From a virus: a DNA stretch of 40,167 bases. The notes beneath the pieces were generated by a model, which saw only the letters and a program-made list of their open reading frames with translations, was not told where the DNA came from and did no database searches. The stretch lies in UHGV virus genome UHGV-1350284. One strand, written 5' to 3'. The number at the start of each line of letters is the position of its first letter. Within the stretch, counting starts at the first letter, position 1. Made by a program: the position numbers and the translations under genes. This document shows positions 1 to 40,167 of the stretch, piece after piece.

Positions 1-36
1 TTTACAGCATGAAGTCATCGCAATGGCGTCCTGCTG

Positions 37-78
37 TAAAAAGGGCGGTGGTCAGAAAGGGAATAACTGCCACCGCCA
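37..78 (-). terminator. Possible intrinsic terminator downstream of tRNA-Arg. Inverted repeat GGCGGTGG/CCACCGCC followed by a T-run on the minus strand.
   Basis: The 8-bp inverted repeat at 44-51 and 71-78 has an A-run at 37-43 on the plus strand (U-run on the minus strand). The loop is long (about 19 nt), so this is weak. Confidence 0.3.
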
Positions 79-123
79 AACTTGCACTGGAACTACGGGT
101 ATCATGGTCCTGAGGCGTGATTC

Positions 124-200
124 TGGTGCGGCATGCAGGATTCGAACCTGCGACCAACCGCTTAGAAGGCGGTTGCTCTATCCGACTGAGCTAATGCCAC
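124..200 (-). tRNA. tRNA-Arg (anticodon UCU), divergent from the E. coli argU sequence, probably phage-encoded
   Basis: Reverse complement reads GTGGCAT-TA-GCTC-AGTCGGATA-GAGC-A-ACCGC-CTTCTAA-GCGGT-TGGTC-GCAGG-TTCGAAT-CCTGC-ATGCCGC-A-CCA. This is a complete 77-nt cloverleaf with one G2.U71 wobble pair, a T-loop GGTTCGAATCC, anticodon loop CU-UCU-AA and an encoded CCA. Confidence 0.9.
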
Positions 201-215
201 AACGAAGAGAGCACT

Positions 216-226
216 GATTACCACAG
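216..226 (-). promoter_or_regulatory. Putative extended -10 promoter (TGTGGTAATCA on the minus strand) about 10 nt upstream of the tRNA-Arg 5' end
   Basis: A TGGTAAT-type extended -10 element of the same family as the other phage promoters sits immediately upstream of the mature tRNA 5' end. Confidence 0.4.
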
Positions 227-515
227 TGGACCACCCGGCGAGGGAGGCGTTGCTTCCGCCAATGCTCTCATCGTTGCATCCTCGTCTCTTCCGAGGTGTC
301 ACACCGAACCGCCACGATGGTGAGTCGCTGTCGTGCATGCAGGGCATGGCTTGCACATTCCGGCTACCCGCTGGGCCATGTACCAAGGAGCCCCCGGACC
401 GCTATCGACGCATGTGCCATACGCCGGATGCTTTCACACCTGGAAGCGCACTCCGCCATCTGAGTAACGACAAAGCCACCAATGGAAGGGAATGGGGTGC
501 GCTTTCATGTTGTGT

Positions 516-534
516 TTACCAAAAAGGTAATAAT
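516..534 (+). promoter_or_regulatory. Operator palindrome TTACCAAAAAGGTAA fused to a TGGTAATAAT extended -10 element. Candidate repressor-controlled late promoter upstream of the gp6.7-like and portal genes.
   Basis: This 15-bp palindrome is identical to the OR site at 30708-30722. The right half-site continues into TAATAAT. Confidence 0.5.
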
Positions 535-583
535 TTATCGTCAAAAGGTCAATACACTACGACAAATAAATCATATGTGGTTA

Positions 584-596
584 AATTGGTAATAAT
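584..596 (+). promoter_or_regulatory. Second TTGGTAATAATTT extended -10-like element 25 nt upstream of the gp6.7-like start
   Basis: Same TGGTAATAAT element lies in an AT-rich leader. GGAG follows 7 nt before the ATG at 620. Confidence 0.4.
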
Positions 597-619
597 TTAA
601 ACGCGTATGGAGTATCGAT

Positions 620-826
620 ATGTGCATTGGCAGCAAGCCTTCAGTACCTGCAGCACCAGAAGTTCAGGCGGCTCCGCAGGAACAGGATCAGGCTGTAGTC
701 GATTCTCGCGATGAAGAAACCAGGCGTCGCCGTGCGGCCGCCGGGCGTAGTTCTACGCTGCTGACCGGGGCGCAGGGTGATACCTCCGCCGCAAATACCA
801 GCGGCAAAACGCTGCTCGGTCAGTAA
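620..826 (+). CDS. Small virion protein, T7 gp6.7-like (N-terminal MC(I/F)xxKP motif)
   Basis: 68 aa, MCIGSKPSVPAAP..., with a basic and Ser/Thr-rich C-terminus. It sits immediately upstream of the portal gene, as in T7. Confidence 0.45.
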   Translation: MCIGSKPSVPAAPEVQAAPQEQDQAVVDSRDEETRRRRAAAGRSSTLLTGAQGDTSAANTSGKTLLGQ

Positions 827-840
827 CTGGAGCGCGGAAG

Positions 841-2523
841 ATGACAGCGGAAACCCTGAAAGAGCAACTGCAAAAGCAGCAGGCACAGCTCACTAATGAT
901 CGCTCATCGTTCGATCCGCACTGGCGCGAACTGAGCGACTTCATCAATCCGCGTGGCTCCCGCTTCCTGGTCACCGATGTAAACCGGGATGACCGCCGCA
1001 ATACGAAAATTGTTGACCCTACCGCCACCCTGGCAGCACGCACGCTATCGAGCGGCATGATGTCGGGGATCACTTCTCCTGCGCGCCCGTGGTTCAAGCT
1101 GGCAACGCCTGACCCTGACATGATGGACTACGGCCCAGTGAAGCTGTGGCTTGAAGTCGTTCAGCGCCGCATGAACGAAGTGTTCAACAAATCCAATATC
1201 TACCAGTCACTGCCTCTGCTTTACGCCAGCCTGGGGAATTACAGCACCGGCGCTATGGCTGTTCTGGAAGATGACAGCGACGTTATCCGCACGATGATGT
1301 TCCCGATCGGCAGTTACTACATGGCGAACTCTGCGCGCGGCAGCGTTGACACCTGTTTCCGCAAATTCTCAATGACGGTGCGCCAGCTGGTAATGGAGTT
1401 TGGCCTCAATAACGTCAGCGATTCAGTGAAGGGCATGTGGGATTCCGGGAACTACGAAAGCTGGATCGAAGTTATTCATGCCGTTTATCCGAACATCGAC
1501 CGCGATACCGCCAAGCTCAACAGCAAAAATAAGCCGGTCAAATCGGTTTATTACGAGGTTGGAGGCGACAGCGATAAGTTGCTGCGTGAGTCTGGTTTCG
1601 ATGAATTCCCGATTATGGCGCCGCGCTGGGAAGTGAACGGCGAGGACGTATACGGCTCATCCTGCCCGGGCATGATCGCTCTTGGTCAGGTTAAGGCTCT
1701 GCAGCTTGAGCAAAAGCGCAAAAGCCAGCTGATCGACAAGGCCACCAACCCGCCGATGGTTGGCCCGTCATCACTCCGCAACCAGCGCGTTTCCCTTTTG
1801 CCTGGCGATATTACCTATATCGATCAGGTCACCGGCCAGGAAGGATTTAAGCCCGCCTATCTGGTTAACCCGAATACCGCCGACCTGCTCGCCGATATCC
1901 AGGATACCCGGCAGATCATCAACAGCGCCTACTTTGTCGACCTCTTCATGATGTTGCAGAACATCAATACCCGCTCGATGCCGGTTGAAGCAGTGATCGA
2001 GATGAAAGAAGAGAAGCTGTTGATGCTGGGCCCGGTGCTGGAACGTCTGAACGACGAATGCCTGAACCCGCTTATCGATCGCACCTTCTCCATCATGGCG
2101 AGAAAAAACCTTCTCCCGCCACCGCCGGACGTCCTGCAGGGTATGCCGCTGCGCATTGAGTACATCTCAGTGATGGCGCAGGCGCAGAAATCTATAGGCC
2201 TTTCCAGCCTGTCATCCACCGTTGGCTTCATTGGCCAGCTGGCACAGGCCAAGCCGGAAGCGCTGGACAAACTCAACGTGGATCAGGCCATCGATGCATT
2301 CGCGGAGATGTCCGGTGTCTCGCCGACAGTCATCGTTCCACAGGAACAGGTTGAGCAGGTTCGCGAGCAGCGCGCTCAGCAGCAGCAACAGCAGCAAATG
2401 GTGGCTATGGGCATGGCTGCCGCTCAGGGTGCCAAGACCCTCAGCGAAGCGCAGACGGCGGATCCCAGCGTACTGACAGCGCTTTCTAACGCAGCAGGTG
2501 CTCCTGCAGGTGGTCAGCAATGA
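841..2523 (+). CDS. Portal (head-to-tail connector) protein, T7 gp8-like
   Basis: 560 aa. The C-terminal poly-Q and Ala/Met-rich tail (QQQQQQQMVAMGMAAAQGA...) resembles the T7 gp8 C-terminus. It is first in the structural operon. Confidence 0.85.
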   Translation: MTAETLKEQLQKQQAQLTNDRSSFDPHWRELSDFINPRGSRFLVTDVNRDDRRNTKIVDPTATLAARTLSSGMMSGITSPARPWFKLATPDPDMMDYGPVKLWLEVVQRRMNEVFNKSNIYQSLPLLYASLGNYSTGAMAVLEDDSDVIRTMMFPIGSYYMANSARGSVDTCFRKFSMTVRQLVMEFGLNNVSDSVKGMWDSGNYESWIEVIHAVYPNIDRDTAKLNSKNKPVKSVYYEVGGDSDKLLRESGFDEFPIMAPRWEVNGEDVYGSSCPGMIALGQVKALQLEQKRKSQLIDKATNPPMVGPSSLRNQRVSLLPGDITYIDQVTGQEGFKPAYLVNPNTADLLADIQDTRQIINSAYFVDLFMMLQNINTRSMPVEAVIEMKEEKLLMLGPVLERLNDECLNPLIDRTFSIMARKNLLPPPPDVLQGMPLRIEYISVMAQAQKSIGLSSLSSTVGFIGQLAQAKPEALDKLNVDQAIDAFAEMSGVSPTVIVPQEQVEQVREQRAQQQQQQQMVAMGMAAAQGAKTLSEAQTADPSVLTALSNAAGAPAGGQQ

Positions 2524-2819
2524 CAGATTTTGATGATGACCAGTTGGCTGCTGAATCGGCACGCGAGAAGGAAATCCTTCAACAGCGTGACATTGAAGAT
2601 ATCCGTTTCGTCATGGGGAGCGAGCAGGGCCGCCGGGTGATCTGGGGGGTACTGGAGCAGGGCAAGGTGTTTTCTGCCTGCTTTGCCGGTGATCCGCAAG
2701 TGACTGCTTTCAACGAGGGGCAGCGCAACCTGGCGCTGGCATTGTTCCAGCGCGTCATGGCGCACTGCCCTGAACAGTATCTGAAGATGGCCGCAGAGGC
2801 TAATGGGGTAATCAAATGA
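2520..2819 (+). CDS. Hypothetical virion-module protein (99 aa)
   Basis: ATGA start/stop overlap with the portal gene. Acidic N-terminus. Confidence 0.55.
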   Translation: MTDFDDDQLAAESAREKEILQQRDIEDIRFVMGSEQGRRVIWGVLEQGKVFSACFAGDPQVTAFNEGQRNLALALFQRVMAHCPEQYLKMAAEANGVIK

Positions 2820-3139
2820 CTCAGATCCAAAAACAGCGCGTAGTCCGATTCGATGGCAATAAGCAGATCGTTGAAGCTCCCGATCCGGCGCCGGCAGTAA
2901 TTGGCGCTCCGACCACGACAGATTACGGCGGTGTGAAGCTTGGCGCGGCGATTGCGGCTCCGGCTGCAATGACGGCAACCGCTGACACCAACTCTTCAGC
3001 ATCAGACGTTGCTGGTCTTGTCACTGACCACAATGACCTGGTCGCCAAATACAACGCGCTGCTGACAGATACCACTGCACTGCGCACCACTCTTGCCGCA
3101 GTTCTGGCGCAACTCAAAGCCAAAACGATCCCGGTTTAA
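2816..3139 (+). CDS. Hypothetical virion-module protein (107 aa), Ala/Thr-rich
   Basis: ATGA overlap with the upstream ORF. Confidence 0.55.
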   Translation: MTQIQKQRVVRFDGNKQIVEAPDPAPAVIGAPTTTDYGGVKLGAAIAAPAAMTATADTNSSASDVAGLVTDHNDLVAKYNALLTDTTALRTTLAAVLAQLKAKTIPV

Positions 3140-3150
3140 GGAGATAACCA

Positions 3151-3849
3151 ATGAACTTATTTGATCGCCTGCTGTATCGCCGACTTTGCAATGAGCAGCC
3201 TGCCGACGGTGGCGCCGCTCCGGCAGCGGCATCCGAACCTGCTCCGGCGGGCGGCGATAACCCTGCTGGTAACCCTGCATCGCCAGAAGCTGCTTCTGAC
3301 GCTCCAGAAAATGGCGCTGATCCGAAAAAGACGGACGAAGGCAAGGATCCTGATGATGGCAAGCAGGAAGGAAAGAAAGATGACGGCAAGCCTGATGGTG
3401 CGCCAGAGAAGTATGAATTTACGGCCGCCGAGGGTGTCGACCTGGATGCTGAAGCGCTGAAAGATTTCGAGCCGGTAGCGCGCGAGCTGAACCTGACCAA
3501 TGAGCAGGCGCAGAAGCTGGTGGATGCATACCCGAAAATTCTGGCTGGTGTGCAGCAGCGTCAGGCAGAAGCATGGCAGGCGCAAACTGAAGAGTGGGCA
3601 GCAACTGTGAAGGCCGATAAAGAAATCGGCGGCGATAAGTTGACAGCCAACCTCGGCGTTGCTCAGCGAGCCCTGGACACCTTCGGCACTCCGGCTCTGA
3701 AAGAGTATTTGAACGGCACAGGGCTGGGTAATCACCCGGAGCTGGTGAAGGCGTTCGTCAAAGTAGGAAAAGCCATGTCAGAAGATGGCGTGGTGACAGG
3801 AAAAGAAAGCGGTCAGCGTAGTGCGGCCGAAGTGCTTTATGGCAAATAA
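3151..3849 (+). CDS. Putative scaffolding protein (acidic, low-complexity N-terminal half)
   Basis: 232 aa. RBS AAGGAGAT. It lies between the portal and major capsid genes. The composition is highly acidic, D/E/K/P/A-rich. Confidence 0.6.
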   Translation: MNLFDRLLYRRLCNEQPADGGAAPAAASEPAPAGGDNPAGNPASPEAASDAPENGADPKKTDEGKDPDDGKQEGKKDDGKPDGAPEKYEFTAAEGVDLDAEALKDFEPVARELNLTNEQAQKLVDAYPKILAGVQQRQAEAWQAQTEEWAATVKADKEIGGDKLTANLGVAQRALDTFGTPALKEYLNGTGLGNHPELVKAFVKVGKAMSEDGVVTGKESGQRSAAEVLYGK

Positions 3850-3863
3850 GAGAGGATATAACC

Positions 3864-4850
3864 ATGGCTGTTAAAGGCATTACTGCGCTGACGCTGGCAG
3901 ACTGGGGTAAGCGCATCGACCCGAACGGGAAAGTCGATAAAATTATCGAGCTCCTTTCCCAAACCAACCCGATCCTGCAGGACATGCTGATCGTTGAAGG
4001 CAACCTGCCGACCGGTCATCGTACGACCATTCGCTCCGGCCTGCCGTCGGCGACCTGGCGTCTGCTCAACTACGGCGTACAGCCGAGCAAATCGACCACT
4101 GTGCAGGTTACCGATGGCATTGGCATGCTGGAAACCTATGCGGAGATTGATAAATCTCTGGCAGATCTGAACGGAAATACCGCTGAATTCCGACTTTCAG
4201 AAGATCGCGCATTTATTGAAGCGATGAATCAGCAGATGGCTCAAACGCTTTTTTATGGCGACACCAGCGTTAACCCGCAGCAGTTCATGGGCCTGTCCTC
4301 TCGTTACTCCGACCTGACGGCTACCAACGCGAAAAACATTATCGACGCCGGCGGTACCGGCACCGATAACACGTCAATCTGGCTTATTGTATGGGGCGAA
4401 AACACCGTTCACGGTATCTTCCCGAAAGGCCAGAAAGCAGGTCTGCAGATGGAAGATAAAGGCCAGCAGACTCTGAAAGATGCCAACGGCGGCCAGTATG
4501 AAGGCTACCGCACCCACTATAAGTGGGATAACGGCCTGTGCCTGCGCGACTGGCGCTACGTTGTGCGCATCGCGAACATCGATATCAGCGACCTGTCCGA
4601 CCCTGCTGCGGCGGCGAACATCGCCAAGCTCATGGTGAAAGCGCTGCATCGCATCCCTAACCGTGGCATGGGGCGCCCGGTGTTCTACATGAACCGCACC
4701 GTTGCCCAGGCCCTTGACCTGCAATCTCTGGAGAAATCCTCTCTGGCGATTAGCGTCAAAGAGACTGAAGGCGAATGGTGGACCAGCTTCCGTGGCGTTC
4801 CGATTCGCGAAACCGATGCGCTTCTGGAAACTGAAGCTCGCGTGGTTTAA
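3864..4850 (+). CDS. Major capsid protein
   Basis: 328 aa in the capsid position. RBS GAGGA. A stable stem-loop follows. Confidence 0.8.
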   Translation: MAVKGITALTLADWGKRIDPNGKVDKIIELLSQTNPILQDMLIVEGNLPTGHRTTIRSGLPSATWRLLNYGVQPSKSTTVQVTDGIGMLETYAEIDKSLADLNGNTAEFRLSEDRAFIEAMNQQMAQTLFYGDTSVNPQQFMGLSSRYSDLTATNAKNIIDAGGTGTDNTSIWLIVWGENTVHGIFPKGQKAGLQMEDKGQQTLKDANGGQYEGYRTHYKWDNGLCLRDWRYVVRIANIDISDLSDPAAAANIAKLMVKALHRIPNRGMGRPVFYMNRTVAQALDLQSLEKSSLAISVKETEGEWWTSFRGVPIRETDALLETEARVV

Positions 4851-4865
4851 CCCCTGACTATAACC

Positions 4866-4885
4866 AGCGGCCCGGTAACGGGCTG
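4866..4885 (+). promoter_or_regulatory. 8-bp stem-loop with GNRA loop (GCGGCCCG-GTAA-CGGGCTGC) immediately after the capsid gene. Possible mRNA stabiliser, attenuator or RNase III site.
   Basis: Perfect stem with one G.U pair. No U-tract follows. Confidence 0.35.
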
Positions 4886-4897
4886 CTAAATGGAGAA

Positions 4898-5341
4898 ATG
4901 AAGATGATCCTCGACAAACTGTTGATGTTCTCCGAAGCGCAGGCGGTTACGGCTACTGCTGCTTCTACTGATGTGATTGACCTGGCGCCTGTCGACGGCA
5001 CCCGCCGTGATATCGGCGTTGGTTATCCGCTGGAATTCTGGGCTCTCGTTAACACCACGGCTACCGCTTCTGGCGCCGCTACCGTCAACGTGCAGTTGCA
5101 GACCAGCCCAGACAACAGCACCTGGACGACCATTTATGACAGCGGTTCCCTGGCTCTGGCAGCGCTTAAAGCTGGTAAGCGCGTTGTGTCGGCGAAGGTG
5201 CCGGCGGGCGTTCAGCGCTATCTGCGTGTGAACTACTCCGTAGCCACCGGCCCGCTGACTGCTGGCGCGTTCACATCCGGTATCAATCTGGACGTTGATG
5301 CGAATACCCCGTACCCGACCCGCTCTAAAGTGACCGGCTAA
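4898..5341 (+). CDS. Putative head decoration or minor capsid protein (147 aa, beta-rich, Thr/Ala/Ser-rich)
   Basis: Position right after the capsid gene. Alternative start at 4904. Confidence 0.5.
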   Translation: MKMILDKLLMFSEAQAVTATAASTDVIDLAPVDGTRRDIGVGYPLEFWALVNTTATASGAATVNVQLQTSPDNSTWTTIYDSGSLALAALKAGKRVVSAKVPAGVQRYLRVNYSVATGPLTAGAFTSGINLDVDANTPYPTRSKVTG

Positions 5342-5351
5342 GGAGATATCG

Positions 5352-5693
5352 ATGTCAGCTGAAAAAGCAAAATACCGCGTGCTGCGTCTGTCCCATATCC
5401 ATAACAACCTCTGGCCGGAGGGTTCAGAGATTGAGTATGACGGGGTGCCTGGCTCCGCGCTGGAGCCGCTGAACGAAGCGGCAAAGGAAGCAAAGGCGAA
5501 GGCAACGCAAAAGGTTGTGGCTCCCGCCGTCGTTAAACCTGAGACGCTGAACGAAGGCGGTGGTGGCGATGACGAGCTGGATAAGCTCCGCGAAGAGTAC
5601 GAGCTGCTCTTTAACGAGAAGCCTCATCACAACACCAAAGCCGAAACGCTGCGCGAGAAGATCGCCGAAAAGCGAAAAGATTTAGGCGTCTGA
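5352..5693 (+). CDS. Hypothetical virion protein (113 aa)
   Basis: RBS AAGGAGAT. A terminator follows. Confidence 0.6.
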   Translation: MSAEKAKYRVLRLSHIHNNLWPEGSEIEYDGVPGSALEPLNEAAKEAKAKATQKVVAPAVVKPETLNEGGGGDDELDKLREEYELLFNEKPHHNTKAETLREKIAEKRKDLGV

Positions 5694-5710
5694 GCCTCAG
5701 AATAAACCAG

Positions 5711-5730
5711 GGGGCTTCGGCCCCTTTCTT
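5711..5730 (+). terminator. Rho-independent terminator GGGGC-TTCG-GCCCC followed by TTTCTT
   Basis: GC stem with a UUCG tetraloop and a T-tract. Confidence 0.6.
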
Positions 5731-5743
5731 GTAGGAGCGTTCT

Positions 5744-6067
5744 ATGGAAATGGTCAATCTCAAAACCGGCACCGACAGCTACCAGGATGAAAGCGGCGAG
5801 ACCAAAACCCGTGACGAATATCCGTGGGGGCTGTGCATCACGCTGAACAATGACACCCTGAATAAGCTGAAAGCGCAGCCGCAGAATGTAGGCACTGAGG
5901 TGATGATCACCGCAAAAGCAGTGATTAAGGGTATCTCGGCGCGTGAAGGCGACGATGGCACTTTCCGCAGCGCGGATCTGCAAATCACCGATATGGCGCT
6001 GTCGCCTGTTTCAGGTGAGGCGCCGAAGACGGCGGCGCAGACGCTTTACGGTGAAGGGGGAGAGTAA
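5744..6067 (+). CDS. Hypothetical virion protein (107 aa)
   Basis: RBS AGGAG. It precedes the tail tubular genes. Confidence 0.55.
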   Translation: MEMVNLKTGTDSYQDESGETKTRDEYPWGLCITLNNDTLNKLKAQPQNVGTEVMITAKAVIKGISAREGDDGTFRSADLQITDMALSPVSGEAPKTAAQTLYGEGGE

Positions 6068-6672
6068 TGGCCTCTGTCATTGAGATCTGCAACCTGGCGC
6101 TGAGCAACATCGGTAATAACCGGAGCATCAACAGTCTGGAAGAAGCCAGCAAAGAAGCCGGGCAATGCTCCCTGTATTACGAGTCGATTCGTGATGCTGT
6201 CCTGGCCGATTTTGACTGGAATTTTGCGACCAAGACTATCGCGCTGGCTGACACCAACAACCCGCCGCAGGACTGGGCATTCGCATACACCTATCCGACT
6301 GACTGCCTGAAGATTATTGAAATTCCGGTTCCCGGTGTTCGGTATCCAACGGCTGCTATGCGCGTGCAGTACGTGGTCGGCGCAGACAGCGCCGGCACGG
6401 GGCGCCTGATTTACACCGATCTGCCGCAGGCCTGGCTGCGGTATGTGGCCCGCATTACCGACGTGAACATGTTCGATCCCATCTTCCAGGAAGCTCTATC
6501 CTGGCGCCTGGCCGCGGCTATTAACATGGTTCTCACGGGTAATGCCGACCTCGGCAATAATGCCCTGAGCATGTATAGCCGGATCATCCTCAGCGCTGGC
6601 TCTCACAGCATGAACGAATCGCAGGAACCGCAAATGCCTGACGATCCGTTTACCGTAGCGAGGATGTGCTGA
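6067..6672 (+). CDS. Tail tubular protein A (T7 gp11-like)
   Basis: 201 aa. Size and position match T7 gp11 (196 aa). TGATG overlap with the next gene. Confidence 0.7.
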   Translation: MASVIEICNLALSNIGNNRSINSLEEASKEAGQCSLYYESIRDAVLADFDWNFATKTIALADTNNPPQDWAFAYTYPTDCLKIIEIPVPGVRYPTAAMRVQYVVGADSAGTGRLIYTDLPQAWLRYVARITDVNMFDPIFQEALSWRLAAAINMVLTGNADLGNNALSMYSRIILSAGSHSMNESQEPQMPDDPFTVARMC

Positions 6673-9149
6673 TGGCTGTTAGCTGGATACAACCGAGCTT
6701 CTCAGGTGGCGAAATTGCCCCATCGCTCTATGGCCGCATCGATATGGCGAAGTACCAGGTGGCGCTGCGCAAGTGCGATAACTTTATCGTGCGCCAGTAT
6801 GGCGGGGTAGAGAACCGCCCGGGAACGCAATTCATCGCCGCGGCGAAATACCCGGAACGCAAATGCCGCCTTATCCCTTTCCAGTTTTCGACGGTGCAGA
6901 CCTATGCGCTGGAGTTTGGCCACAATTACATGCGCGTCATCAAAGACGGCGGCCTGGTGCTGACCACCGGCAATGTAATCTACGAGCTGGCGACACCTTA
7001 TACAGAAAATGATGTTTTCGGCCTGAAATTCACCCAAAGCGCCGACGTAATGACGATCGTGCACCCGTCCTATCCGCCTAAAGAATTGCGCCGGTATGCG
7101 CATGACAACTGGCAGATCGTCGATGTGCAGACAACTAACGGCCCGTTTGAGGATATCAACGTCGACGAGTCAAAAACTGTCTGGGCCAGCGCCCCCACCG
7201 GCACAATCACGCTTACCTCGAGCTCTGCAATATTCGGTGCCGAGCAGGTCGGAAAGCTGTTCTACCTCGAGCAGCCAGCCGTTGACTCAGTGCCGGTATG
7301 GGAAACCAGTAAGACTACCGCAATTGATGATATCCGGCGCGCTGACAGTAATTACTACCGGGCGAACACAGCAGGTAAAACCGGCACGCTGCGGCCATCG
7401 CATACCGAAGGGATGGCCTGGGATGGATGGGGCGGAACTGGATCCGATGATACTGGTGTGCAGTGGGAATATCTGCACAGTGGGTTTGGTATCGCGCGGA
7501 TCACTGCCGTCGCCGGTGACGGGCTGACTGCAACCGCTGATGTGGTTTCTCGTATCCCTGAGAACGTTGTCGGGGCTGACAAGGCCAGCTACAAGTGGGC
7601 GCGCTATGCGTGGAACAGCGTCAATGGTTATCCGGCGACAGTCGTCTACTACCAGCAGAGGCTGTACTTCGCTGCGTCTCCTGCGTATCCGCAAACCATC
7701 TGGGCCAGCCGTACCGGTGACTATAAAGACTTCGGCAAGAGCAACCCGACGCAGGACGATGACAGGATCGTTTATACATACGCTGGCCGGCAGGTTAACG
7801 AAATTCGCCACCTTATCGATGTCGGATCGCTGGTTGTTCTGACCTCCGGCGGTGAGTTTGTTGTGACCGGTGACCAGAATAAAGTGCTTACGCCTTCTGC
7901 ATTCTCCCTGAGTTCTCAGGGCTCAAACGGCTGCAGCGATGTACCTCCTATCGCGGTTTCGAATATCGCGCTCTTTATCCAGGAGAAGGGTAGCGTTGTG
8001 CGGGATCTGGCCTACTCGTTTGATGTGGACGGTTTTCAGGGCAACGACCTGACGATTCTCGCTAATCACCTTTTCCAGAAGCGCAGCATTGTCGACTGGG
8101 CGTTTTGTATTGTCCCGTTCTCCAGCGCATTCTGCGTGCGTGACGATGGGAAATTGCTGGTGCTGACCTATCTGCGTGATCAACAGGTATTCGCCTGGTC
8201 TCCGCAATCCAGTGCCGGGAAATATGAGAGCACTTGCGGTATCAGTGAAGGCAGCGAAGACGCGATCTATTTCGTGGTTAACCGCACCATCAACGGCCAG
8301 ACGAAACGCTATATCGAGAGGCTGGCAAGCCGCCAGTTCACCGATGACCTTGACGCTTTCTTTGTCGACAGCGGACTGACCTATGACGGACGCAATACCG
8401 GCAGCCGGGCGGCGACTATCGGCGGTGGAAGCGGGGACTGGAGTTATCAGGTGCCGTATACCCTGACGATGAGCGGGGCCAGCTATTTTACCGCGGGAGA
8501 CGTCGGCGCACAGATCCAGTTCCCCTACACAGGAACCGATCCTGAAGATGGTAGCGCCGTCGCCATGCAACTGCGCTGCGACATTATTTCTGTTGAAAGC
8601 GGCAACTCGGTAACCGTCACAGCTAACAGAAATATTCCTCCTGTCCTGCGTAATGCCGCCACCACTAACTGGTATATGGCCCGCCAGACATTCGCCGGAC
8701 TCGATCACCTTGAAGGACAGACCGTCAATGTACTGTCCGACGCCAGTGTAGAGCCGCAGAAAGTCGTCACCGGCGGCGCCGTTACGCTGGAGAAACCCGG
8801 CGCAGTGGTCCACATCGGCCTGCCGATTAACGCCCAGTTTGAAACCCTGGACATCAATATTAACGGTCAGGAGACGCTGCTCGATAAGAAACAGTTGATC
8901 AATACCGTGACGCTGGTGGTCAACGCCAGCCGCGGCATCTGGGCATCAACTCCAGGTGGCCAGTGGTACGAATACCCCCAGCGCGAGTTTGAGTTTTACG
9001 ACGATCCAGTTGATGACGCCACAGGCAAAGTAGAGGTCAAGCTCGACAGCAACTGGGATAAAAATGGGCGGGTAAAAATCCGTCAGACTGATCCGCTGCC
9101 GCTTTCTGTGCTGGCGGTGATCCCCCGCATTACCGTGGGAGGCTTTTAA
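6672..9149 (+). CDS. Tail tubular protein B (T7 gp12-like)
   Basis: About 825 aa. The N-terminal SFSGGEIAP motif resembles NLKGGISQQP of T7 gp12. Confidence 0.75.
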   Translation: MAVSWIQPSFSGGEIAPSLYGRIDMAKYQVALRKCDNFIVRQYGGVENRPGTQFIAAAKYPERKCRLIPFQFSTVQTYALEFGHNYMRVIKDGGLVLTTGNVIYELATPYTENDVFGLKFTQSADVMTIVHPSYPPKELRRYAHDNWQIVDVQTTNGPFEDINVDESKTVWASAPTGTITLTSSSAIFGAEQVGKLFYLEQPAVDSVPVWETSKTTAIDDIRRADSNYYRANTAGKTGTLRPSHTEGMAWDGWGGTGSDDTGVQWEYLHSGFGIARITAVAGDGLTATADVVSRIPENVVGADKASYKWARYAWNSVNGYPATVVYYQQRLYFAASPAYPQTIWASRTGDYKDFGKSNPTQDDDRIVYTYAGRQVNEIRHLIDVGSLVVLTSGGEFVVTGDQNKVLTPSAFSLSSQGSNGCSDVPPIAVSNIALFIQEKGSVVRDLAYSFDVDGFQGNDLTILANHLFQKRSIVDWAFCIVPFSSAFCVRDDGKLLVLTYLRDQQVFAWSPQSSAGKYESTCGISEGSEDAIYFVVNRTINGQTKRYIERLASRQFTDDLDAFFVDSGLTYDGRNTGSRAATIGGGSGDWSYQVPYTLTMSGASYFTAGDVGAQIQFPYTGTDPEDGSAVAMQLRCDIISVESGNSVTVTANRNIPPVLRNAATTNWYMARQTFAGLDHLEGQTVNVLSDASVEPQKVVTGGAVTLEKPGAVVHIGLPINAQFETLDININGQETLLDKKQLINTVTLVVNASRGIWASTPGGQWYEYPQREFEFYDDPVDDATGKVEVKLDSNWDKNGRVKIRQTDPLPLSVLAVIPRITVGGF

Positions 9150-9613
9150 TGATTAACGCCCAGATAGTCCCGGCCACCGCAGAGCACATCGCTGAAATTA
9201 TCCCCCGCGTGCGCCTGGCCGACATCGAAGAGTTTGCCGCCACGAATGGCTGGAGTGCTGCCCGTGTCCTGGAATGTGGCCTTCGCACCTCAACCTTCTG
9301 CTGTGCAGGATTGATAAACGGCCGCGTTGTCACCGTATTTGGCGTGGCGCCCGCTTCAATGATTGGCGGCAGCGGGATCCCATGGCTTGTCGGCACGGAT
9401 GATCTGGAGCGCTATCAGCGCACATTTCTGCGCCGCTGCCGGCAGGTGGTTGCTGCAATGCTGTCCGTCTATCCGTACCTCGAAAATTATGTCGATGCCC
9501 GTAACCACGTCGCAAAAGCGTGGCTGCACTGGCTCGGTTTTACCCTGGAAGACCCGGCGCCGTATGGCGTTCTTGGCCTGCCGTTTCACCGCTTTTACAT
9601 GGAGAAATACTGA
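9149..9613 (+). CDS. Internal virion protein A-like (gp13 position)
   Basis: 154 aa. ATGA overlap with gp12-like. Confidence 0.45.
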   Translation: MINAQIVPATAEHIAEIIPRVRLADIEEFAATNGWSAARVLECGLRTSTFCCAGLINGRVVTVFGVAPASMIGGSGIPWLVGTDDLERYQRTFLRRCRQVVAAMLSVYPYLENYVDARNHVAKAWLHWLGFTLEDPAPYGVLGLPFHRFYMEKY

Positions 9614-10152
9614 TGTGTGGACCAGTTGCTGTAGGGGTTGCCATGGTTGCTATGTCTGCTATGCAGGCATACAACCAGCACCAACAAGGTAAATATGCCC
9701 AGGCGGTTGCTAACCAGAATGCTGATATTGCCGAAACTCAGGCGCAGGATGCCGTTAACCGCGGCAATATTCAGGCAGCAGAAGTGCAGCGTCGGAACAG
9801 GCAGGCTGCCGGTACGCAGGCCGCGACTATGGGCGCCACTGGGGCCGATCTTTCCTCTGGCACATCACTGGATATTTTCGGTGATACGGCGCAGTTCGGG
9901 ACGCTTGACGCGCTTACAACCGTGAATAATGCGCAGCGAGAGGCGTATGGGTACCAGGTTCAGGGGATGAATGCGATCGCAGAAGGGAATGCAGCAAAAA
10001 GTCAGTCCAACGCTGCTGTAACCCAAACGTTACTCACGGCACCGCTGAAAGCCTATGGCGCTTATCAGTCATTCGGCGGAACCTGGAACCCGTTCACGCA
10101 GAGTAAGGCCGCACCAATTTCTGCTGCCGTCGGCACGCCTACCGGTCGATAA
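9613..10152 (+). CDS. Internal virion protein B-like (gp14 position), Ala/Gln-rich
   Basis: 179 aa from the ATG at 9613 (TGATG overlap). Hydrophobic N-terminus. Confidence 0.55.
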
Positions 10153-10162
10153 GGAGAGAACT

Positions 10163-12994
10163 ATGCCAGTTGTACCAACAGTCGCCGGGCGTCAGGTTGA
10201 AAGCCGCGGCGTGCAGACCGGAGGTTTTCAGGCCGTCGCTCAACCAAACGCCGGCGATGCGCTGCTGAGCGCAGGAAGCCAGGCGCTTGACGTGTTCGGC
10301 CAGGCTAAACAGCGCGCTGATGTCGCTATGGCTCAGGATGCATCGCTGCAACTGACACAGACCGCAAGCGATCTGATGACCAACCCGCAGAATGGCCTGC
10401 TTAACCTTCAGGGTAAAAATGCCCTCGGCAAGGGGCAGGAATACACCCAGCTCTTTGACGCAAAGGCTCAGGAGCTGGCGATGCAGTTGCCGGAGTCGGC
10501 GCGCCAGGGATTCCTGCAGCAGGCTCAGCAGCAGCGCATTCAGTTTACGTCTCAGGCTGGCCGGCATGAGATAGGGCAGCTCAATGCGTATGAAGAGGGG
10601 CAGTTCCAGGCGACGCTGACCACCGGCGCCAAAACCGCTTCGGAGATGTACGGCGATAACGCCAACTATGTGCTGGCTAATCAGCAGGCGTTTAAGCAAA
10701 TAGAAAGCTTCGGCGCCGCACATGGGTGGAGCCCTGAGCAGATCCAGGCCAAAAAGGTGGAATTCAAAGAGAAGGTAGCTGATGGCGCGCTTTCTCAGTG
10801 GTCAGCAAATAACGCGATCGGATTCATTCAGAGTAACGGTGAGCTGAGCGATACGGCCGCCGGTTCACGGCGGGCTACTGTTAACCCTTATGGTGGTGAG
10901 CCATCATCTACGAAAGGAATGGTTACCCAGGGGAACATTAACTTATTAAACCGACCATCTGTAAAAAACGAAGATGGTACTATCAGCACGGTAAGAACTA
11001 TTTCCATAGGCACAGATGCTGGTGAAGTCCTGATACCAACGGTCAGTGATGACGGTAAATTACTTTCAGATGATGAAGCAATCGCGCTATATGAAAAAAC
11101 AGGAAAGCACCTTGGAATATTTGATAATCCTGATGATGCGACTGCATATGCTGAAAAGTTGCATGAGCAGCAAGATCAGTATTATGTGAAAGGTGATAGC
11201 GGCGATACCAGGGGTATCCGCAACAACAACCCGGGGAACCTCGAAGCCAGCTCATCAAACCCATGGGTAGGGCAGACTGGTAGTGATGGCCGGTTTGCAA
11301 AATTCGAGACTCCGGAACATGGGATCCGTGCGCTGGGGCGCAACCTCATATCCTACCAGCGGCAGGGGATTGATACCGTTGGCGAGATCATTAACCGCTG
11401 GGCGCCGCCGTCTGACAATAACGACACGGCCGCATACATCAAAGCGGTTTGCGCGCAGCTCGGCGTCACTGCTAACCAGCCGCTTGATGCATCAAACCCT
11501 GATACGCTGCAGGCGCTCTGCGCCGCCATCATTAAACATGAAAATGGCACGCAACCATACAGCCCTGACCAGCTATCAACCGGCGTCAGCGCAGCTCTTG
11601 GGCTGTCACAGTTGCCAACCAGCAATAAACGCTACACCGGCAATGCAGCATTCGACGCCGCCACGCCGGAAGCGCAGGCCACTTTTCTGCGCCAGGCTGA
11701 CCAGATCCGCCGGCAGCAGCAGGCCGAATACAGAACGGCTATCGATAGCCAGGTTCGCGACGCCACAGCGGCTTACATGCGAGGTGTTGAGTTTCCAAAC
11801 CCGCCAGGGGAAGCTGATTTTATTGCTGCCTACGGCGTGCGGGAGGGCAACCAGCGATACACCGAATTCAGGAATACGCAGATCGCCGGGCAGTACATTG
11901 GTTCATTCCGCAATATGCCCACTAACAGCATCACGGCATACGTCAATCAGTTGAAGCCAACACCTGAGCAGACCGGGGAAGGGTACGCCTCGCGCGCCGC
12001 GCTTTATGATCAGGTTGCCGCCGCTGCAACAAAAGTTATTTCAGAAAGGCAAAATAATCCATTTGGCGCCGCCGTGGACATTGGTGCATACAGACCAATG
12101 CAAAATAATACCCCTCAGGCCGTTACTGAGGAAATTTCTCGCCGTTTCTCCGCACAACCTGACCTGCAGAAGATCGGGATATCCGCGCCAATTCTCTCAA
12201 GTGAGGAAGCGTCTACACTAGCGCAGCAGGTGCGAGGGACGCAAAACGTCGATCAGACCATTAACCTACTTCAAACAATGGGCCAGACATTACCGCCGGC
12301 GGCCATGCGCCAGGTTGCCTCTGCAATCGCTCCGAACAATGCCGCGACAGCGTATTCCGCGCTGCTTCTCGGCACGCCAGACAACCAATATGACAACCGA
12401 AACCCGGTCATTTCCTACGACCAGTTTATTGGCTACAAGCCAACCATGAATAAGTACGACGTATCGAAGGTTATTCTGGCTGGCGACCAGCTTCTAAACC
12501 CGACGAAGGCTATGAAAGATGCTGGCATATCACCTGTTCAACTGCCGAGCGAGGACAAGCTCAAGCGAGCTTTTGATGACCAGGTAGGAAATGCGTTTGC
12601 CAATAACCCACAGGCGCGCCAACTAAGCTACAACCTGTTCAAAGCTGCTTACGCCGGGATCGCTTACCAGTCTGGCGATTCCGCGATGACCCGTACCGAT
12701 GCGGCTAATTCGGATGTAGTCGAGAAGGCCGCGCAATACGCCACCGGCGGGGTTTACAAAGGCTTCAATGGTGGTGACGTGGTAATGCCGTTCGGCATGG
12801 ATAAATCCACTTTCAAGGATCGCTACACAGTGGCGGCACAGCAGGCGCTGAAAGACGCCGGGCTGAATGAAAATGCCGCTTCAAACTTTACGCCGGTGAA
12901 CATTGGCAATAACCAGTATCGCCTGGTGAGCGGCAGCGGGCGCTGGGCGACAGACCCAAAAACAAATCAGGCAATAGTCGTGAGGGTTGAATAA
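10163..12994 (+). CDS. Internal virion (ejection) protein with a central peptidoglycan-hydrolase-like domain (motif [10 protein letters not shown]...HENG)
   Basis: 943 aa from the ATG at 10163 (RBS AAGGAGAG). The lysozyme-like core is flanked by long Ala/Gln-rich regions. Confidence 0.65.
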
Positions 12995-14892
12995 TGGCCG
13001 ATGTATTTTCTCTGGCTCCTGAAGGCCAGGCATGGACGGACGATAAAACGACGGCCAACCCGGCGCGGCCAGAAGACTATGATCCGACGTTTTTTCAGGG
13101 ATCTATTTCCGCACCTGTGCGCGGTGTAGCGGAGGGAACAATCGGGCTGGCGCAGTCTGCCGTTGGATTCAGCAAGCGACTTATCAGCGATCCAGCATTC
13201 ACGGCAGATGTGGCGCCGACGGTGAACATTTTCCGCATTATGTTCCCTGACGCTGATAAAGCCCTGAACGACACCTATGACACGATCGGTAAGCAACTGC
13301 AGGGCGCGCGCGGTTATGTGAAACCAGACGCCGGCAGTCAGGGTACGGCCGCAGAGGTACTTTATGGACTCGGCCAGTTTGCGCCAGCGATTGGTACCTC
13401 AATCATCGGCGGCCCTACGGTCGGCGCCGCCACGGCTTTTGGATCTACCTATGAGCAGTCATATCAGGACTTCAGAGCCAAAGGTGTAGACGAGTCCACG
13501 GCGCGTAATCTGGCTGCGCAACAGAGTTCCTTCAATGCCGCAGGCATGGCGCTTCCCGCCGCTATCGGTACGACGCTGGCCACGCGTATCGCGTCAGGCG
13601 TCGCAATCAATACAGGATTTGGCGGCCTTAACCGTTATTCAGTTGGCGAAACACTGGAGGAGAAAGGCTATTCCGATATGGCGAAGCAGTACCGGGTATT
13701 TGACGGGCAGGCGATGCTGGTTGACGCTGTGCTTGGCGGTGCCTTTGGTGGTGCTCATCACCTGGCCTCGCGAAATGCTGATACACCACCTCCAGCAGAT
13801 ACTGAAGCGCCAATACCGGCGGCAGAAGTGCAGAGCGTGCCTGATAACGTTTCCTCGGCAGCCCAAGGTGAGGGAGCTCCAACGCCAGTTTCTCTGGGAG
13901 ATGTTCCGGCAGCACCAGAGGCAACATATGAATCAAGAATGGCTGAACTTGAGGCTGACGCCGGGAAGTTGCTTTCCCGTGGCGATCGCAAGGTGTGGCA
14001 GTCAGAAGTGGCAAACAGCCAGCGAATCCTGCAAAACCTCAACGAGCAGCGAGCCTCTATCCTTAACGAACAACCATCAGGTAGTGGAAAAGCATTGTCG
14101 ACAGCCCGGCAGGATAAGCAGGCCAGACTGCGTGCAGTTGACCAGCAGATCGAACAGGTGCAGAAGCGCCTGCAGGATGCGAATAACACTCTGGCGCCAA
14201 ACATGCCAGGCGGTCAGTTTTATGAGGCCCGCGCTGACCTGTCACGTATTCAGCAGGGGATCATCCCTGAAAGTATGCGCGGCCTGGTGCGTGAGACAGA
14301 AATTAAACCTAGCGACATCGATGCGGCCCATACTTTGAACGAAGGGCTTTATTACGACATTGAGTCGGCTCCGGTTTTGCATGCCAGCAATGAGAGCATC
14401 AACAGCCATGTGGCTGCCATGGATGAAGCATACCGGCAGCTAAATGACGGTCAGCCAGTGAACATCGGCATGATGGCCCGTGGGCTTGATGGCCCGGCGC
14501 GGCCAGGCATGCTGGAATCTGCAAGCGAGCAGTACCATGCAATGCAGCAGGTTTTCGAAGAGAATGGTGTCAGGTATGAAACGCCGTCAGAACTGGCAGG
14601 AGAAGCACCGGCTCCGCGCGCAGAAAGTGCATTTACGGCAGCCGACGAAAATGGCGGGCATGTCAGTGTTGATCCTGACACCGGCCAGGCGATTTCATCA
14701 AACAGTTACGACCTGATGGCGGCGCGCGATATGGCGACTACCAATCCGGATCTGACAATTACGCACCCCGACACAGGGCAGCCTGCAAAGCTCTCCGATG
14801 TTCTGGCTGAATTTGACGACCAGATCCAGACCGTACAGGCAGAGTCAAAAGTTTATTCCGTTGCAGCAGCGTGCTTCCTGAGGAACCCATAA
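12994..14892 (+). CDS. Internal virion protein (632 aa)
   Basis: ATGA overlap upstream and TAATG overlap downstream. Confidence 0.6.
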   Translation: MADVFSLAPEGQAWTDDKTTANPARPEDYDPTFFQGSISAPVRGVAEGTIGLAQSAVGFSKRLISDPAFTADVAPTVNIFRIMFPDADKALNDTYDTIGKQLQGARGYVKPDAGSQGTAAEVLYGLGQFAPAIGTSIIGGPTVGAATAFGSTYEQSYQDFRAKGVDESTARNLAAQQSSFNAAGMALPAAIGTTLATRIASGVAINTGFGGLNRYSVGETLEEKGYSDMAKQYRVFDGQAMLVDAVLGGAFGGAHHLASRNADTPPPADTEAPIPAAEVQSVPDNVSSAAQGEGAPTPVSLGDVPAAPEATYESRMAELEADAGKLLSRGDRKVWQSEVANSQRILQNLNEQRASILNEQPSGSGKALSTARQDKQARLRAVDQQIEQVQKRLQDANNTLAPNMPGGQFYEARADLSRIQQGIIPESMRGLVRETEIKPSDIDAAHTLNEGLYYDIESAPVLHASNESINSHVAAMDEAYRQLNDGQPVNIGMMARGLDGPARPGMLESASEQYHAMQQVFEENGVRYETPSELAGEAPAPRAESAFTAADENGGHVSVDPDTGQAISSNSYDLMAARDMATTNPDLTITHPDTGQPAKLSDVLAEFDDQIQTVQAESKVYSVAAACFLRNP

Positions 14893-17648
14893 TGAAACAG
14901 GCATGTGTTGAAGCCATTGCCCAGACGCTGGGCCGCCAGCCTAAGGCTGATGAGCTGAAAAATATCGAAGACCGGATCAAAGAGGCTGTGCGCGACGTTC
15001 ACCGGAAAAACGCCAGGGAAGGAAAGACTGGTATCCCTGATGCACAGACGTACATGGAGGCCGCTGAGCTTGTGCGTCAGCGCGTTGTGCATGATGTCTA
15101 TAAGAAGCGCCAGCGCGTCGCACAGAACGCTCTGGCAATCAGCAGGGTAACAGACATCCTCGATGCGAATATCCCGCCAGAACAACAGACACCCGCCAAT
15201 TTGCAGCAGTTTATCTTTGCCGGTCGGCGTACCTCTGATGGTAAAGATATTGCCGTGACATCTGCAGAGGAACTGGCGACAGGCGCCTATCAGGACTGGT
15301 CGCGCCAGCTCAGCGCAGAAATGCTAAAAGCCGGCGATGACGTTAGAAGATTTTTCGAGCAGAGCAAGGCACTTGGTGAGCAGCGTTTTCGCAGCTTTTT
15401 CGATCAGCAGGCGGCTAAGTCCGCACAACTGCAGATCCTGAAAGAGCTGTATGGTGAAGATACCGGTAACCCGCAGGCGAAGAAGATCGCAAAGGTCTGG
15501 AGCGACGTAACCAGCCGGGCGCGGCAGGAGATGAACGACAACGGTTTTGATATCGGGTTGCGCAACGACTGGCATTTGCCGTATGTGGACGACGCTGATT
15601 TTATCCGCAATGCCGGGCGCGATGAGTGGCTGGCATCTTTGCCGCTGGCAGAACAGGCTAAGGCGCGACTTTCAGGCCGCCAGCCGCCGATTGAGTTTGC
15701 ACGGCAGGCATGGGTGGATGACGTTTACAACACCCAGGATCGCAGCAATTACGTTAATCCTGACGGCAGCCCGATGAATGACATCGAGTATCGCCAGGCG
15801 CTGGAAGCGATCTTTGAAACGAAGGCCACCGACGGTGCCAACAAAATCGACCCGGGCGCATTCATGGGGACCGGCGGGATAAAGAACCGCGGATCCCAGA
15901 GCAGGGTAATGGCGTTTAAAGACGCCCAATCCCATTTCGCCTACATGGAGCGCTACACTCAGCAGCCGGTGGCGGGTGTAATGATGTCGCACCTGCAATC
16001 TTCCTCTCGCGATTTGGGGGTTGTGAAAGCATTCGGACCTGATGCTGCAAGAAACTTTTCCCTGGTGCTGGACCGTGTCTATCAGCGTGCGGTGACCGGC
16101 GGAAAGGAAGTCGGCAAGATGAACGATGAGCGCAAGATGGTCGAGCGCATGTTTAACTCAATGGCCGGCCTTAATGGTGCGGCCACATCGAGCGTATTCA
16201 CGTCGGCTGTTGGCGGTCTCCGTAACCTTATGACCAGCGCCATGCTCGGTACCAGCGTTCTGACCGCAACCAGCGATCAGGCTATCATGCGCGCGAATGC
16301 GCAGGCATTAGGCTTTGACCGTAATGGCATGCGGCTCTCTGCAAATACGCTGAGAAACCTGTTTAACGGCGATGCGAAGCGCGCGAATGCGGAGCTTGGC
16401 CTGCTGGTAGATTCGCATGCTGCTGTCGTCTCTAAGATGGGAGGTTTTGACCTGTCTCGCGGCATTACCGGCTGGTTTGCTGAGAAAACCCTGAAGTGGT
16501 CCGGGCTGATTGCAATGGACCGGGCAAACAAGGCGTCATTTGGCCTGCTGATGTATAAAAACATTGGCGAGCTAACCCGCAAATTTAAGACCCTTGATGA
16601 AGTTAAGGGCTCAGATAAAACCATCCTGGCAAATAAGGGATGGAGTAATGAGGACTGGGCTATCATGGCAGCGGCAGAACTGCGGCCAATGACTACAGCA
16701 GGACATATGGGCATGACGCCGGACGCTATTTACGCCGTTCCGGATGAGGTGATCACCAATATTATGGCTGACAGGATCGCCCAGGTGCGCGCCGGTAGTG
16801 ATACGGCACTGGCAGCTCTTGGCGATATGTCACCTGAACGCATGAAGCGGATGAAGGAAGCATTCGACGCAGAGGCCGAGCAGACGATTACTCGCATGGT
16901 GCGTAACGCCCGGGCGGAAGCTGCTCAGAAATTGCTGGGGATCACTCACGGTGAGATGACCAGCGCAGTGACAACGGCCACCGGTCTGGATACCTACGCC
17001 CGCGATGATGCAGGCCAGCTGCTTAAAAGCTTCATGCTCTTTAAAACCACGCCGTTCGCTGGTTTTCGCCAGTTGGTTAACAGGGCGAGCGATCTGGATA
17101 CTGTGCCAGCCATCAAATTCCTGGCGTCCTATATTGCGGGTACGACGCTGGCCGGGATGTTTGCTAACCAGATGAACAGCCTGCTGACAGGCAATGACCC
17201 GCTGGACATGACAAAGCCTACCACCTGGGTGCAGGCACTGCTGAAAGGCGGTTCGTTCGGTATCTATGGCGATTTCCTGTTCCAGGATCACACGCAGTAT
17301 GGATCGAGTATCGCGGCTACAATCGGCGGTCCGGTATTGAGTTTCGCCGAGCAACTGACAAAGTTGCTGATCACCAACCCACAGAAAGCGCTTCAGGGAG
17401 AAGAAACTTCCTTCGGCGCCGATGCGCTAAAGACCGCTCGTATGATCACCCCGTTTGCCAACCTCTGGTATGCTAAAGCCATTACCAATCACCTGATCCT
17501 GCAACAGCTTCAGGAGATGGCAAACCCAGGATACAACGACCGGGTTAGGGACCGCGCTCAGCGGGAATTTAACACAACGAGCTGGTGGGAGCCTGGCGAT
17601 ACTGCGCCGCGCAGAGCACCAGATTTAGGGAAAGCGGTGGGGAATTGA
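14892..17648 (+). CDS. Internal virion protein, gp16-like (918 aa)
   Basis: Large Ala/Gly-rich ejection protein in the gp16 position. Confidence 0.6.
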   Translation: MKQACVEAIAQTLGRQPKADELKNIEDRIKEAVRDVHRKNAREGKTGIPDAQTYMEAAELVRQRVVHDVYKKRQRVAQNALAISRVTDILDANIPPEQQTPANLQQFIFAGRRTSDGKDIAVTSAEELATGAYQDWSRQLSAEMLKAGDDVRRFFEQSKALGEQRFRSFFDQQAAKSAQLQILKELYGEDTGNPQAKKIAKVWSDVTSRARQEMNDNGFDIGLRNDWHLPYVDDADFIRNAGRDEWLASLPLAEQAKARLSGRQPPIEFARQAWVDDVYNTQDRSNYVNPDGSPMNDIEYRQALEAIFETKATDGANKIDPGAFMGTGGIKNRGSQSRVMAFKDAQSHFAYMERYTQQPVAGVMMSHLQSSSRDLGVVKAFGPDAARNFSLVLDRVYQRAVTGGKEVGKMNDERKMVERMFNSMAGLNGAATSSVFTSAVGGLRNLMTSAMLGTSVLTATSDQAIMRANAQALGFDRNGMRLSANTLRNLFNGDAKRANAELGLLVDSHAAVVSKMGGFDLSRGITGWFAEKTLKWSGLIAMDRANKASFGLLMYKNIGELTRKFKTLDEVKGSDKTILANKGWSNEDWAIMAAAELRPMTTAGHMGMTPDAIYAVPDEVITNIMADRIAQVRAGSDTALAALGDMSPERMKRMKEAFDAEAEQTITRMVRNARAEAAQKLLGITHGEMTSAVTTATGLDTYARDDAGQLLKSFMLFKTTPFAGFRQLVNRASDLDTVPAIKFLASYIAGTTLAGMFANQMNSLLTGNDPLDMTKPTTWVQALLKGGSFGIYGDFLFQDHTQYGSSIAATIGGPVLSFAEQLTKLLITNPQKALQGEETSFGADALKTARMITPFANLWYAKAITNHLILQQLQEMANPGYNDRVRDRAQREFNTTSWWEPGDTAPRRAPDLGKAVGN

Positions 17649-17836
17649 TGAAAAAAGTGTTTAGGATAATCGGAATAATAACTGGCCTAATTACATTTTT
17701 AAGTGCCGGGTTCTATTTTGTAGAGAATTCCTTCGATAACCTTTTTCACGGCAATATCTTTATCAATATCTCAACTGGTATTGTCTTTATTTTCTCATTG
17801 ATCGGACTGTATTTCATATGGAATAGCAAGCCGTGA
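17648..17836 (+). CDS. Small 2-TM membrane protein (62 aa), low-GC moron
   Basis: TGATG coupling to the gp16-like gene. GC about 33%. Two hydrophobic helices. Confidence 0.55.
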   Translation: MKKVFRIIGIITGLITFLSAGFYFVENSFDNLFHGNIFINISTGIVFIFSLIGLYFIWNSKP

Positions 17837-17844
17837 CATGTCAC
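17833..17844. repeat. Perfect 12-bp palindrome GTGACATGTCAC (copy 1 of 3), overlapping the stop codon of the upstream gene
   Basis: Exact inverted repeat. Related copies at 37126-37137 and 39711-39722. Confidence 0.6.
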
Positions 17845-17846
17845 AA

Positions 17847-17864
17847 AGGCCGCGAGAGCGGCCT
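17847..17864 (+). terminator. Hairpin AGGCCGC-GAGA-GCGGCCT between convergent genes. Possible bidirectional terminator.
   Basis: 7-bp GC stem followed by TAATTATATT. Confidence 0.4.
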
Positions 17865-17880
17865 AATTATATTGTCCTAA

Positions 17881-18033
17881 TCAATATCCGCCGGGGCGAG
17901 AATCAGCAGAACGCCCGCCGCAACGTGATCCGTCAGCAGCAGTATCACTATCATGCTGGCAGTTACCAGCAAAAGCCTGTGTAGTGGAACCCAGAGACAT
18001 CAGAACAAACAGGACTGCGATTACTTTTTTCAT
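17881..18033 (-). CDS. Small secreted protein (50 aa): signal peptide plus a 28-aa Cys-containing mature peptide
   Basis: MKKVIAVLFVLMSLGSTTQAFA followed by GNCQHDSDTAADGSRCGG... The RBS is weak. Confidence 0.4.
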   Translation of the reverse strand: MKKVIAVLFVLMSLGSTTQAFAGNCQHDSDTAADGSRCGGRSADSRPGGY

Positions 18034-18131
18034 TTTCACTAACCATGTGTAGACCACTGAATGTGGCGATGGGATTGTATAATTATGTTCGGTTTCTAGC
18101 CATAAAATCTTCATGGTCTGGTAAGTTGCCG

Positions 18132-18392
18132 TTATCTCAGATGCTGCCGCAACTGCATTGTGCAGAAATCCAGGTGTGTTTGCAGCTCCCGCATCGACAA
18201 CTGCGAGCTTGTCACATAGTTAACGAGCGCCACCAGTTCCGCCGCCGCACCGCTGACATCGTGGCCGTCTCGCTCCATCTCCCTGAGCAACTCCATCAGC
18301 TGTGATTTTACAACCAGGGATCTGACCCCTTCCGGGGTGTGAATACGATCTGCAAAACCTTCGTCGACAGGATACTGGTACCGCTCTGGCAT
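18132..18392 (-). CDS. Hypothetical 87-aa protein on the opposite strand inside the virion module. Candidate SOS-controlled antirepressor (inference).
   Basis: ATG at 18392 with GGGAG 8 nt upstream. An alternative ATG at 18407 lacks an RBS. A LexA-like box and promoter lie just upstream. Confidence 0.5.
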   Translation of the reverse strand: MPERYQYPVDEGFADRIHTPEGVRSLVVKSQLMELLREMERDGHDVSGAAAELVALVNYVTSSQLSMRELQTHLDFCTMQLRQHLR

Positions 18393-18410
18393 TAGGAATA
18401 CTCCCATAAA

Positions 18411-18430
18411 TACTGTATGCATATACATAT
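18411..18430. promoter_or_regulatory. Near-consensus LexA (SOS) box TACTGT-ATGCATAT-ACATAT with one half-site ACAT instead of ACAG. It overlaps the promoter of the 87-aa minus-strand gene.
   Basis: CTGT-N8-ACAT geometry with an AT-alternating spacer. 19 nt upstream of the ATG at 18392 on the minus strand. Confidence 0.35.
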
Positions 18431-18467
18431 AACAAAACCAAAATGTAAATTCTAGGGGGCTCACTGT

Positions 18468-18486
18468 TTACCCTTTAGGTAATAAT
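18468..18486 (+). promoter_or_regulatory. Operator palindrome TTACCCTTTAGGTAA fused to TAATAAT, in the divergent region before the tail-fiber gene
   Basis: Same TTACC-N5-GGTAA palindrome and GGTAATAAT element as at the immunity region. Confidence 0.45.
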
Positions 18487-18528
18487 GCCATTCTTCGATG
18501 TATGTTTTATTCATATACGGTTTGATTG

Positions 18529-18541
18529 GTAATAGAATGAT
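18529..18541 (+). promoter_or_regulatory. TTGGTAATAGAAT extended -10-like element 46 nt upstream of the tail-fiber start
   Basis: Member of the TGGTAATAAT promoter family. Confidence 0.35.
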
Positions 18542-18586
18542 CTGCAGTGTGGCGCGCCGGGCGCTGCGACATCCGGAGATTTCTAT

Positions 18587-20848
18587 ATGACGGTCTCAAC
18601 CGAAGTCGACCATAACGACTACACAGGGAACGGCGTTACCACATCTTTCCCGTACACGTTCCGTATCTTCAAGAAGTCAGATCTCACCGTCCAGGTAGCT
18701 GACCTTAACGAAAATATTACGGTGCTGACTCTGGATACCGATTACTCCGTTACCGGGGCTGGTACCTATTCTGGCGGGAATGTTGTGCTGATGTCACCGC
18801 TGGCCAACGGATGGCAGATTTCTATCTCGCGTGACCTTCCCGTTACCCAGGAGACTGACCTACGCAACCAGGGGAAGTTCTTCGCAGAGGTCCATGAGGA
18901 TGCGTTCGACAAGCTGACGATGCTGATACAGCAGTGCTTCGGCTTCCTTCGCCTGGCGCTACGCAAGCCATCATTTATCGCTAACTATTACGATGCGTTG
19001 AATAACCGCATTAGAAACCTGCGTGACCCGTCACAGGCGCAGGATGCTGCGACGAAGAGCTATGTTGATACAACCGGTGCAGAAAATTTAAGCCACACAT
19101 TACGCTTCCCCGAAGCAGTAGATGCGATGTTGAATGTTGACTTTCGGGCTAATTCCTTGCAGGGATATAATACGCATGGTAAGCCTATTCCTGTCTTTTC
19201 TATGACTGATACTGCAGATCTCGCTCTCAAATTAGCTTCTAATATTGGCCCTGGGTTGATTGGGTTTGACATAGATCAAATATACCCTGCGGATACTATT
19301 GGTAGAAAATTAAATAACGATTTCTATGTGTCTCAAAATCTACAGGATTATTATGACAAGCATGGTAATTGGGATGATGCTATTTTTGAGGCGCAATGCA
19401 ATATTGTAATCAAAAATTACTCACCAATAATCACGCTACCTGCAAAGGTCATGGTTTTCAATAAGCCAATTCTTGGTGGACGTGCTCTTGGTGATGCAAT
19501 TCACGCAGCACATCCAGAGCTTAATTTTTATAACCCATCAACAGACACTTATGCGAAGACGTGGCCATTAATGCTAATAGGTGCCAGAGCGAGATGGGCT
19601 GAAGGAATACTCTTTGAAGGCGTAGGTTCTCAGATAGTTTTCTCTGGGTGTGCAACGCAGCGCGACTACACATATCAGAATTCTGCTGCAATATATAGTG
19701 GGCCAACAAACCCATATGATAGGAAAACACAAAAGGAAGTTTCACAAATAAAATGGTTTGACACGATATACATGCAAGATGTGAACGTCAGATGCTTAAA
19801 CAAGGATTCATCACGCCTTGGGAAAGTGCACGGAATAGTATCCCTCAGTGGTAAATGCCTCCTTAAAAATATAGCAGTATATCAGTTTTACGGGGCAGGT
19901 ATTTACCTTGACTGGAACTTTGAACCTATTGTTGAAGGCTGCGCTGTTATTCAGTGTGGGCGTATGGCAGATGCCCTTCCGGGACCTGGGGTTACTGACG
20001 ATTTTATTACGCTAGGACGTACCGCCAAAGAGTATCAAACATATGGTGCTGTACATGTTGGATACTCAGCGGCAGGAACTGACAACTCAAACTTTGTGTC
20101 ATTCCGAGATCTTCATTTGGAAGATAATTATTACTGCGCTGCTGATGTTATAGTCTCAGGAAATTCATCACCAGTCAGAATTTATGATGTGCATTTTGAG
20201 TGCGACCCAATAGCAATTGGCGAGCTTTCACAAAAATGGGTTATCACATCAGGGCAATATGGCGTCAGGTATTTCGGGCAGGATACCGAGCCAGGCTTTA
20301 ATCCTGCAGTCACTCCATACACCACCAGGGCTGGATATACCACCTTAAATAATGTAGCTGGGTACAGTGCTAATTATGCTGGTTTTTATGGTTCTAGAGG
20401 TACTTCAGGATGCATAGCAGATAATTGTTTTTTCCCTAACGTTGGTAATGTGGAAGTTATCGGGCTTAATGCAAACGCATATTTTTATGCAAATAGTTGT
20501 TCATTTGGTAGTGTGGTGTTCAGCGGTGGTAACGCTAACCTTCAGCCTCTAAAATTAACTGGCTGCAGTGTTTCTTCTATAAGAATGAGTTATGCATATG
20601 GTTATAAATTAGTAAGCACAGAGGTATCTGGAGCCATAACGATTACTAGTGAATTAAGTAATCAGGCTGCTGGATGGCACCACTCCAACGTGAGTGCAGG
20701 AAGCATATCTGCCGTTATTAATTATGGTAGTGGAGACTTGTCTTTAACATCAACAAGCGTGGCCTCTAACATAGTTTGTTATCTAGGGAGCATAGAACTA
20801 CCACGTTATTCTTACTATAACGCTGTAACTCTTGGAGGTGCTTCATAA
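18587..20848 (+). CDS. Tail fiber/tailspike. N-terminal T7 gp17-like adaptor domain, C-terminal low-GC beta-helix (pectate-lyase/depolymerase-like) receptor-binding part.
   Basis: 753 aa. N-terminus ...NGVTTSFPYTF...TLDTDYSV... GC drops sharply from about 19060. Confidence 0.8.
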   Translation: MTVSTEVDHNDYTGNGVTTSFPYTFRIFKKSDLTVQVADLNENITVLTLDTDYSVTGAGTYSGGNVVLMSPLANGWQISISRDLPVTQETDLRNQGKFFAEVHEDAFDKLTMLIQQCFGFLRLALRKPSFIANYYDALNNRIRNLRDPSQAQDAATKSYVDTTGAENLSHTLRFPEAVDAMLNVDFRANSLQGYNTHGKPIPVFSMTDTADLALKLASNIGPGLIGFDIDQIYPADTIGRKLNNDFYVSQNLQDYYDKHGNWDDAIFEAQCNIVIKNYSPIITLPAKVMVFNKPILGGRALGDAIHAAHPELNFYNPSTDTYAKTWPLMLIGARARWAEGILFEGVGSQIVFSGCATQRDYTYQNSAAIYSGPTNPYDRKTQKEVSQIKWFDTIYMQDVNVRCLNKDSSRLGKVHGIVSLSGKCLLKNIAVYQFYGAGIYLDWNFEPIVEGCAVIQCGRMADALPGPGVTDDFITLGRTAKEYQTYGAVHVGYSAAGTDNSNFVSFRDLHLEDNYYCAADVIVSGNSSPVRIYDVHFECDPIAIGELSQKWVITSGQYGVRYFGQDTEPGFNPAVTPYTTRAGYTTLNNVAGYSANYAGFYGSRGTSGCIADNCFFPNVGNVEVIGLNANAYFYANSCSFGSVVFSGGNANLQPLKLTGCSVSSIRMSYAYGYKLVSTEVSGAITITSELSNQAAGWHHSNVSAGSISAVINYGSGDLSLTSTSVASNIVCYLGSIELPRYSYYNAVTLGGAS

Positions 20849-21159
20849 TGGGCGTTAAAATAGGCCAGTTAATATCTTTGCCGTCAATAAATATTAACCT
20901 TGTTGTTATACCTGGTGACTATATCCTGCCATCAGCGAATACCTATACAAATCTCCCATCGGCTTTAGCGGGAAGATCTACATTCATGTCAGTAAGATAC
21001 GAAAATTCAAATACGACAATACTTACTCAGGAGTTGAAGCCGGCAGGTGCGGGCGCTCAGTCAATCTATCGTAGAACTGGCTCCCAAGTTGAAGGATTTA
21101 CTCTGCACGGACCCTTTGTTTTTAACGGTTGGTACTCGTTTGTTGGCACTGTTGTTTAA
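20848..21159 (+). CDS. Hypothetical protein (103 aa), low GC, ATGA-coupled to the tailspike gene
   Basis: Start overlaps the tailspike stop (TAATG). Confidence 0.5.
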   Translation: MGVKIGQLISLPSININLVVIPGDYILPSANTYTNLPSALAGRSTFMSVRYENSNTTILTQELKPAGAGAQSIYRRTGSQVEGFTLHGPFVFNGWYSFVGTVV

Positions 21160-21173
21160 AGGAGAGCGTTAAA

Positions 21174-21455
21174 ATGCCATTCACATTAAGTAAGGTTTTG
21201 AAAGTAAATAAATCATACCCTGAAATTCTTCTGGAAGTTGATAACGGCTCAGTAACAGTAGATGTCACGTACACGGTTATTGCTCTCGAGAGCATGACTG
21301 AAAACACTGCTACTGTCTGGTATCAGCGTACTGTTAGCGGGGTAATGTCAGCCCTGAAACAAACTTTCAGCTTCCAATATAGCGGTGATGGCAACCCTAT
21401 TGAAGAAGGAGAAAGGGCCTTAATGGAGCATATGACAAAGGCGGTGGTCAGCTAA
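21174..21455 (+). CDS. Hypothetical protein (93 aa), low GC
   Basis: RBS GGAGAG 7 nt upstream of the ATG at 21174. Confidence 0.5.
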   Translation: MPFTLSKVLKVNKSYPEILLEVDNGSVTVDVTYTVIALESMTENTATVWYQRTVSGVMSALKQTFSFQYSGDGNPIEEGERALMEHMTKAVVS

Positions 21456-21604
21456 GAGTAATAAAATTATTAAATTATTTTTATCAACCAGTTGCGCGAT
21501 GATCATCTTAACAATTTTTGTTGATAATTACCTTTTATTCATATTGGAATTATTGTGTATGATGAGCTTACCAAACTAAGGAGGTTCATCATGCACAGTA
21601 AGCG

Positions 21605-22018
21605 GTGGTCATCATGTCTGCATCGCTAACCGCTGATACAATAAATCAGGGGCTTAGCTACGGTGCGCTGGCGGCAGTCATCGCCGGCGTACCTCCAGAA
21701 GTGGCACTGGGATCGCTGGCCGGGGCGGTAATTTTTGTTACCTCTGCGATCGAGTATCCTATCAGGCGCCGCGTTCTCCTGGCGCTACTTAGCTTTCTCT
21801 GCGGTCTTCTCTTCTACAAACCCACAGCTTCAATTCTCATTGGCCTGGCAAGCATGATCCCCACTATCACGCAGGACTCTTTTGAACGGGGCATCGTTTA
21901 TTCCGCTGGCGCTTTTGTGGCGTCAATTGTCGCCGTGCGCGTTGGCATCTGGCTGTATCACCGTTCTGATAATCCGCGCGATTTAATCCCGGGAGGAAAA
22001 GACGATGACAGGCCATGA
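21605..22018 (+). CDS. Putative holin (multi-TM membrane protein), possible dual start GTG 21605 / ATG 21614
   Basis: 3-4 hydrophobic helices. Immediately upstream of the second membrane protein and the endolysin. Confidence 0.55.
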   Translation: MVIMSASLTADTINQGLSYGALAAVIAGVPPEVALGSLAGAVIFVTSAIEYPIRRRVLLALLSFLCGLLFYKPTASILIGLASMIPTITQDSFERGIVYSAGAFVASIVAVRVGIWLYHRSDNPRDLIPGGKDDDRP

Positions 22019-22310
22019 TCTGCTGCTGATCGCTAATGCCCTCATCTGCGGCGGGATAGCGCTGCGGGTGATGTTCTTCCAGCGCAACGGATCGCGCCAC
22101 CGCCGCTGGGGCGGGTGGATCGCCTATTTCCTCATCGTGGCTGCGGCCAGTATCCCGCTGCGTACCGCGTACTCATACCTGTACCACTTCCCTATGACCG
22201 CAGATCTTTCAGAGGTCGTTATCAATGCTGTGATGTTCGCCGCGGTGCTGAAGACGCGCGGCAACGTCGTGCAAATCTTCAAGATATCGAGGTCGCAACA
22301 TGGACATTAA
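22005..22310 (+). CDS. Second lysis membrane protein (holin or antiholin-like, 101 aa, 3 TM)
   Basis: RBS GGGAGG. It overlaps both neighbouring genes. Confidence 0.5.
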   Translation: MTGHDLLLIANALICGGIALRVMFFQRNGSRHRRWGGWIAYFLIVAAASIPLRTAYSYLYHFPMTADLSEVVINAVMFAAVLKTRGNVVQIFKISRSQHGH

Positions 22311-22929
22311 CGAGTTTCATAAAGCTGCCGGCATTAGCCTGGCGCTGGCCACACGCTGGCATCCGCACATTGTGGCTGCCATGAAAGAGTTTGGCATTGT
22401 CAAGCCGTTGGATCAGGCGATGTTTATTGCCCAGGCCGGGCATGAAAGCAATGGCTTTACCCAGCTCGTTGAGAGCTTCAATTACAGCGTGGCGGGGCTG
22501 GCTGGTTTCGTCCGTGCCGGGCGGCTGACGCAGGGCCAGGCTAATTCCCTCGGGCGCCGGCAGGGTGAACCATCGTTGCCACTGGAGAGGCAGCGGGCCA
22601 TTGCCAATCTGGTGTACAGCAAACGCATGGGGAATAACGGACCGACCGACGGCTGGTTTTACCGCGGGCGCGGTCTCATCCAGACCACCGGACTGAACAA
22701 CTACCGCGATTGCGGGGCTGCCCTGAAGGTGGATTTGGTTAAGCAGCCGGAGCTGCTGGCGCAGGACGAGTATGCAGCGCGGAGCGCGGCGTGGTACTTC
22801 GTGAAATATGGATGCCTGAAGTACACCGACGACCTGATGCGCGTCACGCAGATCATCAATGGCGGCCAGAATGGTTTAGACGATCGCCGTGTGCGTTACC
22901 TGTCGGCCAAGAAGGTACTGGCATCATGA
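22300..22929 (+). CDS. Endolysin, glycoside hydrolase family 19 (chitinase-like)
   Basis: Motifs FIAQAGHESNGF and YRGRGLIQTTGLNNY. Confidence 0.85.
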   Translation: MDINEFHKAAGISLALATRWHPHIVAAMKEFGIVKPLDQAMFIAQAGHESNGFTQLVESFNYSVAGLAGFVRAGRLTQGQANSLGRRQGEPSLPLERQRAIANLVYSKRMGNNGPTDGWFYRGRGLIQTTGLNNYRDCGAALKVDLVKQPELLAQDEYAARSAAWYFVKYGCLKYTDDLMRVTQIINGGQNGLDDRRVRYLSAKKVLAS

Positions 22930-23408
22930 TTACGGCATTCATGAAAGCGTACTGGAAACAGCTGCTTATCGTGTCGATGCTTGCTGCTCTGGTGGCCGGC
23001 GGCATTGTAGCCTGGAATATTCACGGTGACAGACAGTACGACGCCGGGTATGCGCAGGCGAAGGCAGACCGCAAAGCAGAAGATGATAAAGCCCGTCAAC
23101 ATGATGAACAGGAGAAAGCAACCAATGAACGTGAAGCGCAGCAGAGGATCGACCAGGCGCGCAATGATGCTCTTGATGCTGCCGCTCGCGCTGGCCGGCT
23201 GCAGCAGCAGCTCGTTGCCATCCGTGAGCAGCTCAGGCAGTATAACGCCACTGTCGGCGCTGGGTCGTCAGCCGCAGACACCGGAGTTTTGCTTGCCGAC
23301 GTGCTCGAAAAATCTCTCGAACGAAACCGGCAACTGGCAGAATACGCTGACCGGGCAGCTGAAGCCGGAAGGGTCTGTGAAAGACAGTACGATGAACTAA
23401 CCAGGTAG
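22926..23408 (+). CDS. i-spanin (Rz-like): N-terminal TM, coiled coil
   Basis: ATGA overlap with the endolysin. Charged coiled-coil periplasmic domain. Confidence 0.75.
   Translation: MITAFMKAYWKQLLIVSMLAALVAGGIVAWNIHGDRQYDAGYAQAKADRKAEDDKARQHDEQEKATNEREAQQRIDQARNDALDAAARAGRLQQQLVAIREQLRQYNATVGAGSSAADTGVLLADVLEKSLERNRQLAEYADRAAEAGRVCERQYDELTR
23125..23400 (+). CDS. o-spanin (Rz1-like lipoprotein) embedded in the +1 frame of the Rz gene
   Basis: Lipobox LALAGC after a signal peptide. Pro-rich mature part. RBS AGGAGAAA. Confidence 0.8.
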   Translation: MNVKRSRGSTRRAMMLLMLPLALAGCSSSSLPSVSSSGSITPLSALGRQPQTPEFCLPTCSKNLSNETGNWQNTLTGQLKPEGSVKDSTMN

Positions 23409-23724
23409 CATGGTATTTTTCATGGTACTGTTTCCTGGTGACGGTATATAAAACGGTACGCAGAATTTATCGTTTCATAAACTTGTTTTCAGTCAATTGG
23501 TTACGAGTGCTGTAAATAATTGAGTGGGAATGATTAACGGCTACCTTATAGCTAATCATATCTACTCAAATTGAAATGCAACCCTCTGTTTTTGCAGAGG
23601 GTTTTTCTTTATATCACACCATATCAATTCACTCTATCTCACATTTTTTGACGGTATACATGACGGTATTACCATTACGGTATACTCTCGTACTGTCAGA
23701 AAAATGATGCATCACGGGTGAAAT
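23408..23724. other. attP-like region. Direct repeats A(T/C)GGTA(T/C) x4 at 23410-23460 and ACGGTAT x3 at 23651-23683 with 13-bp spacing (arm-type sites) flank an about 180-bp core that contains a terminator.
   Basis: Two clusters of same-orientation heptamer repeats adjacent to the integrase start. Confidence 0.5.
23582..23610 (+). terminator. Rho-independent terminator CCCTCTG-TTTTTG-CAGAGGG followed by TTTTTCTTT, after the lysis operon
   Basis: 7-bp stem and a 9-nt T-tract. Confidence 0.7.
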
Positions 23725-24975
23725 GTGCTTACCGATACCAAACTCAAAAACCTGAAACCGCAGGGCAAAATGTACAAGGTCTCCGATCGAGACGGGCTGT
23801 ATGTTGCCGTGCTCACGTCAGGCACAGTCTCGTTCCGGTACGACTACAAGATCAACGGCCGCCGGGAAACTCTGGTCATCGGGCAGTATGGTCGTGACGG
23901 TATCAGCCTTGCAGAAGCGCGGGAAGAACTCATTGCCGCAAAAAAACTGCTTAAGGCAGGCCAGTCGCCAGCTGCGGCTAAGCGTGACGGTATCAGAAAG
24001 ATCCGCGGCGCTGAGACATTCGCGGTACATACCGACAGTTACATGAAACACGTTGTTCTGGCTGACAGCACCAGAGCAATGAAGCAGGCGGTTATTGACA
24101 GGGATATTCTCCCGGCGCTGGGGAATAAGCTGATGTCTGAAATCACTACACCTATGGTTCGTGACCTCTGCGATCGGATAGTCGAGCGCGGAGGCCGAGC
24201 GACGGCGGTGCAGGCGCGCGAAATAATCAGTAGCGTTTACCGGTATGCAAACGACCGAGGGCACGGATTATTCAACCCTGCAGCAGATATCAAACCTTCG
24301 GCTATCGCCATGTTTAAACCGCGCGACCGTTGCCTGCAGCCTGAAGAAATAGGCGTTCTGTTCAGGGCGCTGAATACCGTCAGCACGTTGCCAACTTTAA
24401 AACTGGCGGTAAAGCTCATCCTGATCACTATGGTGCGCAAAACCGAGTTCATCATGGCGACGTGGAAAGAAGTGGATTTCAGCAAAGGCACATGGACGAT
24501 ACCCTCTGACAGAATGAAAGGCAGCAGGTCACATGTCATCTATCTGCCGTCACAGGCGCAGGATCTGATGGTAGGCCTGCAGATGTGCGCTGGTGGCAGT
24601 GACTATCTTCTGCCCGGGCGCTACAGCACCAGTAAGCCGTTATCCAATGCTGCTCTGAACTCAGTCATCGATCGCGCGGTTGCTGCGGCAGAGGATGCCG
24701 GGGATAACCTGCAACCTCTAACAGTGCACGACCTGCGGCGCACAGCGAGCACGCTTTTGCATGAAGCGGGATTCCCGTCAGACTGGATAGAGAAGGCGCT
24801 TGCGCATGAACAGAAGGGCGTGAGGGCTGTTTACAATAAGGCTGAGTATTCCCGGCAGCGGGCCTACATGCTGCAGCAGTGGGCAAATATGGTTGATGCA
24901 TGGATAAACGGGGAGCATTACGACCTGGTGCCGTTCTCCCCGTCTGCATTTGAAAAGTGGATGAATGAACAATAG
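23725..24975 (+). CDS. int: Tyrosine integrase, P4-type
   Basis: GTG start. N-terminus MLTDTKLKNLKP...YKVSDRDGLYV (arm-binding domain). C-terminal HDLRRT...LAH...Y catalytic motifs. Confidence 0.9.
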   Translation: MLTDTKLKNLKPQGKMYKVSDRDGLYVAVLTSGTVSFRYDYKINGRRETLVIGQYGRDGISLAEAREELIAAKKLLKAGQSPAAAKRDGIRKIRGAETFAVHTDSYMKHVVLADSTRAMKQAVIDRDILPALGNKLMSEITTPMVRDLCDRIVERGGRATAVQAREIISSVYRYANDRGHGLFNPAADIKPSAIAMFKPRDRCLQPEEIGVLFRALNTVSTLPTLKLAVKLILITMVRKTEFIMATWKEVDFSKGTWTIPSDRMKGSRSHVIYLPSQAQDLMVGLQMCAGGSDYLLPGRYSTSKPLSNAALNSVIDRAVAAAEDAGDNLQPLTVHDLRRTASTLLHEAGFPSDWIEKALAHEQKGVRAVYNKAEYSRQRAYMLQQWANMVDAWINGEHYDLVPFSPSAFEKWMNEQ

Positions 24976-24991
24976 TCCGCCCGTAGGCGGC

Positions 24992-25183
24992 TCATTGTGT
25001 CGCCTGCGAAGAACTCTCAAAGAGTCCGCGCAGGAACTTAACCATCGCGTTTGCAGAATCCCGCTGCTCACGGTAGCGCGCCGCTTCTCTCTGCAGGTGA
25101 ATGATCTCACCATTCCTCTGGTTGATAATGGCGCGCGCCTCTTCGAGCTGTCGTATCAGCGAGGCCTCTTCGGCAATGTTCAT
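24992..25183 (-). CDS. Small coiled-coil protein (63 aa), last gene of the leftward operon
   Basis: ATGA overlap with the Dam-like gene. Confidence 0.45.
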   Translation of the reverse strand: MNIAEEASLIRQLEEARAIINQRNGEIIHLQREAARYREQRDSANAMVKFLRGLFESSSQATQ

Positions 25184-25773
25184 GCGGCCTCCGTCTTCAC
25201 TACCGGCACAGCGCAGCCTGGCAGCAACTCAACCGCAGGCGCCGTGCACTGATTCCCCCACACATCGAAACCGTGAGACGACTGGCGGGCGAAGAGCTCA
25301 ATGCGCGGGACATCGCCAAGCAGCTGCACCAGTTTCTCGCGTATAACGTCCGGTTTGCGCGAGTTCTCCAGGCGCGGCGCCGTGACGTGCTGGCAAATTG
25401 ATGCGTCCATGCGGGCCGGTAGTTTCCCGCGCACCGCAAACAGGCAGTCTTCGCTGTTCGCCCGGGTCATATGTCCCATGCCGATCGCACTGTTCCCTTT
25501 ATACTTGTTCGTCTTGTGCCAGGTGAATCCCTTCATGGTCATCAGGCGAAATCCCCAGGCCTCCATGACTTTCAGCGCCTCTACCGGCTGAGTCGGTACC
25601 CACCACATAGCCAGAAGGCAATCTTCGGCTGCGAGCTCCCATACTGGCAGCCGGCAGATATCAAGAACGTTCATAACGGGATATTTGAACCCGGCGCCGC
25701 GGTCACCGTCGGCTGCCTTGTCGCGGTATGCCCATGGCGGATCAGCATAGATCAGGGTGTATTTTCCGCTCAT
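25180..25773 (-). CDS. N6-adenine DNA methyltransferase, MT-A70 family (DPPW motif)
   Basis: YTLIYADPPWAY motif. RBS GAAGG. Confidence 0.85.
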   Translation of the reverse strand: MSGKYTLIYADPPWAYRDKAADGDRGAGFKYPVMNVLDICRLPVWELAAEDCLLAMWWVPTQPVEALKVMEAWGFRLMTMKGFTWHKTNKYKGNSAIGMGHMTRANSEDCLFAVRGKLPARMDASICQHVTAPRLENSRKPDVIREKLVQLLGDVPRIELFARQSSHGFDVWGNQCTAPAVELLPGCAVPVVKTEAA

Positions 25774-25928
25774 GCTGACACCTTCTTGCTATTCAGTTGC
25801 TCCGCCAGTCGCTGAGCCTTCAGCGGGTTCTGGATAACCTGGCCGCCGGGCGCCAGCCAGCCACGGCGCACGGACGAATAAACCAGCGTGATACTGCCTA
25901 CGCGAATGCTGTCGTGTGGGTTAGTCAT
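25770..25928 (-). CDS. Unannotated small ORF (52 aa), ATGA-coupled to the methyltransferase gene
   Basis: Manual translation gives MTNPHDSIRVGSITLVYSSVRRGWLAPGGQVIQNPLKAQRLAEQLNSKKVSA. RBS GGGGTGA. It falls below the ORF-track size cut-off. Confidence 0.35.
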   Translation of the reverse strand: MTNPHDSIRVGSITLVYSSVRRGWLAPGGQVIQNPLKAQRLAEQLNSKKVSA

Positions 25929-26214
25929 AAATCACCCCGGCTGTGGCGCAGATCCCGGCATAGCATCCCTGGCGAAGCCGGTTCCCGCGGCCAATGCACT
26001 GATCGCGGCGTATAGCGATACGGGCCCGCTCAACCTCGCCAGTGGCCGCATCCATGCACTCAAGCCAGAGGCGAGCGGCCAGGCGGTACTGGCCTTTGTT
26101 CTCGCGAGCAATAGCGCGCTGCTCGATCTCCATTGCCGCCGGCGTTACGGCGACAAGAGGGGGCGCTTTGCGCTGCGAGACATAATCCGCGTGGTATTTT
26201 TCCATCCGATTCAT
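25921..26214 (-). CDS. PerC-like small regulator (motif GQYRLAARLWLECMD)
   Basis: Internal ATG at 26214 with RBS GAGAGGG. The longer ORF upstream lacks a plausible start. Confidence 0.4.
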   Translation of the reverse strand: MNRMEKYHADYVSQRKAPPLVAVTPAAMEIEQRAIARENKGQYRLAARLWLECMDAATGEVERARIAIRRDQCIGRGNRLRQGCYAGICATAGVIYD

Positions 26215-26323
26215 CGTATCCAACCCTCTCGAAAAATGACCGCCAGCAGGAACAGCCAGGCGGATATGGCGGCCAGGTACAGAAACCATCCTGACCACCT
26301 TTCCCAGTACCTCGCCAGCGACG

Positions 26324-26572
26324 TCACGCCGCGTTACCAACCTGGCGAAATACTCGCTGCTCAACCGGAGGCTTTTTTCCAGCAAACTCCGTTGTGCCGT
26401 TCTGCTGACGTTCATCAAGCCAGCGCTCGATCTCTTCGCTGTTCCAGGCACAGCGCTTGTCAGTGATCCAGAAACGCTTAGGGAACTCCCCGTTTTTCTC
26501 CATGCGGTCGATAGTGCTCATCGATACGGGCACCACCGCTAGCAGTTCCTTTTTGCCTAATGCACCTTTCAT
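26324..26572 (-). CDS. AlpA-family DNA-binding protein (putative excisionase or transcriptional regulator)
   Basis: ...LLAVVPVSMSTIDRMEKNGEFPKR...WNSEEIERWLDER pattern. Confidence 0.65.
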   Translation of the reverse strand: MKGALGKKELLAVVPVSMSTIDRMEKNGEFPKRFWITDKRCAWNSEEIERWLDERQQNGTTEFAGKKPPVEQRVFRQVGNAA

Positions 26573-26620
26573 CGTTACCTCTCTTTTTTCAGTGCGGCGC
26601 CGGGCGCGCCGCGGTGGTGA

Positions 26621-27502
26621 TTACATAGGGACTTCGTTCAGTTCGTCTTTGCGGATGCCGTATACATCGGTGGCAGCGTCCAGTAACTCCTGGTTACCAG
26701 CCAGACGGTGGGCCGCGTATTTGTAGGCCTTGTCCAGTTCTGCAACGTTACGAGCCGCCATAGCCGCAGAAGAGAAGCCAGAGAGAATGTCTTCTGGGGC
26801 GCGGTCGTCAGTCTTTTTCGCCTTCTCTTCATGGTGCTGATCAGGGTGAGAATTGATCAGCTGATTCATCCCCGCAGCGGTGCTAGCCGGTGGCGTAATG
26901 TCGCGCTCAACACGCGGTGCTGCTTCCTGCAATTCGTCAGGGGTGTAGACGCCAAGGAGAACATCAGGGGCGTGCAGGCGTGCCCAGCGCTTAACGCACA
27001 GGTAAGCCAGTTGCTGACGCGGATCCTGCTCCCAGAGTGGTGAGTTGCGCACTCCGGCTTGCGCCATGCTGATGGTCAGGGTGCGAGGCTCCGATTCGCC
27101 TTTAAGGGTTGCCCACACTGTCACTGTCAGGCTCGGAGATTTGTCGGTTTTCCCGCTTACTTTTGACCAGTCGCCATCCCATTTGTAGTTCAGGCGAGTG
27201 GCCAGAAGGTTTGAGGAAGAGACAACCGCACTAACCAGTTGCGCTTCATAGCCCAGCGTGCCGTTAACCACATGGGTTTTCTGCGCCACCGCGAACGGGT
27301 TCATTCCCCACTGCGCCGCCTGCATAGTGACTGCCAGGCAATCAGCTGGCTTTCCAGCGAGGTGCGCCGGAACGGTTGCTTTGCTGTCAGCCATCAGGGT
27401 GGCAAATCGCACCAGGCGATCCATCCCTTCCGGGCTGAAGATTGCCGCTGCGGTGCCGACGGTAGCGCCAGGCTGAGAAGTGATTGCGATATCGTTGCTC
27501 AT
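26621..27502 (-). CDS. Single-strand annealing protein, RecT/Redbeta (Bet) family
   Basis: The C-terminal ...PLWEQDP...KRWARL...ERDITP resembles lambda Bet. ATGA overlap with the exonuclease gene. Confidence 0.8.
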   Translation of the reverse strand: MSNDIAITSQPGATVGTAAAIFSPEGMDRLVRFATLMADSKATVPAHLAGKPADCLAVTMQAAQWGMNPFAVAQKTHVVNGTLGYEAQLVSAVVSSSNLLATRLNYKWDGDWSKVSGKTDKSPSLTVTVWATLKGESEPRTLTISMAQAGVRNSPLWEQDPRQQLAYLCVKRWARLHAPDVLLGVYTPDELQEAAPRVERDITPPASTAAGMNQLINSHPDQHHEEKAKKTDDRAPEDILSGFSSAAMAARNVAELDKAYKYAAHRLAGNQELLDAATDVYGIRKDELNEVPM

Positions 27503-28320
27503 ACGTACATATCCTGTTTGCGTGCCCACTCAGGGCGTTTAATAACTTCAAATCCACCCCAGTCGCCTGTTTCGCGGCACTGGTGATAGGTATTCAGATC
27601 CCGGCGGTATAGCGCATGCCCTGTGTCCACGTCCTGCGCATCCAGTTCGAACACCCGCACCGGGTAGCGTCCGCAGTCAATGGTTTCGCTCACTGCCAGG
27701 AAGAAGAATCCATGTGGATCGCCGGTGGTTTGCTGCGCGCCTTCGCGGTACATCGCGTCCTGTACGTGGTACCGGAATTCCTCAATGTGGCGCGAGAAAC
27801 GCTCCATATCGGCAACCTTCTTCACGTCCAGCAGGACAGGGTGATTCTTCAGGCGCTTGTCCGGGCGTATGCGGCACAGTTCGCCAGTCTCCGGATCTGT
27901 CCAGTAGTGAGAGGCTTCGCAGAATCCTTCCGCCTCAAGCAGCCATCGCGCTGCCGGGTGCGCCATTGCGCTATCACGCATCAGTTTCAGCTTCCGGCCC
28001 TGTTCGGCGTCCATTACCGTCATGCCCATGTTCTCGACGTCTTTCAGGAAGGCTTCCTGATCTGCTTTCCCCTGGTTGGTTCTCAGGTTGAACTGCGGCG
28101 CCACGATGAAGCGCTTATCGAACTCTTCCGGCTCCAGAAGCAGGCAGTGCAGGGCCGTCCCCATATCCAGAGCCTTCAGCTTTTCGGTATCTACCGGTGC
28201 TGATTTCTGCCACTGCAGAAGGGCCGGGCTCAGCGCCACCATATCCAGCTGTGACTTACTCACGCCGTCGCCGGCGTGGTAGTCCTCGTTGCTGATGTCG
28301 AAGTAAATGCCTGGTGTCAT
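27499..28320 (-). CDS. PD-(D/E)xK exonuclease, RecE (exonuclease VIII C-terminal domain)-like
   Basis: N-terminal GIYFDISNEDYHA motif. D...DVK catalytic motif. Confidence 0.7.
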   Translation of the reverse strand: MTPGIYFDISNEDYHAGDGVSKSQLDMVALSPALLQWQKSAPVDTEKLKALDMGTALHCLLLEPEEFDKRFIVAPQFNLRTNQGKADQEAFLKDVENMGMTVMDAEQGRKLKLMRDSAMAHPAARWLLEAEGFCEASHYWTDPETGELCRIRPDKRLKNHPVLLDVKKVADMERFSRHIEEFRYHVQDAMYREGAQQTTGDPHGFFFLAVSETIDCGRYPVRVFELDAQDVDTGHALYRRDLNTYHQCRETGDWGGFEVIKRPEWARKQDMYV

Positions 28321-28616
28321 GCCGCGTTCCTCGCCGTATCCAGCTGGTCAGCCAGATCCCACTTCGCGATGATGCTGGTCAGCGCGGCCTGGTACGCCGC
28401 GAGAGCTTCTTCGAATTCCGGGCTCATCATCAGTTCTTCCAGAATCTCTGTGCGCACGCCTTTGCGCTCCAGTTCGTAGAAAGGTTTCTGCAGCTGGTGG
28501 TATTTGATCGCGTCGATCAGCTCCACCTGGCGCTCATAGTGCATCTGGCTCAGCTGGTAGTCGCTGTCGATGCTGGTCATGATTTTTTTCAGGTTGTTAA
28601 TCTGCTGAGTATTCAT
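28317..28616 (-). CDS. Hypothetical protein (99 aa)
   Basis: ATG at 28616 with RBS GAGGTG. Confidence 0.55.
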   Translation of the reverse strand: MNTQQINNLKKIMTSIDSDYQLSQMHYERQVELIDAIKYHQLQKPFYELERKGVRTEILEELMMSPEFEEALAAYQAALTSIIAKWDLADQLDTARNAA

Positions 28617-28623
28617 ACGCACC

Positions 28624-29691
28624 TCAGTACTTGATAGAGACTGCAGATACCTTCCCGCTGGCGATGGCGATCAGTGCCTTCTCTGCCATTTCCTGCGTAA
28701 GGCCGCTTTCAATCAGGTCTGCGATAGCCTGTCGATTGATGCTGCGGCGGTGCTCTTTATCAGCGGCCCGGCGCGCTTCTTCTTCCGCAATGCGCTTCTG
28801 CTCAGCCAGGCGCGCTGATTCAGCTTCCTCCTGACGGCGGCGCTCCGCTGCGATAGCAGCGTTCTTTTCCTGCTCAGCTTTTTCCGCAGCGGCTTTTGCT
28901 TCACGCTCTGCTTTCTGCTGGGCTTCAATTTTTTCGCGCTCTGCGCGTTCAGTTGCAGCTCTGGCTTCAGATTCACGGCGTGCAGCAGCATCAATTTCAG
29001 CCTGTGCCTTTTCCTCTGCATCACGCTTAGCTTGTTCAGCGGCTTCACGGCGGATATTCTCTTCACGCTCAAGGCGTGCTTTTTCTTCTGCCTCTTTGCG
29101 TAGGCGATCAAGCTCAGCGGCTTCATGTTCGCGCTTTTGCGCTATTACCAGCGACGCTTCCAGTTGCTGAATAGTTGAATCTTTAGCTACTCCCGCCTCT
29201 GCTGCGCGTTCCTGCCAGCTGTCATCCAGTACCACGGATTTAGCTTCCAGAATGCGCGCCTGAATATCAGCAGAAGGCAGGTAGTTACCGGCGGTGTCGA
29301 TCACGTCAGCCAGCGCACGCAAATCCACAAGGCGCTGCTGCAGTGCTTCGGTGCGTGCCTTTTCAGCATCTTCCCACTCGGTAAGAGGGCGGCGTACTTC
29401 ATCGCGCAGCTGATCGCATTCGGTGACGAAGCGGCGCAATTCAGCTTCAACCACTTTCGGCTGCTCCTTGAGGCGCTTCAGGTAATCCCTGCCAGGTTTC
29501 TCTACAGCAGTTTTGCTGCGTGATACCTGTGCGGCCAGCGATGCAATACGAGCCCGTCCCTTTGCAGTGCTCAGGTCAGGAACTTCGTTTACTCCGGCGC
29601 GGATCTTTTCCAGGAAGGAATCAAGCCCGTTCTCAACGTAAATTGCCGGCGCCATGTCTGGCGCGATTTCGATAATTGCTAAATCAGTCAC
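28624..29691 (-). CDS. Large coiled-coil protein with an E/A/R/K-rich central region (355 aa)
   Basis: GTG start. Globular N- and C-terminal ends flank a long charged helix. Confidence 0.6.
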   Translation of the reverse strand: MTDLAIIEIAPDMAPAIYVENGLDSFLEKIRAGVNEVPDLSTAKGRARIASLAAQVSRSKTAVEKPGRDYLKRLKEQPKVVEAELRRFVTECDQLRDEVRRPLTEWEDAEKARTEALQQRLVDLRALADVIDTAGNYLPSADIQARILEAKSVVLDDSWQERAAEAGVAKDSTIQQLEASLVIAQKREHEAAELDRLRKEAEEKARLEREENIRREAAEQAKRDAEEKAQAEIDAAARRESEARAATERAEREKIEAQQKAEREAKAAAEKAEQEKNAAIAAERRRQEEAESARLAEQKRIAEEEARRAADKEHRRSINRQAIADLIESGLTQEMAEKALIAIASGKVSAVSIKY

Positions 29692-29837
29692 TTATTCACC
29701 CCCATACCCATTTCCGTTTTTGCTGCCAGTTTGCTGACGAACGCCCAGCTGATTGCTTCCGGCAGCGTGCGAAACTTCCAGCTCATCAGCCCGCATGCCG
29801 TAACGCAGTACCAGCCGTTAATGATTTGCCATTGCAT
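29688..29837 (-). CDS. Unannotated small ORF (49 aa), first gene of the leftward operon
   Basis: Translation MQWQIINGWYCVTACGLMSWKFRTLPEAISWAFVSKLAAKTEMGMGVNK. RBS GTGAGGTG 5 nt upstream. GTGA overlap with the coiled-coil gene. Confidence 0.4.
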   Translation of the reverse strand: MQWQIINGWYCVTACGLMSWKFRTLPEAISWAFVSKLAAKTEMGMGVNK

Positions 29838-29850
29838 ACACACCTCACTA

Positions 29851-30002
29851 TTACCATTTGGTAAATATCAGGGGTATGAGAAAACCACCCGTTGGTGGAT
29901 TTCTGGTAATTCAACGCCCTGTTGTTACCGTTAAGGTAATGATCTGATCAATTTATGGCTGTGTCAATAGATTTGACGAGGAAAAATTTACCATTTTGGT
30001 AA
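29851..30002. promoter_or_regulatory. OL-type operator cluster. Three TTACC-N4/5-GGTAA palindromes at 29851-29864, 29925-29939 and 29988-30002, plus the leftward promoter.
   Basis: TTACCATTTGGTAA, TTACCGTTAAGGTAA, TTACCATTTTGGTAA. Confidence 0.6.
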
Positions 30003-30055
30003 GTGCATGAGACGCGGGGAGTTATCCCATCAGGGAGTGACAGGTAAGTTAGAGG

Positions 30056-30637
30056 TTACTGGTTCTGGCTGACGATGAACTTGATGAAGGCGGCGATCTT
30101 GTTTTTCTCTTCCTGCGGCAGCCCGGCGTATTCATGGTGGTCATAGTCAATCAGACCAGCATTACCAGGCGGCAGGATCAGCTCATATGCATCGCGGCCG
30201 AACGCCCTGGCGATAGCCGACAGTACGCCAATGCTGGTGGAGCCTTCGCAGTTCAGGATGCGATTTACGGTCGCCTGGCCGATACCGGCCGCTTCCGAAA
30301 CCTTTTTCTCTGAGTTCAGATCCGGATGCTGTCCCATCCATACACCCAGGGTAAACGCTGCCTGCTTTTCCACACTCCATTCCTGCGGGTCGATAATCTC
30401 CGGCAGCGTCGGGGTATCTGACAGATGGTCGATATCCAGCCAGAAACGACCTTTCCCGGCGAACGACTCGATCTCGCGTGCCGCGTTAGCGCCGATATTT
30501 TTTGTCCCCTTGCTCCACCTGTTAACGAGGTTAGCTGATTTTTTGATTCTCTCGGCAAACCGGAGTTGCGTGTTATCGAAATCCTTCCGGATTATCTCAT
30601 TGAGGTTGTCGCGTCTTATGTCGTAGATGCTTTTCAT
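30056..30637 (-). CDS. Prophage repressor (cI analogue) with two XRE-type HTH domains and no S24 peptidase domain
   Basis: 193 aa. It is flanked by operator clusters and divergent from the cro-like gene. It appears leaderless (no SD sequence). Confidence 0.7.
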   Translation of the reverse strand: MKSIYDIRRDNLNEIIRKDFDNTQLRFAERIKKSANLVNRWSKGTKNIGANAAREIESFAGKGRFWLDIDHLSDTPTLPEIIDPQEWSVEKQAAFTLGVWMGQHPDLNSEKKVSEAAGIGQATVNRILNCEGSTSIGVLSAIARAFGRDAYELILPPGNAGLIDYDHHEYAGLPQEEKNKIAAFIKFIVSQNQ

Positions 30638-30690
30638 TTCTATTTTTTTAGCCTGAAATTGTTACCTAACTGATTAAATTTAATAGAATA

Positions 30691-30757
30691 TTACCATAAA
30701 GGTAAACTTACCAAAAAGGTAACAGTCATTGATTTTTACACCAGATTGGTAATAATC
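30691..30757. promoter_or_regulatory. OR-type operator cluster (TTACCATAAAGGTAA 30691-30705, TTACCAAAAAGGTAA 30708-30722, degenerate third site) and pR extended -10 TTGGTAATAAT (30746-30757)
   Basis: Classic divergent immunity-region architecture between the repressor and cro-like genes. Confidence 0.6.
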
Positions 30758-30791
30758 AGGCTGTCTAAAGTTAGTCCGGGACCAAAAAAAT

Positions 30792-31025
30792 ATGAGCGAT
30801 GTGCAAAAATTTGACTTCAAACGCTGCTGGCTCGACCTCTCTCCGGCTGAGCGAGAAGAGTTCGCAAGTGACGCCGGCACGACCAGCCACTACATTCAGG
30901 TTCACCTGACTGGCCGTAGAAGAATTCCACGTAAGCCTCTGTTAGAAAGACTGTTTAAAGCCTGCAAATCCCGTAAGTGGATCTCCGCAAAATCCGACCT
31001 GGTCCTCTGGTTCCACGAACGTTAA
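30792..31025 (+). CDS. Cro-like / YdaS-family HTH protein
   Basis: 77 aa. Motif ...HYIQVHLTGRRRIPRKPLLERL... Confidence 0.55.
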   Translation: MSDVQKFDFKRCWLDLSPAEREEFASDAGTTSHYIQVHLTGRRRIPRKPLLERLFKACKSRKWISAKSDLVLWFHER

Positions 31026-31150
31026 TCCTCAAAACTCACCCTCGCCGCCACCCCCAGGCGGCTCCTGCCTCTCCCTGTACACCAATTTGGTAATAATTAT
31101 CCAAATACGGTTGATCTTTTTTTGGCTTGCTGCAAAATTACCAAAGACAA

Positions 31151-31375
31151 ATGCAGAAAGATGGCAAGTCGATGAAGCGAATTACCCAGCGAGAGGCCAT
31201 TGAGCAGGGGCTCACCCGGTTCTACACAGGGAAGACGTGTAAGCATGGCCACGACAGCGAGCGATACACCATCAGCGGCGAGTGCGTTACGTGCAATAAC
31301 GAGCGCGCGCGCCGGCAGGCGCAGATGAGATCAGAGCGTCTGAAAGCAGCCAGAAAGGCCAGGGAGGCAGCATGA
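31151..31375 (+). CDS. Small zinc-ribbon protein (motif FYTGKTCKHGH...CVTC)
   Basis: Conserved C-x4-H...C-x2-C. Basic C-terminus. Confidence 0.5.
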   Translation: MQKDGKSMKRITQREAIEQGLTRFYTGKTCKHGHDSERYTISGECVTCNNERARRQAQMRSERLKAARKAREAA

Positions 31376-32433
31376 CGCCTTCAGCTTACTACAACGAGAT
31401 CGACCCATTCGCGGCGCAGTGGCTGCGTAACCTCATAGCCGCCGGGCATATCGCCCCGGGCGAAGTTGACGAACGGAGTATTGAAGATGTCACACCTGAC
31501 GACCTCAGAGGATTTACCCAGTGCCACTTTTTCGCCGGGATTGGTGGATGGTCATATGCTTTGCGTCTGGCCGGATGGCCGGATAACAGACCGATTTGGA
31601 CAGGAAGTTGCCCATGCCAGCCTTTCTCCTCGACTGGCAAAGGCGCTGGGTTTGGTGACGACAGACATTTGTGGCCTGCCTTTGGCTGGCTTATCAAGCA
31701 GTGCCGACCTCAGCGCATCGCTGGCGAACAAGTTGCAGGAGGTCGTGCGGATCCATGGTTCGACCTTGTACAAAATGACGTGGAAAGAATGGGCTACGCC
31801 TTCGGGCTTACGCCGTTCCCGGCTGCGGGTGTCGGGTCGCCGAACGAACGAGAGCGGGCCTACTGGGTGGCCGACGCCAACCTGCAATACGAATCCACAG
31901 CCAGAAACGAAGCGCGGACTGCAGAACCTGTCCGGAGCGGTGAAATTATCTGGCTGGCAAACTCCGCTCGCGAACGACGCGACGGGGTCGACCCATTGCT
32001 ACAGCGGAAAGAACCCGGACGGTACTCCGAAAGTCTGCCTGAAATTACCGGGAACCGCTCTACTGACGGGTTGGGTAACTCCAACGTCACGCGACTGGAA
32101 GGATTCGTCGGGAATGACGGCGCAGCGGGACGGGAAAGATCGACTGGACCAGCTGCCGCGCCAGGCTTACACCTGCGGCCCCTTGAGGTTAACGGTTTTT
32201 GGCGAGATGCGGACTGGCTCTTATGTCGAGATGGCAAATGGCGTCCAGTTGAACCCGGCACATTCCCGCTGGTTGATGGGGCTGCCGCACGCATGGGACG
32301 AGTCGAGCCCGGGGTGGCAAGAGTGGCAAGCAGCAACCGCGTCGGCCGCCTGAAGGGTTACGGCAATGCAATAAACGCCCAGGCTGCTGCGGCTTTCATT
32401 CGCGCTTATATGGGGGTGCAGGATGGCCAGTAG
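31372..32433 (+). CDS. DNA (cytosine-5) methyltransferase
   Basis: Motifs I (FFAGIGG), IV (SCPCQPFS), VIII (GSPNERERAYWVA) and X (GNAINAQAA..FIRAY), all in one frame. Confidence 0.85.
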   Translation: MTPSAYYNEIDPFAAQWLRNLIAAGHIAPGEVDERSIEDVTPDDLRGFTQCHFFAGIGGWSYALRLAGWPDNRPIWTGSCPCQPFSSTGKGAGFGDDRHLWPAFGWLIKQCRPQRIAGEQVAGGRADPWFDLVQNDVERMGYAFGLTPFPAAGVGSPNERERAYWVADANLQYESTARNEARTAEPVRSGEIIWLANSARERRDGVDPLLQRKEPGRYSESLPEITGNRSTDGLGNSNVTRLEGFVGNDGAAGRERSTGPAAAPGLHLRPLEVNGFWRDADWLLCRDGKWRPVEPGTFPLVDGAAARMGRVEPGVARVASSNRVGRLKGYGNAINAQAAAAFIRAYMGVQDGQ

Positions 32434-33187
32434 CTGGATAAAAGTCGAGGTGATCACACCAGACAAGCCGGAGATTTTCCAGATAGCAGAAATCCTGAAT
32501 ATCGACCCCGACGCGGTACTCGGTAAGCTCGTTCGCATATGGGCATGGGCGGATCAGCAGACTGTCGACGGTAACGCTGGCAGCGTTACAAAAGGAGTGC
32601 TTGACCGTATCGCTTTTATTACAGGATTCGCTGATGCACTGATCGCTGTTGGTTGGCTCGCTTACGACGGAAACAAGCTTATTCTCCCCAACTTTGAGCG
32701 CCATAATGGGGAAAGCTCTAAAAAACGGGCACTTACAAACAGAAGGGTTGCAGCACACCGTAAAAATGAAACGCAGAAAGTAACGCTGGCTGCGTTACAA
32801 AAAGCGTTACCAGAGGAAGAGGAAGAGGAAGAAGTAAAAGATAAGATCCCCCCTAACCCCCCAAGGGGGAGGGAGCCAAAAAAATCTTATCCGTATCCTG
32901 AACAGCTCAATGCCGAAGCCTGGGATGAGTGGAAGGCCTACAGGTCAGAAATGCGGTTTAAAGCCTACGCCCCAACTGAACGGAGCGAGGGGGCAGCAAT
33001 CACCGAACTGATTAACCTGTCTGGCGGAAACCACACACGGCAGATGCAGATCGTGAAGCAGAGCATGGCGAAGGGTTGGAAAGGGCTGTTCGAGCTGAAA
33101 GGCGGCTCTGGGCAGCGAGATGTGAACACCATATCCCGTCCGGATACCGAGATCCCGCCGGGATTCAGGGGCGGGCCGGCGCCCTGA
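32423..33187 (+). CDS. Replication initiator / replisome-organiser-like protein (lambda O-like) with an E-rich linker
   Basis: The N-terminal WIKVEV...IAEILNIDPDAV domain and the C-terminal AWDEWKAYR...ELINLSGG domain are joined by EEEEEEEE. Confidence 0.5.
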   Translation: MASSWIKVEVITPDKPEIFQIAEILNIDPDAVLGKLVRIWAWADQQTVDGNAGSVTKGVLDRIAFITGFADALIAVGWLAYDGNKLILPNFERHNGESSKKRALTNRRVAAHRKNETQKVTLAALQKALPEEEEEEEVKDKIPPNPPRGREPKKSYPYPEQLNAEAWDEWKAYRSEMRFKAYAPTERSEGAAITELINLSGGNHTRQMQIVKQSMAKGWKGLFELKGGSGQRDVNTISRPDTEIPPGFRGGPAP

Positions 33188-33230
33188 CAACCAGCGCAGC
33201 GCGGAAGCGCGTTTTTTTACACCTTAATGT

Positions 33231-33307
33231 TTACCAAAATGGTAATAAAATATGCGCAAGACTATTGATGTTGATCCGTTTATGGTTATAAATTACCAAT
33301 AAGGTAA
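33231..33307 (+). promoter_or_regulatory. Two operator palindromes (TTACCAAAATGGTAA 33231-33245, TTACCAATAAGGTAA 33293-33307) with GGTAATAAAAT -10-like elements, upstream of the VRR-NUC/nin operon
   Basis: AT-rich 125-bp intergenic region after the replication gene. Confidence 0.5.
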
Positions 33308-33312
33308 AAATC

Positions 33313-33660
33313 ATGCGAAAGACACTACAGGCACTTGGCCGGCTTAAAGCGGGCCAGATGAACAAAACCGAAACGGCGTATGCGCAAGAGCTTGAGCTGC
33401 GTAAGCGCTACGGGGAAATCGCCTGGTACCGGTTCGAAGGCATCAAGCTGCGTCTGGCTGACAACACGTTCTACACGCCTGACTTCGCCGTGATGCTGGC
33501 AAACGGCCAGATGGAATTGCATGAGGTGAAGGGGGGTTACTGGACCGACGATGCCAGGGTGAAAACCAAAGTCGCCGCCGACCAGTACCCATTCCGGATC
33601 ATCGGAGTAACGAAGCTCCCGGAAAAAGCCGGTGGCGGGTGGAAGGTCGAAGAGTTCTAA
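33313..33660 (+). CDS. VRR-NUC domain nuclease (PD-(D/E)xK)
   Basis: ...TPDFAV...ELHEVKG... motif. RBS AAGGT. Confidence 0.6.
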   Translation: MRKTLQALGRLKAGQMNKTETAYAQELELRKRYGEIAWYRFEGIKLRLADNTFYTPDFAVMLANGQMELHEVKGGYWTDDARVKTKVAADQYPFRIIGVTKLPEKAGGGWKVEEF

Positions 33661-33721
33661 AACAACGATCTTCATTGATATCAATTGAATCAATAAGTTA
33701 AACGGGTAAGCGGGGGTAAGT

Positions 33722-33856
33722 ATGGATTTTGATTTCGTGAATTACAGTCGGCGGTCACTGCTGCTGTTCGTGATGGTGGCAAACATCATTGGTTGGGTGG
33801 CAATCGTCGCCGTCCTGTATGTGGCTTATCTGGCGATCGAGTGGGTGACAGCATGA
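33722..33856 (+). CDS. Unannotated small single-TM protein (44 aa)
   Basis: Translation MDFDFVNYSRRSLLLFVMVANIIGWVAIVAVLYVAYLAIEWVTA. RBS GGGGGTAAG. ATGA coupling to the next gene. Confidence 0.45.
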   Translation: MDFDFVNYSRRSLLLFVMVANIIGWVAIVAVLYVAYLAIEWVTA

Positions 33857-34260
33857 ACATCGAAACAGTAAACGAACTCATTCAGTCACTGGAGAGCGCA
33901 GGCGAGCTGTCGATCAGAGAGCAGAAGTTCCTGAAGCTGGCGAAAGCGTTTAAGCAGCTTGCTGCGGAGAATGTGGGGATGAAGTCGTTTGGTGACAAGC
34001 TGAATGGTATGCATAACGCGCTGAATGGAGAAGGAACAGGTATTCAAGGGCGTGCAGAAGTAGCTTGCCAGCAGGTCGCACTGGAAGCAGCAATTGAAGA
34101 GTTCGACGCTATTGAAACCCCCGCCACCGATCGCATCGTAGCCGGGATTAAGGCTGATGGGGTGGAGGAGTTTGCTTCGTATATTTCGCTCTACAATAGC
34201 AACGCGGAGCGACACGCCATTGATTTTGCCAAGCAGCTGCGCGATGGGGACTGCAAATGA
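33853..34260 (+). CDS. Hypothetical alpha-helical protein (135 aa)
   Basis: ATGA-coupled at both ends. Confidence 0.55.
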   Translation: MNIETVNELIQSLESAGELSIREQKFLKLAKAFKQLAAENVGMKSFGDKLNGMHNALNGEGTGIQGRAEVACQQVALEAAIEEFDAIETPATDRIVAGIKADGVEEFASYISLYNSNAERHAIDFAKQLRDGDCK

Positions 34261-34514
34261 ATGACAACATCAACCACCCGTTACGCTACACAAAGGGTGA
34301 TATCGAGTGTATCGATGCGATTAAGGCCGCTACGGTGGGCAAAACAGGTATTGAGGCTGTAGACGTTGGTCACGTTATCCGTTACCTGTGGCGCTACGAA
34401 GAAAAAGATGGATTGGAAAGTGTGAAGAAAGCCGAATGGTATATTAAGCACCTGATTAAAGAACTGGAAGGTAAGCCCGCCGTTACGCAAGATAATTTTG
34501 GAGATCAAGCATGA
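34257..34514 (+). CDS. DUF3310-like phage protein
   Basis: ...DIECIDAIKAA...VIRYLWRY... pattern. Confidence 0.45.
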   Translation: MNDNINHPLRYTKGDIECIDAIKAATVGKTGIEAVDVGHVIRYLWRYEEKDGLESVKKAEWYIKHLIKELEGKPAVTQDNFGDQA

Positions 34515-35092
34515 CTGATATCACCGAACTGGCGCAGAGCCTGAAAGCGGCAGCAGAGAAGGCCACTCAGGGGAACTGGAGAGCATTCCAATACCACGAC
34601 GGTCGTTGTGGTATTGGCGGAGGCCATCACGATGAAATTATGGTGTGTGAGCACATCAGCAAAGAGCGCCCGCATGATGCTATGTTCATCGCCCTGGCTA
34701 ACCCTGCCAACATCCTCGCGCTGGTAGAGGCGCTGGAGAAGGCGCAGCAGGTGGACGAAGAGCTTTGCAAGCTGCTTCCTCCAGGCGTTGAGTACATGGA
34801 CCCACCAGACGGCGGAGATGTAACACCGCTTGAGGGAGTGCGTCGAATGGTGGCTGATTACCGCCAGCTCATCGCCGAGCTGGAGTCCCGCACCGTGAAG
34901 CTGCCGAAGCCACACGCTCACTTAATCTGGATTCAGGCAGGCCATGCACCAGACGATTACTGGGATGACGTAGCGGTATCTCACAGTGAGAAAGACCGCT
35001 GTTGTGATGGTTCCGAGCGCTACCCAGTTTATGCGCGCTGGGAGATTGAAGAGATGATGTCCGCCGCTGGCATCAAGGTGGAGGCTGAATGA
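34511..35092 (+). CDS. Ead/Ea22-like family protein
   Basis: ...ATQGNWRA... and ...FIALANPANILALVEALEKAQ... motifs. Confidence 0.5.
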   Translation: MTDITELAQSLKAAAEKATQGNWRAFQYHDGRCGIGGGHHDEIMVCEHISKERPHDAMFIALANPANILALVEALEKAQQVDEELCKLLPPGVEYMDPPDGGDVTPLEGVRRMVADYRQLIAELESRTVKLPKPHAHLIWIQAGHAPDDYWDDVAVSHSEKDRCCDGSERYPVYARWEIEEMMSAAGIKVEAE

Positions 35093-35268
35093 TGACGGAG
35101 CGTTGGAAAATTTATCTCACTATTGCATTCATCGGCTTGGGAGCTACGCCGATAAGCATGGTAGCGGCAAAGATTGACGTGCCTGTTTGGGCGCTTATTG
35201 CCGGGCACTGCGGCGCGACTATAGCAGGATTTATTTGCGCAGAACTTGGACGGGGAGCCAGACAATGA
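35089..35268 (+). CDS. Unannotated small 2-TM membrane protein (59 aa)
   Basis: Translation MMTERWKIYLTIAFIGLGATPISMVAAKIDVPVWALIAGHCGATIAGFICAELGRGARQ. ATGA overlaps at both ends. Confidence 0.45.
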   Translation: MMTERWKIYLTIAFIGLGATPISMVAAKIDVPVWALIAGHCGATIAGFICAELGRGARQ

Positions 35269-36131
35269 CCAGCAAATTTAGCATCGACAACAGAGAGCTG
35301 CTTCAGAGAATCAGTAGCGGCGAGGCTGTTGTGGGAATTGATTTTGGTAATCTAATCGTCAGGGAGCTGGCTGCATTCAGGCTGGCCGCAATGGACAGCA
35401 GCGAGTCGGTTGAACTGCCTCTTGACTACCTGCAGGGACACAAAGACGGCCTGGAGTGGGCCTCCCAACTGGCGGAAGCCAGCCACCCTGAAACCGGAGA
35501 CTGGCTTTACGATGACCCTATCGAGCTGGCAAAAGCTATTCGCAAAGGTCCAGATATGCCGCCAGCGCAGCCGGTAGCGGACAGCGAGCCGGATCGCAAT
35601 CCTGTGCTGGCGTATGCCGACAGTTATCGCGATATGGCGAAACAAGGCGTCGAGTCAGTCCCAATATGGAGCGTCATTACCGACCTCGAGCGAAACATTG
35701 CTCCGCTCTATCGCCACGCGCAGCCAGCGCCGGAACGTGAGCAGGTACGCCGCGAGCACGCAGAGTGGTCACAGGCAACATTCGGAAATGTCGGCCCGGT
35801 TGGGCCGCTGAAGCACCTCAGCAAAGAAGCGCTGGAAGCCGCCGCCGAACCCGGCGACCTCAGCGAGTGGGCTGATATGCAGTTCCTGATGTGGGATGCC
35901 CAGCGCAGAGCGGGAATCACTGACGAGCAGATTACCCAGGCGATGATCGATAAGCTGGCGGTAAACAAGCAGCGCGAATGGCCGGAGCCGAAAGACGGTG
36001 AACCGCGGTTGCACATCAAAGGGCTGCCTGCACCGGTAGTAGAACGTGAGCCCATCGCGTGGCTCAATGACGCATATTTAGCTCGCGGCGTCGTTGACGG
36101 TGAGGCTGGTAGCGAAGATGCAGGCCCCTGA
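35265..36131 (+). CDS. Two-domain protein: unknown N-terminal domain plus C-terminal MazG-like nucleotide pyrophosphohydrolase (DUF550-type)
   Basis: C-terminal ...HLSKEALEAAAEPGDLSEWADMQFLMWDAQRRAGITDEQI...NKQREWPEP... Confidence 0.55.
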   Translation: MTSKFSIDNRELLQRISSGEAVVGIDFGNLIVRELAAFRLAAMDSSESVELPLDYLQGHKDGLEWASQLAEASHPETGDWLYDDPIELAKAIRKGPDMPPAQPVADSEPDRNPVLAYADSYRDMAKQGVESVPIWSVITDLERNIAPLYRHAQPAPEREQVRREHAEWSQATFGNVGPVGPLKHLSKEALEAAAEPGDLSEWADMQFLMWDAQRRAGITDEQITQAMIDKLAVNKQREWPEPKDGEPRLHIKGLPAPVVEREPIAWLNDAYLARGVVDGEAGSEDAGP

Positions 36132-36188
36132 TATATTCCAGTGTATCGCGAAGCAGGAACACAGCCAGCGCCGGGAGTACCTGAAAGC

Positions 36189-36314
36189 ATGCCTGATAGT
36201 GTGTATGAAATTCTTTGTGCTGCATGCGGTGATAAGGCTTGGGCGTATGCAGATCTTCTTTGGAATGAATGCCGCGCCGCCATGCTCGCAGCCGCCCAAC
36301 AGGAGGGAAAATGA
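36189..36314 (+). CDS. Unannotated Cys-rich mini-protein (41 aa), ATGA-coupled to the DUF551-like gene
   Basis: Translation MPDSVYEILCAACGDKAWAYADLLWNECRAAMLAAAQQEGK. It is in a different frame from the listed 36094-36336 ORF. Confidence 0.35.
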   Translation: MPDSVYEILCAACGDKAWAYADLLWNECRAAMLAAAQQEGK

Positions 36315-36610
36315 CTATAGCCATCGATCGACTTAAAGAAGTGACAAGGGACTTTGGCCGCAGGCACATCGCCTACCAGATGGCCAGGGAACTTCTGGAG
36401 ATTTATAGCGGTAACGGCCCGGTAGTCTGGAATGTGTTGAGCGATTTCCCTCCTGAGGTGAATGGCAAATATCTTGTCATTACCAGCTACGGGGATATTC
36501 GGACCGCCTGCTATGACTGCGAATCAGGGGAATGGCGGGCTTCAGATGGCACCATTACCGGAGTTATCAAATGGATGGATTTGCCAGCCTCCCCGCAGGA
36601 GGTGAAATGA
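36311..36610 (+). CDS. DUF551-like phage protein
   Basis: ...GKYLVITSYGDIRTACYDCESGEWRASDG...IKWMDLPASP. RBS AGGAGGG. Confidence 0.5.
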   Translation: MTIAIDRLKEVTRDFGRRHIAYQMARELLEIYSGNGPVVWNVLSDFPPEVNGKYLVITSYGDIRTACYDCESGEWRASDGTITGVIKWMDLPASPQEVK

Positions 36611-36798
36611 TGGCGTACATCTTCCTGATTTTCGTCATCAGCAGCAATACATCGAATATGCAGGCGGTTCCCATGCAGAGTATGGAGCAGTGCAAAGCAG
36701 CCATTAAGGCGATGAAAGTTGCAGATGATAAGAGGTCCTGGGATGACGTTTCGCCAAGCGTAGATAATATTCAATGCGTAGAGGTGAAAGGTGCCTAA
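36607..36798 (+). CDS. Small protein with a hydrophobic N-terminus (63 aa, putative secreted or membrane-anchored)
   Basis: ATGA overlap. MMAYIFLIFVISS followed by a Cys-containing soluble part. Confidence 0.4.
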   Translation: MMAYIFLIFVISSNTSNMQAVPMQSMEQCKAAIKAMKVADDKRSWDDVSPSVDNIQCVEVKGA

Positions 36799-37129
36799 AT
36801 CCCCCGCAGAACGCAAAGCCGCGCAGCGCGCGCGGCAGTCCGCCGCCGGTGAGCGCAAAATTGAACTGGTGCTGGATGAGCAGGAGCAGGAAATGCTGGC
36901 GCGTAATTGCGCCGCCCGGCGTCCTGGTCGCGATCCCTACGAAATGGCCGAGTACATCGCGCTGCTGATCCGCCAGGATGATGCCCGGGTGCGCGGACGT
37001 ATAAAGTCAATCAGTAAGCGCCGCTGCGGTAAGTGTGGCGATGCGCTGCCGGTGGCGTCATGCCCGTGCGCTGGCGATTCCCAATGCTGGGCTACGCTTG
37101 GCTGGCACGAAACGAAATTACCACTGTGA
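36791..37129 (+). CDS. Zinc-ribbon protein (112 aa, GTG start), possible regulator of the downstream late/packaging genes
   Basis: C-terminal RCGKCGD...CPCAG. Located just before the SOS promoter and TerS. Confidence 0.4.
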   Translation: MPKSPAERKAAQRARQSAAGERKIELVLDEQEQEMLARNCAARRPGRDPYEMAEYIALLIRQDDARVRGRIKSISKRRCGKCGDALPVASCPCAGDSQCWATLGWHETKLPL

Positions 37130-37137
37130 TATGTCAC
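37126..37137. repeat. GTGATATGTCAC, near-palindromic copy 2 of the GTGACATGTCAC motif, overlapping the stop codon of the upstream gene
   Basis: One mismatch to a perfect palindrome. Same relation to a stop codon as copy 1. Confidence 0.5.
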
Positions 37138-37143
37138 GACAGA

Positions 37144-37186
37144 TTGACTAAATCCTCGCATAATTATACTGTTTAAATATACAGTA
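37144..37186 (+). promoter_or_regulatory. SOS promoter: -35 TTGACT (37144-37149) and consensus-geometry LexA box TACTGTTTAAATATACAGTA (37167-37186) overlapping the -10
   Basis: Perfect CTGT-N8-ACAG with an AT-rich spacer. RBS GAGGT before the ATG at 37205. Confidence 0.7.
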
Positions 37187-37204
37187 TTTTTATGTGAGGT
37201 CATC

Positions 37205-37534
37205 ATGGGTTTTCCATCTCCAGCCAAAGACTACGTCGAGCGAACCCTATCCCCAAATATCCTGTGCCACATTGATGGTAATTGCCGGGTTATCGAAACC
37301 AGCGCCGGATACGCCGTTATCAATACCGCCATCAGGCCAAAGCAGGGGAGTAACATCCTGATATCCCTTTGTGGCCTCCTGCAGTTTGCAGTCGTTCGCG
37401 GGAAGGCAATCATCACCGATGACGGCGAAGCGATTGAAGGCGATGCGCTTGATGATGTCGACGTGAAATGGGTGCTGACATTCCTGGTTAATCGCGTCGA
37501 CTGGCAGAGAGAAGATGATATTCCGATCATGTAA
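37205..37534 (+). CDS. UmuD'-like protein (HumD-like). It starts at the GFPSPA motif, lacks the N-terminal RecA-cleavage tail, and its Ser nucleophile motif is degenerate.
   Basis: MGFPSPAKDYVERTLSPN... aligns with UmuD residues 25-45 (GFPSPAADYVEQRIDLN). SGDSM is replaced by SAGYA. Confidence 0.65.
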   Translation: MGFPSPAKDYVERTLSPNILCHIDGNCRVIETSAGYAVINTAIRPKQGSNILISLCGLLQFAVVRGKAIITDDGEAIEGDALDDVDVKWVLTFLVNRVDWQREDDIPIM

Positions 37535-37556
37535 CATCGCTGGTGGCATGGTATTA

Positions 37557-37575
37557 TTACCGAAAGGGTAATTAT
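37557..37575 (+). promoter_or_regulatory. Operator palindrome TTACCGAAAGGGTAA (with extended flanks ATTATTACC...GGTAATTATTT) 20 nt upstream of TerS
   Basis: Same palindrome family. Candidate repressor-controlled packaging-gene promoter. Confidence 0.45.
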
Positions 37576-37591
37576 TTTCGGGGTGTTTACC

Positions 37592-38212
37592 ATGCCAAAG
37601 GATCCGAAGCGCAAATCAACTCAGTACAAACCGTTGACGGTGATGCAGGAAGCCTACGCCCAGGAGTATGTGAAATGCCCTGAAAATCAGACACAGGCGG
37701 CCATCAATGCCGGGTTCTCCCCAAAGTCTGCCCACGTCAAAGCCAGCACAATGATGCGTGATGAGCGTATCCAGAAACGAATCGCTGAGCTGATGGAAGA
37801 GCGCAACAAGCGCCTGCGCGTCAGCGCCGATTACGTGCTGCTGCGCCTGGTGGAAATAGACCAGATGGACGTACTGGATATCATGAACGATGACGGCGGG
37901 ATGAAGCCGATCGCTGAATGGCCGAAGGTCTGGCGTACCTCTCTCAGTGCTATGGATATCGCTACCATCAAGACGACCCAGGCTTCTCTGCAAAAAGAGA
38001 ATGGCGAGGCGGATCTCTCTGTTGAGGATGTCGAGCATATCCTGAAGAAGGTGAAATGGCCCGACAAGGTGAAAAACCTCGAGCTCATCGGTAAGCATGT
38101 CGACGTTAACGCGTTCAAAGAGCGCATGGAAGTTAACGTGAACGTTACCATTGCCGACCGCATGGCCGCCGCCCGGCGCCGCCTGAAAGAGCGCCAGGGT
38201 GGTGACCAGTGA
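37592..38212 (+). CDS. terS: Terminase small subunit (Terminase_2-like, N-terminal HTH)
   Basis: ...KPLTVMQEAYAQEYVK...NQTQAAINAGFSPKSAHVKAS... pattern. Immediately upstream of TerL. Confidence 0.7.
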   Translation: MPKDPKRKSTQYKPLTVMQEAYAQEYVKCPENQTQAAINAGFSPKSAHVKASTMMRDERIQKRIAELMEERNKRLRVSADYVLLRLVEIDQMDVLDIMNDDGGMKPIAEWPKVWRTSLSAMDIATIKTTQASLQKENGEADLSVEDVEHILKKVKWPDKVKNLELIGKHVDVNAFKERMEVNVNVTIADRMAAARRRLKERQGGDQ

Positions 38213-39684
38213 CAGACGCCGCTTTATCCCCGGAAGAGCAACTGATCGACGATATCGCCAGCTTCACCCATGACCCGCTGGGCTATGCGCTGTATGCGTT
38301 CCCGTGGGGCGAGGATGGCACAGAACTGGCGCACGCCACCGGGCCGCGACAGTGGCAGGCTGATGCATTCCGCGAGATAGGCGAGCACCTGCAGAACCCG
38401 ACAACACGTCACCAGCCGCTGATGATTGCCAGGGCCTCCGGTCACGGTATCGGTAAATCCGCTTTCATCTCGATGCTGATTAACTGGGGAATGTCCACCT
38501 GCGAGGATTGCAAGGTGGTGGTGACCGCCAACACCGACAACCAGCTGCGCACGAAGACCTGGCCGGAAATCATCAAATGGTCGAACCTTGCCATCAACAA
38601 AGACTGGTTTACCTGCACCGCTACGGCGATGTACAGCAACGATCCAGGCCACGATAAACGCTGGCGCGCTGACGCAATTCCATGGTCTGAGCACAACACA
38701 GAGGCGTTCGCCGGGCTGCACAACGAGCGTAAGCGCATCATCGTCGTATTCGATGAGGCTTCCAATATTGCCGATCTGGTGTGGGAGGTTGCCGAGGGCG
38801 CGCTGACGGACGAAGACACCGAAATCATCTGGGTGGCGTTCGGTAACCCGACGCGCAACACCGGGCGATTCCGGGAGTGCTTCCGCAAATACAAGCACCG
38901 CTGGAAGTGCGCGCAAATCGACAGCCGCACCGTCGAAGGCACCAACAAGCAGCAGCTGCAGAAATGGGTGGACGACTACGGCGAGGACAGCGACTTTGTG
39001 AAGGTCCGCGTGCGCGGGATCTTCCCTGATGCGTCGGAGCTGCAGTTCATCCCTACCGGGCTGACTGACGAGGCAATGAAGCGCGTTGTGACCGCAGCAC
39101 AGGTGGCGCACGCCCCGCGGATAATCGGCGTCGACCCGGCGTATTCCGGCGTGGATGATGCAGTGATTTATCTGCGCCAGGGGCTGCACAGCAAAGTGCT
39201 CTGGACCGGCAACAAGACCACCGACGATCTGATTATGGCGAAGCGTATCGCTGACTTTGAGGACCAGTACCAGGCTGACGCGGTGTTTATCGACTTCGGT
39301 TACGGTACCGGGCTGAAGTCCATTGGCGACGGCTGGGGCCGCACCTGGCAGCTTGTGCCGTTCGGCGGCGCATCGGCAGATCCTCAGATGCTGAACAAGC
39401 GCGGAGAGATGTTCAACGCCTGCAAGACCTGGCTGAAGCTGGGCGGCGCGCTGGATGACCAGGAGACGGCGGACGACCTGTCCGCGGCAGAGTACAAGGT
39501 GAGGGTAGACGGTAAGATCGTCATGGAGCCGAAGGAAGATATCAAAGAGCGTCTTGGCCGGTCGCCGGGCAAGGGGGATGCGCTGCTTCTGACGTTCGCG
39601 TATCCAGTGACGAAGCGTTCAGATTTCCCTGCTGCCGGCGGTAAGCAGCCTAACGTGATCAGCGAGTACGACCCGTGGGCGTAA
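38209..39684 (+). CDS. terL: Terminase large subunit
   Basis: 491 aa. Walker A-like RASGHGIGKS. GTGA overlap with terS. Confidence 0.85.
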   Translation: MTDAALSPEEQLIDDIASFTHDPLGYALYAFPWGEDGTELAHATGPRQWQADAFREIGEHLQNPTTRHQPLMIARASGHGIGKSAFISMLINWGMSTCEDCKVVVTANTDNQLRTKTWPEIIKWSNLAINKDWFTCTATAMYSNDPGHDKRWRADAIPWSEHNTEAFAGLHNERKRIIVVFDEASNIADLVWEVAEGALTDEDTEIIWVAFGNPTRNTGRFRECFRKYKHRWKCAQIDSRTVEGTNKQQLQKWVDDYGEDSDFVKVRVRGIFPDASELQFIPTGLTDEAMKRVVTAAQVAHAPRIIGVDPAYSGVDDAVIYLRQGLHSKVLWTGNKTTDDLIMAKRIADFEDQYQADAVFIDFGYGTGLKSIGDGWGRTWQLVPFGGASADPQMLNKRGEMFNACKTWLKLGGALDDQETADDLSAAEYKVRVDGKIVMEPKEDIKERLGRSPGKGDALLLTFAYPVTKRSDFPAAGGKQPNVISEYDPWA

Positions 39685-39710
39685 AAAAGACCGCGCATCG
39701 GCGGGCTATT

Positions 39711-39722
39711 GTGACATGTCAC
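39711..39722. repeat. GTGACATGTCAC perfect palindrome (copy 3) between the convergent terL and minus-strand genes
   Basis: Identical to copy 1. Confidence 0.6.
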
Positions 39723-39726
39723 GGTG

Positions 39727-40083
39727 TTATTTTTCGCTCAGTCTCTGCTTCAGCAGGTAACCTTCCAGCATCCAGATTTTATTTACCGCATTTTCACGGG
39801 CAATCTTGCGGCCAATCTCGGCGTCGAAGTTCTCAGGGCTGGCGCAGGCGCTTTCGCCGGTGACGGTGAAGCCGTTTTTCAGCACCAGGACGCAAATGGT
39901 CAGCAGGTTAAGCGCCGGGCTGCAAGCGTCCATTGCTGATTTGTCCGGCCATGCAGCCTGCAATGAATCGCCAACATTGAGATAGTGGCACTCTGCAATA
40001 ACGCTTTCGATATGGTCAGGCGTAACGCGCGGAGCGGTTAAGCCTTTGGCCTGAATTTCAGATTCAATATCTTTGTCATTCAT
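39727..40083 (-). CDS. Hypothetical protein (118 aa from ATG 40083; RBS AAGGTGA)
   Basis: Starts MNDKDIESEIQAKGLTAPRVT... Convergent with terL. Confidence 0.5.
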   Translation of the reverse strand: MNDKDIESEIQAKGLTAPRVTPDHIESVIAECHYLNVGDSLQAAWPDKSAMDACSPALNLLTICVLVLKNGFTVTGESACASPENFDAEIGRKIARENAVNKIWMLEGYLLKQRLSEK

Positions 40084-40095
40084 GATTATCACCTT

Positions 40096-40120
40096 AAAAA
40101 AATGCCCGGACGAACCGGGC
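40096..40120 (-). terminator. Rho-independent terminator on the minus strand (GCCCGG-TTCGT-CCGGGC followed by ATTTTTTT)
   Basis: 6-bp GC stem followed by a 7-U tract when read on the minus strand. It lies upstream of the 39727-40083 gene and probably ends a gene further right. Confidence 0.6.
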
Positions 40121-40167
40121 GAAACAGGGATGATGGAAAGTGCCGTCCTTGGCTGGTTGTCACAGGG

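Follow-up and report, generated by a model that had tools for sequence, protein, structure and literature searches.

The palindrome ATTACC-W5-GGTAAT is probably the operator of a repressor of the SPC32H/epsilon15 Rep type, and copies of it stand at the control regions of almost every lytic unit of this genome. The window (the whole stretch of DNA analysed, 40,167 nucleotides) is a complete epsilon15-like (Uetakevirus-type) temperate podophage of Klebsiella, in which three sites lie at PL, three at PR and the rep promoter, one degenerate site in the gp40 region, two at the nin operon and one each at terS, at the portal gene and between ant and the tailspike gene. That a single repressor acts directly on many operons is the most economical reading. 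This analysis computed where the sites lie, their enrichment, conservation and spacing, and the homology of Rep; from these we infer Rep binding, promoter positions, looping and control by Ant and LexA.

Nine exact copies of TTACC-N5-GGTAA (starting at 516, 18468, 29925, 29988, 30691, 30708, 33231, 33293 and 37557) occur in the whole window, against 0.01 expected from shuffled sequences. All nine fall in the 2,455 nt of DNA that are intergenic on the gene map (6.1% of the genome), and none in coding DNA. An earlier sequence-only reading, which had suggested this comparison with shuffled sequence, had placed palindromes beyond OL and OR at 516, 18468, 33231, 33293 and 37557 and a degenerate one at 31078; the five were all found exactly, and the degenerate site (TACACCAATTTGGTAAT) is real. 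Its list lacked a second degenerate operator and a TTACC-N4-GGTAA variant, described below as OR1 and OL3. Intergenic DNA is also strongly enriched in GGTAAT (17 of 49 copies) and GGTAATA (11 of 14), the latter being oriented like the downstream gene in nine of its 11 intergenic occurrences. The full operator form is a 17-bp palindrome, and in a position matrix of 68 distinct sites from nine genomes the central spacer base is A or T in 66. Late and early sites have the same half-sites as OL and OR, and among relatives these half-sites are invariant while spacers and flanks diverge.

The rep gene (30056..30637, minus strand) encodes an immunity repressor of 193 aa, a homologue of SPC32H/epsilon15 Rep, which is 64% identical to the epsilon15 and SPC32H repressors and matches PDB 5D50 ('Repressor', SPC32H Rep) at E=4.4e-76. 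Its N-terminal recognition helix, NLVNRW, shows no variation in one alignment and almost none in a wider set, and this fits the invariance of the operator half-site in relatives. The Rep family across these relatives is narrow. In the literature Rep is described as tetrameric, with a loop-type tetramerisation domain and palindromic binding sites. One paper states that its mechanism of repression 'has not been extensively characterized'.

All enterobacterial relatives examined carry the palindrome at matching positions (terS, gp3/portal, ant/tailspike, OL, OR and the nin-like operon). Its half-site does not vary among the phages epsilon15, phiV10, SPC32H and Tyrion or among prophages of Klebsiella, Citrobacter, Scandinavium, Erwinia and Superficieibacter. 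None of the relatives examined has a differing operator, and ZF40, an unrelated phage, does not contain the palindrome. In the GenBank record of epsilon15 (AY150271.2), 'protein_bind: repressor' features already mark the same sequence at the orthologous sites of terS, gp3, the tailspike gene, OL and the RuvC operon, whereas the OR pair (33341, 33358), the proximal nin site (35969) and the site in the lysis region (24704) carry no annotation. Direct repression of several operons is therefore plausible but not new, and the genome-wide architecture earlier called 'unusual' loses its claim to novelty. What goes beyond prior annotation is the promoter anatomy, the 62-bp pairing of operators and a second palindrome. 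The Rep-operator-Ant system of epsilon15/SPC32H (SPN1S) is matched here in its homologous Rep, 17-bp palindrome, site positions, candidate ant homologue with a LexA-like box and attP core; the present phage differs in its Klebsiella host, a lysis operator decayed to a half-site, the N4 spacer of OL3 and an extra SOS-controlled umuD-like gene before terS.

Five exact and two degenerate sites flank rep as OL and OR. PL, which reads leftward, scored 10 of 12 matches in a promoter scan and has a layout shared with relatives and conserved in five phages, consists of TTGACA (29967-29962), 17 nt and GATCAT (29944-29939), with OL1 (29924..29940, minus strand, exact core) lying over the predicted start. 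The distal operator OL2 (29987..30003, minus strand, exact core) is ~63 bp upstream of OL1 and centred at about -63 of PL, and OL3, the N4 variant (29850..29865, minus strand), lies by the SD and start codon (ATG, 29837) of the gene that comes first after PL; the epsilon15 orthologue of OL3 (32479-32494) is an annotated repressor site. Between rep and PR, OR3 (30690-30706) and OR2 (30707-30723) stand in tandem with centres 17 bp apart, as they do in epsilon15, SPC32H, Citrobacter and K. pneumoniae ATCC 13883, and GGTAATAT of OR3 on the minus strand could overlap the -10 of the rep promoter. OR1 is the degenerate TACACCAGATTGGTAAT (30737..30753, plus strand) between the -35 TTGATT (30729-30734) and -10 AATAAT (30751-30756) of PR, and is fuller in phiV10 and Tyrion (GTTACC-N5-GGTGAA/GGTGAG).

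In the portal, tailspike, gp40 and nin regions a second conserved near-palindrome, AwCCATATrTGGTT, keeps fixed spacings to the operators; relatives have it also at PL and in the lysis region. At the nin operon the distal operator (33230..33246, plus strand) lies directly 3' of a terminator (33198-33213) and 62 bp upstream of the proximal one (33292-33308, plus strand), which covers the predicted start and the SD of the DUF1064 gene at 33313. P-nin (33265..33308, plus strand) has the -35 TTGATG (33265-33270) and the -10 TATAAAT (33287-33293), with the second palindrome inside the spacer (33274-33287); the design ctaTTGAnn-N17-(-10), followed directly by TACC, is common to nin and PL in five phages. 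P-terS (37549..37572, plus strand) is predicted from an extended -10, TGgTATTAT (37549-37557), overlapped by the operator at 37556-37572, with the terS ATG at 37592, 20 nt past the operator. This arrangement, TGnTAyTAT running into TACC, is kept in epsilon15, SPC32H, phiV10 and Tyrion, and in epsilon15 the terS site (12-27) bears a repressor-site annotation. Between the gp39-like and gp40-like genes, 3' of a conserved hairpin, the degenerate operator (31078-31094) is followed by the second palindrome ATCCAAATACGGTT (31099-31112; region 31078..31112, plus strand), and phiV10 and Tyrion have a near-perfect operator there at the same 19.5-bp offset.

In the portal region the operator (515-531) lies within the -10 (TACCTT, 529-524) of a predicted leftward promoter (515..557, minus strand; -35 TTGACC, 552-547) that faces a conserved non-coding region, tRNA-Arg (124-200) and a gp49_66-family gene. 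In eight genomes the reverse complement of TTGAC(A/C) is always 15 nt away from ATTACC, while the spacer sequence diverges. The predicted late promoter block of the portal operon (569..598, plus strand) comprises the second palindrome AATCATATGTGGTT (569-582), N7 and TGGTAATAAT (587-596), has no -35 and is invariant in five phages; its GGTAAT half-site (588-593) is exactly 62 bp from the operator at 516, an offset that holds in eight genomes. The operator between ant (leftward) and the tailspike gene (rightward), at 18467..18483, corresponds to an annotated repressor site in epsilon15 (19895-19911), differs by one mismatch in phiV10, and lies upstream of both flanking promoters and on neither. 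The predicted tailspike late promoter block (18509..18538, plus strand) contains ATTCATATACGGTT (18509-18522), a GGTAAT half-site (18528-18533) and the -10 TAGAAT (18533-18538), with TTCATA at 17 nt, and its half-site is offset by 50 bp from the operator in four phages. The motif TCATATNNGGTTN5GGTAATA is found only in the portal block and at 18511. All that is left in the lysis-cassette control region (21527..21566, plus strand) is an ATTACC half-site (21527-21532), TATGAT and a decayed copy of the second palindrome, where relatives have a full or one-mismatch operator and a perfect AACCATATATGGTT.

That each full palindrome is itself a promoter, its GGTAAT running into TAATAAT as an extended -10 with starts 6-8 nt on (~541, 18493 and 33258) and the repressor bound between -35 and -10, is unlikely, although several features speak for it. 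These are the placement and orientation of GGTAATA, the fit of a fused extended -10 at PR (where OR1 overlaps AATAAT) and possibly at the rep promoter, and the portal block, whose TTGGTAATAAT / TGGTAATAA is invariant in relatives and fits TGnTAATAA. However, the flanks that follow full palindromes in relatives (TAATATC, TAATTAT, TAATAAA, TAACAAA) do not keep the key -7 T, no -35 lies at 16-18 nt from the flank after full palindromes, and the TG is not conserved at the tailspike promoter or PR. A conserved TGn -10 was found in the portal block and at P-terS, where it is upstream of the operator and the start codon is close behind, and not at the tailspike promoter, at PR or after 516, 18468 and 33231. 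At nin and PL the consensus -35/-10 pair puts the operator on the start site. As a general feature the proposed fusion of operator and extended -10 is not supported: at PL, P-nin and P-terS the -10 is 5' of the operator, and the flanks at 516, 18468 and 33231 are not conserved as a -10. Nor do most right half-sites run into TAATAAT, as had been reported: two of the nine do (516, 18468), three continue otherwise (33231 TAATAAA, 29925 TAATGAT, 37557 TAATTAT) and the other four have no T after GGTAA. Separate copies of TGGTAATAAT are exact at 587, 30747 and, in addition, 31088, and only at these three; the copy placed at 18529-18541 is actually TTGGTAATAGAAT at 18526-18538 and not TAATAAT, and TGTGGTAATC by the tRNA (217-226, minus strand) is not kept by relatives and is probably due to chance.

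Under repression by Rep, the preferred reading, the Rep tetramer with its two DNA-binding pairs would occupy the operators in the lysogen. At PL, P-nin, P-terS, PR and the portal-side leftward promoter the proximal operator would lie on the -10 or start and exclude RNA polymerase; its position over the start at PL, P-nin and P-terS follows from the conserved -10 directly 5' of it (GATCAT, TATAAAT and TGgTATTAT, each running into TACC). Predicted starts are ~29932 (minus strand), 30763, 33299 and 37564 (plus strand) and 517 (minus strand), with others at ~603 and 18545. In 11 genomes the two operators of a pair are separated by 61-63 bp, and at PL and P-nin the second operator, 62-63 bp upstream, would probably permit cooperative, loop-type binding. 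The portal and tailspike promoters are separate blocks without a -35, 50-62 bp downstream, whose core carries only the GGTAAT half-site; at this fixed distance of 62 or 50 bp from the operator, repression would need bridging and/or a second regulator, and the 50-bp offset of the tailspike is out of helical phase with the 62-bp pairs. Induction may proceed as in SPC32H, where cleavage of LexA allows synthesis of the small antirepressor Ant, which then removes Rep from every operator simultaneously. The candidate ant gene (18132-18407/18464, minus strand) has matches to phrog_450 and to the anti-repressor phrog_1760, sits where SPC32H has its annotated ant gene, and is preceded by a LexA-box-like CTGTATGCATATACAT with one mismatch (18413..18428, minus strand).

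Rep need not be the sole controller of the late genes, given the other candidate regulators and the second palindrome, which at late promoters hints at another regulator. The view that one repressor governs virion, packaging, tail-fibre and accessory operons is supported in part, by the palindrome conserved at their control regions. The genome encodes a PerC-like activator, an AlpA-like protein and a gp49-like 'transcriptional regulator'; the last is the final conserved gene of the nin operon, is separated from terS by one umuD-like gene, and has no family assignment and a poor single-sequence structure model (pLDDT 54). The first PR gene (30792..31025, plus strand) encodes a gp39-like, Cro-type small HTH protein (phrog_35 'transcriptional repressor', E=8.8e-9) with the kept motif AGTTSHYIQ.HLT. 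Being as conserved as Rep, it could bind some operators or the second palindrome. Main use of the sites outside OL and OR by such a protein, for lytic timing and not for keeping the lysogenic state, appears improbable; the invariant HTH-like segment and PHROG match would suit it, as would lambda, in which CI and Cro share operators, but half-sites are the same everywhere, so that the binder of OL and OR most simply binds all sites, and this possibility overlaps and is compatible with repression by Rep. Late control by a lambdoid Q-type antiterminator finds no support: as the earlier reading had also found, none is recognisable, a Pfam/PHROGs scan of 27 small ORFs of the regulatory regions giving no Q- or N-family match, and the late genes are divided into at least three units, each with its own control region.

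That the sites are non-regulatory for the phage, being repeats that arose by chance, the site of a host factor or remnants of duplicated promoter modules, is highly improbable: PL, P-nin and the gp40 region do have an entire module in common (operator, second palindrome, ctaTTGA) that may reflect duplication, but the excess over chance, the wholly intergenic placement, the retention of positions and half-sites across genera while surroundings diverge and the absence from ZF40 argue against it, and we know of no enterobacterial factor with this palindrome as its consensus.

The divergent pair of repressor and cro-like genes, the multiple palindromic operators overlapping PL, PR and the repressor promoter, and the early operons reading leftward (recombination) and rightward (replication, nin) resemble the CI-Cro systems of lambda and P22; unlike there, operators also stand at late, packaging and nin promoters. 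The C1 repressor of phage P1 and the gp71 of mycobacteriophage L5, with its 'stoperators', each act on many dispersed transcription units, and L5 stoperators act within transcribed regions in one orientation. Stoperators of the L5 type were rejected here, as the sites are symmetric and intergenic; P1 C1 and L5 sites are asymmetric, whereas these are also promoter-associated and often in 62-bp pairs. One paper likewise notes multiple asymmetric operators in mycobacteriophages. According to the SPC32H literature, the tetrameric repressor is inactivated by an antirepressor and not by RecA-stimulated self-cleavage as in lambda/P22. KorA/KorB of IncP plasmid RP4 reuse a palindromic operator at the promoters of many operons with cooperative partners, but in a plasmid system with unrelated proteins and no lysogeny switch. 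OL3 and the proximal nin site each lie at the RBS of a first gene, where they could also act as roadblocks.

The window is a complete genome, as the sequences at its two ends adjoin each other in a related prophage of K. pneumoniae ATCC 13883, and it comes from a temperate podophage in the epsilon15 / phiV10 / SPN1S (Uetakevirus-like) group. Its identity to the Klebsiella prophage ST11-OXA245phi3.2 is 95-98% and to Salmonella phage epsilon15 ~78% (across virion genes), and its attP core (attgagtgggaatgatt, 23519-23535) is identical in epsilon15, phiV10 and ZX5. It carries a tRNA-Arg, the immunity repressor gene rep on the minus strand (30056-30637) and, divergent from it, a Cro-like gene (gp39-like, 30792-31025). 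The operator palindrome TTACC-N5-GGTAA is real and highly non-random: nine copies are present against 0.01 expected, exactly where a sequence-only reading of this genome had placed them, and all nine full palindromes fall within intergenic DNA, which makes up 6.1% of the genome according to the gene map, in agreement with its claim that every copy is intergenic. The degenerate copy reported at 31078 is also present, a further degenerate copy lies at 30737 in the -35/-10 spacer of the predicted rightward early promoter PR, and an N4-spaced copy is found at 29850 beside the first gene of the leftward early operon, served by the predicted promoter PL. A near-operator match at 23668 was rejected as spurious because it overlaps three ACGGTAT repeats beside attP (23650-23685), which are probably integrase arm sites. 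Several details that had been attached to the palindrome did not hold. TAATAAT, said to follow most right half-sites, follows only two of the nine full palindromes; the string TGGTAATAAT occurs in exact form only three times (at 587, 30747 and 31088), the supposed copy at 18529 actually reading TTGGTAATAGAAT; and the tRNA "promoter" TGTGGTAATC was rejected as it is not conserved. GGTAAT and GGTAATA are strongly intergenic, and the orientation of GGTAATA is that of the downstream gene.

By sequence comparison the window repressor (Rep) is unambiguously a homologue of SPC32H Rep (E=4e-76 against the solved structure 5D50), with 64% identity to the epsilon15 and SPC32H repressors. The epsilon15 record (AY150271.2) holds 'protein_bind / repressor / lysogeny' features ahead of five units, namely terS (12-27), gp3/portal (2931-2947), the tailspike (19895-19911), the leftward early operon (32479, 32554 and 32616) and the RuvC (nin-like) operon (35906), and the sequence of these features is the same ATTACC-N5-GGTAAT palindrome. 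In nine further genomes (full phiV10, SPC32H and Tyrion, and six 12-21 kb prophage loci from Klebsiella, two Citrobacter species, Scandinavium, Erwinia dacicola and Superficieibacter) this motif ranks first among the palindromes, with 5-11 copies at orthologous positions. The best reading, and to our mind a probable one, is that promoters for packaging, virion and accessory genes are all contacted directly by a single repressor. This claim of the sequence-only reading stands as predicted binding, but such direct multi-operon repression was already recorded for epsilon15, and the window system is therefore a further case of a known kind.

A matrix built from 68 distinct sites gives (A)TTACC-WWWWW-GGTAA(T), the central base being A/T in 66 of them, and in aligned relatives the half-sites are invariant while spacers and flanks have diverged. 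The recognition helix of Rep, NLVNRW, varies little or not at all throughout the narrow family, which fits an operator that never changes, and the palindrome is unchanged at all enterobacterial Rep loci examined. No relative with a different recognition helix was found in the phage collection (37 records), GTDB genomes (11 loci) or a search of 5.8 billion proteins (36 proteins, the full-length ones all at least 43% identical), all having NLVNRW or a one-residue variant. Distant matches in Hydrogenovibrio, Thiomicrospira and Paraburkholderia are short HTH proteins without the motif. A literature search returned no match to the operator consensus string, and the ZX5 paper contains no operator data.

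Promoter-by-promoter anatomy shows that the proposed fusion of the operator to an extended -10 is largely incorrect. PL (TTGACA-17-GATCAT) adjoins OL1 (29924-29940), an operator flanking rep; as its -10 abuts OL1, this operator covers the predicted start site. OL2 lies 63 bp upstream of OL1, and OL3 is located at the first PL gene's ribosome-binding site. Between OL1 and OL3 the PL leader carries a conserved short hairpin with a T-run (CCACCAACGGGTGG TTTTCT, 29885-29898, minus strand), a possible attenuator or terminator preceding that gene. The predicted promoter of the nin-like operon (P-nin), preceded by a terminator (33198-33213), follows the same design as PL: ctaTTGATG, a 16-17 nt spacer and TATAAAT, then a proximal operator (33292-33308) that covers the predicted start site and SD, with the distal operator 62 bp upstream. 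At the predicted terS promoter, P-terS, a conserved extended -10, TGgTATTAT (TGnTAyTAT in relatives), is directly 5' of and overlaps operator 37556-37572, and the terS ATG follows 20 nt past the operator. A minus-strand 'promoter' from the promoter scan (37598-37571) was rejected, as it sits in the terS start region. PR (TTGATT-16-AATAAT) has a degenerate OR1 in its spacer, overlapping the -10, with OR2 and OR3 in tandem, 17 bp apart, on its rep side.

In the portal region of eight genomes, the minus strand has a TTGAC(A/C) whose distance from ATTACC is always 15 nt, even though the bases between the two have diverged. A leftward promoter (TTGACC-17-TACCTT) with its -10 inside operator 516 is predicted here and read as putatively controlled by Rep; it points at a ~300-nt conserved non-coding stretch, the tRNA and a gp49_66-family gene. 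This stretch (about 230-470, between tRNA-Arg and operator 516) contains conserved hairpins, for which RNAalifold indicates little covariation; Rfam gave no match other than the tRNA, and the epsilon15 record labels part of the region an RNase III site. The promoter of the portal operon is more likely to be the invariant block 569-598 (AATCATATGTGGTTAAATTGGTAATAATTT), which has no -35; in eight genomes the distance between its GGTAAT half-site and the operator is exactly 62 bp. A sister block at the tailspike (18509-18538) reads TTCATA-17-TAGAAT, in four phages its half-site and operator 18468 are 50 bp apart, and the composite TCATATNNGGTTN5GGTAATA occurs only in these two blocks. Operator 18468 is also ~55 bp upstream of the likely promoter of the putative antirepressor gene ant, and this promoter carries a LexA-like box. 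At the lysis cassette the operator of the window is reduced to a half-site, where relatives have a full or one-mismatch operator.

Rep has been described as a tetramer in which palindromic sites are bound by DNA-binding pairs from different dimers, with a tetramerisation domain of a kind linked to the looping of DNA, and as being removed by the tetrameric antirepressor Ant. Operator pairs are strictly conserved at 61-63 bp, about six helical turns, a spacing that would fit cooperative bridging by Rep. Beyond the site map, we infer the whole of the repression mechanism: proximal operators overlying the -10 or the start site would keep RNA polymerase out, the second bridging partner at two late promoters (portal and tailspike) would be a half-site only, and induction would release all transcription units together. 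If Rep occupies all sites, lysogeny would be kept by direct shut-off of each lytic operon with no regulatory cascade, and a single antirepressor would free the whole genome at once. This would help in understanding how prophages of Klebsiella, Salmonella and E. coli O157 are induced, and in turning these phages into reporter or therapeutic tools. Beyond the epsilon15 record, the analysis contributes a testable promoter map, the conserved 62-bp pairing, which fits a tetramer that loops DNA, and a second conserved motif, possibly a mark of the late-gene regulator that is missing; the fixed pairing and the second motif are the parts deserving experimental follow-up.

This second motif, the 14-bp near-palindrome AwCCATATrTGGTT, accompanies the operators of nearly all control regions in every relative and is unannotated in the epsilon15 record. 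It occurs in the window at 569-582, 18509-18522, 31099-31112 and 33274-33287 (degenerate near 21533), and in the phiV10 and Tyrion genomes (L002 and L004) at L002 24736 and L004 26452, 34215 and 35385, with a perfect version, AACCATATATGGTT, in the lysis promoters of both phages. Across five genomes all matches with two or fewer mismatches are intergenic, against an estimated chance expectation of ~0.13 per genome. Its centre-to-centre distance to the nearest operator is quantised: 19.5 bp at PL, nin and gp40, 40.5-43.5 bp at the tailspike, lysis and Bro-type antirepressor moron (phiV10, Tyrion), and 52.5 bp at the portal. At PL and P-nin it occupies the -35/-10 spacer, and at late promoters, where N7 separates it from the -10 downstream, it stands at the expected place of the -35. 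Our best guess for its binder is the Cro-like gp39, the simplest candidate; a tie to the gp49-like protein is unsupported, phage ZF40 having a 68%-identical homologue and neither motif. We tentatively raise the possibility, which we consider rather unlikely, that epsilon15-like phages use a two-motif control code, with a Rep operator and the second palindrome at every lytic promoter. The spacings would then be roughly in helical phase, and the second motif would replace the -35 in three -35-less late promoters (portal, tailspike and lysis). A second phage regulator binding it would turn early promoters off and late promoters on, and Rep tetramers bridging the 62-bp operator pairs would silence all of them in the lysogen. 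Such a code, if true, would be a late-gene switch without Q-type antitermination.

An extra module of operator and second palindrome stands before the inserted Bro-type antirepressor gene of phiV10 and Tyrion (L002 20497-20552; L004 21393-21448), which shows the two-motif module moving together with acquired genes. Among 27 regulatory-region ORFs scanned, a subset of the genome, there was no match to the Q or N families, consistent with the earlier remark that no Q-type antiterminator is recognisable. Two minus-strand genes of the PL operon encode possible extra control layers: a PerC-like 'transcriptional activator' (C-terminal ~97 aa, 25921-26451) and an AlpA-like regulator (26324-26572). 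The conserved protein resembling epsilon15 gp49 (gp49-like; 112 aa, 36791-37129; phrog_536 'transcriptional regulator') has no Pfam or NCBIfam family, and homologues are found in ZF40 and in Yersinia and Vibrio phages; its single-sequence structure model (pLDDT 54) was unusable. Its gene is the last conserved one of the nin-like operon, and a single UmuD/HumD-like ORF (37205-37534), absent from epsilon15, is inserted between it and terS. A perfect LexA box (CTGTTTAAATATACAG, 37169-37184) lies upstream of this ORF, which looks like an SOS-controlled accessory gene. A perfect 12-bp palindrome, GTGACATGTCAC, is conserved at operon 3' ends, adjoining terminator-like hairpins (17833-17844 and 39711-39722 in the window; 2142, 19517 and 39612 in the related genome L001; 2145, 19634 and 38629 in L003). 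It follows terL, the structural operon and, in relatives, the nin-like operon, and may serve as a protein site connected with termination.

Follow-up and report, generated by a model that had tools for sequence, protein, structure and literature searches.

The Rep/Ant switch of the Salmonella phage SPC32H was reportedly described by Kim and Ryu in 2013 (J Virol 87:11775) and by Kim et al. in 2016 (PNAS), with structures available as PDB 5D50 and 5D4Z. The entry 5D50 is the Rep–Ant complex of this phage. According to a review citing Kim and Ryu 2013, self-cleavage of LexA results in the production of Ant, which inhibits the repressor by protein–protein contact. Another paper describes Rep as binding DNA in the form of a tetramer, which Ant, itself a tetramer, breaks by binding two Rep dimers; according to a third, the C-terminal tetramerisation domain of Rep doubles as the Ant-binding domain. 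This system has already been characterised both genetically and structurally, and the locus analysed here, which lies in a 40,167-nt stretch of viral DNA (UHGV-1350284, hereafter the window), belongs to it. The sole non-routine element of the locus is a conserved, non-canonical and weak half-site in a LexA-like box upstream of ant.

The ant gene and its surroundings

The ant gene of the window (18132–18392, minus strand, ATG at 18392) encodes 86 aa followed by a stop codon, and the open reading frame is exactly where the original prediction had placed it. A ribosome-binding site, GGGAG (18401–18405, minus strand), can be read from the sequence 8 nt before the ATG, and its GGAG block is kept in 18 aligned loci. 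A longer, 110-aa form with a GTG start (to 18464) finds no support in the relatives, all of which start at the ATG. A phmmer search against the PDB aligned residues 2–84 of the 86 Ant residues with residues 2–84 of 5D50_E (“Anti-repressor protein”) with an E-value of 3.2e-32, and tblastn revealed that the SPC32H ant gene is 63.9% identical to that of the window. In the tblastn results, homologues are present in 35 phage records with identities of 60–98%, including the SPC32H gene annotated as “ant: anti-repressor protein”; further homologues exist in seven species-representative genomes and in at least 444 IMG/VR contigs. Among 8 diverse homologues, 36 Ant residues are invariant. We are almost certain that 18132–18392 encodes an orthologue of Ant.

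In PHROGs, Ant falls into phrog_450 (“unknown function”; E = 4.5e-44). It matched no family of Pfam (E ≤ 0.1) or NCBIfam, and no ribbon-helix-helix, Bro-N, ANT or KilA-type domain was found in Pfam. The Ant family, whose structure has been solved and whose function has been published, is yet unnamed in PHROGs and absent from Pfam and NCBIfam, and most phage records describe its members as hypothetical. The assignment made here gives a function to a gene that is unnamed in the surveyed Klebsiella phage records and in the three family libraries.

At the DNA level, the approximately 1.1 kb around the ant locus matches Klebsiella phages only; among the closest of these phage matches listed, two are classed as Uetakevirus (the epsilon15 group), one of these being vB_KpnP_BUCT711. 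On one side of ant, the gene of a gp17-like protein of 925 aa (14871–17648, plus strand) is followed by a small membrane protein gene. On the other side, the gene of the 753-aa tailspike (18587–20848, plus strand) is followed by the lysis genes, the integrase, an early region with the repressor gene, and then the terminase. This order fits Uetakevirus and matches the annotated epsilon15 map. These matches and the gene order place the window among the epsilon15-like (Uetakevirus) phages of Klebsiella. Lying on the minus strand between the two plus-strand genes, ant does run against the structural operon, as had been predicted, and its placement after gp17/gp18-like genes and divergent from the tailspike gene is the same in SPC32H, SPC32N, epsilon15, phiV10, Tyrion, BUCT554 and others.

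A GC-rich hairpin at 17847–17864, likely a two-way terminator, separates the virion operon from the ant unit, and in the epsilon15 record a terminator is annotated at the corresponding position. Since the virion operon apparently ends at this hairpin, the tailspike and lysis genes probably need a promoter of their own, which would be off in the lysogen. A consensus scan predicted a promoter at 18510–18538 (plus strand; −35 TTCATA at 18510–18515, 17 nt, −10 TAGAAT at 18533–18538), and this block, putatively the tailspike/lysis promoter, is nearly invariant in the 18 aligned loci. Between this block and the ribosome-binding site of the tailspike gene, there is another GC-rich hairpin (GGCGCGCCGGGCGC, 18551–18564, plus strand), which is kept in 18 of 18 aligned loci with a stem sequence that differs in some of them (for example, L012) and which may serve to stabilise the 5′ end or act as a regulatory stem.

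Downstream of ant, a 50-aa open reading frame (17881–18033, minus strand) has a signal-peptide-like N-terminus (MKKVIAVLFVLMSLGSTTQAFA) and matches phrog_14503 (“membrane associated protein”; E = 4e-30). No convincing intrinsic terminator was found between ant and this reading frame, which is possibly co-transcribed with ant and may represent a phage-borne accessory gene inducible by SOS. The slot it occupies is variable and holds a Bro-N antirepressor gene in relatives. In many of them (L001 at 4996–5685 on the minus strand, phiV10, Tyrion, phiv142-3, ZX5 and TL-2011b), this second, larger antirepressor lies downstream of ant in the same orientation. In the L001 protein, the N-terminal part is Bro-N, and the final 80 aa resemble Ant (39% identity, E = 3e-23). 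The Bro-N proteins of the relatives share with Ant their C-terminal 80 aa only, that is to say, Ant also exists as a domain of Bro-N fusion proteins. There is no Bro-N gene among the open reading frames of the window. An Rfam search of 17500–18700 gave nothing meaningful, with a chance miRNA match (E = 0.14) only and no sar-like antisense RNA family.

The Rep repressor and its putative operators

Rep, the putative target of Ant, is a 193-aa repressor encoded at 30056–30637 (minus strand). It aligns over residues 1–192 with 5D50_A (“Repressor”), a full-length match with an E-value of 4.4e-76, and it matches the C-terminal fragment 5D4Z with an E-value of 7.7e-39. The Pfam matches of Rep are HTH families (HTH_3) only, with no Peptidase_S24. 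The earlier description of the repressor as non-cleavable agrees with this absence of an S24 domain from a full-length homologue of SPC32H Rep.

A palindrome upstream of ant had been reported at 18468–18482 (TTACCCTTTAGGTAA); it was confirmed at this position and turned out to be a copy of a repeated operator-like motif of this phage. A search for TTACC-N4-6-GGTAA gave ten exact copies in the window, all with N4-5 spacers, compared with 0.06 expected and with 0 of 100 shuffles. The copies are concentrated around rep: three (29851, 29925 and 29988) lie downstream of rep before the early-left genes, and two adjacent ones (30691 and 30708, spanning 30691–30722) lie in the rep–cro intergenic region, which ties the motif to the immunity switch. 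The other copies are located at 516, before the portal region; at 33231 and 33293; and at 37557, directly before the small terminase gene. In the epsilon15 record, the site equivalent to 18468–18482 is annotated as “protein_bind repressor, lysogeny”, and repressor sites are annotated at the corresponding places, except for the rep–cro spacer, where none is annotated. The annotated epsilon15 sites are themselves predicted, and the motif is thus the putative Rep operator, in agreement with the original naming of 18468–18482 as a repressor palindrome.

The putative operator at 18468–18482 is located between the divergent ant and tailspike promoters. It ends 14 nt upstream of the putative ant −35 (described below), with its centre near −56 from the putative start; on the other side, the −35 of the putative tailspike promoter is 27 nt away. 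The operator overlaps neither core promoter. Of the loci with enough upstream sequence, all except 2 have the operator 87–92 nt ahead of the ant ATG. Given that the tailspike and lysis genes are probably transcribed from a separate promoter, the operator may act on this promoter, on ant or on both. As to the direction in which it faces, no consistent −35 was found upstream of the GGTAATAAT that recurs after many operators. Dual control of ant by LexA and Rep is plausible, and that Rep also controls ant is a possibility that we lean against. Elsewhere in the window, the palindrome marks many intergenic control regions, and from the copy directly before the terminase genes it follows that Rep may repress late genes directly. 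In addition, the degenerate sequences ACACC-N5-GGTAATAAT at 30738 and 31079 resemble extended −10 promoters (TGGTAATAAT) that carry one operator half.

The predicted ant promoter and its LexA-like box

The upstream regions of ant were extracted from 101 loci, and 18 diverse ones were aligned. The alignment revealed a rigid layout: from the tailspike start toward ant, a GC hairpin is followed by the near-invariant tailspike promoter block, 26–27 variable bases, the palindrome ATTACC-N5-GGTAA, approximately 14 bases, a CTGGA(A/T)A block, 17 bases, an invariant TG-n-TA, a 20-nt box, GGAG and the ATG. The ant promoter was not called by the consensus promoter scan, and we infer it from conservation in the 18 aligned loci. 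The TG-n-TA (18430–18434) is invariant in 18 of 18 loci, as an extended −10 would be; we therefore place the putative extended −10 of ant (TG-T-TATATG) at 18426–18434 on the minus strand. A second TATATG lies at 18420–18425 on the same strand, and the putative −35 (TAGAAT, 18449–18454, minus strand; CTGGAAA or CTGGATA in relatives) is 17 nt from the −10 hexamer. The invariant TG-n-TA overlaps the distal half of the 20-nt box in all 18 loci, and this comparison backs the earlier proposal that the box sits over the putative −10.

The LexA consensus is CTGT-N8-ACAG within TACTG(TA)5CAGTA (PMC6590174). The box of the window (18411–18430; TACTGTATGCATATACATAT on the plus strand and ATATGTATATGCATACAGTA in the orientation of ant) had been called near-consensus, and it reads CTGT-N8-ACAT, with one mismatch to CTGT-N8-ACAG. 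It thus deviates from the strict LexA core, with 7 of 8 core bases and 15 of 20 consensus positions matched. The proximal half, ACAG/CTGT (18413–18416), agrees fully with the consensus. The distal half reads ATGT (18425–18428; ACAT on the plus strand), and the consensus would have G in place of T18428. We ranked boxes by a heterology index, which is approximate and was calculated from a symmetrised matrix of 31 E. coli sites (the training sites span 1.8–12.6). The index is 2.1 for the epsilon15 box, 3.4 for the SPC32H box, 7.7 for the variant box common among relatives (described below), 8.2 for the SPC32N mutant box, and 11.0 for the window ant box. The last value is the second best of all 40,148 positions; sites as good as this are expected 0.08 times per 40 kb and approximately 1e-4 times for a given 60-nt promoter stretch. 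This rarity argues that the box is not a chance match, but its affinity is doubtful.

In the GenBank sequences of SPC32H and SPC32N, the sole difference in the ant region is a change from ACAG to AAAG inside the box. In the 2013 study of Kim and Ryu, SPC32N reportedly differs from SPC32H by a point mutation in the LexA box that renders Ant constitutive, and this single core mutation is reported to abolish the lysogeny control of SPC32H. The concern raised originally that the ACAT half-site might be too weak is therefore justified, for the window box (11.0) scores weaker than this operator mutant (8.2). That the index ranks the window box below a mutant reported as non-repressing also means that the index cannot settle affinity; Salmonella SOS genes with an index of 11–13, uvrD (11.48) and one recN box (12.97), are still induced by damage. 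With ATGT as the distal half-site, LexA probably binds more weakly than in SPC32H, and its binding to the window ant box is predicted to be weak. We nevertheless consider it likely that ant is under LexA control in this phage.

The window contains another, perfect consensus LexA box (TACTGTTTAAATATACAGTA, 37167–37186, plus strand; index 1.8), which is located 18 nt upstream of a 109-aa open reading frame (37205–37534, plus strand). This reading frame lies just before the small terminase gene and has homologues in 61 phage records, mostly of Klebsiella phages. It starts with the UmuD′/HumD motif GFPSPAKDYVE and matches phrog_3469 (“UmuD-like”; E = 5e-44); only its first approximately 40 residues match UmuD, far below the NCBIfam cut-offs. 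Judged by its box and N-terminal motif, it is a predicted second SOS-controlled gene of the phage. The presence of a perfect box in the same genome points to a host LexA of standard specificity, and the variant ant box is thus no adaptation to a different LexA.

The ant boxes of 98 loci fall mainly into two classes; the 80 IMG/VR loci surveyed (from at least 444 relatives) were chosen by similarity to the query. A perfect CTGT-N8-ACAG is present in 20 loci (Salmonella, E. coli, Citrobacter, Enterobacter, Scandinavium, Pseudocitrobacter and Erwinia). The variant ATGT-N8-ACAG, nearly always ATATGTATATATATACAGTA, is present in 74 of the 98 loci, a proportion that is not a population frequency because the IMG/VR loci were picked by query similarity; every locus labelled as Klebsiella and that of Superficieibacter are included. 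The common variant matches the consensus TACTG(TA)5CAGTA at 17 of 20 positions and differs in the first three bases, and the window box has a further GC in the spacer, which it shares with the Superficieibacter locus only. In 95 loci, the box is 20–21 nt from the ATG, and the window box is found at the point of the promoter where these relatives have their perfect boxes. The TGT and ACAG bases, which LexA contacts, are invariant across both classes in the 18 aligned loci, and the flanks diverge. The variant box is found with Ant proteins that are 55% to 100% identical to the window Ant and, in a quick neighbour-joining tree, is not restricted to one clade. Its presence in 74 of the 98 loci indicates a maintained state rather than decay, and the invariance of TGT and ACAG between varying flanks is likewise read as continued selection for LexA binding. 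We offer only tentatively, as an improbable reading, that ATATGTATAT[A/G][T/C]ATACAGT is a distinct selected ant operator, either a low-affinity asymmetric LexA site with a lower SOS threshold or a site that functions only with Rep bound 14 nt upstream of the −35; the induction rule of Klebsiella epsilon15-like prophages would then differ from that of SPC32H.

The same boxes can be explained in another way, namely, that Ant works but the variant box confers no effective LexA repression, so that ant output is set mainly by a weak promoter, by Rep at the nearby operator or by another factor. The change of the core C in the near-invariant CTG, with an index of 11.0 as against 3.4 and 8.2 in SPC32H and SPC32N, is what this explanation would expect; the fixed 14-nt spacing between the Rep operator and the −35, seen in nearly every locus, and the two loci (L025 and L036) in which a shorter (TA)n destroys the N8 spacing, are also compatible with it. 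However, the common variant keeps 17 of the 20 positions of the full LexA consensus, its TGT and ACAG bases are invariant over Ant proteins down to 55% identity, as continued LexA binding would give, and boxes of similarly weak index respond to SOS in Salmonella. Moreover, many carriers are prophages in sequenced isolates, in which ant must be kept off. We regard ineffective LexA repression, which would entail leaky, hair-trigger or partly SOS-independent induction, as unlikely.

Two kinds of altered box were observed. In L025 and L036, the (TA)n tract is two bases shorter, which changes N8 to N6 and breaks the box; this suggests TA-repeat slippage as a source of switch variants. In L026 (68–1468) and L023 (up to 114), both IMG/VR Klebsiella-type contigs, an insertion sequence lies inside the (TA)n of the ant box. 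An open frame within it extends over at least 412 aa, is open at both ends of the stretch read and is by its appearance a putative transposase. The insertion parts ant from its −10, its −35 and the Rep operator, and should make the prophage non-inducible through Ant.

The proposed switch and known systems

In the preferred reading, which we consider probable, LexA silences ant, and the locus is the antirepressor arm of the Rep/Ant lysis–lysogeny switch of epsilon15-like temperate podophages. The idea of an SOS-controlled antirepressor as the induction trigger, put forward in the original prediction, is supported, as both Ant and Rep are homologues of the SPC32H pair and the gene position is the same. 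In the lysogen, Rep on the TTACC-N5-GGTAA operators would hold the phage promoters off, and RecA could not inactivate Rep directly because Rep has no self-cleavage domain. Host LexA bound to 18411–18430, over the extended −10, would keep ant silent. Upon DNA damage, LexA would cleave itself and Ant would be made; Ant would then bind Rep and break up the DNA-binding Rep tetramer, and the lytic cycle would follow. With weaker LexA binding, the switch may fire at a lower SOS level, or part of the silencing of ant may come from a weak promoter or from the Rep operator nearby.

A different role for the gene product, that of an Arc/Mnt-like small DNA-binding regulator acting on a neighbouring Bro-N antirepressor or on the tailspike promoter, is brought to mind by its P22 immI-like position, with the ejection-protein genes on one side and the tailspike gene on the other, and by the Bro-N “anti-repressor” gene that comes next in the same orientation in several relatives. 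We judge this role very improbable: the product has no Pfam match, the ribbon-helix-helix families included; its full-length match was solved in complex with a repressor rather than with DNA; and the SPC32H orthologue has already been reported to bind Rep, not DNA. The window, in addition, has no Bro-N gene to be regulated, and the Ant-like C-terminal domain of the Bro-N proteins points to a shared repressor-binding role instead of DNA binding. That the box is a chance AT-rich near-palindrome in a mere promoter −10 region, bound by no repressor, can practically be dismissed, for although the region is AT-rich and overlaps the putative −10, and although the bare 16-mer CTGT-N8-ACAG with one mismatch is as frequent in the window as in shuffles (15 found versus 13 expected), the complete 20-mer ranks second among the LexA-like sites in 40 kb, can be aligned position by position with the perfect boxes found in 20 relatives, and has an invariant proximal half, ACAGT, which lies downstream of the −10 and has no promoter role.

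The Rep/Ant switch with LexA control of ant predicts that this group of Klebsiella prophages would be induced by DNA-damaging antibiotics through LexA and Ant and not through repressor cleavage. If the half-site tunes or bypasses LexA control, it would affect the inducibility of prophages that are common in clinical K. pneumoniae and would provide a natural test case for the degeneracy of core sites that a LexA operator tolerates.

The same logic, a non-cleavable repressor with a small LexA-controlled antirepressor, is known from Gifsy GfoA/GftA/GfhA (Lemire et al. 2011, PMC3121763), 186 Tum and N15 AntC. The original prediction had taken Gifsy-type antirepressors as the comparator and as a precedent for dual control; this did not hold, as the Gifsy paper describes LexA control only and the word “dual” is absent from it (PMC3121763). 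The Gifsy genes, moreover, follow a dinI homologue in the vicinity of the replication genes and are not part of the virion cluster, whereas the window has no dinI homologue next to ant. The immI region of P22 (mnt, arc and ant) resembles the window in that an antirepressor locus lies between the ejection-protein genes and the tailspike gene. By contrast, P22 Ant is large, is controlled by Mnt and Arc rather than LexA, and is dispensable for the SOS induction of P22; the window Ant has no match in Pfam.

The right comparator is the Ant family of SPC32H and epsilon15 rather than the Gifsy antirepressors. Orthologues at the same place are epsilon15 gp19 and phiV10 p24, both annotated as hypothetical proteins. 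The window also shares with epsilon15 a set of predicted repressor sites: ahead of terS and of the portal region, in the spacer between ant and the tailspike gene, at three places downstream of rep, and in the early-right region. Unlike the window, epsilon15 and phiV10 have canonical boxes; their records neither name the gene nor annotate a LexA box. Comparison with SPC32H revealed that (i) Ant is approximately 64% identical over its full length, and Rep is homologous from end to end, shares the two-domain layout and lacks an S24 domain; (ii) the gene position is the same, with a divergent tailspike gene, the equivalent gene being named “ant: anti-repressor protein” (SPC32H_020) in GenBank, divergent from tsp; and (iii) the promoter has the same layout of operator, −35, TG-n −10, 20-nt box and ribosome-binding site. 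The window phage differs from SPC32H in its host, which is Klebsiella; in the small secreted-peptide reading frame that follows ant; in one extra base between the TG-n and the box; and in the box itself, whose distal half reads ATGT instead of CTGT, whose spacer contains the GC, and whose index is 11.0 as against 3.4.

Follow-up and report, generated by a model that had tools for sequence, protein, structure and literature searches.

How a prophage is induced when its repressor carries no autocleavage domain is the question raised by one gene of a 40,167-nucleotide viral genome (UHGV-1350284), which is referred to here as the window. A sequence-only reading of the locus had proposed a repressor with two XRE-type helix-turn-helix (HTH) units and no S24 peptidase module, inactivated by an antirepressor under LexA control. 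The open reading frame was found as that reading had described it:

30056..30637, minus strand: rep, lysogeny repressor (193 aa plus stop codon, ATG start), orthologue of SPC32H Rep

Along its full length, Rep shared about 64% identity with the repressors of the Salmonella phages epsilon15 (64%, tblastn), SPN1S, and SPC32H (63.5%, tblastn), and about 45% with those of phiV10-type E. coli phages. Residues 1–192 were matched by chain A of PDB entry 5D50 (“Repressor”; phmmer, E = 4.4e-76), and PDB entry 5D4Z (Rep 92–198) also matched (E = 7.7e-39). The DNA of the rep locus was 95–98.5% identical to four Klebsiella phage records, in which a protein 99.5–100% identical to Rep is named “XRE family transcriptional regulator”, and both halves of Rep were assigned to PHROGs families of transcriptional regulators or repressors. 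The phage records nearest to the window were those of Klebsiella Uetakevirus-type phages. By protein-by-protein comparison the window was gene-for-gene syntenic with SPC32H (in the order terminase, portal, structural genes, ant, tailspike, lysis, integrase, RecT/RecE, rep, cro-like, and replication) and is thus an essentially complete Uetakevirus genome. By these alignments, Rep is the lysogeny repressor of an epsilon15-like Klebsiella podovirus (Uetakevirus) and a close relative of SPC32H Rep. It belongs to a known and structurally characterized system (SPC32H Rep; PDB 5D50 and 5D4Z) that has already been explained; the references for its Rep/Ant lytic switch are Kim and Ryu 2013, Kim et al. 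2016, and the two structures. Rep and Ant genes also occur in epsilon15, phiV10, SPN1S, and ZX5. The gene next to rep is transcribed divergently from it:

30792..31025, plus strand: cro-like small regulator (phrog_35 “transcriptional repressor”, E = 8.8e-9; 66% identity to SPC32H_042)

Like cI in lambdoid phages, rep has divergent early promoters with paired operators on either side, and this position bears on whether it is the maintenance repressor at all. Weak, sub-threshold matches to HigA antitoxin models, together with one phage record in which a Rep homologue is called “antidote protein VapI”, could be taken to mean that Rep is some other XRE-family regulator (an antitoxin or an accessory protein) and that the true maintenance repressor is encoded elsewhere. 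We regard this as extremely improbable, given the location of the gene, its orthology to SPC32H and epsilon15 genes that carry the annotation rep or repressor, and the behaviour of the E. coli Uetakevirus ZX5, the genome of which encodes a 45%-identical homologue annotated “repressor”. Overexpression of the ZX5 repressor, ORF21, blocked lytic gene transcription, with free phage abolished and lysis-gene transcription reduced by more than 99.9% (PMC9782041). On an unsystematic look, no S24-type repressor gene was noticed elsewhere in the window.

The absence of an S24 module from Rep was borne out. A Pfam search gave no match to Peptidase_S24 in Rep even at E ≤ 10, and since the same search did find S24 in distant relatives of the protein, the domain would have been detected had it been present. 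In the AlphaFold model Rep was all-helical, its C-terminal half included, except for a short extended C-terminal segment. The accompanying statement that Rep contains no Ala-Gly was literally untrue, as four such dipeptides are present (A60, A117, A160, and A171); none adjoins an S24 fold, so the conclusion of no autocleavage is unchanged. A Rep that lacks S24 would not undergo RecA-stimulated self-cleavage, and Kim and Ryu are said to have found in 2013 that SPC32H Rep is not cleaved.

The two HTH units were recovered by different routes. In the Pfam check that had been proposed with the sequence-only reading, HTH_3 matched Rep at 39.2 bits against a gathering score of 23 (E = 7e-10), covering two stretches of which the best was residues 109–152, that is, the second HTH; HTH_26 matched as well. 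The N-terminal HTH stayed sub-threshold by sequence (YdaS_toxin/Cro-like, residues 25–59, E = 0.0017), as did HTH_3 against the N-terminal domain alone (E = 0.03). Among ten N-terminal domains of the family, YdaS was matched in all ten and HTH_3 in six, every match lying below the cut-off. It was the fold that identified this first unit: the AlphaFold model of residues 1–75 (pLDDT 92) superimposed on SPC32H Rep (5D50_A) with a TM-score of 0.95 and an rmsd of 1.1 Å, followed by further XRE-fold proteins with TM-scores of 0.6–0.8 (NHTF, C.Esp1396I, and SinR at 0.7–0.8, lambda cI and 434 Cro at about 0.6, and also HigA). Profile-profile alignment superimposed the two HTH motifs of Rep on each other (E = 2.9e-4, probability 40%). 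The HTH helices were predicted at residues 24–30/35–43 and 110–117/121–128, close to the stretches 20–60 and 110–150 first given for them.

The AlphaFold model of full-length Rep (pLDDT 82) placed four helices in the N-terminal domain (4–19, 24–30, 35–43, and 50–59), five in the middle domain (89–103, 110–117, 121–128, 136–145, and 151–154), and an extended segment followed by helices 167–171 and 175–192 in the C-terminal part. A Foldseek search with this model returned 5D50 and 5D4Z first and XRE-fold proteins after them, and the models of Rep reproduced the three-module architecture with a disordered linker. Projected onto the minus strand of the window, the layout is as follows:

30422..30637, minus strand: N-terminal XRE-fold HTH (Rep 1–72; HTH helices 24–30 and 35–43), the putative DNA-binding domain from its fold and from PMC9986798

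30380..30421, minus strand: flexible acidic linker (Rep 73–86; pLDDT below 50 at 74–80; family mean identity 15%; net charge −1 to −6)

30173..30379, minus strand: second XRE-type HTH fold (HTH_3; Rep 87–155), equivalent of the middle dimerization domain of SPC32H Rep

30059..30172, minus strand: C-terminal module (Rep 156–193; extended segment 160–166 and helix 175–192), equivalent of the tetramerization/Ant-binding domain of SPC32H Rep

Seven residues of the C-terminal module were invariant across the family (I163, Y165, L173, E176, F184, I185, and F187). In an alignment of 17 family members, every N-terminal domain had a net charge between +2 and +7; the middle domains were close to neutral, and the C-terminal modules ranged from neutral to negative. 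This pattern, positive in the N-terminal domain only and held across the family, is consistent with DNA reading by that domain.

The presence of two HTH folds had been taken to mean tandem DNA-binding HTHs, and this part did not survive comparison with the solved homologue. Secondary descriptions of the SPC32H structures (PMC9986798, section 3.3) place the DNA-binding domain of SPC32H Rep at the N terminus, assign dimerization to the middle domain, which is the second HTH, and give the C-terminal domain both tetramerization and the binding of Ant. By analogy, the HTH of Rep that Pfam detects is the dimerization domain and not the DNA reader. A reading in which both HTH domains bind DNA, the middle one helping to recognize the operator or to contact the DNA beside it, could point to its passing Pfam HTH_3, to the invariance of T123 and R126 in its second HTH helix, and to the many proteins of about 150–175 aa that have a homologue of the middle domain and C-terminal module N-terminally, presumably as their DNA-binding head. 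We consider it quite improbable: besides the domain assignment in the solved homologue, the net charge of the middle domain is near zero against +2 to +7 N-terminally, and each operator, a simple 15-bp palindrome, would suit a single pair of heads. Nor is the stoichiometry of tandem HTHs on a palindrome the open question that it had been made out to be, since for SPC32H it has been answered. According to PMC9638917, SPC32H Rep on DNA is a tetramer, with the dimer binding weakly; the pair of DNA-binding domains on one palindrome is proposed to come from different dimers of that tetramer, and one Ant tetramer binds two Rep dimers.

The full three-module Rep was rare, with 36 clusters at 90% identity, of which the named ones were all from Enterobacteriaceae; 13 representatives at 50% identity scored below 1e-30, and 12 of these were full-length. 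Matches to the N-terminal domain alone were many, and each of the eight that were checked (213–268 aa; P0087, P0088, P0090, P0091, P0115, P0150, P0172, and P0182) carried Peptidase_S24. One further protein of 290 aa (P0092), for which the genomic context was limited to a 1.5-kb contig, had both HTH domains (33% identity over Rep 1–153) followed by S24. Proteins of 150–175 aa that start with a homologue of the middle and C-terminal parts of Rep were also numerous. These architectures fit an exchange of the S24 autocleavage module with the antirepressor-docking module on a shared DNA-binding head.

In order to locate operators, the 15-bp palindrome TTACC-N5-GGTAA was scanned over the window. There were 13 matches at one mismatch or fewer against 0.62 expected, and nine of the 13 were exact. 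They included three pairs and three single sites:

30691..30722, no strand: operator pair TTACCATAAAGGTAA and TTACCAAAAAGGTAA (starts 30691 and 30708), centres 17 bp apart, between rep and the cro-like gene

29925..29939 and 29988..30002, no strand: operator pair, 63 bp apart, flanking a leftward promoter-like site TTGACA-17-GATCAT (29967..29939)

33231..33245 and 33293..33307, no strand: operator pair, 62 bp apart, upstream of the gene at 33313

516..530, no strand: single exact operator, about 100 nt upstream of the SPC32H_004 homologue at 620

18468..18482, no strand: single exact operator TTACCCTTTAGGTAA in the ant-tailspike intergenic region, 89–91 nt upstream of ant in nearly all relatives

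37557..37571, no strand: single exact operator just upstream of the small terminase gene

In SPC32H the identical operator sequence recurs at syntenic places, and the 17-bp and 62-bp spacings recur with it; the SPC32H pair at 35972/36034 matches the 62-bp spacing of the window pair at 33231/33293, and the arrangement at 29925/29988 also aligns with SPC32H. One leftward operator differs between the two phages, having an N4 instead of an N5 spacing. In the GenBank record of epsilon15, a repressor binding site and an IHF site are annotated at the place homologous to the operator at 18468. The paired spacing would suit a tetramer with two pairs of heads.

The candidate for the factor that removes Rep from these operators is encoded beside the tailspike gene:

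18132..18392, minus strand: ant, antirepressor of 86 aa, divergent from the tailspike gene, SPC32H Ant orthologue

Its start was set at 18392, since an upstream in-frame ATG is not conserved in relatives. Ant was 64% identical to SPC32H Ant (tblastn, E = 2e-34) and was matched by chain E of 5D50 (“Anti-repressor protein”, E = 5.9e-32); its PHROG matches were phrog_450, which has no assigned function, and weakly phrog_1760 (“anti-repressor”, E = 4e-6). In the SPC32H record ant lies at 19676..19936, divergent from the tailspike gene, and the window ant is at the syntenic place. A consensus scan picked up no sigma-70-like promoter on the ant strand. [quoted passage not shown] Overexpressing the ZX5 anti-repressor reduced the prophage titre by a factor of about 1000 (PMC9782041).

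Inactivation by a LexA-controlled antirepressor, as first proposed, thus held in one part: Rep lacks an autocleavage module, and Rep and Ant are orthologues of the SPC32H pair. Its precedent had been sought in Gifsy and 186-type phages; the direct one is SPC32H Rep/Ant with structures 5D50 and 5D4Z. The LexA part is not secure, as the site in front of ant reads ATG-N10-CAG:

18411..18430, no strand: LexA-box-like site TACTGTATGCATATACATAT (plus-strand reading), 38 nt upstream of ant, with one half-site canonical and the other having CAT for CAG

This site coincides in position with the canonical boxes of SPC32H, epsilon15, and phiV10, and it is non-canonical, with ATG-N10-CAG and not CTG-N10-CAG, both in the window and in its Klebsiella clade. 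SPC32H, epsilon15, phiV10, TL-2011b, BUCT554, Tyrion, and five prophages from other genera had the canonical form, and at every locus of this group for which the start of ant could be located, the box stood 39 nt upstream of it. The ATG form occurred at −37 to −38 in the window, five other Klebsiella loci, and a Superficieibacter prophage. Across all 96 loci examined a box was present at −37 to −39 from the ant start in 95, and the one exception was rearranged. An IMG/VR sample of 78 loci encoding close Ant relatives contained about 64 with the ATG-form box (54 of them exactly ATATGTATATATATACAGTA), eight with an SPC32H-like canonical box, one more SPC32H-like locus with an extra spacer base, and three with an unrelated left half (AGACCC) in which the right half alone was kept. 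The SPC32H and SPC32N boxes, when the phage records were compared, were one base apart (CTG to CTT), a change that Kim and Ryu reportedly found in 2013 to give constitutive Ant.

Boxes were scored with a Berg-von Hippel type measure using our own matrix from 18 E. coli boxes (PMC3009722), in which a lower score is nearer to consensus; the matrix differs from the published Lewis et al. heterology index, and the scores are to be read as relative only:

SPC32H ant: 2.5

SPC32N ant (mutant): 6.1

Klebsiella-clade ant: 6.6

Window ant: 9.3

E. coli boxes, range: 0.3–9.3

Next best 20-mer in the window: 12.5

The window site was the second most LexA-like of 40,148 20-mers and stands at the weak end of real E. 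coli boxes; the ant site is clearly LexA-box-like but is predicted to be weak. Judged by the sequence of this site, LexA may plausibly control ant in this phage. The non-canonical LexA box of the Klebsiella clade is the sole departure from the known SPC32H case, and it is a new caveat.

Two readings of this departure were weighed. According to the first, Rep and Ant work as in SPC32H but ant in the Klebsiella clade escapes effective LexA control and is silenced by other means, such as Rep at the −89 operator or a weak promoter, so that induction would be weakly SOS-coupled or SOS-independent. The ATG for CTG replaces one half-site clade-wide while sister clades keep CTG, the window and clade boxes score no better than the mutated SPC32N box, one base from that of SPC32H, and the three AGACCC loci have a left half that is wholly unrelated. 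As for silencing by Rep, 75 of the 78 IMG/VR loci have an operator at −87 to −92; in the window, SPC32H, epsilon15, and the other Klebsiella-clade loci it lies at −89 to −91, and phiV10 and TL-2011b have none there. Set against a loss of LexA control, divergence of the flanks has left the inner 14-bp palindrome TGTATATATATACA and the box position strongly conserved, which argues that the box is still used. E. coli also has working boxes with one non-CTG half, for example dinG with TTG (PMC3009722), and the window box, at rank 2 of 40,148, is far above the background, the next score being 12.5. We hold this first reading to be possible, though clearly not the likelier course.

The second reading goes further. 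The ant operator has lost one canonical LexA half-site, yet the prophages are stably carried in many genomes, and the switch may for this reason have been rewired: Ant would be held off mainly by Rep through the operator at about −89 with weak LexA input, making Rep and Ant a mutual-inhibition toggle with a low or SOS-independent induction threshold. Such rewiring we think unlikely. Because Klebsiella-clade prophages are widespread, something keeps ant quiet, for which some remaining LexA binding and Rep occupying the conserved −89 operator are the candidates. A LexA-controlled HumD/UmuD'-like gene (37205..37534) was considered as a substitute SOS input and rejected, as only three of 80 Ant-clade contigs carry both genes. 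A paper on a Klebsiella Uetakevirus (PMC9505181) concerns a different phage of 61 kb and makes no mention of LexA or mitomycin.

The reading that we prefer, and with good confidence, is that Rep is a prophage maintenance repressor working like SPC32H Rep in its DNA reading, dimerization, tetramerization, and release by Ant. The N-terminal HTH (1–72) would read the TTACC-N5-GGTAA palindromes that flank or overlap the early promoters and precede several other transcription units. The second HTH-like domain (87–155) would dimerize Rep without reading DNA, and the C-terminal module (156–193) would join two dimers into the DNA-binding tetramer and serve as the docking site of Ant. Induction would proceed without RecA-stimulated self-cleavage, the 86-aa Ant binding Rep and releasing it from DNA. 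In relatives, LexA at a box overlapping the ant promoter holds ant off until DNA damage leads to LexA cleavage, Ant synthesis, and Rep inactivation. Because the ant box is degenerate in this phage, the LexA step is the least certain link. Tetramer binding, the domain roles, and the action of Ant are taken over from secondary descriptions of the SPC32H work; we infer that the mechanism carries over from an approximately 64%-identical homologue to a Klebsiella phage, and that LexA continues to bind.

The likeness to SPC32H Rep/Ant extends to the three modules of Rep, an Ant orthologue, the same genome positions, the same operator with its paired spacings, and a LexA-type box at the same distance from ant. 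In contrast to SPC32H, the host is Klebsiella, the linker of Rep is 3 residues shorter, and one half-site of the ant box has ATG for CTG, with two spacer changes besides in the window itself. Rep shares with lambda cI, P22 C2, and LexA-type repressors an N-terminal XRE-fold DNA-binding domain, a gene between divergent early promoters, and palindromic operators; unlike them, it lacks S24 and would oligomerize by an HTH-like dimerization domain and a short tetramerization module. The 186 CI/Tum and Gifsy/Fels-2 pairs resemble Rep/Ant in that a small antirepressor under LexA control inactivates a repressor that is not cleavable (PMC7380047), but the repressor architecture is another one and the Ant family appears distinct, judged by its phrog_450 and 5D50_E matches. 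Rco/Rap of the Bacillus plasmid pLS20 likewise combines an N-terminal XRE DNA-binding domain with a C-terminal p53-like tetramerization domain and is relieved by a partner protein, and PMC9986798 proposes that the C-terminal module of SPC32H Rep has the tetramerization fold of Rco. Unlike Rep, Rco has no middle HTH-like dimerization domain, and it governs a plasmid conjugation switch that is not SOS-linked.

For the biology of these phages, the analysis indicates that this Klebsiella prophage is likely induced through an antirepressor and not through repressor cleavage. It would be useful for annotating the many K. pneumoniae prophages of the Rep/Ant type that are now labelled “XRE family regulator” or “hypothetical protein”. 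It also warns that a Pfam HTH_3 match should not be equated with a DNA-binding domain, given that here the detectable HTH would dimerize and the true DNA-binding head is the one missed by Pfam. Finally, the non-canonical LexA box offers a small lead on how the induction threshold may be tuned in clinical Klebsiella lysogens.

Rep operators were found in pairs in the window as follows:

29925-30002, Rep operator pair
30691-30722, Rep operator pair
33231-33307, Rep operator pair

The spacings of 17 bp and 62-63 bp within these pairs are conserved between the window and the syntenic Salmonella phage SPC32H (L001), in which the pairs are located at 33604-33680, 34390-34421, and 35972-36048. This paired, conserved arrangement, with the longer spacing (62-63 bp) corresponding to approximately six helical turns, would suit one Rep tetramer touching two operators. 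Comparison with SPC32H also placed a third leftward operator in the window (about 29850-29870). This site reads ATTACCATTTTGGTAAT with an N5 spacer in SPC32H, whereas the window carries ATTACCATTTGGTAAAT with an N4 spacer; given that one base was lost, the sequence indicates that the window's site is probably impaired.

A further operator and a LexA-type box were located near the antirepressor gene, ant:

18468-18482, Rep operator in the ant-tailspike intergenic region
18411-18430, LexA-type box upstream of ant

In 75 of 78 IMG/VR loci, the operator precedes ant by 87-92 nt. At the matching place (L002 340-356), the GenBank record of epsilon15 carries an annotated "repressor" binding site, adjoined by an annotated IHF site. 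Because the operator is both conserved and annotated in epsilon15, Rep control may extend to the ant or tailspike promoter. Throughout the Klebsiella clade (loci listed: the window and ant loci L003-L006, L008, L010, and L019-L089) the box is ATG-N10-CAG, usually ATATGTATATATATACAGTA, while sister clades have retained CTG; the box in the window itself has two additional spacer changes.

A perfect LexA box was identified elsewhere, upstream of a UmuD-like gene:

37167-37186, perfect LexA box, TACTGTTTAAATATACAGTA
37205..37534, + strand, 109-aa UmuD-like ORF

The ORF matched phrog_3469 ("UmuD-like", E=5.5e-44), and its product begins MGFPSPAKDY, the motif with which processed UmuD' and HumD start. 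The NCBIfam HumD match was confined to residues 1-21, and Pfam S24 gave no match. A CTG-N10-CAG box precedes the gene in 69/78 IMG/VR homologue loci, mostly at -38. The gene is present on just 3 of 80 Ant-clade contigs and has no counterpart in SPC32H.

Using tblastn, two other window ORFs were also found to have no SPC32H counterpart:

28624-29691, - strand, 355-aa ORF with a long Glu/Ala/Arg/Lys-rich stretch
31372-32433, + strand, 353-aa ORF with FAGIGG and PCQPFS motifs

The 355-aa protein had no family match; the motifs of the 353-aa protein, read by eye, are characteristic of DNA cytosine-5 methyltransferases.

Proteins distantly related to the Rep N-terminal domain (among P0087-P0092, P0115, P0150, P0172, and P0182) carry a fused Peptidase_S24 domain, and in one of these, the 290-aa P0092, S24 comes after both HTH domains. 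In many proteins of 150-175 aa (P0056, P0062, and P0068 among those listed), the N-terminal part is homologous to the middle and C-terminal modules of Rep. Together, these architectures suggest that modules have been exchanged between cleavable and antirepressor-controlled repressors.
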